In this document: positions 1 through 64,000 of the stretch, piece after piece
Layout: each line of letters begins with the position of its first letter
Position numbering within the stretch: position 1 is the first letter of the stretch
Assembly: GCA_963804995.1 (NCBI GenBank)
Contig: CAWDSK010000006.1
Span: 928,001 to 992,000, forward strand
Length of the DNA: 64,000 bases
From: an uncultured Acidobacteriota bacterium
GTDB lineage: Bacteria; Acidobacteriota; Terriglobia; UBA7540
Direction: 5' to 3'
Position numbers and translations under genes: made by a program
The notes under the pieces: generated by a model
What the model saw: the letters and a program-made list of their open reading frames with translations, nothing else
Databases searched by the model: none
What the model was told of the DNA's origin: nothing

Positions 1-47
1 TGGCGAGTTACCTCAAAGACAGCCCGCTGAAGCTGCTCGAGGTTCAC
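1..47 (-). CDS. 5' end of probable DUF2063 (MNIO partner, BufC/HvfC-like) protein; runs off the window edge
   Basis: GTG at 47-45 overlaps the DUF692 stop (GTGA). It reads (M)NLEQLQRAVFEVTR, resembling DUF2063 N-termini, and this is the usual position for the partner gene. Confidence 0.55.
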   Translation of the reverse strand, partial: MNLEQLQRAVFEVTR

Positions 48-892
48 GAGGCCTCCCGCAATTGTCCCGGGAAGTAGCGCTTGGCCTTCAAGGCTTCGCG
101 GTGGACTTCCTGGAAAGAGGGAATACGATCATCCCACTCAAGCAACGTCGCCGTGGGGCCCGCCAATTCAAGGGCGCGCGCGTAGAGCGCCCAGACCGGA
201 TCGATGACGGGATGGTCATGCGTATCGAGGATGAGTTTCTGGTACTTGGTATGCCCCGCAATATGGATTTGCGCCACGCGCTCGGCGGGAACGCTGTTGA
301 GATATTCAAAGGGATCAAAATCGTGGTTCCGCGACGAAACGTAAATGTTGTTGACGTCCAGCAGGATTCCACAATCGGCGTCTTCCACCACTTCGTTCAG
401 GAACTCCCATTCCGTCATCTCGGAAACGTGAAACTCCGCATAGCTACTCACGTTTTCAACCGCCATGGGAACTTCCAGGAAGTCACGTGCCTCGCGAATT
501 TTCTGCGCGGTCCGCTTGGCAGCCTCAAAGGTGTAAGGCATGGGCATCAAGTCGTGCGTGTAACGCCCGTCCACACTTCCCCAGCAAAGATGGTCGGTCA
601 GCCAGGGAGTCTTGGTGCGCTTCACCAGGGATTTGAGTCGTTTCAAGTGCTCGCGGTTCAAAGGCTCGGCAGAACCGAAATACATCGAGACGCCATGCTG
701 GACTACCCGGTACCGCTCCAGAATCTGGTCGAGGACCTCCAGGGGGCGCCCCCCGTCCACCATGAAGTTCTCGGAAATGATCTCAAACCAATCGACCACC
801 GGTTTCTTCTTGAAGATGTGCTGGTAATGGGGGACGCGCAGGCCGATGCCTACGCCATAGTCCGTGTTTCCGTTGAAACGATTCGCCGGCAT
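44..892 (-). CDS. DUF692 family multinuclear non-heme iron-dependent oxidative enzyme (MNIO; MbnB/TglH/BufB-like)
   Basis: Motifs GIGLRVPHY, WFEIISENF, HGVSM, WLTDHLCW, ENVSSY, LLDVNNIYV, HIAGH, DTHD, LLEWD. Likely start is ATG 892 (MPANRF). Confidence 0.95.
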   Translation of the reverse strand: MPANRFNGNTDYGVGIGLRVPHYQHIFKKKPVVDWFEIISENFMVDGGRPLEVLDQILERYRVVQHGVSMYFGSAEPLNREHLKRLKSLVKRTKTPWLTDHLCWGSVDGRYTHDLMPMPYTFEAAKRTAQKIREARDFLEVPMAVENVSSYAEFHVSEMTEWEFLNEVVEDADCGILLDVNNIYVSSRNHDFDPFEYLNSVPAERVAQIHIAGHTKYQKLILDTHDHPVIDPVWALYARALELAGPTATLLEWDDRIPSFQEVHREALKAKRYFPGQLREAS

Positions 893-930
893 GGAGGTCT
901 TCCGCTGAGCGTTAAGCAAATGAGAGGACG

Positions 931-959
931 GTGGGCCGGCGATTGCACCGCCAGCCCAC
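931..959 (-). terminator. Intercistronic hairpin between precursor and MNIO genes
   Basis: Minus strand GTGGGCTGGCG-N7-CGCCGGCCCAC, an 11-bp stem with one G-U pair and no strong U-tract. Confidence 0.4.
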
Positions 960-976
960 GCGCCGAGAGTTCGCTT

Positions 977-1255
977 TTAACTAGCTGCTTTAGTATCTGT
1001 GCAGGGTTTGCCCTTACAACTGGTCTTTGTACTGCACCCACCCTGGCCGGAGCAGGCGTTCTTTCCCTTGTTGGCTCCGCAACCACCTTGACCCTTACAA
1101 GAGTTCTTTCCGGCACAACAGTGTTTCGCTGCCTTGGTGGACGATTTGGTGGTGTCATCGCCGGGTCTGGGCGCCGCGGTGGCGGAAACCGTCGTGCCCA
1201 CTACAAATCCCGTCAGAGCTGCACCGAGCAGAAGTTTTCGAGTTGTCTTGGTCAT
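977..1255 (-). CDS. Cys-rich exported RiPP precursor (bufferin BufA2-like), 92 aa
   Basis: GAGGAGG RBS; Sec-type signal peptide; core KHCCAGKNSCKGQGGC...GKNACSGQGGC...SCKGKPC with 8 Cys; directly upstream of DUF692. Confidence 0.85.
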   Translation of the reverse strand: MTKTTRKLLLGAALTGFVVGTTVSATAAPRPGDDTTKSSTKAAKHCCAGKNSCKGQGGCGANKGKNACSGQGGCSTKTSCKGKPCTDTKAAS

Positions 1256-1401
1256 GTGTAAATCCTCCTCGTTTGACGATTGTCCACGCCTGACGAAAGC
1301 GGTGCGACCAGTGGCAGAGACTAAACAAGCGTTAACTGCGCGCTTTCGCCAGCCGCGGTGAAACCACTCGCAATGACCTTAATTTGAACTAGCCCATGGA
1401 G

Positions 1402-1431
1402 ATACTAATTCGAGTGCGGACATTTTGTCAA
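1402..1431 (-). promoter_or_regulatory. Putative sigma70 promoter for the precursor/MNIO operon
   Basis: Minus strand TTGACA-N18-TAGTAT, about 150 nt upstream of the precursor ATG. Confidence 0.5.
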
Positions 1432-1521
1432 TGGCGTTGAGCAGGTGGTAGTGGGTCCATTTGTAGAGGCGGCGGCATTCATCCCGATCTGATCGGGACG
1501 CCGCTATTTAGTTCCCGTCTC

Positions 1522-1594
1522 GTAGCGGCGGGTTTACCCCGCCATTTTCGAGGCAGCATTACGTCGCCTCATGGCGAGGTAAACTCGCCGCTAC
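1522..1594. repeat. GTAG-type REP doublet (REPIN-like), family A copy 1
   Basis: GTAGCGGCGGGTTTACCCCGCCAT ... ATGGCGAGGTAAACTCGCCGCTAC; recurs at 4853, 36885, 58027 and 62375. Confidence 0.8.
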
Positions 1595-1729
1595 ATTTGG
1601 GTGGCGCGGTAAACTCGAGTCTGTCCAAATTAGTCTTTTCGCATACACTGAATTGGACAAACAGAGTGGGGAACAGTAATTTTCGGGCCTCCCCGAAGGG
1701 GGGACAAAAAATCTAGCCTTGATGAACGC

Positions 1730-1758
1730 TTGACTTGCCCCTAGGACGAAAGTACTAT
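1730..1758 (+). promoter_or_regulatory. Putative sigma70 promoter for the S53 peptidase gene
   Basis: TTGACT-N17-TACTAT. Confidence 0.5.
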
Positions 1759-1908
1759 TGCCTCAGCATTCGGCCAATTCTATACTTGTACGAGTTGTCG
1801 GAGAGGGCAGTTTCTCGTACTTAACCGCATTCCGGAAATCGAGGAAATTTTTAGCCCACCATTCTCAAGGGAAGTTTTCAGGTTCTCAAGGGCTACGGGG
1901 GCGAGCTT

Positions 1909-4497
1909 ATGAATCTACTATGGAAAAGAATTGAAGGGGTGGGGCGAGGACTGTTTGTGGTGCTGTGTTCGGCCATGCTCTTCTTCGCCATGGAAACGAC
2001 GGCGCAGGCGCAGTCCGCGCTGACGCGTCATACACGTAAAGCAGTAACCAGCGGGCAAGCGAAATTCTTCCACCGGCTGCCGGGAACGCAGACCTTGCGC
2101 ATCGACATTGTTCTGGCCTTGCGCGACGAAGCTGGGTTGGAGAAGTTCCTGCAAGAGGTCTACGATCCTGCCAGCCCCTATTTCCGCCACTTCCTCACGG
2201 TGCCGGAGTTCACGGCGCGGTTTGGTCCCAGCCAGGAAGATTATGAAACCGTGGTGGGTTACGCTCAATCCCACGGCCTGAAGGTGGTGGGGGGCTCCCG
2301 CGATGCCATGGACGTGCAACTGGAGGGCTCGGTGACATCCATCGAGAGTGCCTTCAATGTGAGCATGGGTGTCTACCAGCATCCCACGGAAGACCGTCAA
2401 TTCTATGCTCCGGACCGCGAGCCCTCGGTGTACCTGCCCTTCCCGGTGTGGCATATCTCCGGTTTGGATAACTATTCCATCCCGCATCCCGCCAGCTTGC
2501 ATAAGCGGCCTGCGGGGACGCCCATTGCCACGACGGGCTCCGGCCCTGGGTACTCCTTTTTAGGCAGTGACATGCGGGCGGCCTACTACGGGACAGGGTC
2601 TCTCACCGGAGCCGGCCAGAGCGTCGGATTGCTCGAATATGCCGGCACGGATCTGGCCGACGTGAACACCTACTACGGCAACATTGGCCAAACCAACACT
2701 GTGCCGATAACCCTGCTCTCAACCGATGGGACCAGCACCAGTTGTGTGGCTCCCGGTTGCGACGACACCGAACAGACGCTCGACATAACCCAGGCGCTCG
2801 GAATGGCTCCGGGACTTTCAAGTCTGGTGGTGTACATCGGGTCCAGCGATACCGCAATCATCAGCACCATGACCACGCACAACCCGCTGCCCACCAGCAT
2901 TGGCTGCTCGTGGGGGTGGACGCCGGTGGACCCCAGCACGCTTGACCCCTACTTCCAGAAGATGGCGGCTCAAGGCCAGACCTTCTTTGCCGCGTCTGGA
3001 GACAATGGCAACTGGGCGACGGCTAAATACGTGTGGCCGGCGGACGATGCGTATGTGGTTTCCGTCGGCGGCACGCAATTGTTCACCACCGGCGCGGGTG
3101 GCGGCTGGAGTTCGGAAACCGCCTGGGCAGATAGCGGCGGCGGCATCACCCGGAACGGAATCCCCATCCCCTCGTGGCAGCAGCTCTCCGGCGTGATCAA
3201 CTCGAGCAACCAGGGTTCGAAAACCCTTCGCAACGGCCCCGACGTATCGGCAAACGCGTATTGGTCCTTCTACGTCTGCTCCAACCAAACCACCTGCACG
3301 TCCAACAATTGGGGCGGCACCAGTTTTGCCGCGCCCATGTGGGCCGGCTACCTGGCGCTCGCCAATCAACAGGCGGTTGCCGGCGGCAGCTCGACGCTGG
3401 GCTCCATTAACTCGATCATCTATCCACTGGGGCTGGGGTCAGGGTATAGCGCTGACTTCCACGACATCACCAGCGGCAGTAACGGACTTCCGGCCGTAGC
3501 CGGCTACGATTTGGTCACGGGCTGGGGCAGTCCCAACGCGGGCTTGATCAGCGCACTGGTCACGGCAGGGACGGCGCCCACCTTCAGCCTTTCTGCCTCG
3601 CCCACCTCGGTCTCAGTGGCACAGGGTAACGCGGGAAATTCCACGATTACTTCCACCGTCGTGAACGGCTTTAACTCGGCGGTGGCCTTGAGTGCGAGTG
3701 GCCAGCCGGGAACCGTGACCGTGGGCTTCAATCCCACGTCCATCACGGGCACTGGCACCTCAATCATGACCATGACCGTGGGTTCGACCACAGCGGTCGG
3801 CACCTACACCATCACCGTTTCCGGCACCGGCAACGGCATTACGCAGACGACTACGGTTAAACTGACGGTGACCGGCCTGCCGCCTGACTTCACCATCGGT
3901 GCGTCGCCCAGTTCGGTCTCCGTGATGCAGGGCAAGAGTGGCCCTTCGACGATCACCACCGCTGCCTTGAACGGTTTTAGCTCGTCGATTGCTTTGTCCG
4001 CATCGGGTCTGCCGAAAGGCGTGACCGCCGGCTTCAGTCCCACGTCCATCCCCGCGCCGGGCTCCGGCACCTCAACCCTGACCTTGACAGTGTCCGCGAC
4101 CGCTGCTACCGGTACTCACACCATCACCATCACCGGCAAGGGCGGAGGCATTACGCACACGACCACGGTCAGTCTGACGGTGACCGCTGCACCGGTTGCT
4201 GACTTCACCATCAGTGCGAATCCGACGTTGGTCTCCGTGGCACGAGGCAGCAGTGGCACTTCGACTATCTCAACCGGTGTCATCAACGGCTTTAGCTCGT
4301 CGATCTCCTTGTCTGCGTCTGGCCTGCCGAAAGGCGTGAGCGCGAGCTTCACTCCCTCCTCCGTCGCCGCGGGCGCTTCATCGACTCTTAAGCTCACGGT
4401 GACCTCGCGTGCCAGCGCCGGGACCAAAACCATCACCATAACGGGCTCGGGGGGAGGCAAAACGCATACGACCACAATCTCTCTCACGGTCACGTAG
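1909..4497 (+). CDS. S53 (sedolisin/kumamolisin-like) serine peptidase with pro-domain and three C-terminal Ser/Thr-rich Ig-like repeats
   Basis: Signal peptide; activation domain; catalytic EQTLD, SGD and GGTSFAAP; Ca-site DITSG..GYDLVTGWGSP; three ~100-aa repeats starting FxxSASPxSVSV. Confidence 0.92.
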   Translation: MNLLWKRIEGVGRGLFVVLCSAMLFFAMETTAQAQSALTRHTRKAVTSGQAKFFHRLPGTQTLRIDIVLALRDEAGLEKFLQEVYDPASPYFRHFLTVPEFTARFGPSQEDYETVVGYAQSHGLKVVGGSRDAMDVQLEGSVTSIESAFNVSMGVYQHPTEDRQFYAPDREPSVYLPFPVWHISGLDNYSIPHPASLHKRPAGTPIATTGSGPGYSFLGSDMRAAYYGTGSLTGAGQSVGLLEYAGTDLADVNTYYGNIGQTNTVPITLLSTDGTSTSCVAPGCDDTEQTLDITQALGMAPGLSSLVVYIGSSDTAIISTMTTHNPLPTSIGCSWGWTPVDPSTLDPYFQKMAAQGQTFFAASGDNGNWATAKYVWPADDAYVVSVGGTQLFTTGAGGGWSSETAWADSGGGITRNGIPIPSWQQLSGVINSSNQGSKTLRNGPDVSANAYWSFYVCSNQTTCTSNNWGGTSFAAPMWAGYLALANQQAVAGGSSTLGSINSIIYPLGLGSGYSADFHDITSGSNGLPAVAGYDLVTGWGSPNAGLISALVTAGTAPTFSLSASPTSVSVAQGNAGNSTITSTVVNGFNSAVALSASGQPGTVTVGFNPTSITGTGTSIMTMTVGSTTAVGTYTITVSGTGNGITQTTTVKLTVTGLPPDFTIGASPSSVSVMQGKSGPSTITTAALNGFSSSIALSASGLPKGVTAGFSPTSIPAPGSGTSTLTLTVSATAATGTHTITITGKGGGITHTTTVSLTVTAAPVADFTISANPTLVSVARGSSGTSTISTGVINGFSSSISLSASGLPKGVSASFTPSSVAAGASSTLKLTVTSRASAGTKTITITGSGGGKTHTTTISLTVT

Positions 4498-4554
4498 TGA
4501 TGATTTTGAAAGTGAGATAATTCGGTACTCAGTGCGGTAGATTTGGGTATTGAT

Positions 4555-4589
4555 TGGCCCGGATCAGTTGGTCCGGGCCATTCTTTTTT
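4555..4589 (+). terminator. Rho-independent terminator after the S53 gene
   Basis: TGGCCCGGATC-AGTT-GGTCCGGGCCA followed by TTCTTTTTT. Confidence 0.75.
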
Positions 4590-4852
4590 GCCGGGCGGGT
4601 TCGACCGCTTGCCGTGAAGGTCCTCAACGCAACCCAGCTTCAGGGTAGTGGTGCAGTTTGGTTGTAAGCGTCCGGGGGCTGGCGCCCCGACGAGTCGGGG
4701 CGATTCACGCATCTGCTCATGCTCCCCAAATTCTCGATTCATCGACGCCGCTTCGAGCCTGGACCTAATCACAGGATTGAGCTCGCCCTGCGCCAGCCGG
4801 CCGGGGATCGGTCGATGGGGGCTCCACACCGGGCGAGGCAAACTCCTGTTTC

Positions 4853-4925
4853 GTAGCGGCGGGTTTACCCCGCCGTTTTCAAGACGGCATTACGCCGCCA
4901 TAGGGCGGGGTAAACTCGCCACCAC
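4853..4925. repeat. REP doublet family A copy 2
   Basis: GTAGCGGCGGGTTTACCCCGCC ... GGCGGGGTAAACTCGCCACCAC. Confidence 0.75.
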
Positions 4926-4969
4926 AACTTCGATCCTGAAATTTGAAATCAGGACAGCCCCGGCGAAGA

Positions 4970-6367
4970 TCACCGGTTATCGCCTGGCCTGGCACAGCGG
5001 AAGCCAAAGAAGTCGGACCGGGCATCAGGTTTGTAGAAGTAGCGGTCCGAAGCCCGCAGGAGCTTGGGGTCGTCAATCCACGACCCACCGCGCAAAACCC
5101 GCGCCTGACCACTGGCTGGCCCCGGCGGGTCTGCGGACGGGCTTTTCTGATAATAGTCCTGGCCGTACCAGTCGTTCACCCACTCCCACACATTTCCAAG
5201 GGTATCGAATAAACCAAACCCGTTAGGGCGCTTCCCGGCCACGCTATGTGTATGGTTTGTGCTGTTGGTTTTATTCCAGGCGATGTCATTTAGGTCGCCA
5301 TAGCGGGCCGCTGCACTCCCTCCCCGCGTCACATATTCATATTCCGCCTCGGTGGGCAGGCGTCCTCCAACCCAGGTACAGTAATCCTGCGCCTCATCCC
5401 AGGTCACGTCCACCATGGGCAGGCTATCATCCTTCCAGTCCCTATATCGCTTGGGAGATTCGGGCGGCATTTTCCGTTTTCCAGTCGCCACAAAACGTTT
5501 GTAGGCCCCCACGGGAACCTCACTCTGCCCAATCCACATGGATTTGCTGAGAGTAACCTGATGTGCAGGCTTCTCCGGGTCAGCGCAATCGTTATCTCCT
5601 GGCGAGCAACCCATCATGAAAGCCCCGGACGGTAACCAGACATACGGGAGTCCATCTGTGGGGTTTACCTGCAGGCTGTCGCGGAGCTTTATTTCGAGCT
5701 GCGACTCCGTTCCAGCAGTGACCACGACTGTTTGGAGCTCATCCACCTTGCCACGGGCTGAGACGCGCAAATCATGCGTCCCCGGGGGAACATCCGTAAA
5801 AACATAACCCCCGCTCGCATCGGCCGTTCCCGGGCGCGTATTGTCCAGTGACATGTTAGCTCCCGCCAGGGTTAACACCCGGACGGATTCCGGTGCGTCT
5901 ACAAGTGCTGCCCGGAACTTGTTGACTTGCCCTCCGGTAATGGTGATTATCTGCTCGAAGTCTTTTTTGCCGTCCAGCTCTACGGTCAGGGCGTGGGAGC
6001 CAGGTGTTACGCTCAGCGTGAGTTGGCCATGGGCATCGGCCTGGCCCTGAAGGACTCCATCCAGGTGGATGGTTGCCCCCGGCGAGGTTTCCACCACCAA
6101 CTGCGTCTTCACTGCGGCACTTGCCTCCTGGACGGCCGCGATCAGGGCTTTGTTGGCGCCAGCCTTTGCCAACGCCCGAAGATAGTTATCGTCTGCTTGA
6201 AAATCTATGCCGCGCTCCTTTACAAGTTCCGCCGCCCTCTGATTGGGAACGCCACCGGATATCAGTTCCAGCAACTGCTGTTTGGAGAGGGGCTTCTCAG
6301 CTTGGGGTGAGACGGCAGGCTGCCCCATGGCCGCAGCAAACAGAAGTAAGAGTAGAATGAATCTCAT
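4970..6367 (-). CDS. SUMF1/FGE-sulfatase domain protein with N-terminal PEGA-like domains, exported
   Basis: Signal peptide; FMMGCSPGD, P.H.V, RLPTEAEYEY, NGFGLFDTLGNVWEW, RGGSW, GFRC. Confidence 0.88.
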   Translation of the reverse strand: MRFILLLLLFAAAMGQPAVSPQAEKPLSKQQLLELISGGVPNQRAAELVKERGIDFQADDNYLRALAKAGANKALIAAVQEASAAVKTQLVVETSPGATIHLDGVLQGQADAHGQLTLSVTPGSHALTVELDGKKDFEQIITITGGQVNKFRAALVDAPESVRVLTLAGANMSLDNTRPGTADASGGYVFTDVPPGTHDLRVSARGKVDELQTVVVTAGTESQLEIKLRDSLQVNPTDGLPYVWLPSGAFMMGCSPGDNDCADPEKPAHQVTLSKSMWIGQSEVPVGAYKRFVATGKRKMPPESPKRYRDWKDDSLPMVDVTWDEAQDYCTWVGGRLPTEAEYEYVTRGGSAAARYGDLNDIAWNKTNSTNHTHSVAGKRPNGFGLFDTLGNVWEWVNDWYGQDYYQKSPSADPPGPASGQARVLRGGSWIDDPKLLRASDRYFYKPDARSDFFGFRCARPGDNR

Positions 6368-6576
6368 TTTCCACCTGCCAGAGGGAAACCAACCGGACTG
6401 TCCTCTGAATGATAAGTTGCTTTTACCTGAAGGCTATACACCCTCCCAAAGAACAAGGCAAGGAAGAAATGCGCAGAATGGGAGCTGGCAAAAAACAAAG
6501 TCCGGCGATCGAGAAGGACAGGCGCGAGCCCCGGATGTGACGCAGCGGCAGGTTATAGGGTAGAATTCAGAACGCC

Positions 6577-6852
6577 ATGGACCCCGGCGATGAACCCGTG
6601 CGCATCCCCATTACCGACGTTTTCGACCTCCACACCGTGCAGCCGAAGGAGGTCCGCGAAGTTGTTGAAGCCTATCTTGAGGAAGCTAATCGCCTGGGAT
6701 TGAAAGCGCTACGCATCATTCATGGCCGGGGCATAGGCGTGCAGCGAGAGATCGTGCGTGCTGTTTTGGCCCGCACGCCGTTCGTTCACTCCTACCGGGA
6801 TGCGCCTCCCGCAGCCGGCGGCGGGGGAGCCACACTCGTGACCTTGCGTTAG
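6577..6852 (+). CDS. Smr/MutS2 C-terminal domain protein
   Basis: DLH...IIHGRGIG...GGGGAT Smr signature. Confidence 0.9.
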   Translation: MDPGDEPVRIPITDVFDLHTVQPKEVREVVEAYLEEANRLGLKALRIIHGRGIGVQREIVRAVLARTPFVHSYRDAPPAAGGGGATLVTLR

Positions 6853-6986
6853 CGTCTTCCCTCTGCTTTGGAATCACTCAAGTTCTGGATTTCGAAGTCG
6901 CTGGTCGAGGCCGAAGCAAGGCCGTCCAACGGCATGGGTTGCGGCCTGACATCGACCGTGTGTTGGTCACGCGATTCCGAACAGAA

Positions 6987-7445
6987 TTATTTGGAGGGTA
7001 ACGGTTCAAGCACGCGCACCGGGGAGATTTCCAGTTGGTCACCAACCTTCGTCTCGGTGCGGAAGACCGTTTGGGTAGGAAGTTCCAAAACACTCTGGGC
7101 TTTGAGACGCACCTTGGATATTCGAAAAGGGCCCACGTGTTCTTCAACGTCCACCACCACGTGCTGGCGGTCGAGGAAAATCAGATCCAAGGCGTACAAC
7201 ATGCCGATCGTGTGGATTCCGTGCGAGGGCACGATCCACAAACCCTTGCCAGGCTGGGCCCATTGCCGGGTGGTGCCTAGCAAGCCGACGAGCCGGCTGA
7301 AGTAGCCGTCCGCCACTTGGGCCTGCGTTGCGACAAACGTCTCCCGAGTCTTGTTATAGACGTAGACGTACTTCCCACCCTTCAGGTCCGACACGTGCAC
7401 GGATCCCGCCTCACTCGTCAACGTCTCCGGCTGGCTACCCACCAA
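6987..7445 (-). CDS. DUF192 family protein (start uncertain)
   Basis: ADGYFSRLVGLLG, GLWIVPSHGIHTIGM..ALDLIFLD, VLELP. Confidence 0.85.
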   Translation of the reverse strand: MVGSQPETLTSEAGSVHVSDLKGGKYVYVYNKTRETFVATQAQVADGYFSRLVGLLGTTRQWAQPGKGLWIVPSHGIHTIGMLYALDLIFLDRQHVVVDVEEHVGPFRISKVRLKAQSVLELPTQTVFRTETKVGDQLEISPVRVLEPLPSK

Positions 7446-7450
7446 CGGCC

Positions 7451-7546
7451 CTACTTCGATGCCTTCTGCTTCCGGCGCCAGATGATGATAAATAGGACGA
7501 TGATCGCTGCTACCCCCGCGATGATCCGAATTGTAGTGGTATCCAT
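7451..7546 (-). CDS. 31-aa single-pass membrane peptide MDTTTIRIIAGVAAIIVLFIIIWRRKQKASK (not in ORF track)
   Basis: AGAGGAG RBS upstream of ATG 7546; TAG at 7453-7451; hydrophobic helix plus basic tail; fills the tadC-DUF192 gap. Confidence 0.7.
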   Translation of the reverse strand: MDTTTIRIIAGVAAIIVLFIIIWRRKQKASK

Positions 7547-7618
7547 TAGTAGTCTCCTCTCTTCATGCCCGCAGGAATTCTTGCCAGAATGACCTTGGCC
7601 CTATCGAACGCGCCCAGA

Positions 7619-8530
7619 TCACCTGTGTGTCAGCATATTAAGGGTGTGCAACAAAGTAATCACGGCCGGGCCCAAGATCACCACAAACAGAGCCGGAAAG
7701 ATAAAGATCACCATGGGGAAGATCATCTTGACGGCAGTCTTGGCGGCCATTTCCTCCGCACGCTGCCGGCGTTTGGTGCGCAAATCATCAGAGTGGATGC
7801 GCAGGGCCTGCGCAATGCTGGTGCCGAAACGGTCGGTCTGAATCAGGGTGGCCACCAGCGCTTTGACGTCTTCAACGCCGGTCCGCGCGGATAGGGAACG
7901 TAACGCGTCGAGGCGACTCTTCCCCACGTTGACCTCGGCATTGACAATGTCGAATTCTTCCGACAATTCCGGATGGGCAATCCTCAACTCCTGGCTGACG
8001 TACAAAAGCGACTGATCCATCCCCAAGCCCGCCTCCACGCAAATCACCAAGAGATCGAGGGCGTCAGGCAACGCCAGTTGGATTGTCAATTGCCGTTTCG
8101 CCACACGCCGGGTCAGCCAATAGTCCGGCCCGAAGAATCCCACTATCGCCGCCATTAGAATAATGAACACGGGATTCTGCTTATAGAATCCCGTGATGAA
8201 GACCAAACCCTCCAGCACAACAATCGCCATAATCCGGGCGGCCCGCATGGCCATTGCCGCTTCCGGCTTCCTATAGCCGGCCCGTACCAGCAAGATGTTC
8301 GGCTCCGCAGTTCCGCTCGACGACGTCGGTATGATACTGCCCAAGATTCCGAGGATCCACGCCCCAAGTTCGTTGCGCTTTTCCGCAAAGTCCGCAGCTC
8401 GGGAGGTCGGTATGCGCCAGAGGCGGCCGAGACGTTCCGTGACGAGCAGACGGCCGCTAGAAAACGCGAAAGTCAACGCCATCATAACCACCATGACCGC
8501 CACGAAGATGATAACTACGGACCCGATCAT
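7619..8530 (-). CDS. tadC: Tad pilus inner-membrane platform protein TadC (T2SS F family)
   Basis: LPDALDLLVICVEAGLG, QTDRFGTSIAQALR, AEEMAAK. Confidence 0.92.
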   Translation of the reverse strand: MIGSVVIIFVAVMVVMMALTFAFSSGRLLVTERLGRLWRIPTSRAADFAEKRNELGAWILGILGSIIPTSSSGTAEPNILLVRAGYRKPEAAMAMRAARIMAIVVLEGLVFITGFYKQNPVFIILMAAIVGFFGPDYWLTRRVAKRQLTIQLALPDALDLLVICVEAGLGMDQSLLYVSQELRIAHPELSEEFDIVNAEVNVGKSRLDALRSLSARTGVEDVKALVATLIQTDRFGTSIAQALRIHSDDLRTKRRQRAEEMAAKTAVKMIFPMVIFIFPALFVVILGPAVITLLHTLNMLTHR

Positions 8531-8554
8531 GACCCCACTATCTCCTCGTGATTC

Positions 8555-9526
8555 TCAGACGTTGATGCGGACGATCTTCCACAGCATGGTCGCCCCGATC
8601 AGTTGCATGCAAGCGGCCATGGCAAGCATATACTGTCCCCACCGGTCAGTGAACAGCACGTTGATGTATTCGGGATTGACTACCTTGAGGACCACCAGCA
8701 TGAAGATGGGCAACGCAATCAGGATTCCCGCGGTAAGTCGACCTTGGGCGGTCCGAACCCTCACCTCACCCCCAATTCGAAACCTCTCCCGAATAACATG
8801 CGACAGATTGTCCAGAATTTCTGCCAGGTTTCCTCCCGTTTCCTTCTGAACCAGAAGCGCAATCACAAAGAACCGCACGTCCACCAAGGGCACTCGTTCA
8901 CACAGATTCAGAAGCGCGTCACGGAGCGGCAAACCGAAGCGCTGTTCGTCAAACGTGGTGCGAAACTCTCCAGCGACCGGTTCCGCCAAATCCGTGGACA
9001 CGATTTCCAGTCCCGCCGTGAAGGAGTGCCCGGCGCGCACCGAACGAGACAGTAAATCGATAACTTCGGGGAATTGTCTTTCGAAAGCTTTCAACCTTTG
9101 CGAACGCTTAACGGCGATGTAACCCAGGGGAGCGAGGGCAACAGGGATGGCAACCAGTAACGCCAATAAGGGGTTGCTGTAGGCAATGTCGGTGACTTCG
9201 TAGGCCAAACCTCCCAGCACCCCACAGGTCAGCACCATTGTGCCTGGCCTCACCCGCATGCCCGCTTGGGAAATAAGGCCGCGGAGATGCGTCACCCACC
9301 CCCAGCGCAGAAGGAAGCGGTTCAGCGTGGGGATGCTACTGAGGAGTTCGTCACGGATCAACTGCGCGCCTGCTAAGGAGGCCTTGCCAAAAGCCGTACC
9401 CTTTTCGATGGCTTCGAGGCGTCCTTGCACAATGTTCCCTGGCCGGGCACCCCCCGCCAACAGAACAACTATCAGCAGGGCACCAAGAACCATGAAGAAG
9501 ATTAGACCCACCAAGAGCAATTGCAT
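8555..9526 (-). CDS. tadB: Tad pilus platform protein TadB
   Basis: FPEVIDLLSRSVRAGHS, QKETGGNLAEIL, TAQGR. Likely start is ATG 9526 (MQLLL). Confidence 0.92.
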   Translation of the reverse strand: MQLLLVGLIFFMVLGALLIVVLLAGGARPGNIVQGRLEAIEKGTAFGKASLAGAQLIRDELLSSIPTLNRFLLRWGWVTHLRGLISQAGMRVRPGTMVLTCGVLGGLAYEVTDIAYSNPLLALLVAIPVALAPLGYIAVKRSQRLKAFERQFPEVIDLLSRSVRAGHSFTAGLEIVSTDLAEPVAGEFRTTFDEQRFGLPLRDALLNLCERVPLVDVRFFVIALLVQKETGGNLAEILDNLSHVIRERFRIGGEVRVRTAQGRLTAGILIALPIFMLVVLKVVNPEYINVLFTDRWGQYMLAMAACMQLIGATMLWKIVRINV

Positions 9527-9536
9527 CTTGTCATCC

Positions 9537-10832
9537 TTAGCTTTGATGGTGCCGGGGGGGTTCAAACATCGACACAGGCAAATTGACACCGGAGGCCACC
9601 AGTCGTTCTGTGAGCCGGGGTCGAATCCCGGTGGCAACAAACTCTCCCAAGACGGCGCCATTTTCTGCGAGGCCTATTTTCTTCCATCCGAAGATTTCCT
9701 GCATACTAATAACGTCGCCTTCCAGCCCGGTGATCTCCGAGATACTCACTACCTTGCGAGTGCCGTCACTCAAGCGGCTGACCTGCACGACCACGTCGAT
9801 GGCGGAGGCAATCTGGCGGCGCGTGGCCACCTCCGGCAGGTGCAAATTGGACATCGCCACCATGGTCTCCAAGCGTCCCAGAGCATCGCGAGCGGAGTTG
9901 GCGTGGATGGTGGTGAGGGAGCCGTCATGACCCGTATTCATCGCCTGGAGCATGTCGAGCGATTCCTCGCCCCGCACCTCACCCACGATGATTCGGTCGG
10001 GGCGCATCCGCAAGCTGTTAATCACGAGCTGCCTTTGCATGACCGCGCCCTTCCCCTCGATGTTGGGAGGACGCGTCTCCAGCCGCACCACGTGGTCCTG
10101 ATGAAGCTGCAATTCCGCCGCATCTTCAATGGAGATGATGCGCTCGCGATTCGAAATGAATGACGAGAGAACATTCAAGAGGGTCGTCTTTCCCGCCCCG
10201 GTGCCTCCCGAAATCAAAATGTTCAAGCGCGCGTAGACACTGCCGCGGAGCAGCGCCAGCATCCCGGAAGTGAGGGACTGAAAGCGCAGCAGATCATCCA
10301 CCGTCAAGGGGTCCCGCCCGAAACGGCGAATCGACAAGCAAGGCCCATCAATGGCCAGGGGGGGGATGATAGCGTTCACACGCGAGCCGTCGGCGAGCCG
10401 GGCGTCCACCATGGGCGAGGATTCATCCACCCTGCGTCCCACGGCGGAGACAATGCGGTCAATGATGGCGAGCAAGTGAGCTTCATCGCGAAATTGCACC
10501 GCGGTCCGTTCCAGCAACCCCTTTCGCTCCACATACACGCTCTTGTGCGAATTCACCAGGATATCGGAGATCGACGGATCCTTCAGCAGGGGTTCCAGAG
10601 GCCCGAGCCCGAACACCTCGTCGAGAACTTCCTGTGCGAGACGCTCTCTTTCCTGGAGCGTCATCGGGGTGTTCTCGGCGGTGGCCAAGCTTTCGACGAT
10701 TTGGCCCACCTCGGCGCGTACGGTGTCGCGGCCCAACTGGGTCACGCGATCCAAATTGAGCTTTTGGATCAACCGGCGGTGAATTGCCGCTTTCACCCTC
10801 CCGAAATCAGCTTGTTCTACCTGACGATCCAC
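9537..10832 (-). CDS. cpaF: Tad pilus assembly ATPase CpaF/TadA
   Basis: Walker [41 protein letters not shown]. Confidence 0.96.
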
Positions 10833-10844
10833 TTGCTGCTCCTT

Positions 10845-12017
10845 TTATCTCTTCGAACCAAACAAGCTGAGGAATGCGCCGCGCTTTTCCTCAGAGGTCC
10901 GCTGGGCGCCCGCAATCTCCTCTGCCATGTTGCGGAACCGCTGCACTAATTGATCATTGTGATCACTGGAGATCGCCGTCCCCATGTTCACCGCCTTGCT
11001 TACCTGCCGGAAGTCATTCGGCAAACGCGCAAAAATGGGATACTTGACGCGCTTCTCAAAAGCCACCAGGGGTTCTTCGTCAGCACGGTGCCAGCGATTG
11101 ATGACAATCCGAAAGCGGCCCACGTCGAGGCCCAAGGAGCGAAGCAACGTGAGGTGGCGCTCCAGGCTCCATAAGCTGGGGACGTTGGTCTCCGCTACCA
11201 GGACGATGACCTTTGCCAGGCGCAGAACCGGCGCCCACTCTGACGAGCAACGGGTGCCCAGATCGGCCACCACAAAATCAAAACTGCTCTGCGCCACATT
11301 GATCACGCGGGCCAGGGCCAGCGGTGAGATTCGGTCCCATTCGTCCGCATGCGTAGCCCCGGCCATGACCTGGGCTCCACTCTTATGGACGGCCAGCAAG
11401 CCGCTCAGCAGATGGCTGTCGAGCCGGTCGATACTTTCCACTGCAGCCCGGAACGAAAAACGTGTCTCCAAGTCCAAGAGTAGCGCCGCATGACCCAAGG
11501 ACTGTGCAAAATCAAACAGCACGGTCCGTTTTCCGAGGGAGCGGGCGAACTGGACCGCCAGATTCACTGCCACCGTCGTGGTGCCTACACCGCCCTTCGA
11601 TCCGATGGTAACCACCAGCTTTTCAACTTCCGCCGCCGGCATGCCACGCTGCTGAATCAGCCGCTCCAGCAACTCGCGGAGGACCATAGGGTCGACCGGT
11701 TGGGGGAGAAACTCGCGTACTCCGCTGCGCATGGCTTGCATCAACAAGTCGGAGCCGGGATCTTGAAACGCCGAGCAGGCAATGATACAGGCCGCAGGAT
11801 TCAAGCGGTTCAGTCGCGAGGCAAAATTCAAGGGGGGATTGGGGTCACGTCCAACCTCCACCATGACCACATCCGGAACGGCAGCGCGTGAGGTTGGGCC
11901 CTCGCCCGCCATCAGGTCCCATTGCGCGATGGGCTCCACCAACCCCGTCTGCTGGAGCATGGCCAGCAGGGAGGAACTAGCCTTTGTATCCAAGCTCACC
12001 ACTCCAACGGTCAACAT
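10845..12017 (-). CDS. cpaE: CpaE/TadZ pilus localisation protein (receiver-like domain plus MinD-type ATPase)
   Basis: AMRSGVREFL, KGGVGTTTVAVNLA; position in the operon. Confidence 0.9.
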   Translation of the reverse strand: MLTVGVVSLDTKASSSLLAMLQQTGLVEPIAQWDLMAGEGPTSRAAVPDVVMVEVGRDPNPPLNFASRLNRLNPAACIIACSAFQDPGSDLLMQAMRSGVREFLPQPVDPMVLRELLERLIQQRGMPAAEVEKLVVTIGSKGGVGTTTVAVNLAVQFARSLGKRTVLFDFAQSLGHAALLLDLETRFSFRAAVESIDRLDSHLLSGLLAVHKSGAQVMAGATHADEWDRISPLALARVINVAQSSFDFVVADLGTRCSSEWAPVLRLAKVIVLVAETNVPSLWSLERHLTLLRSLGLDVGRFRIVINRWHRADEEPLVAFEKRVKYPIFARLPNDFRQVSKAVNMGTAISSDHNDQLVQRFRNMAEEIAGAQRTSEEKRGAFLSLFGSKR

Positions 12018-12074
12018 ACTCCGAACCCTTTCATGCCTTGAGGAGCTTCTGCCTTAAGTTGAATCACGTCACCT

Positions 12075-13547
12075 CTATTTCGCACCCTTGGGTTTTTCTT
12101 TCTCCCGCGGCAGGGGGGGAAGGAAGCTGTCCGGGAACTGCGGGGGCGGGGGGGGTGCTGGAGTTGCCGCCACGTTTATAATGTGCGGGGTCACCATCAC
12201 CAGAAGCTCATCCTGGCTCTTGCTTATCGAACGACTCTTGAAGAGCTGCCCAAGAATGGGTATATCACCCAGGCCGGGGATTTTCGAAAATTGTTCCGTG
12301 ACTTGGTTGTTCATCAAACCAGCGATCACAAAGCTCTGTCCGTCCCTCAAGATCATTTGCGACTCCACGCGCCGGGACGTAACGGAGGGAATCGTGAATC
12401 CTTGAATGGTGAGTGCGTTGGTAAAGTCCAAGGAACTCACCTCCGGAGCTACCTTGAGGTGGACCAATCCGTCCGGAGTTATCATCGGGGTGAAAACCAA
12501 CTTCACTCCAAACTCCCGAAATTGGATGGTGACCACCGGCACGCCACCCGTCGCCCCCTGAACCACTGGAAACGGAAACTGGCCACCCGCCAGGAAGCTG
12601 GCCTCCTTGCCCGTCTCCGCCAGGACGTTCGGCTCAGCTAGGATTTGCAGAAGATTCTTCTCCTGCAGCGCCTGGATGACCGCACCAAAGTTAATGTCGG
12701 GGCGAAAGTAAAAGATATTCAACAACTGACCGAGGGTGACTGGAACCCCCGCCGCACTGACTGCGGTGGTGGTCGTGGTGGTCTGGCCCACCCCGACGGT
12801 TTGTCCGGTCTGAAGCGCAGGAGGCGAAAACTGCCCCGTACTCGTCGTAACAACGTTTTTCGATGGAGAGGTGCTCAGAAGGTTGGTACCAAATTGCCTT
12901 AAGATGGACCGGTCCACGTCCGCGAACTTAACCTCCAGCAATACCTCCCCAGTGGTAGGGGCGATTGGCACATCCAAAAGGCTCACCACTTGGTCCTTGC
13001 GGGGAACCATGGCCTGGGCGATAGCAACTACCCGATCCGCCACGACTTGGGAGGAGACCCGCCCTGAAAGCGTTACCAATCCCCCGCTCGCTTCCACCCG
13101 AATGGGTTCGTTAGGCAAGACCTGGTGGATTCTTGCCGCCATCTCGCCCACATCCAGGTCAATGAAAACATCAAAGGTCTGGCTCTGCCCGGATTCATCC
13201 CAGATCACCAGTGAAGCCGCGCCGGGCCCCTTACCGGTGATAAGAATCTGATTGGGATTCACCGCCAGGGCGTCCACTACGGCAGGGTCCGCCAGTGAAA
13301 CGCGCGTAATACGCGCCGGAGAGGTAATTACCAGGGATCGTCCGGCAAGCAAATGCAGAGCTTCTGCGGAGGGGTTGGCCGGGGTTTGCTGCGCCGCCGG
13401 GGCGCTCGCTTGGGCCGCTGACACGACACCGCGCCGTGGTCCCAAACCAACCAGCGTCAGCAGAATGGATGCCAGCGGCACTGCCGCCAGCATCAGCCAA
13501 ATGCTTCTGGTCTTTGACACGTTCATGGGGCCGCCTAATATTTGCAT
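12075..13547 (-). CDS. cpaC: Tad secretin CpaC/RcpA with BON domain
   Basis: LAEPN, ASFLAGGQFPFP, EFGVKLVFTP, IPGLGDIPILGQLFKS. Confidence 0.93.
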   Translation of the reverse strand: MQILGGPMNVSKTRSIWLMLAAVPLASILLTLVGLGPRRGVVSAAQASAPAAQQTPANPSAEALHLLAGRSLVITSPARITRVSLADPAVVDALAVNPNQILITGKGPGAASLVIWDESGQSQTFDVFIDLDVGEMAARIHQVLPNEPIRVEASGGLVTLSGRVSSQVVADRVVAIAQAMVPRKDQVVSLLDVPIAPTTGEVLLEVKFADVDRSILRQFGTNLLSTSPSKNVVTTSTGQFSPPALQTGQTVGVGQTTTTTTAVSAAGVPVTLGQLLNIFYFRPDINFGAVIQALQEKNLLQILAEPNVLAETGKEASFLAGGQFPFPVVQGATGGVPVVTIQFREFGVKLVFTPMITPDGLVHLKVAPEVSSLDFTNALTIQGFTIPSVTSRRVESQMILRDGQSFVIAGLMNNQVTEQFSKIPGLGDIPILGQLFKSRSISKSQDELLVMVTPHIINVAATPAPPPPPQFPDSFLPPLPREKEKPKGAK

Positions 13548-14375
13548 TTAGTTGGGAAATGACTGAACGTCAACTTTGCCCCCCCGGATAACTTGTACCG
13601 GCCACTGAGGCGGCGGAGCGGGCGCCTGCTGCTGCACAACTTTCGTCACCACCTTGCGAGGCGCCTCTACGGGAGCCGAACCCGCGAAGAGAGCATTGCC
13701 ATAAGCCGGAGGCGGATTCACGTCTGCCGTGTCAGTTGTATTGCGCAGCATCAAGTGGATCCTGCCATTGGCCGAAGCCAGTGTCAGCTTCTCAGCCTGC
13801 TCCGGTGTCACCAACAAGGTCACCACCGGAACCGTCTGCGGCTTGCCGTTAGCGTCTGGTTGCACCTGCTGGCCTGCCGCCAGCACTGGAATGTGCTCGA
13901 GGATGGTGCGGGTCACAAACCCTCCCGGCCCTGTACCCGTCACCATGACATCCACGATCGTGCTCGGCGTTACGAAGCCCGCCACCGCCACCACGTCATC
14001 AACTCCCACGGACACGGCCCGCATACCCGGCGGAATGGCCACTTCGAGGCCTGCTCCACCCTCCCGTGGCTCCAGCTTTTGTTCCAGGATGTCTTCATTC
14101 TCCACCAGGGGGGTTATCACGGCCCGGCCGATGCAATCTTCTTTCCGCGAAAAGCTTCCCTTCGGCATTTGAGCCGACGGCCAGTCCACCACCTTCAGAT
14201 CTTCGGGCCCCAGACGTTGGCCTAGCTTCAGAGGAGCCGCTGCCACCACCACCTGGGTCCTCCTGATCTCGCCCCCCTTCTGGGCCTGTTGGAGCTGCGT
14301 ATAAACATAGCGGCTGGCCAGGAACGCCACCACAAGTGCCAAGCCCAACCCCAGCAACATTCGGTCTCTATTCAT
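13548..14375 (-). CDS. cpaB: Flp pilus assembly protein CpaB (SAF domain)
   Basis: VVVAAAPL, GMRAVSV, VAGFVTP..VDV, VTLLVTPEQAEKL. Confidence 0.93.
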   Translation of the reverse strand: MNRDRMLLGLGLALVVAFLASRYVYTQLQQAQKGGEIRRTQVVVAAAPLKLGQRLGPEDLKVVDWPSAQMPKGSFSRKEDCIGRAVITPLVENEDILEQKLEPREGGAGLEVAIPPGMRAVSVGVDDVVAVAGFVTPSTIVDVMVTGTGPGGFVTRTILEHIPVLAAGQQVQPDANGKPQTVPVVTLLVTPEQAEKLTLASANGRIHLMLRNTTDTADVNPPPAYGNALFAGSAPVEAPRKVVTKVVQQQAPAPPPQWPVQVIRGGKVDVQSFPN

Positions 14376-14379
14376 GCTT

Positions 14380-14943
14380 TCATCCCAGTTTTGTGAATAA
14401 CCGAATTACGGATAGTCCCGCGAATAATAAGCCCGTTGCGAGCGCCGCCGCCACACCAAATGGAATCTTCAATAACCCCGGATTGTCCAGTGTGATCGCG
14501 CGAGCGTTGCCAACCTGAAAAGTAGAATACGCGACGAAGAGCACCCAGAGATTGGAAAGAGTTTCTCGCACTTTCCCCTGCCGCACGATCTCCACCACGG
14601 ACATCAAACCTGCAATCAGGACCGAGCCTAGGAGCACTACGATCATTCTCTGCGGCCCCAAAAAAGCCCCCAGCGCCCCCATCAATTTCCAATCACCCGC
14701 GCCCAAACCACGCATCACGACGAACGGTAGCAGCAACCCGAGGCTAATACCCGCACCTTCCAGGGCAACCTTAGCCCCCGGCCATCCGCCCAAGGCCCCC
14801 CGCAGAAACACGCCTACTAGCAGTGCAGGAACGGTGAGGCGGTTGGGGATTTTTCGTGAACGCCAATCAATCCAACCTGCCCACCCGGCCAAAGCCATCG
14901 CACTCACCGAAATTACAACCTCTTTCCACAAACTGCCAACCAC
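14380..14943 (-). CDS. cpaA: A24 family prepilin peptidase CpaA/TadV
   Basis: DWRSRKIPN, GLGAGDWKL, IPFGVA. Confidence 0.92.
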   Translation of the reverse strand: MVGSLWKEVVISVSAMALAGWAGWIDWRSRKIPNRLTVPALLVGVFLRGALGGWPGAKVALEGAGISLGLLLPFVVMRGLGAGDWKLMGALGAFLGPQRMIVVLLGSVLIAGLMSVVEIVRQGKVRETLSNLWVLFVAYSTFQVGNARAITLDNPGLLKIPFGVAAALATGLLFAGLSVIRLFTKLG

Positions 14944-15403
14944 CTTGTCTCCGCCATGCCCTCCAGCTCACCCCCGGTTTCCCCGCGTAACACCGCCGGG
15001 ATCACTACGGAGGTCGTCCCTGCAGAGCAAGGCATCCACCCTCACCCTACCGGGAGCTGGCGATTTCCCGACTGATTCCGTGCCGCCAGCAACCGAATCT
15101 CATGAGCGCCTAATATTTAGGCAAAAACTAATGAGAAAGCTGCCGTGACAATCAGAAGCTCCACTACATCTCACTGCATCGAACTCAACCCGGCTGCACG
15201 AGTGAGCGCATGACCAAAGCGGCAAATGGAGTCCCCGCAGGTTGCGCGCGCCGGCCCGGCGTGTGCTTCTAGGCCTGCCGCCTCAGCGGCTTCATAAGAA
15301 TCCGCTGAGCACCGCTTGCCCCCCGCGGTCAAGCCTAAATTGGCGCCCCTTAATGCGAGCAACCAGTTTGCGGAGGGCATGCAGTGGCTTCGGGGACAGC
15401 ACA

Positions 15404-15577
15404 CTAACTCGTCCCCGTCAAGCTAGTCGAGGCGCTTTGAAAAATGGCGCTGATTGCGCTGGCCACTGTCTTCATCGAGACAATTGCGGCAAGGGCAATC
15501 AAGGTTACGAGCAAAGCGTATTCCACAAGGTCCTGGCCTTCTTCATCCCGCCAGAGTCGATTCAAGAGATTTTGCAT
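15404..15577 (-). CDS. flp: Flp family type IVc pilin, 57 aa (not in ORF track)
   Basis: GGAGG RBS; MQNLLNRLWRDEEG|QDLVEYALLVTLIALAAIVSMKTVASAISAIFQSASTSLTGTS carries the G-x4-EY Flp motif. Confidence 0.93.
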   Translation of the reverse strand: MQNLLNRLWRDEEGQDLVEYALLVTLIALAAIVSMKTVASAISAIFQSASTSLTGTS

Positions 15578-15769
15578 TCGCCTGTTCCTCCAAAGGGTTA
15601 ACGTTCTGCAACCACTTCACGGTAGCTTGGTATTCGATATATTCAGCTTGGCTGCCAAACTCTCACCGCGCCTGCATACATCAAATCGAACTGTAGTTAA
15701 AGGGGTTGTTGCCAGACTTTTCACGCACAGTCATATTATCTAACTGCGGTTTCGTTCTGTCGCCAGCTC

Positions 15770-15798
15770 ATACTGACAGGTAAACAACCTTCTGTCAA
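15770..15798 (-). promoter_or_regulatory. Putative flp promoter overlapped by inverted repeat TGACAG-N12-CTGTCA
   Basis: Minus strand TTGACA-N17-CAGTAT; palindrome at 15774-15797. Confidence 0.35.
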
Positions 15799-16221
15799 GT
15801 GCTCAATTCACCGGCGCGCAAGTGAATTTAGGCTACCTTCAGCCAATCCGTCCTATTTCGAGACGGCAGCATCTTACCATAGCTTCTATTATATTTACAG
15901 CGGGTTTAATGTGGTTTATGGCTTTAGCAATGCTAAGGGAGATATTCAGCCCACCAAGTCAGACCGACTCCTGAAGGCACCGAAGTGTGGATATACTATC
16001 CGTTTCTGAGAATTGCATGTCGGCGTACCTAAAGACCTCCGGATGGTGGGCTTGCATAACCGGGGCAGCCTCCCTTAGTATTCGATTGTTGTCATGGGAG
16101 CGGATGAAACAACCTGACTATGCTTTCGCCCACCGACGGGCTGTCTTGTGCAGCGGCGCCTCGAACATGCAAGCGAAAACAATAATCGCAAGAGGGTAAG
16201 AAGGACTGAGGAACACGCGTC

Positions 16222-17031
16222 GTGCTAAATGGAAAGAGAATCTTCGTCGTGATGCCAGCCTATAACGCCGCCCGGACGTTGCGCCAAACCTGTGCCGAAC
16301 TACCTCGGGAGATTGTGGACGAAGTGCTGTTGGTTGACGACCACAGTTCTGACTCAACCGTGGAGTTGGCGCGCGAGCTAGGCCTGACCACCTTCCTGCA
16401 TCACCGCAATCTTGGCTACGGCCGCAACCAGAAAACCTGTTACCGTGAAGCCCTGCGACGGGGCGCCGACCTGGTGGTGATGCTCCACCCCGATTACCAG
16501 TATTCTCCCAAGCTCGTCACGGCCATGGCGAGCCTGATTGCCTATGGTGAGTACGATGCCGTGCTGGGTTCGCGGATTCTGGGCCGTGGAGCGTTGAGCG
16601 GCGGCATGCCTCTCTATAAGTACATTTCCAACCGCTTTTTGACCCTCTTCGAAAACCTCCTGCTCAACTACAAACTCTCTGAATACCACACCGGCTATCG
16701 GGCTTTTTCGAGCGAAGTCCTTAGGGCCTTGCCCCTGGAAGAAAATTCCGATGATTTTGTTTTTGACAACCAGATGTTGGCGCAGGTCATATACCTGCGC
16801 TATCGCATCGGAGAGGTGTCTTGCCCCACTAAATATTTCCCCGAGGCGTCTTCGATCAATTTCTCCCGGAGCGTCAAGTATGGGTTGGGGGTGATGGTGA
16901 CTTCCCTGGAGTTTCGGTTGCAGAGAATGGGCCTGGGGCGATTCCGGTTTCTCGATCCGAACGGTCGAAGATTGGTGGAGGACTATTACCTGGAGATAAA
17001 GGATTCCCACCCCCAGGAAAGTCACACCTAA
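16222..17031 (+). CDS. GT2 glycosyltransferase, DPM1-like (probable polyprenyl-phosphate sugar synthase)
   Basis: [43 protein letters not shown]. Confidence 0.9.
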
Positions 17032-17280
17032 CACCGTTCCAACTTTTTGGGACACATCTGCGTAAGCCGATAGCGGGACGATGCGGTGCGAGGCATTAGC
17101 GTATTGCATTGCGACAATGAGTTGGAACGGCCCTAGCATTCGCAGTTCCGCATGAAATTCAGGGTTGATCTTGCTTTGGTGCTCGCGCCTCCCTTCCGAG
17201 GGCGGCTTGGCTAATCGGCGGCCGAGGCTCGCGGGTCGCCTGGTCAGGATCGTGGTGTTGACCGTGGGCGCGGAAGGGCG

Positions 17281-18765
17281 GTGCAGCCACGGGGATCCCT
17301 GGGAGAAAAATTAAACTTGCCTGAACTCAACGCCGCAAAGCGTGTGGTCATCATTGGCGCCGGCCCCGCGGGTCTAACGGCCGCACTGGAACTCTCGAAA
17401 CATGGCGTTCCGGTGGTGGTACTCGAATCCGACACGATGGTCGGCGGCCTGGCACGCACGGTTGATTATAAGGGCTACTTGTTCGACATCGGCGGGCACC
17501 GTTTCTTCACCAAATGGGAGGAGGTCAGCCGGATTTGGCGAGAGATCCTCGGCGAAAAGTTCCTGCTGCGTCCGCGGCTTTCGCGCATTTACTACCGCAA
17601 GAAATTCTTCTCCTATCCTTTGGACGCGAAAAACGCTCTCCTGGGGCTGGGGCTGATTGAAAGCCTCCGCATCATGGCGAGCTACGTTTACTCGCAGATT
17701 CATCCCTTCCCCAAGGAAGAAAACTTCGAGCAGTGGGTCTCGAATCGCTTCGGCCGGCGTCTCTACGAAATTTTCTTCAAAACCTACACGGAAAAAGTCT
17801 GGGGGGTGCCCTGCACGTCCCTGCGCGCCGAGTGGGCCGCACAGCGTATCCGGGGCTTGTCTTTAAGGACCATCGTTCTCAACGCGCTGTTCCCGCAGAA
17901 ACACCCCAAAGTGAAAACCCTGATCGATCGTTTCCATTACCCCGAGCGCGGCCCCGGTCAAATGTGGGAGACGCTGACCCAACGGCTGATGGCAGCGGGC
18001 CACCGCGTCCTGAGGGAGCGGCGGGTGGTTCGTATCTGCCACAGCCATGGCGTCGTCACACGCGTGATAACTTGCGGCACGAACGGCGAAGAGAGCTATG
18101 AGGGAACGCACTTCATCAGCTCGATGCCCATCCGGGATTTGATTAACGCGCTCGACCCGCCCCCGCCGGAAGCAATCTCCCAGGCAGCGCGCAATCTTCG
18201 TTATCGTGACTTCCTGATCGTCGGCTTGATTATCAACCGCAAGGAGGTCGTTCCGGACAATTGGATTTATATCCACGAGCCAAACGTCAGGGTGGGACGC
18301 ATTCAGAATTTCAAGAACTGGTCGCTCGCCATGGTTCCTGATCCTGACAAGACTTGCCTGGGCATGGAATACTTCGTGTTTGAGAACGACGAACTCTGGT
18401 CTAACTCCGATGAGGTCTTGATCAACCTGGCCCGGCGTGAGATTGTGCAGCTTGGGATCGTGAAAGAAGAAGAAATCGCTGACGGCACGGTGGTCCGGAT
18501 GCCCAAGGCCTACCCCATGTACGGTCCGGGATGGGCGGAACAGGTAGAACAAATCCGCGAGTACCTTCAGAGCAATCTGTCTAATTTGCAACTGGTCGGC
18601 CGTAACGGCATGCACAAGTACAACAATCAGGACCATTCGATGATGACGGCGCTGTGCGCTGCCCGGAACATTTTGGGGGCCAGCCACGATCTCTGGGCCA
18701 TCAATACCGAACCTGATTACCAGGAGGAAGGTGCCATCAAGCCTGCCGAGAAAGGAAGACGATGA
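17281..18765 (+). CDS. FAD-dependent oxidoreductase, UDP-galactopyranose mutase/protoporphyrinogen oxidase-like family
   Basis: GAGPAGL, GGLART, DIGGHRFF, YTEKVWG, PKAYP, GRNGMHKYNNQDHS. Confidence 0.8.
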   Translation: MQPRGSLGEKLNLPELNAAKRVVIIGAGPAGLTAALELSKHGVPVVVLESDTMVGGLARTVDYKGYLFDIGGHRFFTKWEEVSRIWREILGEKFLLRPRLSRIYYRKKFFSYPLDAKNALLGLGLIESLRIMASYVYSQIHPFPKEENFEQWVSNRFGRRLYEIFFKTYTEKVWGVPCTSLRAEWAAQRIRGLSLRTIVLNALFPQKHPKVKTLIDRFHYPERGPGQMWETLTQRLMAAGHRVLRERRVVRICHSHGVVTRVITCGTNGEESYEGTHFISSMPIRDLINALDPPPPEAISQAARNLRYRDFLIVGLIINRKEVVPDNWIYIHEPNVRVGRIQNFKNWSLAMVPDPDKTCLGMEYFVFENDELWSNSDEVLINLARREIVQLGIVKEEEIADGTVVRMPKAYPMYGPGWAEQVEQIREYLQSNLSNLQLVGRNGMHKYNNQDHSMMTALCAARNILGASHDLWAINTEPDYQEEGAIKPAEKGRR

Positions 18766-20264
18766 AGGCCCCGGCGAGCGGGTTGGTGTCGCCCCCCGTT
18801 TGCGCCGAAACACGCCATCCCAAGGTGAGGATCCTGTTTGCCATCCTGGTGCTGGCGATGGCTGGTTACTTCGCCGCAAAGCACATTGCCTCCTGGCCCC
18901 TCAGGCTCCGGTACCCAGGAGAATTGAATGTGACAGAAGGCCGGCAAATCAAAGACATGATCGATCTGCGCCAGGGCTTGCCGGTTTACGCGCCGGCCAC
19001 GCCGGAAAGATACAACTCCGTAGAGTACGGGCCGCTCTTCTACCTGCTGGGCTCCCGTCTGGTTGACCCGTCACGGCCGAGTTTTCTGCCGCTCCGGCTG
19101 CTCTCCATGTTCGCGACGCTGGCCCTTGCGGCGGGCTGCGCTTGGCTCGCCTACCACCTGGCTCGAAGCTACCTGGCGGCGGGCTTGGCTGCGCTGTTGC
19201 TGCTGGCCTATGCGTTGGTTACAGACTGGGGCGTTGCGGTCCATCCGGACACGGTGGCTTTGCTCTTCTGGTTCGTCGGTTTCTTGATCGCCCACCGCTT
19301 CCGTGAAAGCCCCAGAATTCTTTTCGCTGTCCCCCTTATGACCCTGGCCCTTTTTTATAAGGGTCAATATGTAACTTCTGCCCTCGCAGTCCTGCTCTTT
19401 CTCGTCCTGGAAAAACGTTTGCGGCTGGCCGCTCGTTTCGCCACACTCCTGGGCTTGGCAACCGTGAGTTTCTTCCTGGCCTTTCAATTTGTGTTCTTCC
19501 GACATCAGGCTTTCTATCTTCACTTCCTCTCGTATAACCTACTCCCGTACAGCCCAAAGAGGGGCCTGGACGCAGTTATTGTGGTGGGTGTCACCCTGAT
19601 TATTCCCATCCTCGCGGGACTAACATTCCTACGGGCTTACCCGGATAAGCTGCTGGCCTGTTACTTGGGCTGGGCAGTGATCTTGGTGCCTCTGGCGCTT
19701 GCCAAGCCAGGGAGCGGGCTGAACTACTGTCTCGACTTGCTTCTGGTACTCTGCCCTCTCTTCGCGGCGCTGCTGGCAAAGAGAATCAGTAAAATGTCCA
19801 GTGCTCTACTTTGGCTATTTCTGCTGGGAGTCGCGCTTTGGCTCGGCCAACTTCCGAAGGGCCCAACCAATCCTTCTCCCATGGACTTCGCTAGCGACCG
19901 AGCGGTGGAAACATTCCTCCGCGAAAATTTCCCCGCCCACTCGGCCGGCCTGGGCGTCTTTACGGGTGACCTCTTACGCGCCGGGCTGGACACGCCGATC
20001 CAGAATATTTACCAATACAGTTGGCTCATCTGCAAGGGCACTTTACCGCCGCAGTATCTGGTGACCCAGGTCCAGGGCCGTCGCTTTCGCGTCATTCTCC
20101 TGAACAGCGATTTCCTGAACGAGGAGGACGCGCATCAGCACGATTATCTGTGTCTGCCTGAACCCCTCCACCAAGCGATTGTCCAGAACTACAAGCCTGT
20201 TGCGAGCTTTGCCTTCGACTTGGCGGGCAAGAAGCATTATTACGTGTGGGTGCCACGCAATTAA
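18762..20264 (+). CDS. Polytopic membrane protein, probable GT-C (ArnT/PMT-like) glycosyltransferase
   Basis: N-terminal TM, loop with EG and YGPLFY, about 11 TM segments, C-terminal soluble domain; ATGA overlap with the upstream gene. Confidence 0.65.
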   Translation: MKAPASGLVSPPVCAETRHPKVRILFAILVLAMAGYFAAKHIASWPLRLRYPGELNVTEGRQIKDMIDLRQGLPVYAPATPERYNSVEYGPLFYLLGSRLVDPSRPSFLPLRLLSMFATLALAAGCAWLAYHLARSYLAAGLAALLLLAYALVTDWGVAVHPDTVALLFWFVGFLIAHRFRESPRILFAVPLMTLALFYKGQYVTSALAVLLFLVLEKRLRLAARFATLLGLATVSFFLAFQFVFFRHQAFYLHFLSYNLLPYSPKRGLDAVIVVGVTLIIPILAGLTFLRAYPDKLLACYLGWAVILVPLALAKPGSGLNYCLDLLLVLCPLFAALLAKRISKMSSALLWLFLLGVALWLGQLPKGPTNPSPMDFASDRAVETFLRENFPAHSAGLGVFTGDLLRAGLDTPIQNIYQYSWLICKGTLPPQYLVTQVQGRRFRVILLNSDFLNEEDAHQHDYLCLPEPLHQAIVQNYKPVASFAFDLAGKKHYYVWVPRN

Positions 20265-20436
20265 AACCCCATGCTATCTGCTAAACTAAAAATGCTGAAG
20301 TCTTCTCCCCTCGCCGTGCAAGGAATGCCGCGCCTAGTCAAGGGAATGGCTGAACTTCCGAAAAGGGCGGCGGACGACTGAGGGTATTTGACCAGGCAGG
20401 TCAACCAAAACTTTCCGCTCAGGTCGGCGTCAAACT

Positions 20437-22026
20437 ATGCCTACGAGATTCTTGGCTTCTTGGTGTCAAATGAGAGGGCGGTCCCAACTTCTGGTGGCTG
20501 TGGGGTTGGCTTCTCTGCTGTACCTCGCGGGACTGGTGCATTTCTCGAACGTCCGGGTCATCGATGACGACGAGGGTTTCTATACCACAGCCGCCCGCTT
20601 GGTTTGGGAAGGGAAAACCCCCTATAGGGATTTCTTCTTTCATCAGGCGCCGTTGATTCCCTACTCGTATAGTTGGGTTTGGATGCTCCATCCTCAGTCC
20701 CTCATTGCCATGCGTCACTTGTCCGCGGTCCTGGGCGGTATGGCGGTGGCATTATGGGGCGTGTCCCTTCTATTCGCCAAGCGGCTCCCGACGAGAATCG
20801 CGCTTGCGACTTTTGCCACTGTCGTTCTGAACCCTTATTGGGTAGCGTGGAATTCTGTGGTGAAGACCTTCGCCCTGGCCAACCTCCTCATGTCCATCAC
20901 CCTGGTTTGCCTATACGCTGCCTTGCAGTCAGATCGACGCAGGTGGTACCTCCTAGGCGGGTTGGCGCTGGGTGCGTGCGCGTCAGCGCGCGCGCTTTAC
21001 GGCCCGGTCGTTCCACTGGTGGTGGCGTGGTTGGCATTTAGAGAGTGGCGGACATCGCGCTCATCTTACCCGAAGACCCTAGCGTTCGCCGTCGGAGCCG
21101 CCTGTGGGTTGCTGCCCCTCATGATCACCTTCACATGCGCTCCGCAAGCATTCATCTTCAGCAACATCCGTTACTATCAATGGATCGCGGGGTACCACTT
21201 GGAGAATGGCAGGGCGGTGGTTGGTTACCCCAGCTTTGGCGTTATCCTCTTGACCTACTTCGGCGACATCGTGATTCGCCTCGTGATCCTCCATCCATAC
21301 TTTGCCGCGCAATCGGCTCTGGCAGTTGTCGGGGGCCTGAGTTTCATCAGATTGCGCAAGACTCAAGGGGAGCCCTACACTCGCCAAGACCATCTCTACG
21401 CCGAGTTGGTGTTGGTCATGCTCATAACTTACAGCGCCGCGGCATTGATTAACTTTCCCACTTGGGATCAATACTTTGACGGCCCCCTGGTTCCCCTGCT
21501 GCTACCCTTTGTTGCTGAGGGCTTGCGTGTCAGCTTGGGATTGAAAAAGAAGCAGGTACTGGCGCTGGCTATGCTGGCTTCGGTCCTTGTCCTGGCGGAG
21601 GTCAGGCGCGACGCTAGAGTGTACTTGAAAGAAGGGGAATGGAGCTTGTCGTCATACCGACGGGTAACGGAAGCCATCGAGGCCAACAGCCGTCCTGGCG
21701 ATCTAGTACTTTCGTTCACACCGGGATACGTTTTTGAATCGGGCAGGCGTTACTCCCTGGGGTTGACCAACGACGTGGTGTACCGCATTATGAGTCGGAT
21801 AAACCCCGAGGAAAAATCCCGGTATCACGTGGTTTCAAAAGAGCAGATCCTACAGTCCATCGCTGCCCGGGCACCCAAAGTAATCGTAACGGGGCGCCGA
21901 AGGTGTATGGCCGAGTACTACGCCAATCTTTCGCCGGAAGACGTGCAAGCCCTTCACGCCGCTGTGAACGATAACTATTCGCAGGTCAGCGTGATTGATG
22001 CAGTTGAAGTGTACCGGCGCCGCTGA
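20437..22026 (+). CDS. ArnT/PMT-family (GT-C) glycosyltransferase
   Basis: DDDEGFY...PYRDFFFHQAP loop after TM1; many TM segments. Confidence 0.78.
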   Translation: MPTRFLASWCQMRGRSQLLVAVGLASLLYLAGLVHFSNVRVIDDDEGFYTTAARLVWEGKTPYRDFFFHQAPLIPYSYSWVWMLHPQSLIAMRHLSAVLGGMAVALWGVSLLFAKRLPTRIALATFATVVLNPYWVAWNSVVKTFALANLLMSITLVCLYAALQSDRRRWYLLGGLALGACASARALYGPVVPLVVAWLAFREWRTSRSSYPKTLAFAVGAACGLLPLMITFTCAPQAFIFSNIRYYQWIAGYHLENGRAVVGYPSFGVILLTYFGDIVIRLVILHPYFAAQSALAVVGGLSFIRLRKTQGEPYTRQDHLYAELVLVMLITYSAAALINFPTWDQYFDGPLVPLLLPFVAEGLRVSLGLKKKQVLALAMLASVLVLAEVRRDARVYLKEGEWSLSSYRRVTEAIEANSRPGDLVLSFTPGYVFESGRRYSLGLTNDVVYRIMSRINPEEKSRYHVVSKEQILQSIAARAPKVIVTGRRRCMAEYYANLSPEDVQALHAAVNDNYSQVSVIDAVEVYRRR

Positions 22027-22042
22027 CGACGTGGTGAGTTGA

Positions 22043-23767
22043 TTATCTCGCTGCCTCTTCGGAGTAGGGCACCAACTTCACCGGATCTTTGTCAGGCTCC
22101 ACCAGCCAAACGCGCCGGTCCTTGTAGTAATCAATCAGCTCTTGATTGCGGGCGGCGCCCATATCCTGTGCCCAAACCACCTTGGCGTGGTCGATATCAG
22201 CCCGGTTGTGAACCCACTCCGGCAAAGTCACGCGCAGCGCCTGGGTATGCGGTGCGTATCGCACGATGACCAACTGCCCTCCAGGGTACGCCTCTAACTG
22301 GGCCAGGATGCGGGCGCGGTCTGTAGGGTGGTTCGTCCAATTGTACCAAGTGAGTGGCCAGTCCGGGGTAAGCGGCAGGTGCAGGGGACCCGCAGCCGCG
22401 CGGAGCGCCAAAAGGAAGGCGCAACCCAGCGGCAGGACCCGGATCAAGAACTGTCCGGAGGGCCGGCCTTTTGAATGCCACTGGTATAGACGCCGCATGG
22501 CCGCGAGCAGTAAGGCGAGAAGGATGCACGTTAGAGGAGCCACGTAGTGGGGATAGAACCCCACCGCGCCAGCCAGGCCTAAGAATGAAACACAAGCAGC
22601 CACGAAAAGAAAACGCGTTGCTGGGGCGATGGCCCTCCATGAGAAACCCATGGGCAAAGTTCCTATCACCAGGACGAAGGGTAGGGTCAGCAAGGGGCCA
22701 AGAAAAAACATCCAAATATGGATGAGTTTCGCGCCAATGAGAGCGATGACGCCTATTGCCGATCGATTCTTCGTATAGAACTCAAGCTCGTTGTATTTAT
22801 AGAAGTCGTGCATCACCTGGTGGTGGTAAGCAGGCTCAGGCCGCGGAGGTAGCAGGATAAAAAAAGGCGCCACCGCGTAAGTTGCCCGGTCCACTTGGTA
22901 AGGCATGCGGAAGGGACTGCCCGTGACCCGCCAGAAGTAATAGCACGTGAACAATGCCCCCAAGCTCAGCACCAACCCCAAGGGCGCCAAGACTTGCCCC
23001 GCCACCAATCGCAGGGGGGGATGCGGCCTCCGCAGCAACCACGCGACCAGCGCGACCGCCACGGGCAAGCAGAAGATCAACCCCTCATAGGGACGGCTGT
23101 TGGCCAGAACCACCGCGCCCAAGCCCATCAACAAGGCGTCGCCCACGCGTTGTGACCTATTGATGCGCGGCAGCGCCCCCAGCACCAGTGCCCCGCCCAT
23201 CGCCGCCACGGCCCCGCCCCAATAGCTATTCGCCCAGTAACTGAACACCCCGAAATGCATCACTGCCAGGAGGCCCCCCAGCAGTGCCCAAGGGGGAGAA
23301 AACCATCCTTGCAACATCCAGCAGAGAGCCGCGCACAACAAGGCCACGCTCAGCCAGACTCCCACAAACGGGTGGCCCGTCACGACCTGTCCGAACGCCA
23401 TGACCATGCCCTGCCCCGGAGGGTACATGGAGGCATAAGTGGGTTGTTGGATTTCATGGAAAGTTTCGAAGTGAATCCACAAGGGGTGGGGGGAATTCGT
23501 CAGGCGGCCATGCGCAAAAGTGTCAGCGGCCAAGAGATGGCTGAACTCATCGTTGACGTAAGGTTGCGGTTCCGGAAGGATCGGCAAGACGGCCGCACGC
23601 GCGGCAAGCGCCACCACCGCTACGGTGAATACGGAGAGCACTCTTCGGTGGGCCAGCGCCACGAAGCGGCGCTCAACCGGAGCAAGCCACGAGGAACCCA
23701 GCCGGGGACACGTGAAGGCCATGCCCACCAAAAGCAGCGCCACGCCGAGTTCAATCCACATGAGCAT
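22043..23767 (-). CDS. Polytopic membrane protein, probable GT-C glycosyltransferase
   Basis: NDEFSHLLAADTF, SMYPPGQG, NSRPYEG; many TM segments plus C-terminal soluble domain. Confidence 0.65.
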   Translation of the reverse strand: MLMWIELGVALLLVGMAFTCPRLGSSWLAPVERRFVALAHRRVLSVFTVAVVALAARAAVLPILPEPQPYVNDEFSHLLAADTFAHGRLTNSPHPLWIHFETFHEIQQPTYASMYPPGQGMVMAFGQVVTGHPFVGVWLSVALLCAALCWMLQGWFSPPWALLGGLLAVMHFGVFSYWANSYWGGAVAAMGGALVLGALPRINRSQRVGDALLMGLGAVVLANSRPYEGLIFCLPVAVALVAWLLRRPHPPLRLVAGQVLAPLGLVLSLGALFTCYYFWRVTGSPFRMPYQVDRATYAVAPFFILLPPRPEPAYHHQVMHDFYKYNELEFYTKNRSAIGVIALIGAKLIHIWMFFLGPLLTLPFVLVIGTLPMGFSWRAIAPATRFLFVAACVSFLGLAGAVGFYPHYVAPLTCILLALLLAAMRRLYQWHSKGRPSGQFLIRVLPLGCAFLLALRAAAGPLHLPLTPDWPLTWYNWTNHPTDRARILAQLEAYPGGQLVIVRYAPHTQALRVTLPEWVHNRADIDHAKVVWAQDMGAARNQELIDYYKDRRVWLVEPDKDPVKLVPYSEEAAR

Positions 23768-25370
23768 CAGTGAAACCTGCCGGGCCCCGCGCCAGACCCG
23801 CTTTCCGCACGAACAGTATACTTAACCCGTCGTCGTAGGCCTTCTGCCATTCGGGTTGAGCACCGAGCAGCCCGGCCAATGCCGTGTTGCGCTTCACCAG
23901 GCAGGACTGGACGTTGTACCTCTTCAGCAGAAGTAGGGCCCGTGGGCTGGGCAAGATGATGCGCAGGTACTCAGCCAAGACTCCGGAATGCTCATAAATA
24001 TCGAGCCGGCCATCGATGAACACCTTGTGCGCCGGCCCCAGCGACTCGATCAAGTAGCCACCCCAATCAGAGTCGTTAAACATGGGCACTGGCACAGTGT
24101 GGGTACGTATGTACTGGACGGCTCCCTGCGGCAGTCGGTGCGGGAGCGCATTTTGCAACTCACGGGTGCGGGGCATGAAAGCCGCGATGCCGGCAGCTAT
24201 CCCTAGCATGAGGGCGGCGTTCAGAAGATACCGGTCGCTCCCCCCCCGACCCGCCGGGACCCAGCGCGCCAGAACTGTGGCGAGCAGCGGAGCGCATACT
24301 GGAACCAAAAGCACCAGGAGCCGGGCGTGGGCGGTGGTGGCATAGACAGCCAGAAGCAACAAGATGATATCTTCAACGCGCTGAACAGGCTTAAAGAGAA
24401 TCTGGGCAATCAATATGCCGAGCAGCAGAAGCAGCAACATGATTCCCAACCCTTGGGACCAATCCAGAGGCCGCCATTCCCGAATGACCGCGAAGTTAAG
24501 GGGCTGGGAGAGGGCCAACCGGAAGAGGTAGGACACCAGGCGGGTTCCGTACGGCGTAATCGTGAGCGCCAGTATGGACAGAAGGGAACAGACTTCAAGA
24601 TGCCGCCTTTGGCCGTCGGTCCAACGCACGGCCGCGATACCTGCCCATCTCCCCTTCATCAAGCCACACACCAAGTAAACTACGAGCGCCAGCAGCCCCA
24701 GGACAAAGGAACCATGCGTGTTCACCCAGAGCGCAAACACCACCGGAAGCGCCCAAATTGCTCGGGGATAGCCTTGGCGAAATCGTTCCAGGCATATCAG
24801 TGTAATCAGCAAATAGACGTAGCCGATTTGCTGCGGACGTAGTATGGAAAACAGCATCACCCCGGGCAACAGCACCCCAGCGGCTAGAAAGGCAGCCCGC
24901 GGATTCCCGCAACGCAGGTAGGCGTAAACGTAAATGAGCAGTATGATGCCGCCTTGCAGTACCAGGAAGAGAGCTGCCAAGGCACTCAGGCCGCCCGCGC
25001 GGGCCACCGCCGCCAGGATGACCTCTCCCAGCCATTCATAAGCAATCCATTCTGTACCCGCTGCGGTGTATGAGTACGTGTCGGATGTGGGCCAAGTGTG
25101 CGTGGCCAGGATTTGCTTGCCCACCGTGATATGCCACCACAGGTCCCCTTCCAGGAAAAACTGTGCGGGGCTGGCACCCTGCGCCGAGCGCACTTGGTCG
25201 ATATTGCCCCGGATAACCACGAAGGTGGCGGCGACCAGCAACGCCGCGAGGAACACGGGGAAGGAGAAGCATTTCCGCCACGTTGCCGCGGCCTCCGGAC
25301 CCGGGCCTTCAGACACCTTGCACACCCCCTGCGGGTTATTCCCTACCACCAACTCACCTCGTTCAGGCAT
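23751..25370 (-). CDS. Probable GT-C membrane protein, DxWWH family, paralogue 1 (start uncertain)
   Basis: EGDLWWH, YSYTA, AYEWL, LRPQ, WVNTHG, TPYG, NDSDWGGYL, FIDGR. Confidence 0.7.
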   Translation of the reverse strand: MPERGELVVGNNPQGVCKVSEGPGPEAAATWRKCFSFPVFLAALLVAATFVVIRGNIDQVRSAQGASPAQFFLEGDLWWHITVGKQILATHTWPTSDTYSYTAAGTEWIAYEWLGEVILAAVARAGGLSALAALFLVLQGGIILLIYVYAYLRCGNPRAAFLAAGVLLPGVMLFSILRPQQIGYVYLLITLICLERFRQGYPRAIWALPVVFALWVNTHGSFVLGLLALVVYLVCGLMKGRWAGIAAVRWTDGQRRHLEVCSLLSILALTITPYGTRLVSYLFRLALSQPLNFAVIREWRPLDWSQGLGIMLLLLLLGILIAQILFKPVQRVEDIILLLLAVYATTAHARLLVLLVPVCAPLLATVLARWVPAGRGGSDRYLLNAALMLGIAAGIAAFMPRTRELQNALPHRLPQGAVQYIRTHTVPVPMFNDSDWGGYLIESLGPAHKVFIDGRLDIYEHSGVLAEYLRIILPSPRALLLLKRYNVQSCLVKRNTALAGLLGAQPEWQKAYDDGLSILFVRKAGLARGPAGFTDAHVD

Positions 25371-25440
25371 TTCCAAATCTATCCATGGCCGATGTCCGGG
25401 CTGGGGGGCGGTCGATGCCGCTTGCCGTCCCCTCGCTCCC

Positions 25441-26670
25441 CTACCGGTCCGGAACCAAACCGCGTTCCCCTCCCTCAAGCTGCGATGCACTCCCCGCCAT
25501 CGCTGCCCATGCCAGCAACACAAGAGCCGGCGCAAGAAGGTACAACGGCTCCACTTGAAACGTCAGTAGGCACACTGGAACCACATAGAGTGCGGCGATG
25601 ACGACCGTCCGTGTCGCGCGCCAAGCGGATCCCTCTGCGTACCGGGCGGAACCAAGGATCAGCAGCACAGCCATCAGGGTCGGGCTGAGGTCATGAATCA
25701 AGAGATGATACGCAGTGACCTCAGAGACCACCAGCGCCGCAGCGAACATTAGGTCGAACGATGGGCCCTCCCCGGGGCCCTGAAGACGCCACCGCCAAGC
25801 CACATATCCGATCAAGACAACTGAAGCCAGCACTACCACACCGTTGACGACAGGTCCCGGAAGCACCGGCGCCAGAATCGCATGGAAGAAGCCGCGCAGA
25901 TTGGGCATCGCCGAAACCTGGATGGCATAGGGGGGATAGGTTGGCCGCTTCACCGTATCGAGCAGCAGGTGCACGTAACCGATCAAACCCGCTCGTCCGA
26001 CGGCGAGGAGCGACACCACGCCAAGCGTGCAACCTGTCCAGGTGAACCAAGCGGCGAGCCTCCACTTGCCCTTCAGCAGACAGATGAGGGCCAAAGGCGC
26101 CGCGACGGGAAACTTGCATAAACCGAGGCCCAGAAAAACTCCCGCCCACCCCTCACGGCGACGCTTCAAACAGACAAACACCAACGACAGCAAGACCAGG
26201 AGGAGAATCGACATCTGCCCCTGCATAAGTGCGATCCATACCGGGAAGAAGATGAAGCACAGCAAGAGATATTGCAGCGGCTGCCTTGGAGCCGGCGCGT
26301 AGGGACGCATGAGGTACACAAAAAATATCCACAACACGATGTTGATCGCTCCCCAGATTGCGTAAGCAACCGCGTAGGGAAGCCTCGAGAGCGGTGCGAA
26401 CATCCAAGCCTCAAAAGGTGGATGGTTGAACACAAACACGCCGCCCCAATGGAACACCGCCCGCTCGACCTGCGCCTGCTTCTCTAAGTCATAAAGCCTG
26501 GCTCCCTCCCCTTGACTCACGATTCGCGCGGCGGCGTAAACATTGGTGAAGTCATGGTTGAGCGTCGGAAGCCCCAGCGCGTTTACGAGCACGACACAGA
26601 AAAGTATCGTCGCGGAGATTCCCACGGCAATCTGCACCTGCCGCTTGTCCGGGACTTGCGTGGCTGGCAC
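25441..26670 (-). CDS. GT87/DUF2029 family glycosyltransferase
   Basis: DFTNVYAAA...LYD, FNHPPF...PL, QGQMS, LCKFP, HDL. Confidence 0.82.
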   Translation of the reverse strand: MPATQVPDKRQVQIAVGISATILFCVVLVNALGLPTLNHDFTNVYAAARIVSQGEGARLYDLEKQAQVERAVFHWGGVFVFNHPPFEAWMFAPLSRLPYAVAYAIWGAINIVLWIFFVYLMRPYAPAPRQPLQYLLLCFIFFPVWIALMQGQMSILLLVLLSLVFVCLKRRREGWAGVFLGLGLCKFPVAAPLALICLLKGKWRLAAWFTWTGCTLGVVSLLAVGRAGLIGYVHLLLDTVKRPTYPPYAIQVSAMPNLRGFFHAILAPVLPGPVVNGVVVLASVVLIGYVAWRWRLQGPGEGPSFDLMFAAALVVSEVTAYHLLIHDLSPTLMAVLLILGSARYAEGSAWRATRTVVIAALYVVPVCLLTFQVEPLYLLAPALVLLAWAAMAGSASQLEGGERGLVPDR

Positions 26671-26673
26671 CGT

Positions 26674-28386
26674 TTACCTCAGCTCCGACTGCGTATATTT
26701 ACCGCTTTGCTCAATCTCCGGTGGCAGGCGCGAGGCGAATTGCCGAAGGTGAGCGATAAGCGCCCTCTCCTCGGAGCCATCGACCGCGTAAAAAGATACT
26801 GTGTCCTCGAAACACATGTAATTATCGAACAACTTCCAGCGGCCCACTTGAATCCACTGTACCGGAAGGCCACCGCGCCCGCCGTACCCGTTATAGAAGA
26901 TGGTGTCGGAGACGATGGCTATTTTAGTCCCCCGCAGCTTGGTTATCTGGTCGATTCGTTGGGGTGTGAGCCCACCCTCGATCCTCCCTCTTGCCGCCTC
27001 CAGGCTGCCCAGTCCCCACAAGTCCACCAGGTGCGGCTCTCCCAGGTAGCTCACTGATCCGATGTCGTTGGCGGCGATGGGGGCGCCACGGTAGAACTGC
27101 TGCAGAAACAATCCCATTTGGTACTGCTGTTCGTAAATGTTATGACATGCCTGGGTAATATGGCTTAGCGCATTGTATCCGCGCGAGCCCAGCACCAGGA
27201 GCGGCAGGAAAAGCGAATACCCCAGCCACACGCCCGCCAACTGGGTCTCAAGCTTGCTGCTGATGCGTCCCTGGCGGCCCGTCAAGTATTCGTAAACGCC
27301 GACGGCGAGAACCAGCAGGCTGAGAGCAATCAGATAAGCTTCGTACCTGAAAAACCAACCAAACCTGGCAAACCGAAGGTGCAACGCGGAAGCAAATATA
27401 ACCAGCGCCATCATGATGCTGCTCTTTCTCCAGAACGTTCCCTTTTGGTGGACAAGAAGTGGCAACAACATGAGGAGGGCGAGCACCGTCGCCCATACGT
27501 CCGCGGTCTTCGTCCACCCCTCCCAATTACCCATGAGCGACAATGTACGCAACTCCCCGATCGCATGGGGCAGGTTCGCTTTCAAGAGGACCGAGTTCGG
27601 CAGCCAATACCACCCGTGGCGCACCGAGATTGCTCCATAGATAGTGAGGGGAAGTGCGGCGATCACACCCAAACCCAAAGCCTCCATCCACCGCCGGCGC
27701 GCGAAAAAAAGCAGGCAGGCTGCGAAAACCAGAAACAGCTCCTCATAGCGAACCAACGGCAAGACTGCCGTAAGCACCCAGAGCCCAGAGGAGGCTCCAA
27801 CTCGTGACCCCTCGTCCCCTGCCAGCTCCTTGGCCACAACGTACACGAAGAGGATGGAGATGCCAATCTGCAGAGTGTGTTCCATGCCGGTGAAGATCAT
27901 GGCAGGAAGCGGGGCCAGGAATACAATCCCCAGAAGCGCCACAGCTTGATACCGTTGTGGTAGTCCCATTTCCCTCAGGATAATGTAAACCACCAGGAGC
28001 GTGGCGCCGGCCAATATCACGTTAAGGAACAAGGGGACCAACTCACTGGTTCCACCCAAGGCGTAGATCAAGGCGAGCAGAAGGGGCCAGAGGATTGTGG
28101 ACGTGGAGGAACTGAACTGGTACGGGGTTACTCCCCACACCCCATGCTCGGCAAAGTTCTTGGCCACCGACAGGATGATATAGATGTTGTCGACGGCATA
28201 GACAAACTTCCCTGCGTTGGCCCGTAGGCACAGGATAAAAGCGCCGGCTATGGCAGCGCACATTACCCCCAGCGCTGCCGCCAGGGGCCAATGCCGAGCC
28301 CATGCGTTCTTCAAAGATTTCCCCTCATCCGCGTCCTGGTTGGCCGGCCCTCGGTCCGCCCGGCCCATTGTACTCTTTCTCTCCAT
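26674..28386 (-). CDS. Polytopic membrane protein, probable GT-C (AftB-like DDxYI family)
   Basis: VDNIYI..AKNFAEHG, SSTS.LW, GMEH, RYE, PNSV, DIG...DLWGL. Confidence 0.65.
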   Translation of the reverse strand: MERKSTMGRADRGPANQDADEGKSLKNAWARHWPLAAALGVMCAAIAGAFILCLRANAGKFVYAVDNIYIILSVAKNFAEHGVWGVTPYQFSSSTSTILWPLLLALIYALGGTSELVPLFLNVILAGATLLVVYIILREMGLPQRYQAVALLGIVFLAPLPAMIFTGMEHTLQIGISILFVYVVAKELAGDEGSRVGASSGLWVLTAVLPLVRYEELFLVFAACLLFFARRRWMEALGLGVIAALPLTIYGAISVRHGWYWLPNSVLLKANLPHAIGELRTLSLMGNWEGWTKTADVWATVLALLMLLPLLVHQKGTFWRKSSIMMALVIFASALHLRFARFGWFFRYEAYLIALSLLVLAVGVYEYLTGRQGRISSKLETQLAGVWLGYSLFLPLLVLGSRGYNALSHITQACHNIYEQQYQMGLFLQQFYRGAPIAANDIGSVSYLGEPHLVDLWGLGSLEAARGRIEGGLTPQRIDQITKLRGTKIAIVSDTIFYNGYGGRGGLPVQWIQVGRWKLFDNYMCFEDTVSFYAVDGSEERALIAHLRQFASRLPPEIEQSGKYTQSELR

Positions 28387-28779
28387 GCCGTCGTGGCATT
28401 ACGCGTCCTGGGTAGGGGACGGTAGTGAGCCGGCAGCTTTCCCCTGACACGCAGTGCATCGTACTCCGCTTCATAAGTACGCTAATGTATTCGTGATTCA
28501 GGTTTGGTTGGCAACCACGGCTGTCCGGATTAGCGAACCCTTCGAGTGATCAAAGCGGCTCGGCCGTAAGTTACTACCCGCTCATTTGAGCGTAATTTGG
28601 ACAAGCTCGGTTGTCAACACGGCTCCGCCGCCTGCTGTGCGGAAAGCCTCTGGCTTTCCGGCGCAATCCGCTTGATTTCTCTTTCTCTGCGCCTCAGCGT
28701 CTCTGCGCGAGATTGTCTATTTCTTCACAGCTTCCGATTGGGGCCTTCGGTTCTCCCTGAGGGGAAATCCGAGGGCAGC

Positions 28780-29198
28780 AAGCGTAGCGCGGTCCCCCGG
28801 TTTTGGGGTCCGCGGCTCTTCGTTTGGTAAACTGCAAATCACAAATCGGGCCGTCCGCGCCACACCACGATACGTTCGCTCACACGTCACAGGAAGAGCC
28901 GCAGACCTCAACGACGGAGGTCTGCGCTACGATGTTTGCTCCCTCGGTATAGTTAGCATGAAGCGTAGCGCGGTCCCCCGGTTTTGGGGTCCGCGGCTCT
29001 TCGTTTGGTAAACTGCAAATCACAAATCGGGCCGTCCGCGCCACACCACGATACGTTCGCTCACACGTCACAGGAAGAGCCGCAGACCTCAACGACGGAG
29101 GTCTGCGCTACGATGTTTGCTCCCTCGGTATAGTTAGCATGAAGCGTAGCGCGGTCCCCCGGTTTTGGGGTTCTTCATTTGGAAAACCCGCAAATCTC
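28780..29198. repeat. 181-bp tandem repeat (two full copies plus a degenerate partial third), each unit a REP family B doublet
   Basis: Units start at 28780, 28961 and 29142; GTAGCGCGGTCC...GCGGCTCTTC and GAAGAGCCGCAGACCTC..GAGGTCTGCGCTAC form an inverted pair. Confidence 0.9.
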
Positions 29199-29293
29199 TT
29201 GATCTGAACCTATAGCCCTGGGGCGCCGCGGCGACAGAGGGGCGGGGGTAAGGGGGTCGTAGGGTCCAGCGGAGAACCTCCGTGAGCAAGGAC

Positions 29294-29335
29294 TTTTCAC
29301 TTTTGCCTTTTGCATTTTGCATTTTGCCTTTTGAC
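29294..29335. repeat. Heptamer simple repeat (TTTTGCM-like) x6
   Basis: ttttcac ttttgcc ttttgca ttttgca ttttgcc ttttgac. Confidence 0.8.
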
Positions 29336-29558
29336 TTTCCTTTGCGGCTCCGCCGCCCTGCGCTGCTCGCCGAGAAGCAAAACTCTCCGCTACCCCCTCA
29401 GGGTTTGGTGGTAATTTGTACGCGGGGAAGGAATGCCGGCACAACTCCCGGCTGCTGACGTTGGCGCCCTGAGCTACTCGGAAGCCTCCGTCACCCCCTG
29501 CACGTGAAACACCTGATTCCCACGAACGTCAGGAGAACCGAAGCCATAGGACAAACCC

Positions 29559-30737
29559 ATGATGAAGACCGCAGATGTCGTCGTAATTGGAGGAGGCATC
29601 AATGGAACGAGTACGGCTTACGCGCTTGCCCAACGCGGCGGTAAGAACATCCTGTTAATCGAGAAGGGTCATATCGCCTCGGGTCCGACCGGGCGTTCCA
29701 GCGGCGTGGTACGCCAACATTATTCCCACGAAACCCTGGCGTCCATGGCCCGGGACAGTGTCGAGGTCTGGAGGAATTTCGAGGAGAGGGTGGGGGGAGA
29801 TGCCGGCTTTGTCCCATGTGGGGTGGTCTTTTTCGCAGCCCAGGGAGAAAGCGCATCCTTGCGGAAAACCGCCGGCATGATGCAACGGATCGGGATTCAA
29901 ACCCAGCTCCTCTCCCGGGAGGACCTGGTAAAAATGGAGCCCGAGTTGTTTGCCGACGATATCGAGTGCGGCGCTTACGAACCGGAGGGAGGGTATGCAG
30001 ACCCGGCTCTTGCGGCTAACAGTTTTGCCGAGGCGGCGCGCCGGTGTGGAGTTGAGATCATGCAACGCACCAAGGTAGTCGGGTTGAAAGTGGAGAAAGG
30101 CTCGATCCAGGGTGTGGTAACCGATCGCGGCGAGATTTCAACCGGCTGCGTGGTTAACGTTGCCGGTCCCTGGGGAGCCGAAATCGCGGCGATGGCGGGA
30201 GTTCACATCCCGATGGCGCCCAGCAACCACCCCGTGGTGATTCTCGAACGGCCGCAACGTTGGTCGCAACCCACGCACGTCTGGGGAGACCTGGTCAACG
30301 GGTGGTACTTCAAGCCGGAGAGAGCCGCAGGAATTATGGTCGGCTCGATCCTGGATATCCACAACGAGGAACCCAAAGTCATCGAGGACTTCCCCACCAC
30401 TCCCAGCTTCGCGGAAGTCGAAGCCTATTCCGCCGGCATTCTGAAACGCTTTCCCATCATGAAAGACGGACTCCACCAAGGCGGCTGGTGCGGAGTCTAT
30501 GACGTTACCCCGGATTGGCAGCCCGTCATCGATAAGATTGCCGAGGCAAACGGTTTTTATTGTGCCGTGGGCTTTAGTGGGCATGGCTTTAAGATCGGGC
30601 CTGCCGTGGGCCAAATTGTTGCAGAGCTTGTTCTGGACGGGAAATGCAGCCGCTACGACATCCATCTGTTCCGGCACGGACGCTTCGCCGAGAAGCACTC
30701 CAGCCGCGGAAGCTATGCCTACGGAATTATCGGTTGA
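29559..30737 (+). CDS. FAD-binding oxidoreductase (DAO/sarcosine oxidase beta-like)
   Basis: VVIGGGING, TGRSSGVVR, AGPW, YDVTPDWQP, GFSGHGFK. Confidence 0.9.
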   Translation: MMKTADVVVIGGGINGTSTAYALAQRGGKNILLIEKGHIASGPTGRSSGVVRQHYSHETLASMARDSVEVWRNFEERVGGDAGFVPCGVVFFAAQGESASLRKTAGMMQRIGIQTQLLSREDLVKMEPELFADDIECGAYEPEGGYADPALAANSFAEAARRCGVEIMQRTKVVGLKVEKGSIQGVVTDRGEISTGCVVNVAGPWGAEIAAMAGVHIPMAPSNHPVVILERPQRWSQPTHVWGDLVNGWYFKPERAAGIMVGSILDIHNEEPKVIEDFPTTPSFAEVEAYSAGILKRFPIMKDGLHQGGWCGVYDVTPDWQPVIDKIAEANGFYCAVGFSGHGFKIGPAVGQIVAELVLDGKCSRYDIHLFRHGRFAEKHSSRGSYAYGIIG

Positions 30738-31034
30738 ACCGTGGCCCTCATTTTGATGAACGTCCACTCGTGGGTTAGCCTGTGGACTTGAGGTTGTTGT
30801 GCGGATCTTGTCCTTCGCCAAACGTCACGCGTGGGGCTACCGCATGGGACCGGTTCCTCTCCCTGTTTCGTGCCAAATATGACAGGCAGCTCGCGACGGC
30901 TCAGTTCTTATTTGTCTGCTTAACTCCCATGCTCACGTGGGGCCGGCATAGAAACTCGAGGACTGATTCCCACTCGTCAAATAGGATGCCGTGGCCGACC
31001 TCGGGGCTGTACTGGATCTCAGCGCCTGCGACAC

Positions 31035-32513
31035 TCAACCCCTCGGGGGGAGAGGGGGAGTGGGTGATGAACCGGACCCGCTGGCGGGAGGATTTGTTGG
31101 TGGGGCGGCTGAACTGCGCCCTCCTCGACGACGGTAGGCCATCGAGATCAAGGTGCGTTGTGAAAAAGGCAGAAGCGCAAGGGCCGGTACGCCGAGAAGT
31201 ACGATGCCTCCTAATCTGAGGAAAAGCAGCAGCGGCGAAAAGGCCCAAGCCAAATCCAAAACCAGGACCAGCGGGAAAAGGTAATGAAACAGGGGGCCGA
31301 GGTCTTCGTAGTCGAAGGCCACAGCCGCAAGAAGGTACAGATGGATTGTTGCCGCTGCACACAACGCGATTAGGGTAAATGTGACGACCGAAGACGCGTA
31401 AGGCAGCAGAAAAAGCGGCAAGCGGTGAGCCTTCTCGGGCAGATAGAAAAACGCCGCGGCGTACATCGCGAGATAACCGACCTGAACTGCGCAAAATTGA
31501 GCGAGGTACGGCCACCGCGGCGACGAGAGGATTACGGGGCCGTGATTTGGCGAAGAAATCGGAAGCTTGCTGAGGTCCGCGAGCAGTTCGCTCATCGATG
31601 GGTACCGTTCATCGGGCTGCTTCGAAAGGCATTTGCGCAGAATGCGGTCAAGTTCGACATACTGCGGTCCGTTGGTAGTTAGATTAGGCAAAGGGGGAGT
31701 GGGCATTTCCAGGACGCGCCTGCGTGAGGAATTGGAATCTTTCCCCGCAAACGGATTAAAACCGGCAGCCATTTCATACAAAACGAGCCCCAAGGAGTAG
31801 ACGTCGGTGCGGAAATCCACCGGCTTGGGAAAGGCCTGCTCGGGAGACATGTAATCAGGTGTGCCAATAACCATCGCCGCCGACTTGGTGATGTCCGTGA
31901 TCGTCGTTTCACCGCCCTCAACTTGGGCCGATTGGGAAACGACCTTGGCTTTCTTCGCCAAACCAAAATCCAGAATCTTCACGTGGCGGGATCCATCCGG
32001 TTGACTCACCAGCATCAGGTTCTTGGGTTTGAGGTCACGATGAATAAATCCCTTCGCATGCGCGGCCGCCAAGGCTTTCGCGGTTTGGATGCCGATGTCC
32101 AGAACCTGGTCAAGCGCAAACGCTTCCTCATCCAGCCGGGCGTTCAGGGTGTCTCCTTCCACAAACTCGTAAACGATAAAAACCATTTCATGGCCATCAT
32201 CGTAGATGTCGATGGCTCGCACGATGGCAGGATGATTTATGACGTTCCCGGCTTGGACTTCAAGGGCGATACGCTTGCGGAATTGCGGGTTGCGGAGGAG
32301 CTCCGATTTGATCCTCTTGAGCGCCACCGTGCATTTCAATTTCAGGTCATGAGCACAGTAAACTTCCCCCATCCCGCCGCTGTCAATCAGGCGCTCGATC
32401 CGGTAACGGCCTACCAGCACCTCTCCGGGAGAGAGTTTGCTCCCTGTGCGCTTGTCACTGTGATCAAGGCCAAGCTCAGGATCAACGTCTAGGGGGGAGT
32501 CGTCAATGTCCAC
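31035..32513 (-). CDS. Hanks-type Ser/Thr protein kinase with C-terminal multi-TM region
   Basis: SGGMGEVY, VALK, HRDLKPKN, DFGLAK, GTPDYMSPEQ, DVYSLG; about four hydrophobic helices at the C-terminus. Confidence 0.93.
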   Translation of the reverse strand: MDIDDSPLDVDPELGLDHSDKRTGSKLSPGEVLVGRYRIERLIDSGGMGEVYCAHDLKLKCTVALKRIKSELLRNPQFRKRIALEVQAGNVINHPAIVRAIDIYDDGHEMVFIVYEFVEGDTLNARLDEEAFALDQVLDIGIQTAKALAAAHAKGFIHRDLKPKNLMLVSQPDGSRHVKILDFGLAKKAKVVSQSAQVEGGETTITDITKSAAMVIGTPDYMSPEQAFPKPVDFRTDVYSLGLVLYEMAAGFNPFAGKDSNSSRRRVLEMPTPPLPNLTTNGPQYVELDRILRKCLSKQPDERYPSMSELLADLSKLPISSPNHGPVILSSPRWPYLAQFCAVQVGYLAMYAAAFFYLPEKAHRLPLFLLPYASSVVTFTLIALCAAATIHLYLLAAVAFDYEDLGPLFHYLFPLVLVLDLAWAFSPLLLFLRLGGIVLLGVPALALLPFSQRTLISMAYRRRGGRSSAAPPTNPPASGSGSSPTPPLPPRG

Positions 32514-33031
32514 TATGCGGGCCTCCCGGCGGCTGGGTAGGTCGTACTCGGGGGCTGGTTTCTCTACCTTCGACCTGGATGTTAACTCTCGGAGAGCCGG
32601 CTGTAAAGGCGACCCTCAATTTGCTGCCTTTGCTTGAGCACGCCACCAGCCAAAACGGCACCGTTCAGCGGAGTCGTCCAGCTGACACTTAACTCCAGAG
32701 CACCTGTGGCGCAGCTCCGGCAGTCGATGGTTGGAGTAAACTGGAAGCCAGTCCGGGCAGCAAGTGCAGGGTTGTCCTGACACTTGGGGAATACGGGGCG
32801 GCGGCCCGTGTCGCTTCCCAACGCGCAGGAGGACGCGCTTCTTCATCAAATGAAGGGATTGCACACTCCCCACCCTCCCTCCTGAATGGACTGAGAATTG
32901 CTCAACCTGCAATAGCAACGTGAGCCGGGAGAATCGCCATGGTCCGTGCTCATTCCCGAATCAAAACAGAAGACCGAGGCCGACGCTGCCACCTTACGCT
33001 AAGGCGTCCATCCGGGTGGAGATAAATTGCC

Positions 33032-33898
33032 ATGAAACACTTACCTCGCTTGCCTAAGGGGCTCGCCCCCTGCATATTCGCAATGATGTTGGTCATCCCG
33101 ACTCCCCAACTGCTCGGCACGGATTTGAAACCGCAGACACTCGCAAGCTTCGCGCACTACGTCGAGCTCACCGAAACTCGCATCGACACAGAATTGAAGC
33201 GGCCCGGCCAGTTCCTCTACGTGGACGGCCTCCCCGAGGCGCGGCGTGGGCAGGTTCTGAACTTACTCCATAACGGCGAGATTTTCATCGAACCGCTCTC
33301 CACGCCCGAAGCCTCCGGCAAGGCGATTGTTCCACCCGGGGGAATGTTCCACCACTGGCTGGGCGCGGTGTTTGTCCCCGGCGCAAACCTGAGGCAAACC
33401 ATGGAACTGGTGGAAGACTACAATCGCCATCAGGACATCTACAAACCGGAAGTGGTGGGCTCGAAACTGGTCAGCCGGAATGGGGATGACTTCAAGATTT
33501 TTTACCGCCTCAGGAAGAAGAAAGTGATCACCGTGACCCTGAACAGCGATCATGATGTGCACTACTTTCCGGTCGACTCCACACATTGTTACAGCCATTC
33601 CTACTCAACGCGGATCGCCGAAGTCGCAGATGCTGACACGCCCCAGGAGCACGAAAAGCCCATTGGCCATGACGGGGGATTCCTCTGGCGGATCAACTCC
33701 TATTGGCGCTTCGAAGAGAACGACGGAGGCATGTACATCGAGTGTGAGTCCATCTCCCTGACGCGCGGCTTGCCACCCTTCATCGGGATGATTATCAAGG
33801 GGTTTGTAACGGAAATTCCCCGTGAGTCGCTGATGATGACCATGGGTTCAACGCGCTCAGCGCTCCTGGAGAGAGTCCAAGCTATGGGGCAGCACTAA
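33032..33898 (+). CDS. Exported hypothetical protein
   Basis: GGAG RBS, signal peptide and protein-like composition (HHWLG.VF, FLWRINSYWRFEE). Confidence 0.75.
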   Translation: MKHLPRLPKGLAPCIFAMMLVIPTPQLLGTDLKPQTLASFAHYVELTETRIDTELKRPGQFLYVDGLPEARRGQVLNLLHNGEIFIEPLSTPEASGKAIVPPGGMFHHWLGAVFVPGANLRQTMELVEDYNRHQDIYKPEVVGSKLVSRNGDDFKIFYRLRKKKVITVTLNSDHDVHYFPVDSTHCYSHSYSTRIAEVADADTPQEHEKPIGHDGGFLWRINSYWRFEENDGGMYIECESISLTRGLPPFIGMIIKGFVTEIPRESLMMTMGSTRSALLERVQAMGQH

Positions 33899-34187
33899 GA
33901 ACTCACGCCTGGGTCAATACGAAGCATCCTTCCCTGCTATCGATCGCCTTTTGCGTTCCTCTGCGCTTTTCGTTGTTTAGCATTAATAAACACATGAACG
34001 TACGCTGTATTTAGAGCCGTGGAGTAGTGCTGAAATACGCACACCTCCGCGCTACCGGACTTGATGCGAAAGACCTCCGAGGTCAACGATGGGGGCTGCG
34101 CATGGATTGGGTAGGGTGAATCTGAGGAAGAGCCGCCGACCTCAACCCCGGAGGTCTGCGCTACGATTGGCAGGCCGGCGGGTCAAA

Positions 34188-36293
34188 TTACTGCTGCTTG
34201 TCTTCGGGTTTCTTCTCTTCCTTCTTTGGCGGAGGTGGCTTTTGCGCCGGCGGCGGAGTTTGGTGTTGCGGCTGCGCCTGCGGTCGAACCGGCGGCGGAG
34301 CGCGTTCTTCTCTTACTGCCGGAGGAGCCTGGCGTACCGGAGGCTGAACCTGCTCACGGACCGGTGGCGCCGGGCGTACCGGGGGTTGAACCTGCTCACG
34401 GACTGGAGGCTCCGGGCGTACCGGAGGCTGAACCTGCTCACGGACCGGTGGCGCCGGGCGTACCGGGGGTTGAACCTGCTCACGGACCGGTGGTGCCGGG
34501 CGTACTGGGGGTTGAACCTGCTCACGGACTGGAGGCGCCGGGCGTACCGGGGGTTGAACCTGCTCACGGACCGGAGGCGCCGGGCGTCCCGGGGGTTGAA
34601 CCTGCTCACGGATCGGAGGAATATTCTGCGGCCGGCCGGCCGGGACGGGTTGGGTATGAAGGTTCTGGTTAGGCAGCTTTTCCGGACCAGTTTGGGGCTC
34701 GAACCGGGCGCTGGGCAAAGGTGGGCGCGGGACCGGGGCGCACGGTCGGCGTGACCGGATGAACCTGTTGCGCGTTGATCGGCTGGACCTGGAAGCGTCC
34801 TGGCGCCGGGTTATGGCCGACGGACTGGGAACGCAAGGTCTGTATTTGCGCCGGCGCTACCGGGGTCCCGGGATGCTCCTGCAACATCTGTTGCTTGGCG
34901 GCGAACGGAACCGCACGCGGAGGGGGAGCGAGTTTGGCAACTGCGGGACGATTGGCAAGAGCCGCCGGAGGCGCAACCGCGGCACGGCCACTGCTACTCG
35001 CAAGCACGCTCTCCCGTTGCGGCGCTACTCTGGGCGCGGCTCCGATCACTTCCGCCTGGCGCATCTGGTTGGCGTCGACGCGAACCCCGGCGCGCTGGAC
35101 AGGCTGAGCCGAGGCGAAAGAATTCTGAGGCATCGCCACGATAGCATTACGATTCACATAGTTGATGTTGGTGACGTTGATGTTGGTCACATTGATGTTT
35201 GTAATCCGCGTATTGGTGACGTTCACCCGGCGGACGTAATCCTCTGACACATGATACGAGGGGTAGTATGCTTCGCGGGGGCCGAGTGGGAACCAGCCGA
35301 CGAGACCGCCGCCCCCACCGCCTCTCGACACACCTGCGCTGAATCCTCCCCCGCCGACGAAAGCCACCAGCGCCGGAGCATAATAGACGCGCGCTGAAAC
35401 CGCGCCGGGGCACCAGCTCCAACTGTTATTGACATACGCCCAGCGTCCATAGTGAAACGGCGCGAAGCCCCAGGGTTCATTGTCCACCCAGGTCCAGCCC
35501 CAGGGTTCGACCCAAGCCCATTGCCCATCGTGATAGGGGGTCCAGCCCGCCGCCACGCGCGGAGTCCATACAGGTCCGTAGTCCGCCGTGTTGTGCCAAT
35601 CGCCATGGGCATTCAGATCTTCATAGCCGACCATGTCGGGTGAGACGTAGCGGGACGGGGGACGTTTCCCAGGTGGTCCCGCGAAGAGACGAAAGAATCG
35701 AAATCGTCCGGCTGGTTTGCAGCCTGAACGTCAGGCGGGTTGCCGGAGTTGTCGAAGTATGCTGTCTGGCCGGAATGAACGGGAAAGCTCTGGTTGTTGG
35801 CGGTTACTTCAATGTCGCCCGCACGCACAGTAATCATCGTGGCGTTGCGAGAGGTATCGGTGTCGACGCGGTATTCGCCTGTGCGCAGGAGAGTGATGGC
35901 GCCGTTGGGAGTGTCGACCTCCCAGGATTCCCCATCAAAGAGGTGACGTACGTGCAGGCTCAGACTGCCGGCGTTTATGCTGGTCTGAACGACGTTATCG
36001 CTCAGGTTCACGAACTGGAAATTGGTGCCAGAGTCCAGGCGGATGGAATTCTGCCCGATCCGCAGCACGGCACGCGCGCCGTTATCGGTATAGAGATTGT
36101 CGCCGGTGGTCATCGGGTAATTCAGCGATGCGTCGGCCCATCCGTCCACGCTGGCGGGCTCGAACGATACGGGACCGTTGATATACGCGATGCGGGCTAC
36201 GCGCGAGGGCGGATCCGCATCCTGCGCTGCCGCGATGCCGGAAACAGCGAGGAGTGCGGCTAGGACTGATACACACAAGAGCAAATTTTTCAT
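34188..36293 (-). CDS. FecR/DUF6600 domain exported protein with Pro-rich repeat tail; split by two frameshifts (~35660 and ~34695)
   Basis: ORF 35613-36293 (DPPSRVAR, FecR-like), ORF 34669-35634 (YEDL..G.W, GWTWV..EPWGFAPFHYGRW) and ORF 34188-34718 (Pro-rich) are collinear parts of one typical protein. Confidence 0.8.
34328..34618 (-). repeat. 42-nt coding tandem repeat x7 (PVREQVQPPVRPAP)
   Basis: CCTGCTCACGGA recurs every 42 nt from 34349 to 34601. Confidence 0.92.
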
Positions 36294-36865
36294 TTCAGGA
36301 CCTTTCCGGGTCGGCCGGCCAATAAATGCAGCGAAATCGCCAGAATGGAGTAAGTGGTCACCCGATCAGCATTTAAGCGGGACAAAATGCATCCTAATAC
36401 CCTCGGGCGGAGACTGTCTGTTCGATATTGCTCACGTGAGGAGAACTAAGCGACCTTGGATGAGTGACGAGAAACGGGTGGGATGACACTAACATATGTT
36501 GCGCGGCCTGGGCTTCTTCGCATTCATCTGCCACGGTTTTCAAAGAAGTGCAACTCCCTGACTCCCCGGAAGCCCCTTCGAAGAAGTTGGTGATGGCGTA
36601 GCGCTCGCTTGGATTGATTGCGGGTCGTAGTGTAGACCACCACACCTCAAGTCCAGGATGGTCGGGTACTCAAAAACAAACCCAGTGCGGTGCGGCTCCT
36701 CATCTTGCTCTGGTGGTCACATGGACGTTCTAGTCGCCGAACCGTAGATGTGGCGCCCACGCTCGCCTGCGGATTCCTGACATACCCGGAAGCTGCCGGA
36801 CAGGGGAAGTGCCGCATGGGTCGCCGGGAATAATCGAACTTCTGAAACCGCGGCCTGGCACCCAG

Positions 36866-36987
36866 CAGGTTGATGAAAAACGAAGTAGCGGCGGGTTTAC
36901 CCCGCCATCCCAGCCCGCGATCGCTTGGCATAAAATGGCGGGGTAAACCCGCCGCTACGCCGCACCGGAAGGGTTTTTCAGCAGCCC
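36866..36987. mobile_element. MITE-like element carrying a REP family A doublet
   Basis: Ends CAGGTTGATGAAAAA and TTTTTCAGCAGCC; homologous to 58007-58129. Confidence 0.6.
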
Positions 36988-37299
36988 CATGCCCCTATCC
37001 CCCAATCCCGAATCCTTCGTTTCCCCGCCCCCGCCGTGACACACTTCAAGAGCAGTGACCAGTGACTAGTGGCGAGTGGCGAGAGGAAACCCAAACCCAA
37101 GGCGGGAAGGAAATCAGTACCCAAATCCTAGCGGGAGACGCCCCACGCTGACAACTCGCAGCCGGCAGCTCACAATTTGTCCCCAGCCCCCCCTATTCCC
37201 TCGTTCCCCCATTCCCACCGTGAACACTCCCCCGCTTCGGTTATCGGTGGGATCGACGCCAAGGATGAGGCAAATTGAGTGGCCGGTAACAAGAAGCTT

Positions 37300-37370
37300 G
37301 CCCCCTCACCCGTCGCGCTCCGGCTGGTAAAAGCGCCGGCAGCGCGCCACCCTCTCCCCTCGGAGAGGGC
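37300..37370. repeat. Palindromic repeat CCCCCTCACCC...CCCTCTCCCC..GGAGAGGG; related inverted copy at 44450-44526
   Basis: Clear similarity to the reverse complement of ~44467-44526. Confidence 0.6.
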
Positions 37371-37562
37371 TATGAATTCTTGCTTGGGCTGATGGAGCGA
37401 TCACCCGACCACCGGATCACCCGAACTCCCGATTACCTACCTCCGCCGTGACACACTTCCCCGTATCGGTTATCGGCAGGTTGGTACCCAAACGTGAGCC
37501 AGAATTCGGCTCGAAGTTCGGCTCGAAGTTTGACAATCACCAATTCGTTCCATCGCAAAATC

Positions 37563-37665
37563 CATCAATGAACCGATGATCCAATGAATCAATGAATCAA
37601 AGATCCGATCGCCCAATGATTCAATGAATCAATGATTCAATGAACCAATGGCCCCATCGCCCGAT
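37563..37665. repeat. Degenerate octamer simple repeat (CAATGAAT-like)
   Basis: caatgaac cgatgatc caatgaat caatgaat ... caatgatt caatgaat caatgatt caatgaac. Confidence 0.75.
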
Positions 37666-37675
37666 CGCCAGCCCC

Positions 37676-39184
37676 TCACTTCTCCGACCTCCGCTCGTAC
37701 AGCACGCACATCTTATCGCTATAAACTTTCTTCCATTCCGGCGAAGCTTCGAGGAAGGTCGCGAGCCCTTCCCCGGGGGGGATGAGGCAGGATCGCAAGT
37801 GATACTTTTGGAGCAGCCAGGGAGTATTCGGGTGGACATGCATCATCTGAAGATAGTCCGTGAAGACGCCGGCGTATTCATAGATGTCGATCCGGCAGTC
37901 CATGAATACCCGCTGCTCCGGGCCCAGCGCATAAAGCAGGTAACCACCCCAGGTGAGGTCGTTCAGCATCGGCCGGGGGGGTGGGTGTCTGCGCAGAAAG
38001 TCGACGGCCCCCTGCGGATTATGGTCAGCTATGATGCGCTCGAGTTTTTCCTGCGCGGGGAAACCTTGGATGATTCCCAACGCAAGGCAGGCGATGATCA
38101 GAGCATTCAGGGCGGGAAGATCTTTGCGGGGCTCGTAGTTGGGCACCCAACCGTCCAGCAGGCTCGCCAGGAGCGGCGCAAAAACAATTGCGAAGAGGGG
38201 AAGGGCCCGGGCATGGAAGGCGGTCATGGCCACTGCCAAACAAAAGAGCGTCAATTCCTCGATGCGGACGGGCGGCTGGAAAATCGCCACCGCCGCGATG
38301 AAGAGCAGCAGGAAGGCCAGAAAGAGTTGGCCATGCCAGACGTTCAGCGGGATCGACTGCCAACTCAACATGGTCGAGATCATCTCCGGCTGCAGGAAGA
38401 AGACTTGCCCGGGATAGGTGAGCAGGCGCGGGCCGTAGGGTGTGACACAGCAAGCCCCGAGCGACACTAGCGTCACCGCCGCCATTTGAATGCGTTCGTC
38501 GACCGCCCAGCGCTCCGCTCGCAGGCATCCCACGCGCAGGTCCACCAGCCCGCCCAGCCAGTAAATCCCCACGGCAATCAAACCGAATACAAAGGTGCCG
38601 TGCGTATTGACCCAAAAGAGAAACACCAACGGAAGCAACCAAAGCGCCGCGCGACGGCCCTGGCGGAAAAGTTCCAGCAAGATCAGCGTGATGACCAGAA
38701 ATACGTAACCGAAAAGTTGGGGATGCAGAGTGAACCAGACTCCCTCGAGCGGCAGAATCAGCACCGTGGCCACAAAGGCCGCCTTGGAATTCCGGCAACG
38801 GAGATAGGCGTAATAATAAATTAACAGGGTCATGCAACCGGCCAGGCCGGCCAGAAGCCCCATCCAGCCCCGCAGCCCCCCGGCATGCCCCACCCGCGCC
38901 AGGACCACGTCCGCCAGCCATTCGTACGCCATCCATTCCGTGCCCGGGGCCGTGAAGGAATAGGTATCGAGAGTCGGCCAGGTGTGCGTGCGGAGGATGC
39001 GCTGACCTACCACGTCGTGGAACCAGGCGTCGGGATCTACCTGGAACATCAGCGACACCAGGAAAGCTCCGAGAACCAACAGGGCGCCTAAAAGAATCGG
39101 ATAGGAAAACACTTTCCTCAGGAGCGCCCAGGATTGAGCGCGCTCGCCTGCCACCGGATTTTCACTTCTTTCGTGACTACTCAT
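37676..39184 (-). CDS. Probable GT-C membrane protein, DxWWH family, paralogue 2
   Basis: DPDAWFH, YSFTA, AYEWL, WVNTHG, TPYG, NDLTWGGYL, FMDCRIDIYE. Confidence 0.72.
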   Translation of the reverse strand: MSSHERSENPVAGERAQSWALLRKVFSYPILLGALLVLGAFLVSLMFQVDPDAWFHDVVGQRILRTHTWPTLDTYSFTAPGTEWMAYEWLADVVLARVGHAGGLRGWMGLLAGLAGCMTLLIYYYAYLRCRNSKAAFVATVLILPLEGVWFTLHPQLFGYVFLVITLILLELFRQGRRAALWLLPLVFLFWVNTHGTFVFGLIAVGIYWLGGLVDLRVGCLRAERWAVDERIQMAAVTLVSLGACCVTPYGPRLLTYPGQVFFLQPEMISTMLSWQSIPLNVWHGQLFLAFLLLFIAAVAIFQPPVRIEELTLFCLAVAMTAFHARALPLFAIVFAPLLASLLDGWVPNYEPRKDLPALNALIIACLALGIIQGFPAQEKLERIIADHNPQGAVDFLRRHPPPRPMLNDLTWGGYLLYALGPEQRVFMDCRIDIYEYAGVFTDYLQMMHVHPNTPWLLQKYHLRSCLIPPGEGLATFLEASPEWKKVYSDKMCVLYERRSEK

Positions 39185-39476
39185 GCTCTCCAGGTTGGAG
39201 CTTCGGACCGCTAGTAATCTCCCTGCGTCTCAACGAGGGGCGAGGAGGCTGTACTCCGCGTCAGCCACTTCCCTGCCCTATTTTTGCAGGTGTCCCACTC
39301 TCTTTCGTCAATGTGGGACTGTCCCAGATGTTGCTCTCCGCGGGGCATAGCGAGCGAGGTCCCACATCTTTCCCCATCTTCCCCCGTTTTATACGGGAAT
39401 TTTTCGCTACCCGCTCGAATCATACGAATGCATCGCAACAAATTTGAACGACGCCAGATTTCACCAGAACGCCGCG

Positions 39477-41003
39477 TTACGGTTCCTGGCGCACGAGCAA
39501 AACGCTCAGATCATCCTGATAAACTTGGCGCCATTCAGGGTTCCCATCAAGCAGGTTCGCAAGAGATCCGTTACGCTCAATCAGGCAGGAGCGCACGCCG
39601 TATTTTTTGAGAACCGCCAGCGCATCAGGTTCCGCTTGAATGATCCTGACGTAATCCGCGAGCACGCCGGAAGGCTCATAGGCGTCAGACCGCCCGTCGA
39701 TGAAAACCTTATGCTGCCCTTGGAACGCCCAGATCAAATATCCTCCCCAGAAATTGTCGTTGAACATGGGCTCGGGGACAGAGTGTGTGCGCAGGTAGTT
39801 TACCGCACGGCTCGGCTGATTGCGGTCAATCAGGCGCTGCAACTTGACTGAGGATGGGAACCACACCACACCGCCCACTACGAATGCCAGAATCAGGATT
39901 GCGTTGAGCGCCGGCCGCTCCGCTTCGGGTTGGTGAGCAGGAGTCCACTCCGCCAGCAATTCAGCCAGCACCGGCGCCAGCGCGATGGCGAAGAAAACCG
40001 CAAATCGTTGATGGATGCAGGCCAGGACCGCGGCGAAAATCACCAAGACCACCGCTTCCGCGCGTTCGGCGCGGCGCCGAAAGAACCATCCGATCACCAA
40101 GACCGATAACAGGATCAAGAACCACACGCCGTAGAAATCATGGAATCCGAGCGGCTGCCAATCTTCGAAATACTTCAAGTTTACGGGTTGCGAAGCGATG
40201 CCCAGCTCGTAGCGGATTAGGTGCGGTCCGTAGGGATTCACTGTTAACGCGACCACGCACAAGAGAAATACCCAAGCGAGGTGCCACCGCTCGCGAGGGA
40301 GCCACGCCTTGCCCTCCAGCTTGCTTACGCGGAAACCTTTAAGTCCTGCCACCCAATAAATCGCCATGGCCGCAAGGCCCAGCGTGAACGTGCCGTGAGT
40401 GTTCACCCAAAGTACGAAAACCGGAGCGAGAACCCACAGGCTTTTCTGCAACCCTCGGCGGTAACGCTCAAGCAAGATCAGAGTGATGAGCAGAGCGGTA
40501 TATCCCAGAAGCTGGGGGCGCAAGGTGAAGCAAAAACCCAGCAGTGGCAACGCGGCCACGCAAGCTATAAAGGCGCTCTTCGCGTCGCCGCTCACGAGGC
40601 TCGCGTAATAGTAGAGAAGCAGCATAATGGCCGAGACGAGGAGCGCAAGCAGCGCCATCAGCGCCCTGGGGCCGCCGCAATCCGAGGCGAGCGCCATCAA
40701 CACCTCACCCAACCATTCATAGGCCAGCCATTCGCTGGTGGGGGTCGTGAACGAGTAAAAATTGGTGGTGGGCCACTGATGAGTTTCCAGGATGCGCTGG
40801 CCCGCGGCTATGTGCCAAAACGTGTCACCTTCCACGAAGGTGGCGTGCCAATGGCCCGCGGGGAGCTCCGCGGCTTGGCCCAGGCGCAGGTGCAAATTCA
40901 TAAACATGCCGGCCACCAGCAATGCTCCCAGGAAAACAGGGAAGGAGAAAACTTTGCGGGCCAACGCTCCGAGCGTGGCGTCAGTGGCTGGACCCACGCG
41001 CAC
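39477..41003 (-). CDS. Probable GT-C membrane protein, DxWWH family, paralogue 3
   Basis: EGDTFWH, AYEWL, LRPQ, WVNTHG, NDNFWGGYL, FIDGRSDAYE. Confidence 0.72.
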   Translation of the reverse strand: MRVGPATDATLGALARKVFSFPVFLGALLVAGMFMNLHLRLGQAAELPAGHWHATFVEGDTFWHIAAGQRILETHQWPTTNFYSFTTPTSEWLAYEWLGEVLMALASDCGGPRALMALLALLVSAIMLLLYYYASLVSGDAKSAFIACVAALPLLGFCFTLRPQLLGYTALLITLILLERYRRGLQKSLWVLAPVFVLWVNTHGTFTLGLAAMAIYWVAGLKGFRVSKLEGKAWLPRERWHLAWVFLLCVVALTVNPYGPHLIRYELGIASQPVNLKYFEDWQPLGFHDFYGVWFLILLSVLVIGWFFRRRAERAEAVVLVIFAAVLACIHQRFAVFFAIALAPVLAELLAEWTPAHQPEAERPALNAILILAFVVGGVVWFPSSVKLQRLIDRNQPSRAVNYLRTHSVPEPMFNDNFWGGYLIWAFQGQHKVFIDGRSDAYEPSGVLADYVRIIQAEPDALAVLKKYGVRSCLIERNGSLANLLDGNPEWRQVYQDDLSVLLVRQEP

Positions 41004-42558
41004 TCTCCCGATGACTGGAATCGACTTCTCTTGTGACGTTCTGAGGTTTGCCTGCGCTGGCTGGCTTCCTTACGAATAGAACACTCTGCTCGTCTGCATA
41101 GACTTTTTCCCAGGCGGGGGAAGAAGTCAGCAGAGTCTGGAGCGGCTCGCTTTGCTTGACAAGGCATGATTTAAGGTTATAAGCCTCTAATAGCAAGGGC
41201 GTGGGGCTCGCAAGCCTGCCGATGCTGAGGTAATCGCTCAAAACGCCTGTCCGCTCGTAGATATCCGCCCGACCATCTATAAACACCTTGTTCTGATCCG
41301 CCAGTTGCCAGATCAAATAGCCGCCAAACAGGTAGTCGTTGTACATGGGCTTGGGCACAGGATGCTGCCTTAAGTAGGCCACCGCTTTGACCGGCCATTT
41401 CTCTTCCACAACCTGTTCGAGGGCGGCGCGGGAGGGAAAGAACCATAGAGTGGCGGCGACGGCAAGCCCCATCAATCCGGCATTCAGAGCGTACTTGTCC
41501 TTGGCGGGCTCATAGGGATCAAACCAGCGCGAAATGATTACGGCGAACATGGGTGCGCTGAAGGGCACGAAAGCCAATACAAACCGTACGTGCAGGCAAG
41601 CCGCGGTGATCCCGGCAAGGAACAGCACGAACTCTTCCAGGCGCCAGCGCGGCCGGAGCGTTACTTGGGCCAGCAAGAACGCCAGGATGAGGGCTAAGAA
41701 GAGCTGGCCAAAAACCTTGTCAAACATCATGGGCGCCCATTCAATAATATTCTTCTGCATGATGGGCTGGGAAAGGGCCAGGTCCAAGGGGTAGAGCAAT
41801 AGCTCTGAACCGTAAGGGGTGATGACGAGCGCCACCAGGCTCAGCAGCGCCACCATTTCCAACTGCAGGCGCTCACGGACTGTCCAAAGCCGGGATTCGA
41901 GGCCACGAATCTCGACGAGCCCGCATACCCAGTACACCCCCAGCGCAAAAAGGCCTAAAACAAAAAGGCCGTGCGTGTTGACCCAAACCAGGAAAAGTGG
42001 CGGCAGCAGCCACAGCGCGCGGGTGTGCCCCTGGCGAAAACGCTCAAGGATGATCAGGGTCAATACCAAAAAGAAATAGGCAAGCATCTGCGGGCGCAAA
42101 CTACAGGAGGCATAAACCAGGGGAAGGAATAAAGTGCAGGTCGCAAAAGCCGCTTTGGAGTTCTGACAGCGAATGGTAATCAGCGCGAAGAGCGCACTCA
42201 GGATAGCGCCCGCCATGCCGATATCGAGTGCCAGGAGGCCGCGCAGCCCCCAACGCTGGGAGACCATCGCCAGCAGAACTTCGCCCAGCCATTGGTAAGC
42301 GATCCAGTGCGTGCCATAGGCGGTAAACGAATAGGGGTCGGTGGTGGGCCAGCGATGCGTGGAGAGTATGACGCTCCCCACTTTGATGTGCCACCAGACG
42401 TTGGGATCCACCCAGAACTGGCGCAGCGGCGCCTGCATCCCAGCCACCAGCAAGACTGCCAACATGGCAGGGAATGAAATCAGTTTCTTGATAATCGACT
42501 GCGGCGTAGAGTGCTCAAGGTGCGAGGGAGGTGCCATCGTCTCAGGGGTAGTCATCAA
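40981..42558 (-). CDS. Probable GT-C membrane protein, DxWWH family, paralogue 4
   Basis: DPNVWWH, AYQWL, LRPQ, WVNTHG, NDYLFGGYL, FIDGRADIYE. Confidence 0.72.
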   Translation of the reverse strand: MMTTPETMAPPSHLEHSTPQSIIKKLISFPAMLAVLLVAGMQAPLRQFWVDPNVWWHIKVGSVILSTHRWPTTDPYSFTAYGTHWIAYQWLGEVLLAMVSQRWGLRGLLALDIGMAGAILSALFALITIRCQNSKAAFATCTLFLPLVYASCSLRPQMLAYFFLVLTLIILERFRQGHTRALWLLPPLFLVWVNTHGLFVLGLFALGVYWVCGLVEIRGLESRLWTVRERLQLEMVALLSLVALVITPYGSELLLYPLDLALSQPIMQKNIIEWAPMMFDKVFGQLFLALILAFLLAQVTLRPRWRLEEFVLFLAGITAACLHVRFVLAFVPFSAPMFAVIISRWFDPYEPAKDKYALNAGLMGLAVAATLWFFPSRAALEQVVEEKWPVKAVAYLRQHPVPKPMYNDYLFGGYLIWQLADQNKVFIDGRADIYERTGVLSDYLSIGRLASPTPLLLEAYNLKSCLVKQSEPLQTLLTSSPAWEKVYADEQSVLFVRKPASAGKPQNVTREVDSSHRESARGSSH

Positions 42559-42822
42559 AATCCCGGAATAATTCTATCTTAATCTCCAATTTCCAACGAT
42601 TCTTAATTGAGCGATTCTCCTCGATTGGCCGCGCGGCTCATTCCCCCGTGACAACAAAAAGCTGCGGACCTTGAGGACCGGTCGCGCTACACTGCGGGAT
42701 GTACCTTGGCGCCCTGCGGAATCAACCAAGCTCCCTGCGAAAGGAATAGTGGCGATGATCGCTGCGCACTACACTAGTGCTAAAGAAGGTTGTGAAATAT
42801 TTGCCACGGGAGGATTACCAAA

Positions 42823-44364
42823 ATGGCGCTAAGAACGATCGTGAAGGGCGTGGAGGGTGATAGGGGCCGACGAACGACCCTGCTTCGAGTAGCTTGCTGC
42901 TTACTGTTGGCCTGGCTTCCCGCCGCGGTGTCAGCGGCTGGGGCGGAGGATGCGGAGGGGCCCATCTCTGTAAATCCCCGAAACCCGCACTATTACATCT
43001 TCAAAGGAAAACCTACGGTCCTGATTACCTCCGCCGAGCATTACGGAGCGGTGGTCAATAAGGACTTCGACTATGTCCAGTATCTGGACGCATTGCAATC
43101 CTATGGCCTCAACTATACGCGCATCTATCCGGGATTCCTGTTTGAGCCGATTGGGAAGTTCGGCAAGGGGAACACCCTGGGGGTCAAACCCGCGAGCCTC
43201 GTTGTGCCCTGGGGGCGCAGCAACGTACCCGGCTACGCCTTGTGTGGCAACAAGTTCGACCTTGACCGCTGGGACCCGGAATACTTCAAGCGGCTGAAAG
43301 ATTTCGTGGCGAAGGCGGCCGAACGCGGCGTGGTAGTGGAAATCTGCTTCTTCAACGCTCAATATTCCGATACGTGGCCTATCTCGCCTTTATATTACGA
43401 GAACAATATACAGGGTGTGGGCAAGTGTGATTTCCAGGATGCCCAGACTCTCCGGCACGCTGACCTGGCCAAACGGGAAGCCGATTACGTCAGCAAGATC
43501 ACCGAAGAAGTGAATACCTACGACAATGTGGTTCTGGAAGTTTGCGACGAAGCCCCGGACATTGGCAATCCTCCCACCCCGATGGGGGAAGCCGGCGAAT
43601 GGGTCAGCCACATGATCCAGGTTGTGAAGAATACCGAGGGCCGCCTGCCGAAGAAGCATCTGATTGCGCAGCAGATGGAGGGCCCACTCGGCGGGCTTTT
43701 TAATTTTGCCGCCCACCCTGACGTTGCGATCATCGTGACCCAGTATGTTTGGGAAGCAGGATTTCAGATGGGTGGAATGAAGGCCCTCGATTATGAGTAC
43801 GGGCGCAATAAACCGATTGAGTTCAATGAGACCGCCTACTATCCTTTCTGGTATAAGGGCGATAAGGTTGCGGATTCACGAGTGGAAGCCTGGGAGTTCA
43901 TGGTGGGAGGCGGCGCCAGCTTTAACCACCTCAATGGGGTGTATACCGTCGAAAATCCTGCCGGCAAGACGCCCGACAATACGCAAGTCCTGACCGCCTT
44001 GAAGAACCTCGAAGAGTTCATCCACAGTTTCGATTTTCTAAAGATGCGCGCGGACATCACCTATGTCCAGAATGGAATTCCTCCCGGAACCTATTGCCGC
44101 GGCATGAGCGAAGAGGGCAAACAGTACGCTTTGTATCATCACCACAGCACGGGCGGAAGTGGCAGCTCGTATACGGTGACGCCTGGGCATTACACCGAGG
44201 ATCTGGTGCTGCGTTTGCCCGCGGGACCGTACCAGGTGGACTGGGTTGACCCGGCCTCCGGCGCGGTCGTTCGCACCGAGAACCTCGACCACCCGGGAGG
44301 CAGCTTGAAGGTCACGACGCCTGAGCACGCGGTGGACATGGCCCTGCGAATCAAACGCCGGTAG
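42823..44364 (+). CDS. Exported glycoside-hydrolase-like TIM-barrel protein with C-terminal beta domain
   Basis: Signal peptide; NPHYY.FKGKP, GLNYTR, KFDL, EVCDE (putative acid/base), FNET, W.DP..G C-terminal module. Confidence 0.6.
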   Translation: MALRTIVKGVEGDRGRRTTLLRVACCLLLAWLPAAVSAAGAEDAEGPISVNPRNPHYYIFKGKPTVLITSAEHYGAVVNKDFDYVQYLDALQSYGLNYTRIYPGFLFEPIGKFGKGNTLGVKPASLVVPWGRSNVPGYALCGNKFDLDRWDPEYFKRLKDFVAKAAERGVVVEICFFNAQYSDTWPISPLYYENNIQGVGKCDFQDAQTLRHADLAKREADYVSKITEEVNTYDNVVLEVCDEAPDIGNPPTPMGEAGEWVSHMIQVVKNTEGRLPKKHLIAQQMEGPLGGLFNFAAHPDVAIIVTQYVWEAGFQMGGMKALDYEYGRNKPIEFNETAYYPFWYKGDKVADSRVEAWEFMVGGGASFNHLNGVYTVENPAGKTPDNTQVLTALKNLEEFIHSFDFLKMRADITYVQNGIPPGTYCRGMSEEGKQYALYHHHSTGGSGSSYTVTPGHYTEDLVLRLPAGPYQVDWVDPASGAVVRTENLDHPGGSLKVTTPEHAVDMALRIKRR

Positions 44365-44613
44365 GGGGGCTGAGTCAGAAGTTCGCTGATTATGAGAGAA
44401 CCCCCTCACCCCCGGCCCCCCCCAAAGGGGCGATGGGAGAGTTGAACTTACTCCCTCGCCCCTTTGGGGGAGAGGGTGGACCGCTGCCGGCGTTCTCATC
44501 AGCCGGAGCGGGACGGGTGAGGGGGTCAATTCGCAACCGATTCATAGGGACTGTTGTAACCGCATACATGCCAAAATGCAGCACGTATGCGCCACCCGCG
44601 CCGCCACTGCGTA

Positions 44614-44761
44614 ACCACCCCGGCGCTCGGCCCCGATGATCAATTTGGAAAGAACGCGCTATCGGGGCTCGGCGCGCCACCCCTCCTAAATTAGGAGGGG
44701 AGCTGTTAAAGAACTCCCCTCCTCAGATGAGTAGGGGTGGCGTGCCGAGCGCCGGGGTGGT
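44614..44761. repeat. Palindromic REP-like element ACCACCCCGGCGCTCGGC...GCCGAGCGCCGGGGTGGT
   Basis: 18-bp terminal inverted repeat with internal CCCCTCCT..AGGAGGGG hairpins. Confidence 0.65.
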
Positions 44762-44820
44762 GCTGATAGTGCAATATCGGGGTGACTTAGATAATTGCAG
44801 CGCCTGAAGGAGATGCCAGC

Positions 44821-45843
44821 ATGACAGATCTACGATTCGCGGTCTTTGGAGCGGGCTTTTGGGCTCCATACCAAATTGCCGCGTGGCAAGAAGTGCCGGG
44901 AGCGAAATGCGTCGCCATCTATAACCGCACGGTTGCGAAGGCAGAGAAGATTGCGCAGGCCTTCGGCATCCCGGCAGTGTACGGTGACGCGGAGGAATTG
45001 CTCGAACGTGAGAAGCCCGATTTCCTCGATGTCATCACGGATTGCCTTACCCACTGCAAGTTCGTGTCCATGGCCGCCCGGCACAAGGTGCCAGTCATTT
45101 GTCAGAAACCGATGGCGAATACCCTGGCAGAAGCAGAAAGCATGGTGCGCGCCTGCCGGGAAGCGGGAGTCCCTTTCTTCGTGCATGAGAATTGGCGCTG
45201 GCAAACCCAAATCCGGGAACTCAAGAAGGTGCTGGACTCAGGCGAAATCGGAGTTCCGTTCCGCGCCCGCATTTTCCAGGTATCAGGTTACCCCGTGCTC
45301 ATCAACGAGCCGGGCTTAAGGAACTTGGAAGAGTACGTCCTTAAAGATATGGGGCCGCATCTCCTGGACGTGGCACGCATGCTTTTCGGTGAGGCGGACA
45401 GGCTTTACTGCCAGACCCATCAGGTGCAAAAGGACATCAAGGGGGAGGACGCGGTCACCGTCATGATGCACATGGGCGGGAGGACCACGGTGACATGCTA
45501 CCTCGGCTTCCCGGGGAATTTCCTGGAGAATGACGTCTTCACCCAAGCTTTGATTCTGGTGGAGGGTGACAAGGGATCGGCGGAGCTCAACCGGCACTAC
45601 TGGGTTCGGGTGACCACCGAGAGCGGCACGCGTTCGAAGCGCTATCCGCCCACCCTCCGGCCCTGGATGCAGCCTGACTATGTGGCGTCGCATGCCAGCA
45701 TTGCGCGCTGCAATGCGCACCTTCTCCAAGCTTTGCGCGGGGAGGTGAAGGGAGAGTCGAGGGGCGAAGATAACCTCGAAACCATGCGGCTTACCTTCGC
45801 TGCCTATGAATCCGCGCGCTCGGGCAACGTGATTCGGATCTGA
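44821..45843 (+). CDS. Gfo/Idh/MocA family oxidoreductase
   Basis: GAGFWA, CQKPMA, HENWRW, DMGPHLLD; GAAGGAG RBS. Confidence 0.92.
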   Translation: MTDLRFAVFGAGFWAPYQIAAWQEVPGAKCVAIYNRTVAKAEKIAQAFGIPAVYGDAEELLEREKPDFLDVITDCLTHCKFVSMAARHKVPVICQKPMANTLAEAESMVRACREAGVPFFVHENWRWQTQIRELKKVLDSGEIGVPFRARIFQVSGYPVLINEPGLRNLEEYVLKDMGPHLLDVARMLFGEADRLYCQTHQVQKDIKGEDAVTVMMHMGGRTTVTCYLGFPGNFLENDVFTQALILVEGDKGSAELNRHYWVRVTTESGTRSKRYPPTLRPWMQPDYVASHASIARCNAHLLQALRGEVKGESRGEDNLETMRLTFAAYESARSGNVIRI

Positions 45844-46194
45844 AGCGAGTGTGGCGCGGAACTTTCTTCGCAGTTTGCGAACCGCGCCAATCATGTGGGG
45901 CCGAACGGCGTTCGGCCCGAGGGGCGAGCGCCGCCCCAGTGCCAGAAGCCGGCTGTGGGGCGCAGGGCGCTCGCCCCTACGCCGGCTACCCTCCGGCTCG
46001 TAATTAGCCGGAAATTAATTTTCCAAGTGGGTCAAAAAACCAGAGGTTGCCCCCGAGGATTACTCAAGTTCATTTTGTCCCCATCATTCGGTCCAGATCA
46101 TACCAAATCTTGTGGCATGCCAGTTTGTCACATACCAACCCTCGCGCACGACAAAATGTCCCTTCCTTTCTATAAGATTGATTGAATTTGCCAC

Positions 46195-46234
46195 AGTACT
46201 TTAGTACCCTTTCAATTCGAAAAGTACTTTAGTA
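46195..46234 (+). promoter_or_regulatory. Direct repeat AGTACTTTAGTA x2 upstream of the pilus ATPase gene
   Basis: Copies at 46195-46206 and 46223-46234 in an AT-rich intergenic region. Confidence 0.4.
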
Positions 46235-46398
46235 GTCTCACGCCGTCATTAGAGAAATATCAGTTTGTGGCTATTCAAATTAGATTAGTTTTTAGGGTCG
46301 AGTCCAGGGATCTTCATTAACCACTATCGTGGGGGGCGGAGTTAATAGCGAGATGGTTTCATTTCACTTCTAGCTATTGCTCAGGAAGGGGAGCTCCC

Positions 46399-48322
46399 GT
46401 GAGAACGTCCTTCGTCGGCGCCGGCATTCTGACCCCAGATGAGTTGGAAGAATACTCCGCACGGGCTCGCCAGAGCAAGGAAGCTCTGTGGGAGATTTTG
46501 CTGCGGGAAGGCAAGATTACAGAAAGCTGGCTGGCGGACGCCTTTGCGCAACGGCAGCGAATTCCCCTCGTGGTTCCGTCCACGCTTTCCATCGACCCAG
46601 AAGCTGTGCATCGAATTCCGGAGAGCTTGGCCCGTATTCGTCAATGCATCCCCTATGCGCTGGCGGGCCGCGCCCTGAAAGTTGTCTTCGTTGACCCTTC
46701 GGATCTCAGTTCCATCCAGGCAATCGAGTTTTACACCGGATCAAGAGTCGAACCGGCGGTGGCGCTGCGCTCGCAGGTTCTGGAAGCCATCGACGCCAAT
46801 TATTCCCGGACTCAGGCCGTCGACATCATCGATCAGGCCAGCGACCAGCCGGACTTCCAGATTTTCCCCGTAAGCAACGAGGTGGATTTGGACGAGATTT
46901 CGTCGCTACGCGCCGCCGAACTCCCGCCCATTGTCAAACTCGTGAACCTGGTGATCACCGAGGCTCTGCGCGTTAAGGCCAGCGATATCCATATTGAACC
47001 CAGCCAGCAAGACCTTCGGATCCGGCTGCGGGTGGACGGAGTTCTGCGGGATTTTCTTCAGGCTCCTGCCTGGCTGCATCCAGGACTGAGTTCGCGCCTG
47101 AAGGTACTCAGCAAGGTGGACATTACGGAAAAACGCGTACCCCAAGACGGCCGTTTCAAGGTGCGCTTTCAGTCCAGAGTAACCGACTTGCGACTCTCCA
47201 CGCTGCCCACACAATTTGGCGAGAAGGTCGTGATGCGCGTTCTGGGGTCGAATGAAGGCATCCCACAGCCTGACCGCCTGGGAATTCCCGTTGCCGAGTT
47301 GCCGGCCATTCTGGAGGCCGTCCGGCAGCCGCAAGGCATGATCATCGTCACGGGGCCTACCGGCAGCGGCAAGACCACCACTCTCTACTCGCTGCTGAAC
47401 TACAACCGTTCCCCCGGAGTTAACGTTGTAACCGTGGAAGATCCCATTGAATACCAACTGGAGGGCGCCAACCAGGTTCAGATTAACCCCAAGGCGGGCC
47501 TCACCTTCGCCGCCAGTTTGCGATCGATCCTTCGACAGGACCCTGAACGTCATCCTGGTGGGGGAGATCCGCGACCGCGAAACGGTGGAAACTGCGTTCC
47601 ATGCCGCCATGACCGGGCATCTGGTTCTGACCACGCTGCACACCAACAATTCCATTGCCACTGTGCTGCGCTTGCTGGACCTGGGAGTCGATCCGTTCGT
47701 CATCACTTCTTCCGTGGCGCTGATTATTGCGCAGCGGCTGGTGCGCGTGGTTTGTGACCACTGCCGGGAAGTCTATGCGCCGACACCTCATCTGCTTGAC
47801 CGTCTGGATTGGAAAGAGCGGGAATTTCCGTTCACTCACGGGAGTGGCTGCCAGGTGTGCCATGGGGTCGGATTCAAAGGCCGCATCGGAGTATACGAAA
47901 TCCTGCGGATGACGCCGCCGGTCCGTAAAGCGATCAACGAAAGCGGCTCGGAAGCCACCATCCGCAAGGCTGCCGTGCAGAGCGGCATGGTGCCCTTACT
48001 TCAAGCCGCCAGAGAGAAGATTCGGCAATGCGTAACCACGCCGGAAGAAGTGATCCGGAGCATCCAGTTGATGGAGGAAGAATCCGCTTCCTGCCCGCAG
48101 TGCGGAAGAAGTCTATCGGGAGAAGGCGAGCAGTGCCGGTATTGCGAAAGCTTACTCACCCAACGTTGCCTGACCTGCGGACGAGCCCTGGAGTCCGAAT
48201 GGCAAGTATGTCCCCACTGCAGCACTCCGGCGGCGCGCGTGGAAAGCCAGTCTGCCTCCGCTCTCAAGTGGGACGCGCGGCAACTGAAGCTCGCGCAGAA
48301 GAAGGCGGGAATAGTTCAATAA
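46399..48322 (+). CDS. GspE/PilB family assembly ATPase with C-terminal double zinc ribbon; frameshift near 47544
   Basis: [46 protein letters not shown] (continues in ORF 47447-48322), [10 protein letters not shown], four C-terminal CxxC pairs. Confidence 0.9.
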
Positions 48323-48415
48323 GCAACCGGCGCCACCGTCTAGATCTTACTCTCCCGATCTTTGGATTTCGAGTGGGGTGCCGTGGTCGCGGGGGGAGCG
48401 GAAAATTCCGGACGA

Positions 48416-49153
48416 TCAATCCAGCGTGAAATCCTCGGTATAGATCAGCCCAGCTTCCGAGGAACCTTCATGCTTCTGTATCAGTGGACCTTGCAACCTT
48501 TCACCAAGATTCCCCACCACCAGAAGAACCGAAGCCGGCTGCCAGCGCTCCCCGAAATCTGCCTTGATTTGGGCTCGGTAGGTCCCGGCGTTGAACGGCT
48601 TGCCTCTCTGCAACAGATCGCGAGTCGCAAAGCTTCCTGCGGAGATCGTGACAGGATAGTCCACGGCAACCAGCACGTCGCCGGAGAAGATGCGAACCTC
48701 CAACTGGGTTCCCGTGGGAAGATTCGACCGGCCCGCCACCCGGAGGCTTCCTTCGGCACTCCTCGCAATCCGCAGTTGAAACACTGGCACGATTTGGCCC
48801 ACCGGCAGGCGAAGATATTGGGCGACCTCCTGAGTTTCTGTGTCTCTGGCTTGGTTGCGCTCTTTCCAGGCAATCGAGAGCAGCAACCCCATGAGGGCCG
48901 CGACCGTGGCGATGACCAGAACGCCTTGCCGTGTAAACGTCTTCTGCGGCGGAGGAATCGGCCGGGGGGCGAGCGAAGAAAGATCGATGTCCTTGACTAT
49001 GCTCCAGCGGCCGTCAGCCAGCTTGCGGTAAATCAGACCCGCCTGGTTCATGGGCGCGCCGCAGCGACGGCATTCCACCAAGGCGCGATCCTGGGGATGA
49101 CCGCAGGAGGGGCAGACCAGCGAGTCCGCGGGAGTGGAAGTGTTTTCAGCCAT
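48416..49153 (-). CDS. Hypothetical membrane-anchored protein with N-terminal zinc ribbon
   Basis: CPSC...CRRC, one TM segment, and a GRSNLPTGT Ig-like region. Confidence 0.65.
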   Translation of the reverse strand: MAENTSTPADSLVCPSCGHPQDRALVECRRCGAPMNQAGLIYRKLADGRWSIVKDIDLSSLAPRPIPPPQKTFTRQGVLVIATVAALMGLLLSIAWKERNQARDTETQEVAQYLRLPVGQIVPVFQLRIARSAEGSLRVAGRSNLPTGTQLEVRIFSGDVLVAVDYPVTISAGSFATRDLLQRGKPFNAGTYRAQIKADFGERWQPASVLLVVGNLGERLQGPLIQKHEGSSEAGLIYTEDFTLD

Positions 49154-49240
49154 GGACTCGAGAAAAGTGGTGTTTCAGAACTCCATCAGCCATTGGCTCG
49201 GCACCATTGTACGATTTTCAGGTTTATCCGACAACGCCGT

Positions 49241-49762
49241 TTGGGAACCTCGCCTCGAAAGGTCCAGGGCCGCAGGGCCCGTGCCGTAGGCGGGTTCACC
49301 CTGGTCGAGGCCCTGGTCGCTCTGAGTTTGCTCTCCTTTGCCTTGCTTTCACTCGCCATGCTATTCCCGCTGGAGACGCGGCTGGCCGAAGTGAGTGAAG
49401 TTTCGAACGAAACCGCCACGTTGGTGGAAAGAGAGCTGAGTCAGATTTGTAACCACGTGTTCGACAGCAGTGGGAGCTTTGTGGATTTGGCGGGCAACAC
49501 CGTGGATGTGAGTTGCCCCGGGTCCCCAGGCGCCAGTTGCGGAAACCCTCTGACCCCTTCCGGGCTCATTGATTTCACGCAGCCTCCTCCGGTGGGATTC
49601 TCCGCGCAACTTTCCGTGGGAAGTGGCCGGCAATATTCGATTCGCTGGAATATTTCCGTGACGGCCAGCAGCGGGAGGAAAATCGTCGTCGCCGGGAAGG
49701 CTTTGAATCCGGCGGGTGGGTTTGCTCCAGTCGTTCAGTACCAGACCCTGAAAGCATCCTAG
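49241..49762 (+). CDS. PilV-like minor pilin (prepilin N-methylation motif); start uncertain
   Basis: GGFTLVEALVALSLL class III signal; the true gene is the 3' part of ORF 48362-49762. Confidence 0.8.
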   Translation: MGTSPRKVQGRRARAVGGFTLVEALVALSLLSFALLSLAMLFPLETRLAEVSEVSNETATLVERELSQICNHVFDSSGSFVDLAGNTVDVSCPGSPGASCGNPLTPSGLIDFTQPPPVGFSAQLSVGSGRQYSIRWNISVTASSGRKIVVAGKALNPAGGFAPVVQYQTLKAS

Positions 49763-49847
49763 TGCAGTGCGTCTCAAATCGTGGTGCGTAGGGTGGTCAA
49801 CCCCCCCCCGCTGACCTTGTTCGTGGAGCTGTTCAGGGATTTGAAAC

Positions 49848-50543
49848 ATGACCAGACGAAGACGGCCTTTCAGTGAACGTCCGCGATATTCCGTGGCCGA
49901 AGCCCGAGCGAGGGCAGCCGGAGTGCCTGATCGAGGAGGCTCCCTCATTGAACTCATCCTGGTGCTGGGGTTGTTTGGAGTTCTGACCGCTATAGCCCTC
50001 ACTTTGATATTGCAAACTTACGGGGAAGTGAAAAGCCGCCTGGGGTCGGCGACGCTGTTTGATAGTGGGGTAACGGCCCTGAATCAAATGGGCCGGGAAA
50101 TCCGCATGGCTGGATTTCCCTCGTCGAAGTCTTACAGTGCATCTGCCGTCGCTGCCTCACCCGGTCTCATAGCGACTTCTTTCGTGACCGTCACCTCCTA
50201 CGACCTGGTCTTCCAGGCAGACACCGACGGTGACGGAACCGTAGAACAGATCGAATACGTGAACGCTCCGAACTCACAGAACCTTCTGCGTATGAGTACC
50301 GGGAAGAATCTGAATGGGTCGCTGGCGACGACTACGGTCACGACCCTGGCGCTCGACCACGTGCAGAATCGGGTTACAAACCAGCCTCTGTTTACCTGGG
50401 ATGTGGACCCGTCGATCGCCCAACCCTTCCCTCTGAACGTGCGAGCCGTGTACATCAACCTGGTTCTTCAATCCGCTGGAAATGAAAGTGGGCCCCCGGC
50501 CGTGGTGACGTTGATGGCCACCTGCCCAAGGATGAATTTTTGA
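49848..50543 (+). CDS. PilW-like minor pilin
   Basis: RGGSLIELILVLGL, REIRMAG, DTDGDG. Confidence 0.82.
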   Translation: MTRRRRPFSERPRYSVAEARARAAGVPDRGGSLIELILVLGLFGVLTAIALTLILQTYGEVKSRLGSATLFDSGVTALNQMGREIRMAGFPSSKSYSASAVAASPGLIATSFVTVTSYDLVFQADTDGDGTVEQIEYVNAPNSQNLLRMSTGKNLNGSLATTTVTTLALDHVQNRVTNQPLFTWDVDPSIAQPFPLNVRAVYINLVLQSAGNESGPPAVVTLMATCPRMNF

Positions 50544-52039
50544 AATTTGAAACACCAGCCCGAGGGATGAACCCGTCCGCCAGGTTGCCCCACCCGGGGG
50601 CACAGCCGGCGCCGCCAATAGAGATGGACAAGAACCATCCCCCCGGAATTCGGCCGAGGGAGCGCGGCATGGCTCTCATGATTGTGCTTCTCGTCATCGT
50701 AACACTCAGCGGTCTGGCACTCTCCATCGTGCTACTGACTGACAGCCAAATCCGTCTGGCCCAGACCATCCAGGCCCGGGAGCGAGCTTATTACGCGGCC
50801 ATGGCGGGGCTGGAGGAGGCCCGCGGACGGATGAAGGGGTCCGCGCCAGATACTGTCGCCGCGTCCTTACCCAGCACGATTCACCAGGTCCTCTACCTTC
50901 GGAACGCCAGCGCGACAGACCCCGTCCAGCCCACCAGCGCCCTATCCCCCTATTACGACTACGAATACGCGCGCGAGTTCAGTGGTGGATTGGGATCAGC
51001 GGCGGTCCTCCCCTATCTCAACAGCGACCAACCGGGAGCCTCAACCACGACATCGATCCCCTATAAGTGGGTGCGTATTACCCTTAAGACCAATGATGGG
51101 ACGTCACCCCTTTACTGGGACGGAACGCATGAGAATTCGACGTCCACGACCGGCGCGTTGGTCTACGTCCTCACGGCGCTAGCTGTTGACTCCTCGAATG
51201 TGAGGAAACTCCTGCAAACCGAAGTCGCGGGAATCCCGGGGGTAGGAGGCACAAATTACACGCCCGTGGCGGCTGTGGCTGCTGCCGGCTCGGCTTCCCT
51301 CTCCGGGCAGCCGTTATGGTGGCTCATTAGTATGTTCCTCGGGGGCACAGGGTCCGCGAATGTGACCGTGACCGGGAATGACAACAACCCGGGCACGGCA
51401 GGATGCCCCACCCCGACCGGGGCATTGCCGGGCGTGGTGGCAGGGGGCACGGTCAATACTTCTGCTGCTTCGGTGGCTGGCAATCCCGCCACACAATCCG
51501 CCGTCACTCCCTTCCCCCAATCCGCTGCCACCCTGATTGCGCAATACCAGCCCGCCTCGAGCCCCATTACCTCAGTCGATCCCTCGCATGTGTCATCCTC
51601 TGGCCCGACCTACTTGGCGAGCGGCACGACTCTGGGAACACAACCCACGGCGGGATCGGCGGGGTCCGCGCGGATCGTCTACACCGACCGTCCTCTCTCC
51701 ATCAGCGGGAACGGCAACAGCGGTTATGGACTGCTCCTGGTCAACGGCGATCTTACGGTCACAGGATCGTGGAACTACCAGGGGGTTACGATTGTCAATG
51801 GTGCAATCAATTTCACGGCGGCCAACAGTGCGAATATTCTAGTGAGAGGCACGCTGGTCGCGTCGGGGAATCTCTCTTTGAACGCCTCCACCAGCTTCAG
51901 TACTTCCACGATCAGCACGCTTTATGATTCCTGCATGGTGAGCCAGGTTTTGCAGGGGCTCAGCGGTGGCGCCTCTTCCGGTCTTACCTCCTCCACCACA
52001 AGCCCTCAGATTCTCTCCTACCGCGAACTTAGCTACTGA
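50540..52039 (+). CDS. PilX-like minor pilin with Ser/Thr/Gly-rich C-terminal domain
   Basis: ERGMALMIVLL (no Glu5), AYYAAMAGLEEA, YKWVRITLK, ILSYREL terminus. Confidence 0.8.
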   Translation: MKFETPARGMNPSARLPHPGAQPAPPIEMDKNHPPGIRPRERGMALMIVLLVIVTLSGLALSIVLLTDSQIRLAQTIQARERAYYAAMAGLEEARGRMKGSAPDTVAASLPSTIHQVLYLRNASATDPVQPTSALSPYYDYEYAREFSGGLGSAAVLPYLNSDQPGASTTTSIPYKWVRITLKTNDGTSPLYWDGTHENSTSTTGALVYVLTALAVDSSNVRKLLQTEVAGIPGVGGTNYTPVAAVAAAGSASLSGQPLWWLISMFLGGTGSANVTVTGNDNNPGTAGCPTPTGALPGVVAGGTVNTSAASVAGNPATQSAVTPFPQSAATLIAQYQPASSPITSVDPSHVSSSGPTYLASGTTLGTQPTAGSAGSARIVYTDRPLSISGNGNSGYGLLLVNGDLTVTGSWNYQGVTIVNGAINFTAANSANILVRGTLVASGNLSLNASTSFSTSTISTLYDSCMVSQVLQGLSGGASSGLTSSTTSPQILSYRELSY

Positions 52040-52194
52040 TCTCGCGGCCGTGTTCACCGCGAGGCGGCGGGCACACGTCCAGTGACTGCAGCCGAGGGAG
52101 CGATCCTGGATAGCTGAGAAATTGACCTGCGCGAACTCTTCATGCGTGCCCGTATTAATGTGGGCCGAAGGGCCACCGGTCCGGGCCACGCTCG

Positions 52195-53844
52195 CTACTG
52201 TAATGACGACTCCAGATGTTTCCGAATTTCCTCCAGAAACTCCTGGTCATCGCTCGTCCCCTGCTTCTTGAGATTATTGAAGGTGGCAAGCGCCTGCTGA
52301 GACTTCACGCTTTCACCCAATAAACTATAGGCGCGGGAAAGCTGGTAATAAGCCTGGGCGAGATCAGGTTGGTCGTGCACCGCGGCTTCCAGTTCGTGGG
52401 TGGCGGCGGCAGGCTGGTTCTGCCTGACCAGCAGCTTTCCCAGTTGGTAGTGGGGAAGGCCGTAAGCGGGGTTTAGCGCCAGGGCCTGCTTGAATGCCTC
52501 CGGAGCTTCCTCCGCTCGGTTATCGCGAAGCAGCAGGACGCCCAGATGGTATTCAAAGCGGGCGTTACGTGGTTCGAGCGCGATGGCCTGACGCAAGTAT
52601 TTCTCGCCTTCACGATTCTTCCCCTCGTTCACTAAGCTGGCAGCGTAAAGAAACAACGAACGCGCGGAATGGGGATCGCGCTGGACGGCCTGTTCTAGAC
52701 TTTGCCGCGCCTCGGCATAGCGCCGCTCCAGATAATAACTGACCCCCGCGCTGTAATAAGGGTCCGCCCAATCCGGCGCCTCTTCGATGGCCTGGTGCAG
52801 TAATTCGAGCGCGGCGTCATGCTGACCCACGAACTGACGGATCTGCGCGCGTAGAAGTGTGTAGCGTGGCTCGCGCGGCGTCATCGCGAGGGCCTGACGG
52901 CAGGCATCGTCAGCTTCCACTGGGCGATGCAGGGCGTAATACGCGCTGGCACGTAAAAAGAAATCCTCAGCCGCGGTGGGGTTCGAGACGGTTTCCAGCA
53001 CGCTGTCAGGATTGTGGGATTGCAACTCGGCCACGGCCAGTTGGCGGCGAATGTCGTCCCGAGAAGGCTGGGCCCGCAACGCCTCGGCAAGATAGGGTAG
53101 AGCGTCCTGTGCCTGGCGCTTCTCGAGGAAGAGCTTCCCCACGGCGGCCTGCCACTCCGGGTCGACAGGAAGATTCCTGGCGGCTGCTGCGGCTTCCTGT
53201 CGGGCCTCTTCGGGATGCTGTGCTTCGAGCTCCGCGCGGATGATGTTGAAGGCAACATCCAACCGCGGCGGTCCGAGTTCCTGGGCGCGGCGCAAGTCGG
53301 TCAAGGCCTCCTCAGGCCGCCCCATTTTTAACAAGACCACTCCAAGGTTATAGACAGCGTCAGAATGCTTCGGATTCAGCGCCACGGCCTGCTGGAGTTC
53401 GCGCCGCCCCAGCTCCATATTCGATTCGCGCAAATACGCCAAGGCAAGATAGTAATGGCCTGCGAAGGACTTAGGCTGGAGCTTCAGGGCCTGCTGATAG
53501 TGCGCGATGGCTTGGGTTGTCTCTCCACTTTCGACCTCGGCCAAGCCCAGCAACAAGTAGGCATCCACCAATTGGGGTTCGGCCTGCAAGACTTGCTTGA
53601 GAAGAGATTTGGTCTGCTCGAAATCATGCGCCTTATAGGCTTCGCGCGCTTTCTCGAACTGGGCGGCAGCCTCAGGATTGTTGCTGTGAGTCTGTTCGAT
53701 CAAACCAGCCGAGAGTAAATTGCTGCCACGCACCGCTGCCGGCAACAGGAGGAGCGAAATGGCGACCAGCAGACCAGCGCGATGCCACGTGGGTGTGCTT
53801 CTTACTCCAAGCCCAGTCAGGCGTGATGTCGCGACGAGGTTCAT
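52195..53844 (-). CDS. Tetratricopeptide repeat protein, exported
   Basis: Signal peptide and many TPR units (AYLLLG, YNLG, AL.L.P). Confidence 0.9.
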   Translation of the reverse strand: MNLVATSRLTGLGVRSTPTWHRAGLLVAISLLLLPAAVRGSNLLSAGLIEQTHSNNPEAAAQFEKAREAYKAHDFEQTKSLLKQVLQAEPQLVDAYLLLGLAEVESGETTQAIAHYQQALKLQPKSFAGHYYLALAYLRESNMELGRRELQQAVALNPKHSDAVYNLGVVLLKMGRPEEALTDLRRAQELGPPRLDVAFNIIRAELEAQHPEEARQEAAAAARNLPVDPEWQAAVGKLFLEKRQAQDALPYLAEALRAQPSRDDIRRQLAVAELQSHNPDSVLETVSNPTAAEDFFLRASAYYALHRPVEADDACRQALAMTPREPRYTLLRAQIRQFVGQHDAALELLHQAIEEAPDWADPYYSAGVSYYLERRYAEARQSLEQAVQRDPHSARSLFLYAASLVNEGKNREGEKYLRQAIALEPRNARFEYHLGVLLLRDNRAEEAPEAFKQALALNPAYGLPHYQLGKLLVRQNQPAAATHELEAAVHDQPDLAQAYYQLSRAYSLLGESVKSQQALATFNNLKKQGTSDDQEFLEEIRKHLESSLQ

Positions 53845-54313
53845 GGGGCGATACCAGGGAGGCTATCTTACCTTACAACGCGACGCGCCGAGTCGGTTAC
53901 GTGGAGACCGCACGTTCGGTTGGGACAATTCGACCTCGCCAGGTTCAGCGTGCATGGGGCAGGAATCCCCGTCATGCCTCGGTTGGTCCACAAGAACGGT
54001 TTCAGAGCGCCGGCTTCCCCACAACGACTCTCCAGAAAAGTAAAAATGTCCTCTTCTGGTCTTGAATAATATTGGATCAAAAATTGATGTAGGTCATTGT
54101 TGGCGGGTAGGTTTGGGTGTATAGCAGCCGTGCTGCGAGCACAATCGTAAATCCCGCTTTACCTTCATCCGGTTTGGTCGTCCGGCCGTAGGACCAATCT
54201 TTAGGATAGCCAAGTCGGATAATGTTACTATCTGTGGTATTATTTCAATGGTTTATCTCCCATGCGTCGGACGTAGAGGCTGGATACTTCACACAAGCAC
54301 AGGAGGGCGATTC

Positions 54314-57300
54314 ATGCAAGAGAAATTAAGGATGCTATTGTTCGTCGCCCTGGTGGCGGCGGTCCTGGAAACCGCCCAACCTTCGTGGGCTGACGTAACC
54401 GGATCTATTTTGGGAACTGTTACAGACCCTACCGGGGCCGTAGTTCCCAAGGCGCAGGTAACGCTTCGAAATGCTGATACCGGCGCGGTGCGAAATACCA
54501 CCACGGACTCCTTGGGAAGCTATGAGTTCCTTTTGGTTCCCGTGGGTGAAAACTATGTCTTGGTGATCGAGGCGGCCGGCTTCCAAAAGGCCGAACAAAC
54601 CGGGATCAAACTTCTGGTTAACCAGAAATTCCGTGCGGATGTCCATCTCATTGTTGGCTCCGTAACGCAACTAGTCAATGTTTCAGCGCAGGTGGTCCAG
54701 GCCGAGACGACGAGCACCCAGCTCGGTGATGTCATCGAGGACCGCAAGATGAACACCCTGCCTCTTAATGGGCGGAGTTACACCGACCTACTGGGCCTGC
54801 AAGCGGGCGTCGCTCCTGTTACCTCCAGCGTTCAAGACACCAGCCGACCTGTTTCCGGCAATCTCAACCCCGGCACAGTTTCGGTCAACGGGGAACGAGA
54901 GTCCGCCAATTCCTTCCTGGTTAACGGAGGAGACGTGCAAGAGGGCCTGACCCAGGGCGCTTCCATTGTACCCACCCTGGACTCCATTCAAGAGTTCCGC
55001 ATCTTGACCAACTCTTTTGATGCGGAATATGGCAAATTCGCCGGAGCCATTGTGAACGTGATCACCAAATCCGGAACCAACGGCTTCCACGGCACGGTCT
55101 ATGAGTATCTCCGCAATGAGAAACTGGACGCGCGCAACTTTTTCGATATGAACCAGACTAACCCTGTCACAAATAAAGAGCTGCCGGGGACGGCGCTGGG
55201 AGAATTCCGGCGCAATCAGTTCGGCGGGGCCGCGGGCGGGCCAATCCTTAAGAACCGTCTCTTCTTCTTCGCAGATTTCCAGGGAACACGGGAAGTGCGA
55301 GGTCAATCCACCGGCATCATCGATGTCCCCTCCGCGAGCGAGCGGCTAGGCGATTTCACGGATGTCAGCACCACCGGTTATGGCGTGTTAGGGGGGGGCG
55401 TCCACAGTGATAACGCTGTCGGGGACTTGGCTCAGACGCTGACCGCCCGGCTGGGATATGCAGTGACTGGCGGTGAGCCCTATTATTACTCGGGCTGCAC
55501 CACGACCGCACAGTGTGTCTTCCCCGGCCAGGTGATCCCAGAAGCCGCTTGGGATCCGGCCGCCAAAGGAATGTTGAAGTACATTCCTTTGAGTACTGGC
55601 GTGGCGGCTGGGACGCCATTCTTTTCCAGCAGCGCCGAGAAGGCAACCTGGGGTAACAACAAAGGCGCCATCCGCATCGATCTCAACACCCAGCGGATGG
55701 GAGCCTTGTCCGGCTACTACCACCTCGATGATGCTACTATGGTTTACCCCTACCCGGGTTTGATTGGCAATGGCGCCAATGTGCCGGGCTTCCCGGCGAC
55801 CACACCCTCGCGGGCTCAGCAGTTCAACCTGAGTAACACGCGCAATTTCGGCAGCGCGATGGTGAATGAAGCGCGCGTGAACTACACGCGTAGTGCGTTG
55901 ATGTGGGACGCGCCGACTGGTGGGCTAACTAAGCTCTCCAGCCTAGGCTTCGTCACGGGGGAGGGGACACTGGGCCTGAATCCGGTTGTCGCCGCGTTTG
56001 AGGGGGCCCCCTCGACGTGTTTAAATATCATGGGCCCCTGTTGGGGCGTCTCCAATGGCAGTACAGGCCAGTACAACAACACTTTTCAAATCAGTGACAA
56101 CTTTTCCAAGATTGTAGGCCGGCATACCCTCAAGTTCGGCGGTGACGGCCGCTACCTCCAGATCAATGAGCGCAATACGTATTCTGAGAATGGGTACATC
56201 CAATTCGGCGGCGAGGAAACCGGCAACGATTTTGCGGATTACCTGCTGGGCGCCCCCGATTTCTTCAACCAGGCGAGCCAGCAGTTTCTGGATAATCGCA
56301 GCAAGTATTACGGGTTTTATGCACAAGACACGTTCAAGTTCAGACCCAACCTGACACTCAATTACGGCCTGCGCTGGGAAGTCAGCGAACCTTACTACGA
56401 TACTCAGAACAAGATCCAGACCTTCAAGTGGGACGCTGCGGGCCCCATCCAATCGCACGTTTACCCGCAGGCTCCCGCAGGTTGGGTGTTTCCGGGTGAT
56501 GACGATATTCCTCCCTCCCTGGCCCACACCACCTACAACCACTGGGGTCCACGGGTGGGTCTGGCGTATTCCCCCGGGTCCTCCAGCGGAGCGCTCGGCA
56601 ATATCTTTGGTGGGCCGGGCAAGACCAGCATCCGCGCTGCCTTCGGTATGTATTACACCTCGGTCGAAGACGAGACGCTGTTCGGGGTTCAAGGGAACCC
56701 GCCCTTCGGGTTTTGGTATGTAAGCCCAGCTCTCGTCTACCTGGACGAGCCTTACAAAGATCGCGTAAGCAACAACGATCCCGGGCAGCGTTTCCCATTC
56801 CATATGGCTACTCCTGGTTCAAACCCTAGTTTCGACGACTGGATTCCGGTAATCAGTGTCCAGATGACCCAGACCAATAACACGTTGCCCTATTCGGAGC
56901 ACTTCAATTTCAACATCCAACGTGAGATCAAGAATTCGGCGGTATTGACCGTGGGCTACGTGGGCACCCGGGGCCATCACTTAGCCTCCCTCTATTCGTT
57001 TAATCCCGGCAATGCCGCCCTCTGCCTGCACATTGCGGCTCTATATACTGCCGCCGGCCTGTCAGGAGGGTGTGGCCCAAGTGGTGAGGATTCCATCTAC
57101 AATGTCAACGGCCAAACCTTTTACGGGACTCGGCCGTATTCTGTGACCTCCGGGCGTGGCCTGCCTCTTGGCCGGTTGGATTTCGGGGAGAACGATTTCT
57201 TTGCCACCAAAGCGAACTCCAATTACAACGCCCTGCAAGTCAGCCTGGAAAAGAGAGTCGGCCACCTGCGCTTCCTTAGCGCCTACACCTGGTCAAAATC

Positions 57301-57943
57301 GCTCGATAACAGCTCAAACATCAACGAGTACATCAACACCTTTAACCCAGAAATCAGCAAGGCGCTTTCGGCGTTTGACATGACTCACAACTTCGTTACC
57401 AGCTACAGTTACGACATACCTACTCCACACCTGACCACTTCCAGCCCGGCCGTTGTCCGTAAGCTCCTCGATGGCTGGACCGTGACCGGCATCACACGCT
57501 TTGCAACCGGCCAGCCCGTCCGCATGCGTCAGAGTGGTGACTTGGCTCTTTGCAATTGCCACGCCGCGGTTGATTTTCCCAATTGGACTGGTGAGGCGAT
57601 TCAGTTCTCTGATCCGCGAGCTTCCTCCAGCCACCGGTATTTCTCTACCACCCAATTCTACTCGCAGGTGTTGGGAGAGGTCGGCAATGCAAACCGGCGA
57701 TTCTTCCACGGCCCCGGCCTCAACAACTGGGACGTTGCCCTTCACAAAACAACGGGCGTCTCGGAAAGGGTATCGCTAGAATTCCGAGCTGAGTTCTTTA
57801 ACATTTTCAACCACGCTCAGTTTAATACCCCGGGCGGCACCTTTTCGGCGTCGTCATTTACAACACCAGACCCTTCGGTCGGTAGAGTAACGAGTGCTCG
57901 CGACCCTCGGATCGGCCAGTTTGCCCTGAAGCTCCATTTCTAA
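54314..57943 (+). CDS. TonB-dependent receptor, Oar-like, copy 1
   Basis: AGGAGG RBS; GTVTDPTGAVVP, LPLNGR, DSIQEF, TKSGTN, RNQFGG, YAQD, NYGLRWE, FRAEFFN, terminal LKLHF. Confidence 0.93.
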   Translation: MQEKLRMLLFVALVAAVLETAQPSWADVTGSILGTVTDPTGAVVPKAQVTLRNADTGAVRNTTTDSLGSYEFLLVPVGENYVLVIEAAGFQKAEQTGIKLLVNQKFRADVHLIVGSVTQLVNVSAQVVQAETTSTQLGDVIEDRKMNTLPLNGRSYTDLLGLQAGVAPVTSSVQDTSRPVSGNLNPGTVSVNGERESANSFLVNGGDVQEGLTQGASIVPTLDSIQEFRILTNSFDAEYGKFAGAIVNVITKSGTNGFHGTVYEYLRNEKLDARNFFDMNQTNPVTNKELPGTALGEFRRNQFGGAAGGPILKNRLFFFADFQGTREVRGQSTGIIDVPSASERLGDFTDVSTTGYGVLGGGVHSDNAVGDLAQTLTARLGYAVTGGEPYYYSGCTTTAQCVFPGQVIPEAAWDPAAKGMLKYIPLSTGVAAGTPFFSSSAEKATWGNNKGAIRIDLNTQRMGALSGYYHLDDATMVYPYPGLIGNGANVPGFPATTPSRAQQFNLSNTRNFGSAMVNEARVNYTRSALMWDAPTGGLTKLSSLGFVTGEGTLGLNPVVAAFEGAPSTCLNIMGPCWGVSNGSTGQYNNTFQISDNFSKIVGRHTLKFGGDGRYLQINERNTYSENGYIQFGGEETGNDFADYLLGAPDFFNQASQQFLDNRSKYYGFYAQDTFKFRPNLTLNYGLRWEVSEPYYDTQNKIQTFKWDAAGPIQSHVYPQAPAGWVFPGDDDIPPSLAHTTYNHWGPRVGLAYSPGSSSGALGNIFGGPGKTSIRAAFGMYYTSVEDETLFGVQGNPPFGFWYVSPALVYLDEPYKDRVSNNDPGQRFPFHMATPGSNPSFDDWIPVISVQMTQTNNTLPYSEHFNFNIQREIKNSAVLTVGYVGTRGHHLASLYSFNPGNAALCLHIAALYTAAGLSGGCGPSGEDSIYNVNGQTFYGTRPYSVTSGRGLPLGRLDFGENDFFATKANSNYNALQVSLEKRVGHLRFLSAYTWSKSLDNSSNINEYINTFNPEISKALSAFDMTHNFVTSYSYDIPTPHLTTSSPAVVRKLLDGWTVTGITRFATGQPVRMRQSGDLALCNCHAAVDFPNWTGEAIQFSDPRASSSHRYFSTTQFYSQVLGEVGNANRRFFHGPGLNNWDVALHKTTGVSERVSLEFRAEFFNIFNHAQFNTPGGTFSASSFTTPDPSVGRVTSARDPRIGQFALKLHF

Positions 57944-58006
57944 GCTTCTGGATTCGGCGCGCGAGGAGGTGTGATAGTTCCTACGGTTAGGTAGGTAAGA
58001 ACCTGG

Positions 58007-58129
58007 CAGGCTGATGAAAGAGCAACGTAGCGGCGGGTTTACCCCGCCATTTTATGCCACGCGATCGCGGGCAGGATGGCGGAGTAAACCCGCCGCTAAG
58101 TCGCACGGGAAGGGTTATTCAACAGCCTG
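58007..58129. mobile_element. MITE-like element carrying a REP family A doublet
   Basis: Terminal inverted repeat CAGGCTGATGAA/TTCAACAGCCTG; homologous to 36866-36987; truncated copy at 62356-62386. Confidence 0.6.
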
Positions 58130-58700
58130 CTAGTTCGCTACGTCGCCGCTTTTCGACAAAGATGGCGACAACACTGGTCGGGCTGCTTTGGTTCGCAAGT
58201 CCAAACACGCAGAGGAATTTCCAAAGCGGCCCGACCCACCCACCTCATAAGGCTTCCGCTTTCAGCGTTAAGAGATGGCCTTCGGTGGCCATAAGAACCT
58301 AGACTGGGCGTCCTCCTCGTCAGGTTCAATGGGCAAAGGGGCAGAGATTCCCGTCGCGCCTCGGTTGGTCCGCAAGTACGGCTACCGAGCGCCGGCTTCC
58401 GCACTACGACTCTCCGGAAAAGTAAAAATGTCCCCTTCTAGGATTGAATAAAATCGGATCAAAAATTGATGCAGGTCATTGTTCGCGGGTAGGTTTGGGT
58501 GTAGACAAGTCGCCAGAATAGAAGAACTAAGCCAAGTCCTGGATCAACTTTACCCTCTGCGCGGGTCCGGGATGTGCGCTTATGTCAACGATAGCCAAAT
58601 CGGTTTGGGTTGTAACTGCTGGTCTGTAAGCTTGGCAATAATATCCAATGCGTCGGGCGTGGGTGAAGAATCTTTCGTGCTAGCACAGGAGGGCCAATTC

Positions 58701-61700
58701 ATGGAAAAGAAATTAAGGGCTTTATTCTTCGTCGCCCTCGTGGCAGCGGTCCTGGGGACCGCCCTATCTTCGTGGGCTGACGTAACCGGATCAATCTTGG
58801 GAACCGTAACAGATCCTACCGGAGCCGTGGTTCCTGGGGCGCAGGTGACGCTGCGTAATGCTGATACCGGCGCGATCCGAAAAACCACCACGGACCCTCA
58901 GGGAAGCTATCAATACCTTTCGGTTCCCGTGGGTGAAAACTACGCCGTGGAAGTTGAGGCAGCCGGCTTTCAAAAGGCCGAACAAACCGGAATCAAACTT
59001 CTGGTTAACCAGAATTTCCGTGCCGATTTCCATCTCCGCGTGGGCGCCGTAACGCAGGAGGTCAATGTTTCAGCGCAGGCGGTCCAGGCGGAGACAACGA
59101 GCACCCAGCTCGGCGATGTTATCGAGAATACCAAAATGAACAACCTGCCCCTCAACGGGCGGAGTTACACCGACCTGCTGGGCCTGCAAGCGGGCGTCGC
59201 CCCGGTCCAATCCAGCGCCCAAGAGGCCAACCGTTCTACTTCCGGGAATCTCAACCCCGGCACGGTTTCGGTCAATGGGGAACGTGAGTCCGCCAACTCC
59301 TTCCTGGTTAATGGGGGCGATGTGGAAGAAGGCCTCGACCAGGGCGCTTCCATTATTCCCACGCTGGATTCTATTCAAGAGTTCCGCCTCCTGACCAACT
59401 CTTTTGATGCGGAATATGGAAAATTCGCCGGGGCCATTGTTAACGTGCTCACGAAATCGGGAACGAACAGTTTCCATGGCACCGTCTTCAAGTTTCTCCG
59501 CAACGAAAAGTTGGATGCGCGTAACTTTTTCGATTTGAACCAGGCCAACATTGTCACGGGTCAGGAGATACCGGGATCGGCGCTGGGGGCCTTCCGGCGC
59601 AATCAGTTCGGCGGGGCCGGGGGCGGGCCAATCCTTAAGAACCGTCTCTTCTTCTTCCTGGACTTCCAGGGGACACGGGAAGTACGCGGGGTATCATCCG
59701 GCAATATTAATGTGGCCTCCCCTTTGGAGCGGGAGGGCAATTTTTCGGAACGTCGGCACTACAAATTTCAATCCCTTGACGGGCGTCGTCCGTGGCGATA
59801 ACGCTCCCGGCGATTTCGCTCAGGCGCTGACCACCCGGCTGGGATATGCGGTGTCGGCGAATGAACCCTATTGGTTTTCCGGTTGCACCACAACCACCCA
59901 ATGTGTCTTTCCGGGCCAGGTGATTCCACAAAGTGGTTGGTCTTCGGCCGCCAAAGGTCTGTTGCAATTCGTTCCGTTGCCCGTGGGCAATTTGGGTGGG
60001 ACACCCTTCTTTTCCACCAGCGCCAACAAGTCAACCGTGGTCGACAACAAGGGCGCCGCACGCATCGACTTCAACACGCAGCGGATGGGAACCTGGTCCG
60101 CTTATTACCACATGGATAATGCCAATGTCCTTCTTCCTTACGCCTCCGCGGTGGGCAATGGCGCCAATGCGCCGGGATTCCCGGCCATCACACCCTCGCG
60201 GGCCCAGCAGTTCAACTTGAGCAACACTCGCAATTTCGGTGGCTCGATGGTGAATGAAGCGCGTATTAACTACACGCGTGAGGCATTGATCTGGGACAAG
60301 CCGAATGGAGGGCTCGGTAGCCTATCCAGCTATGGTTTCCTCAAGGGCGGACTGGGCATCAATCCTACGGTTCCGGCCTATGAGGGCTCCCCCACCGTCA
60401 GTTTAAATCTCATGGGGCTCACCTGGGGCGTGCCCGAGGGCACCACCGGCCAATACAACAACACTTTTCAAATCTCTGACAACTTTTCCAAGATCGTAGG
60501 CCGGCACACCCTCAAGTTCGGCGGCGACGGCCGCTACCTCCAGATCAACGAGCGCAATACTTATACCGAAAATGGTTACTATCAATTCAGCGGCGGGGAA
60601 ACCGGCAACGATTTTGCGGATTACCTGCTGGGCGCGCCCGATTTCTTTAATCAGACGAGCCAGCAGTTCCTGGATTCCCGCACCCGGTATTACGGGTTCT
60701 ATGCCCAAGACACGTATAAGATCAAGCCCAGCCTGACGCTCAATTACGGCCTGCGCTGGGAAGTCAGCGAACCTTTCTACGATTCCGAGAATAAGATCAT
60801 GACGATTCAGCCGGGCGTGCAATCGCACGTTTACCCGGATGCCCCCACGGGCCTTGCGTATCCGACTGATGACAATCTCCCCCGCGGTATGGCCCCCACT
60901 GGGTACCACAACTGGGGTCCACGGGTGGGCCTGGCGTATTCCCCAACGTCCACCAGCGGACTGCTCGGCAAGCTCTTCGGGGGGCCGGGCAAGACCAGCA
61001 TTCGCGCTGCCTTCGGGATTTACCACACGTCGGTCGAAGACGAGACTCTGTTCTGGGTGGTCGGAAACCCACCGTTCGGGCTCTGGTATGTAAGCCCCAC
61101 TCTGGTGTACATGGAGGAGCCTTACAAAGACCGTCTGCGCAACAACGATCCCGGGCAGCGTTTCCCGTACGCTATCCCTGCCCCGGGATCAAACGTTAGT
61201 TTCAACGATTTGCTTCCCATCAGCTTTGTCCAATTTACCGCGCCCAATAACACCTTGCCCATCTCCGAACATTTCAATTTCAACATCCAGCGCGAAATCA
61301 AGAACTCCGCGGTTTTGACCGTGGGCTACGTGGGCACCCAAGGGCATCACTTACCCGCCCTCCATTCGATGAATCCCGGTAATCCCGCCCTCTGCCTGCA
61401 TATTGCGGCTCTCTATGCTGGCGCCGGCCAGGCAGGACAAGGGTGTGGGCCCTATGGCGAGGATTCCATCTACCAAATCGACGGCCAAACTTTTAATGGG
61501 ACCCGGCCCTTCTCGGTGACCTCCGGGCGTGCCCTGGATCTGGGCCGGTTGGATTTTGGGGAGGACGATTACTTTTCCACCCTATCGAACTCCGATTACA
61601 ACGCCCTGCAAGTCACTCTGGAAAAGAAAGTCGGTCCCCTACGCTTCCTCACCGCCTACACCTGGTCAAAATCGCTCGATAACGGCTCAGGGACCACCGA

Positions 61701-62292
61701 GTTCATCAACCCCTACAACCCACATCTCAGTAGGGCCATTTCGGCATTTGACATGACCCAGAATTTCGTGACCAGTTATACCTACGACCTACCCTTTCAA
61801 CGCATGACCAGTTCCTCCCCGGCCGTGGTCCGTAAGCTCCTGGAAGGTTGGGCACTGACCGGGATCACACGCTTTGCCACCGGCCAGCCGGTTAACATCA
61901 TGCAGAGTGGGGACTTGTCTCTCTGTAATTGCTCAACCTCTGATTACCCCAATTGGACCGGTACGCCGGTGCAATTCTCCAATCCGCGATCTTCGTCCAG
62001 ACACCAGTACTTCTCCTCGGACCCCTTCTTCTCGGAGGTCCTGGGAGTGGGAGGCGACGCAGGTCGGCGATTCTTCCACGGGCCAGGGCTCAACAACTGG
62101 GATATGGCCCTTCACAAGAGCACCCACATCTCGGAAAGGGTTTCGCTAGAATTCCGGGCTGAGTTCTTTAACATCTTCAACCATGCGCAATTCAACAATC
62201 CGGTGGGCGATTTTGCCTCGTCGTCTTTCGGTTTGGTCACCAGCGCTCGCGACCCTCGAATCGGGCAGATGGCCTTGAAGCTCCATTTCTAG
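58701..62292 (+). CDS. TonB-dependent receptor, Oar-like, copy 2; frameshift near 59749
   Basis: Highly similar to copy 1. ORFs 58479-59801 and 59551-62292 join if one A is removed from TCGGAACGTC (giving S-D-V, matching TDV in copy 1). Confidence 0.9.
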
Positions 62293-62507
62293 GCTTCTCG
62301 ATTCGGCAAGCGAGGAGGTGTGATAGTTCTTACGGTTAGTTAGGCAAGAACCTGGCAGGCTGATGAAAGACAACGTAGCGGCGGGGCTGCTTTGGTTTGC
62401 AAGTACAAGCAAGTGAGCTAGTCCCCAAAGCGGCCCGACCCACCTATCCCATCAGGCTTCCGCAATCAACGTTAAGGGATGAAAGGGCAGGGCTTCATAG
62501 TTCGCGC

Positions 62508-63659
62508 TTAATGCGTGGAGAATCTATAGACGGTGGTGGACTGATAGGTTTGGCCCGGCCGTAGAATCGTGGAGGGGAAACCTGGCAGGTTGGGTGAATT
62601 CGGATAATGCTGGGTTTCCAAACAGAAGGCAGGCCGTTGTTTGTACACATGCCCCCGTTTGCCGGTGACGGGCTCGTCCGTAAAATCGCCCGTATAAAAC
62701 TGCACGCCCGGCTCCGTAGTATAAACTTCCATGACGCGGCCGGAAGTTGGCTCATAGACTCGCGCCGCGAGCGTCAAACCTGAACCCTGCCGGTTGATCA
62801 CGAAATTGTGATCGTAGCCGCCCCCCAAAACCACTTGCTCATGCTTGGAATTGATCCGGGCCCCAATGGCGGTGGGCTGGGTGAAATCGAGCGGCGTCCC
62901 TTTTACGGTCGAGATGCCGCCGGTGGGGAGCAGCGTCTTGCTGATCGGTGTGAAGCGGTTGGCGTTGAGCATTAGCACGTGCCCCAGGATGTCTCCGTTT
63001 CCCTCTCCGGCCAGGTTGAAATAACTGTGATTCGTGAGGTTGAGGGGAGTGGCCTTGTCCGTCGTGGCGTGATAGTTGATGGCGAGTTCGTTCTTTTCGT
63101 CGAGCCTATAGGTGACGGTCACCTGCAGGGTGCCCGGGTAGCCCTCTTCGCCGTCGACGCTCGTGTACTTCAGGATCAGGCTGGCCTCGCCCGCATTCTC
63201 GACGGGTTCGGCGTGCCATACGACCTTGTCAAAACCCTTGATACCGCCGTGCAGGCTGTTGGGACCGTCGTTTTTCGCCAGCGCGTATTCCTTGCCGTCC
63301 AGGGTGAACTTGGCGTTGGCGATGAGGTTCACGTAACGCCCGACGGTCGCCCCAAAATAGGCATTGCTGCCGAGGTAGCCGCCCAGCTTGTCAAATCCCA
63401 ACACCACATCAGCGCATTGGCCCTGCTTGTCGGGGACTCGCAAGGCAACGATGGTTCCACCATAGGTCATCACGCGAACTTCCATGCCCTGCTGGTTCTT
63501 CAAAGTGTAAAGCTCGACCGACTTCCCGTCGCGTGCGGTCCCAAAGGCTTGTTTGTTGATCAACTTTGTACTCGGTTGAGAGGATAAGACCGCAGAAGCG
63601 GTCCAGAAGAAAGAGAACACCAGGCACCAGGAAAGTGAAACACAAACGCGGCGAAGCAT
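62508..63659 (-). CDS. galM: Aldose 1-epimerase (galactose mutarotase) with signal peptide
   Basis: DVVLGFD, SLHGG, GEEGYPG, NHSYFNL, GYDHNF, CLETQHYP. Likely start is ATG 63659 (GGAG RBS). Confidence 0.92.
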   Translation of the reverse strand: MLRRVCVSLSWCLVFSFFWTASAVLSSQPSTKLINKQAFGTARDGKSVELYTLKNQQGMEVRVMTYGGTIVALRVPDKQGQCADVVLGFDKLGGYLGSNAYFGATVGRYVNLIANAKFTLDGKEYALAKNDGPNSLHGGIKGFDKVVWHAEPVENAGEASLILKYTSVDGEEGYPGTLQVTVTYRLDEKNELAINYHATTDKATPLNLTNHSYFNLAGEGNGDILGHVLMLNANRFTPISKTLLPTGGISTVKGTPLDFTQPTAIGARINSKHEQVVLGGGYDHNFVINRQGSGLTLAARVYEPTSGRVMEVYTTEPGVQFYTGDFTDEPVTGKRGHVYKQRPAFCLETQHYPNSPNLPGFPSTILRPGQTYQSTTVYRFSTH

Positions 63660-64000
63660 AGAGGCTCCGTTGATTCTTGATTCACCAGGAATCGGTTGGT
63701 GCGCATGCCTTGACATATCGCCGCGGGTTCTGAGAACACGTTCAGAGTGAGCCGGAATTCCCTCTTGGCTTTTCCGCCGTGCAGAGTATACACCGTTTGC
63801 TTCCCAGCGAACATTTAGAGCGGAGTCAGTAGCACAGCGCGGGGAAATCGCACGTAAAAAGTCATAGGAAGAAAACGCATGAAGGTGGGGAATTTGGTGG
63901 CGACTAGCCCGCGATACCTCGCTAATCGCAACTAGAGGGACATGTCCCACTTACGGCTCCAGGGGGGTCTGCCAAGCCTTGTCCCACTAACTTGCCCCGG

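Follow-up and report, generated by a model that had tools for sequence, protein, structure and literature searches.

A conserved but variable cassette of GT-C-type membrane proteins beside a Tad pilin gene in a soil acidobacterium: a candidate pilin O-glycosylation system

Why should a pilus operon be flanked by a row of membrane proteins that resemble glycosyltransferases? The question is raised by a 64,000 nt stretch of DNA (the window) from a soil-type acidobacterium, in which a complete tad operon and the pilin gene flp adjoin genes for a GT2 enzyme, a flavoprotein and nine polytopic proteins, here named M1 to M9 (Table 1). A sequence-only reading had seen an island of nine GT-C enzymes with their own donor enzymes, and all of its ORFs were recovered at the same coordinates. 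The answer we favour, with slightly more belief than doubt, is that a conserved but variable GT-C cassette, adjacent to the gene for the Tad pilin, serves periplasmic O-glycosylation of Flp in a TfpW-like manner.

Table 1. Features of the locus, in coordinates of the window.
Feature	Coordinates	Strand	Evidence
tad operon: tadC, tadB, tadA/cpaF, cpaE, rcpA secretin, cpaB/rcpC, tadV peptidase	7619..14943	-	
flp prepilin, 57 aa, proposed acceptor	15404..15577	-	
GT2, DPM1/GtrB-like	16222..17031	+	PF00535
PRK07208-family flavoprotein	17281..18765	+	NF005548; PDB matches
M1, PMT_2-type GT-C, EG motif	18762..20264	+	PF13231 27.3 bits, cut-off 26.1
M2, PMT_2-type GT-C, DDDEG motif	20437..22026	+	PF13231 30.2 bits
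M3, Pfam-less GT-C, NDE motif, D73 invariant	22043..23767	-	AF2 fold
M4, WWH-family GT-C, EGD motif	23751..25535	-	43-45% identity to M7-M9
M5, GT87-family GT-C	25441..26670	-	PF09594 E 2.7e-26
M6, probable GT-C, Pfam-less family, VDN motif	26674..28386	-	
Interruption of cassette, not part of system: unrelated genes and repeats	28387..37675	.	
M7, divergent WWH paralogue	37676..39184	-	
M8, WWH-family GT-C, modelled member	39477..41003	-	
M9, WWH paralogue, DPN motif	40981..42558	-	

The tad operon was recognised by Pfam matches to T2SSF (twice), T2SSE, CbiA/ParA, Secretin, RcpC and Peptidase_A24, and flp, whose product indeed ends in SASTSLTGTS, is divergent from the GT2 gene. The GC content of the cassette (0.56-0.61) is flat against that of the contig (0.583), so the cassette is no compositional island and a horizontal-island reading was dropped; the block is also broken at 28.4-37.7 kb by unrelated genes (DAO, Ser/Thr kinase and FecR/DUF6600 by Pfam), and in genomes G020 and G002 the orthologues of both parts are contiguous without the interruption. 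A promoter and terminator scan gave signal at chance level. As first read, no flippase, Wzy or ABC exporter is recognisable, a Pfam scan of 42 window proteins having found no GtrA, Wzx, Wzy or ABC family; one copy of a GT2-GtrA fusion lies 600 kb from the locus. The second pilus cluster, earlier proposed as a linked substrate through PilX, consists of a pilB split by a frameshift and three minor pilins. Its PilX homologue occurs in 4 of 24 genus genomes and never on a cassette contig, those contigs being short, and pilB follows the cassette in one genome (G023); conserved linkage was not found in the genus and this substrate was abandoned.

Members of the GT-C superfamily have 7-13 TM helices, the first of them followed by a periplasmic loop. 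By hydropathy each of the nine proteins has 7-10 hydrophobic segments, and the acidic first-loop motifs EG, DDDEG, NDE, EGD, HDF and VDN are present as described earlier. The nine, first read as paralogues throughout, fall into six families: only M4 and the three proteins at 37676-42558 are paralogues (genes at 23751, 37676, 39477 and 40981; 41-45% identity), with E>0.01 for all other pairs. M4 is listed with a TTG start, the true start being probably downstream, and its conserved columns are all as in the family. A GT-C fold or a curated family was assigned to eight of the nine, to M8 and M3 by fold search, to M4, M7 and M9 by homology to M8, and to M1, M2 (PF13231) and M5 (PF09594) by Pfam matches over cut-off. 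The AF2 model of M3 (pLDDT 91) matches Pmt4 (Z 18.2, rmsd 4.2, 348 aligned), ALG12 (16.9) and ArnT (16.8), and that of M8 (pLDDT 96) matches STT3 (Z 19.2, rmsd 4.2, 435 aligned), DPY19 (18.1), AglB (16.2), ArnT (14.2) and AftD (12.8), so that the proposed GT-C fold holds for the two families modelled. The ninth protein, M6, is a probable GT-C on weak signals: 27.7 bits of 200 with NF047440, PMT_2 in 36-38% of Atlas cluster members and, below cut-off, in 2 of 18 homologues. No TPR domain was found in the nine proteins by Pfam.

M4 and M7-M9 belong to a Pfam-less family, here called WWH, of 30,440 clusters (50% identity), often present in several copies per genome and in some cases fused to TPR domains. 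The 84 members scanned share no Pfam family; PF02516 matched neither them nor any protein of the source genome, and the family profile gave no real match to PDB sequences and none in phage genomes. Its best structural matches are GT66 (STT3, AglB, PglB) and GT98 DPY19, over TM and C-terminal domains (Z 15-19), and the fit to these protein-acceptor GT-Cs spans the whole length including the C-terminal periplasmic domain, although WWH proteins have about 500 aa and only 9-12% identity to them. Unlike GT66, WWH has no WWD motif, with NDxxWGGY where PglB-like proteins have WWDxGY; the GY...IDG spacing of a PglB-like protein resembles that in WWH, a correspondence made by eye only, as hhalign of WWH against one PglB-like protein, like that against M3, found nothing. 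A provisional 'GT-CB' label was dropped since GT66 is placed in GT-CA (Table 1 of PMC10920833). Across the 107 sequences of the WWH tree, at 25% identity and with in-operon members included, the loop Asp, Arg, NxH, Glu and DGR are nearly invariant, as expected for an active site. For this tree 19 of 79 loci (L048-L126) were kept, L047 was removed as a duplicate, and matches covering <330 profile positions were left out.

The first-loop Asp, invariant within the WWH, M3 and M6 families, is present in seven window proteins and replaced by Asn in M6 and M9, whose VDN and DPN are thus degenerate forms of otherwise invariant Asp motifs. M6 has Asn67 at a position occupied by Asp in 117 of 117 aligned homologues; M9, a member of the WWH clade kept by most of the genus, has Asn53, the sole Asn in a column with Asp in 104 of the 107 tree rows. 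With Asn at this position both proteins are likely inactive. A systematic G-to-A error was rejected as the source of both changes (none of 89 private deviations is D-to-N, over 1100 invariant columns in seven neighbouring genes), but sequencing error may still lie behind the two Asn codons. M7 has three conserved columns changed, with the same motif changes in its G020 orthologue. The fixed nine-step assembly line suggested at first does not hold: the cassette content beyond WWH varies from genome to genome (GtrA lies inside it only in G008 among the genus loci compared), and two members are likely dead.

The donor enzymes were identified correctly in outline. The DPM1-like GT2 has DPM synthase as its only PDB match, no TM helix, and HxD instead of DxD (common to 7 of 7 orthologues checked), and is predicted to be a polyprenyl-phosphate sugar synthase. 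Its orthologue was found in 23 of 24 genus genomes, ≤8 kb from cpaB in 12 of 17 with cpaB and retained in 7 of 7 without a cpaB match (5 of these <90% complete). The mutase-like flavoprotein scores 697 bits with NF005548 (cut-off 389) and 36.5 with TIGR00031, bacterial Glf (cut-off 303.75), and its 14 best PDB matches are all eukaryote-type UDP-galactopyranose mutases (E 5e-25 to 2e-21; best Aspergillus fumigatus). The motifs GGH, Y.EKVW, W...RI, GR.G and NQDHS align with these enzymes from Aspergillus and Trypanosoma, but the relation is distant (E 5e-25) and the NCBI family PRK07208 is still named 'hypothetical'; a role as NDP-sugar pyranose-furanose mutase is a prediction from such matches. 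Of 24 genus genomes only 5 carry the gene, G013 alone having it next to tad, and M1 orthologues occur without it; furanose transfer was therefore given up as a core feature.

If the cassette serves the pilus, its association with pilin genes should recur. As a marker of linkage Pfam Flp_Fap was discarded, being too insensitive (4 of 70 detected). Within the genus WWH lies ≤25 kb from cpaB in 10 of 17 cpaB genomes, and 13 of the 14 loci compared carry a GT-C-like gene on the side of flp. In ten Acidobacteriota genomes from other families that have both WWH and cpaB, 14 of 24 WWH genes (at least one per genome) are ≤15 kb from cpaB, against 1 of 179 genes of the control GT-C family PMT_2 in the same genomes; the proximity to tad/flp is thus conserved far above control, and the proposed linkage survived this check. 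In 74 of 80 Bryobacterales-type loci flp lies ≤500 bp from WWH, typically in one operon of the order flp-WWH-cpaB, these loci not being independent as they were retrieved with in-operon proteins and are mutually kin; a GT2 is nearby in only 2 of the 80. Among WWH loci away from cpaB, a type IVa pilin gene was present no more than about 17 kb off in 6 of 31, to be set against none in 11 control loci and 1.5% for windows drawn at random from the source genome. In the window itself, 8 kb separate flp from the nearest gene of the WWH family, and the two are not co-transcribed. Outside the genus, the closest relative of its WWH clade is encoded on a Granulicella plasmid and is not pilus-linked, and in a draw across the phylum 22 of 27 WWH-bearing genomes had no cpaB match and 5 of 10 cpaB genomes no WWH. 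Since WWH keeps its place near pilin genes across many relatives, a sugar coat on the pilus is likely.

The same data bear on a rather unlikely alternative, that of a multi-enzyme GtrABC-like system decorating LPS, glycolipid or exopolysaccharide outside the cytoplasm, which would stand beside tad through a common role in surface adhesion and joint regulation from a shared divergent promoter region. Several proteobacterial plasmids have GT2-MTase-GtrA cassettes that lack flp and in which WWH serves as the GT-C: among nine plasmid records flp was nearby in only one, a Phyllobacterium plasmid with flp-flp-GT2-MTase-GtrA-WWH, and five others are GtrA-WWH cassettes without flp, so that cross-phylum flp linkage was not upheld. 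Enzymes with GT87, ArnT- and ALG-like folds have lipid-linked glycans as their targets, the GT2 is near-core in the genus whatever the cpaB status, the variable content recalls serotype loci, and published three-component systems include some with several GT-Cs (PMC11194591). This account nevertheless leaves unexplained why 70-odd Bryobacterales-type operons hold a single WWH gene flanked by flp and cpaB, the recurrence beside type IVa pilins and the best structural match to protein-modifying enzymes; it may well apply to the accessory GT-Cs, with WWH acting on pilin. General periplasmic O-glycosylation of many Ser/Thr-rich exported proteins, with Flp as one client or none, appears quite unlikely; it would fit the near-core GT2, the many WWH genomes without cpaB, the multiple copies and TPR fusions, and the Ser/Thr-rich exported proteins of the window (sedolisin 26%, PilX-like 23%), but general systems require no fixed site beside a pilin gene, and the PMT_2 genes have no such linkage. 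In a third account the in-operon WWH helps to assemble the pilus or chaperones the pilin, having a GT-C fold but at most a minor role as a transferase, and the other genes are hot-spot insertions. This is very improbable given the active-site-like loop residues, near-invariant in in-operon copies too, even though M6 and M9 are full length despite loss of the key Asp and unrelated genes and repeats do enter the flank of flp.

In the favoured reading, O-glycosylation of Flp, the pilin itself is the proposed acceptor. The mature window Flp has 43 aa, of which residues 22-43 hold 10 Ser/Thr; such tails are not specific to WWH loci, the Flps of four loci without WWH having 2-7. GT66 acceptors need N-x-S/T, but the window Flp has no such sequon, and it is found in 8 of 29 Flps of the genus and 1 of 49 of Bryobacterales type. 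In the Caulobacter Tad filament the outer surface is formed by a polar C-terminal patch, and no glycan density was seen (PMC10710030). Aggregatibacter Flp1, whose modification has been attributed to RcpC, now described as a periplasmic conduit, is a Flp pilin reported as glycosylated in a passage that names no transferase (PMC12307814). The literature listings searched gave no named transferase for Flp glycosylation.

The system had been called undescribed, which in a wide sense it is not, TfpW and the three-component GtrABC systems being precedents. According to its source (10.1101/2020.04.19.049825), TfpW of Pseudomonas aeruginosa group IV (pilA-tfpW-tfpX) is a GT-C encoded right after pilA that O-links D-Araf to Ser/Thr. 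By that description it shares with our locus a GT-C gene tied to a pilin gene and an acidic first-loop motif and, with our proposal, a lipid-monophosphate sugar donor, a proposed O-linkage to Ser/Thr and a flippase possibly in trans. It differs in acceptor (type IVa PilA, here the 43-residue Flp), in donor route (PRPP/DprE1/DprE2, here predicted GT2/NDP-sugar, with or without mutase), in having one GT-C instead of several families, and in a C-terminal TPR domain that the window WWH copies lack; its gene lies directly downstream of the major pilin gene, as in the 74 Bryobacterales-type loci, whereas the window cassette is divergent from flp. Pfam found none of the D-Araf pathway (PPR synthase, DprE1, DprE2) in the window; the source genome has four UbiA-family matches elsewhere. 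The three-component GtrABC systems and the pentofuranose systems of Kelly et al. 2024 (GT136) combine, like this locus, a GT2-type lipid-sugar synthase with a periplasm-facing GT-C, and on plasmids WWH is part of complete GT2-GtrA-GT-C cassettes. The three-component systems contain the flippase GtrA, in contrast to this locus with no GtrA and nine GT-C-type proteins, and their known acceptors are polysaccharides and not, as proposed here, a pilin.

In the pathway that we envisage, GT2 would transfer a monosaccharide from an NDP-sugar to polyprenyl phosphate at the inner face of the membrane, the mutase, where present, would supply furanose, and a GtrA-type or other flippase encoded elsewhere would move the lipid-sugar outward. 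WWH, as a compact STT3/DPY19-like enzyme, would then attach the initial sugar to Ser/Thr of Flp while the pilin still resides in the membrane with its C-terminal half in the periplasm, and the accessory GT-Cs (GT87, M1, M2, M3 and further WWH copies) might lengthen or branch this glycan or act on other acceptors in the envelope; the initial sugar would go to that C-terminal half. Gene gain, loss, duplication and point inactivation would alter the coat of a pilus that has only the short polar Flp tail as its surface, plausibly against pilus-binding phage. A bolder version, put forward tentatively, is that WWH is a large uncatalogued family of compact STT3/DPY19-like enzymes O-glycosylating Tad and type IVa pilins, and that in this genus it anchors a serotype-like cassette giving a head-less pilin strain-specific glycans, with glycoforms switched by gene shuffling and by single Asp-to-Asn changes at the catalytic loop.

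New in this analysis is the Asp-to-Asn change at an otherwise invariant loop residue in two of the nine proteins, and the GT-C gene embedded between flp and cpaB offers a directly testable arrangement. If true, our reading would explain what WWH, a very large family absent from Pfam, does. It would also bring to light a compact enzyme structurally related to STT3/DPY19, perhaps able to combine Ser/Thr acceptors with monosaccharide donors, which would be of use in glycoengineering and in the study of OST evolution. A further implication would be phage-driven variation of the pilus coat in abundant soil bacteria, for which bioRxiv 10.1101/150227 provides a precedent.

The sequence-only reading had described nine paralogous proteins of the membrane glycosyltransferase fold class GT-C, M1-M9, beside the tad operon; the observation was confirmed in part, and its interpretation is supported in part. 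The window covers positions 928001-992000 of contig C6 in the source genome (G000), and Terriglobia, Acidobacteriota is indicated by the names of the homologues. GC content is flat (0.56-0.61, contig mean 0.583) and the genes between the two membrane-protein blocks are unrelated. The 181-bp repeat has 89 matches in the source genome, often in tandem, and lies also beside MurJ and beside an orphan flp at C5:55.7 kb. This orphan flp is one of two further near-identical flp genes located far from the tad operon (C5:445964-446137 and C5:55744-55917), and no GT-C gene was found within the 20 kb fetched around them.

Positions of the tad locus, the membrane-protein genes and neighboring elements in the window
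Feature	Position	Strand	Remark
DUF192 gene	6987-7445		closes the tad operon
Full tad operon	7619-14943	minus	
flp (Tad prepilin gene)	15404-15577		upstream of the tad operon
GT2	16222 (start)		divergent from flp/tad
Flavoprotein	17281 (start)		divergent side, beside GT2
M1-M6, six polytopic proteins	18762-28386		same side as GT2 and flavoprotein
181-bp palindromic repeat	28775-29171		tandem copies, REP/MITE-like element
FecR/DUF6600 protein	34669-36293		two overlapping ORFs (35613-36293, 34669-35634), possibly a single frameshifted gene
Perfect 24-bp inverted repeat	36885-36958		at the margin of the insert
8-bp microsatellite-like run	37549-37668		directly after M7
M7-M9, three further polytopic proteins	37676-42558		
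PilB/GspE-type ATPase	46399-48322		two overlapping frames, break near 47,540, real or assembly error; then pilV/W/X-like minor pilins
TonB-dependent receptor	54248-57943		intact tandem paralogue of the next
Second TonB-dependent receptor	58479-62292		split in two frames near 59,760

In an all-against-all BLASTP of the nine proteins only M4, M7, M8 and M9 were linked to each other (41-45% identity), and M1, M2, M3, M5 and M6 showed no kinship within the set, so the term paralogues fits M7-M9 plus M4 and not the other five. M1 and M2 scored above the Pfam cut-off for PMT_2 and M5 is a GT87 member, while M3, M4, M6, M7, M8 and M9 have no Pfam match. The four paralogues, which we call the WWH family, share the motif string DxDxWWH...RP...WxNxHG...EW...GGY...FIDGR, and, with the E-value cut-off at 0.001, a search with their profile retrieved the representatives of 30,440 clusters. 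No Pfam family was common to the 84 members scanned, PF02516 matched none of these, and the WWD motif of PglB-like proteins is absent from the family. The AF2 model of M8 (pLDDT 96, alignment of 121 sequences) matched STT3 in the fold search (Z 19.2, rmsd 4.2, 435 aligned), followed by DPY19 (Z 18.1), AglB (16.2), Pmt4 (15.4), PglB (15.0), ArnT (14.2) and AftD (12.8). The best of these matches are protein-modifying enzymes and the overlap includes the C-terminal periplasmic domain; such likeness of a predicted model alone is no proof of function. The M3 model (pLDDT 91) matched Pmt4 (Z 18.2), ALG12, ArnT and STT3, and the expected GT-C fold was thus borne out for both modelled proteins. Because of the two models, homology to M8 and the Pfam matches, GT-C assignment is well supported for eight of the nine; for M6, a probable member, the evidence is weaker (an NCBIfam match below cut-off, Atlas neighbors and a conserved YxxDDxY loop).

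Within the genus set of 24 genomes the flp flank was retrieved for 14 of the 17 genomes bearing the tad marker cpaB, and a GT-C-like gene was present on it in 13, as expected for a linkage to pili. The content differs in each genome (GT87 x0-3, M3 x0-3, WWH x0-4) and includes other PMT/YfhO-like families and methyltransferases. WWH lies <25 kb from cpaB in 10/17; the misses comprise four fragmented assemblies, one genome with distant TPR-fused forms only (G017) and two with WWH on another contig (G018, G023). In a FastTree phylogeny of 107 rows every WWH paralogue of the window has an orthologue in a single contiguous array beside GT2-flp in G020 (support 0.98-1.0). By this gene order the M1-M6 and M7-M9 blocks are therefore read as parts of a single cassette into which about 9 kb of other genes is interposed. 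The proposed link of M7-M9 to a second pilus cluster is not supported, as conserved proximity to the pilB/minor-pilin genes was not found; neither pilC nor a major pilin accompanies the split ATPase anywhere in the window.

GT2 matches PF00535 and DPM synthase, with HxD replacing DxD, also in 7/7 orthologues checked. It is near-core (23/24 genus genomes), lies <8 kb from cpaB in 12/17 and is kept also in all 7 genus genomes without a cpaB match. Just a GT2 fragment stands beside flp in G015 (L001:6823-7014) and G007 (L037:3117-3431); both carry an intact orthologue on another contig, 83-84% identical to that of the window. The flavoprotein belongs to PRK07208 (697 bits) and scores far under the bacterial Glf cut-off. 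The label mutase-like is fair, because eukaryote-type UDP-galactopyranose mutases take all of its first 14 PDB rows and their motifs align with its own. It was found in 5/24 genus genomes, and at the tad locus only in G013, alongside close M1 and M2 orthologues. In agreement with the sequence-only reading, no flippase was recognized within the 64-kb window; one GT2-GtrA fusion is encoded elsewhere in the genome, and GtrA matches occur in 24/24 genus genomes. The genome totals 38 GT2, 12 PMT_2 and 2 GT87 matches, and its four WWH genes all lie inside the window. As the most likely route we infer, with moderate confidence, one in which GT2 would make polyprenyl-phosphate monosaccharides, a carrier encoded elsewhere would flip them, a WWH enzyme would act on the periplasmic side to prime Flp at Ser/Thr, and accessory GT-Cs would lengthen the glycan or serve other acceptors.

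Decoration of a polysaccharide or glycolipid appears rather unlikely as an alternative. Where WWH is carried on plasmids, it usually supplies the GT-C of GT2-methyltransferase-GtrA cassettes, with flp genes directly upstream in 1/9 records examined, and outside Acidobacteriota the WWH-flp link was seen only on one alphaproteobacterial plasmid. On a Sulfuricystis plasmid (L045:5627-10965) a GT2-MTase-GtrA-WWH-WWH cassette adjoins conjugative tra genes.

The association of WWH with pilin genes extends beyond the genus. WWH and cpaB occur together in 5/16 genomes of other families; an even phylum draw (70 genomes, ≥90% complete, G062 entering only as a miss) gave WWH in 27, cpaB in 10 and both in 5. 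In the ten genomes so obtained, picked for carrying WWH and cpaB irrespective of linkage, 14/24 WWH genes lie <15 kb from a cpaB, at least one per genome, vs 1/179 matches of the control family PMT_2. A scan seeded with in-operon proteins yielded 80 loci, mostly Bryobacterales and kin to each other, with a tad gene in 78, flp <500 bp away in 74 and GT2 near in only 2; the usual order is flp-WWH-cpaB-rcpA. A type IVa pilin motif gene lies near 6/31 WWH loci away from cpaB vs 0/11 other loci (background 1.5% of random 17-kb windows of the source genome, a rough figure from another class). Deep branches of the WWH tree are poorly supported, so the pilus link may have arisen once or several times. 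Other tad loci have other GT-C-like genes nearby (L150:12143-13975, L151:5502-7313, L145:17523-19355): a TMEM260-like gene in two genomes without WWH, and a PF10131 gene directly beside flp in G055. There are hints that the pilin transferase is replaced by such genes at some tad loci. In most tad loci of the Bryobacterales type and of other Acidobacteriota, the DUF192 gene stands next to flp or to tadC; its product is therefore likely a Tad component not recognized so far.

Residues 22-43 of the window's mature Flp include 10 Ser/Thr, and the protein lacks a sequon. Ser/Thr averages 8.3 in genus Flps and 7.5 in Bryobacterales-type ones, and ranges from 2 to 7 in four Flps from loci without WWH; this richness is suggestive at most of an acceptor role. 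In the Caulobacter Tad filament (PMC10710030) the polar C-terminal part of Flp forms the outer surface, and glycan density was not seen. General protein O-glycosylation, in which Flp would hold no special place, is improbable.

A non-catalytic role of the proteins in assembly seems very unlikely. Two copies deviate at the loop site. At the site of Asn67 in M6, Asp is found in all 117 homologues aligned there, and a further 3 have a gap; M9 has Asn53, the only Asn at this site, Asp being present in 104/107 tree rows. Both codons are AAC, and none of the 89 private deviations in 1100 invariant columns of seven neighboring genes is a D-to-N change. Changes of this type at the GT-C loop site disable catalysis, and M6 and M9 are likely dead copies, judging by these residues. 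A sequence error is possible, because the assembly has apparent frameshifts in pilB and a TonB receptor and a search for reads of the same strain found none. TfpW needs its DDX motif, according to the preprint (10.1101/2020.04.19.049825).

Among the literature titles and abstract openings searched, none names a Flp glycosyltransferase. Pilin glycosylation by GT2 and WWH, a Pfam-less family that may have a recent CAZy entry, would follow a logic like that of TfpW/GtrABC, here applied to a Tad pilus by STT3/DPY19-like proteins.
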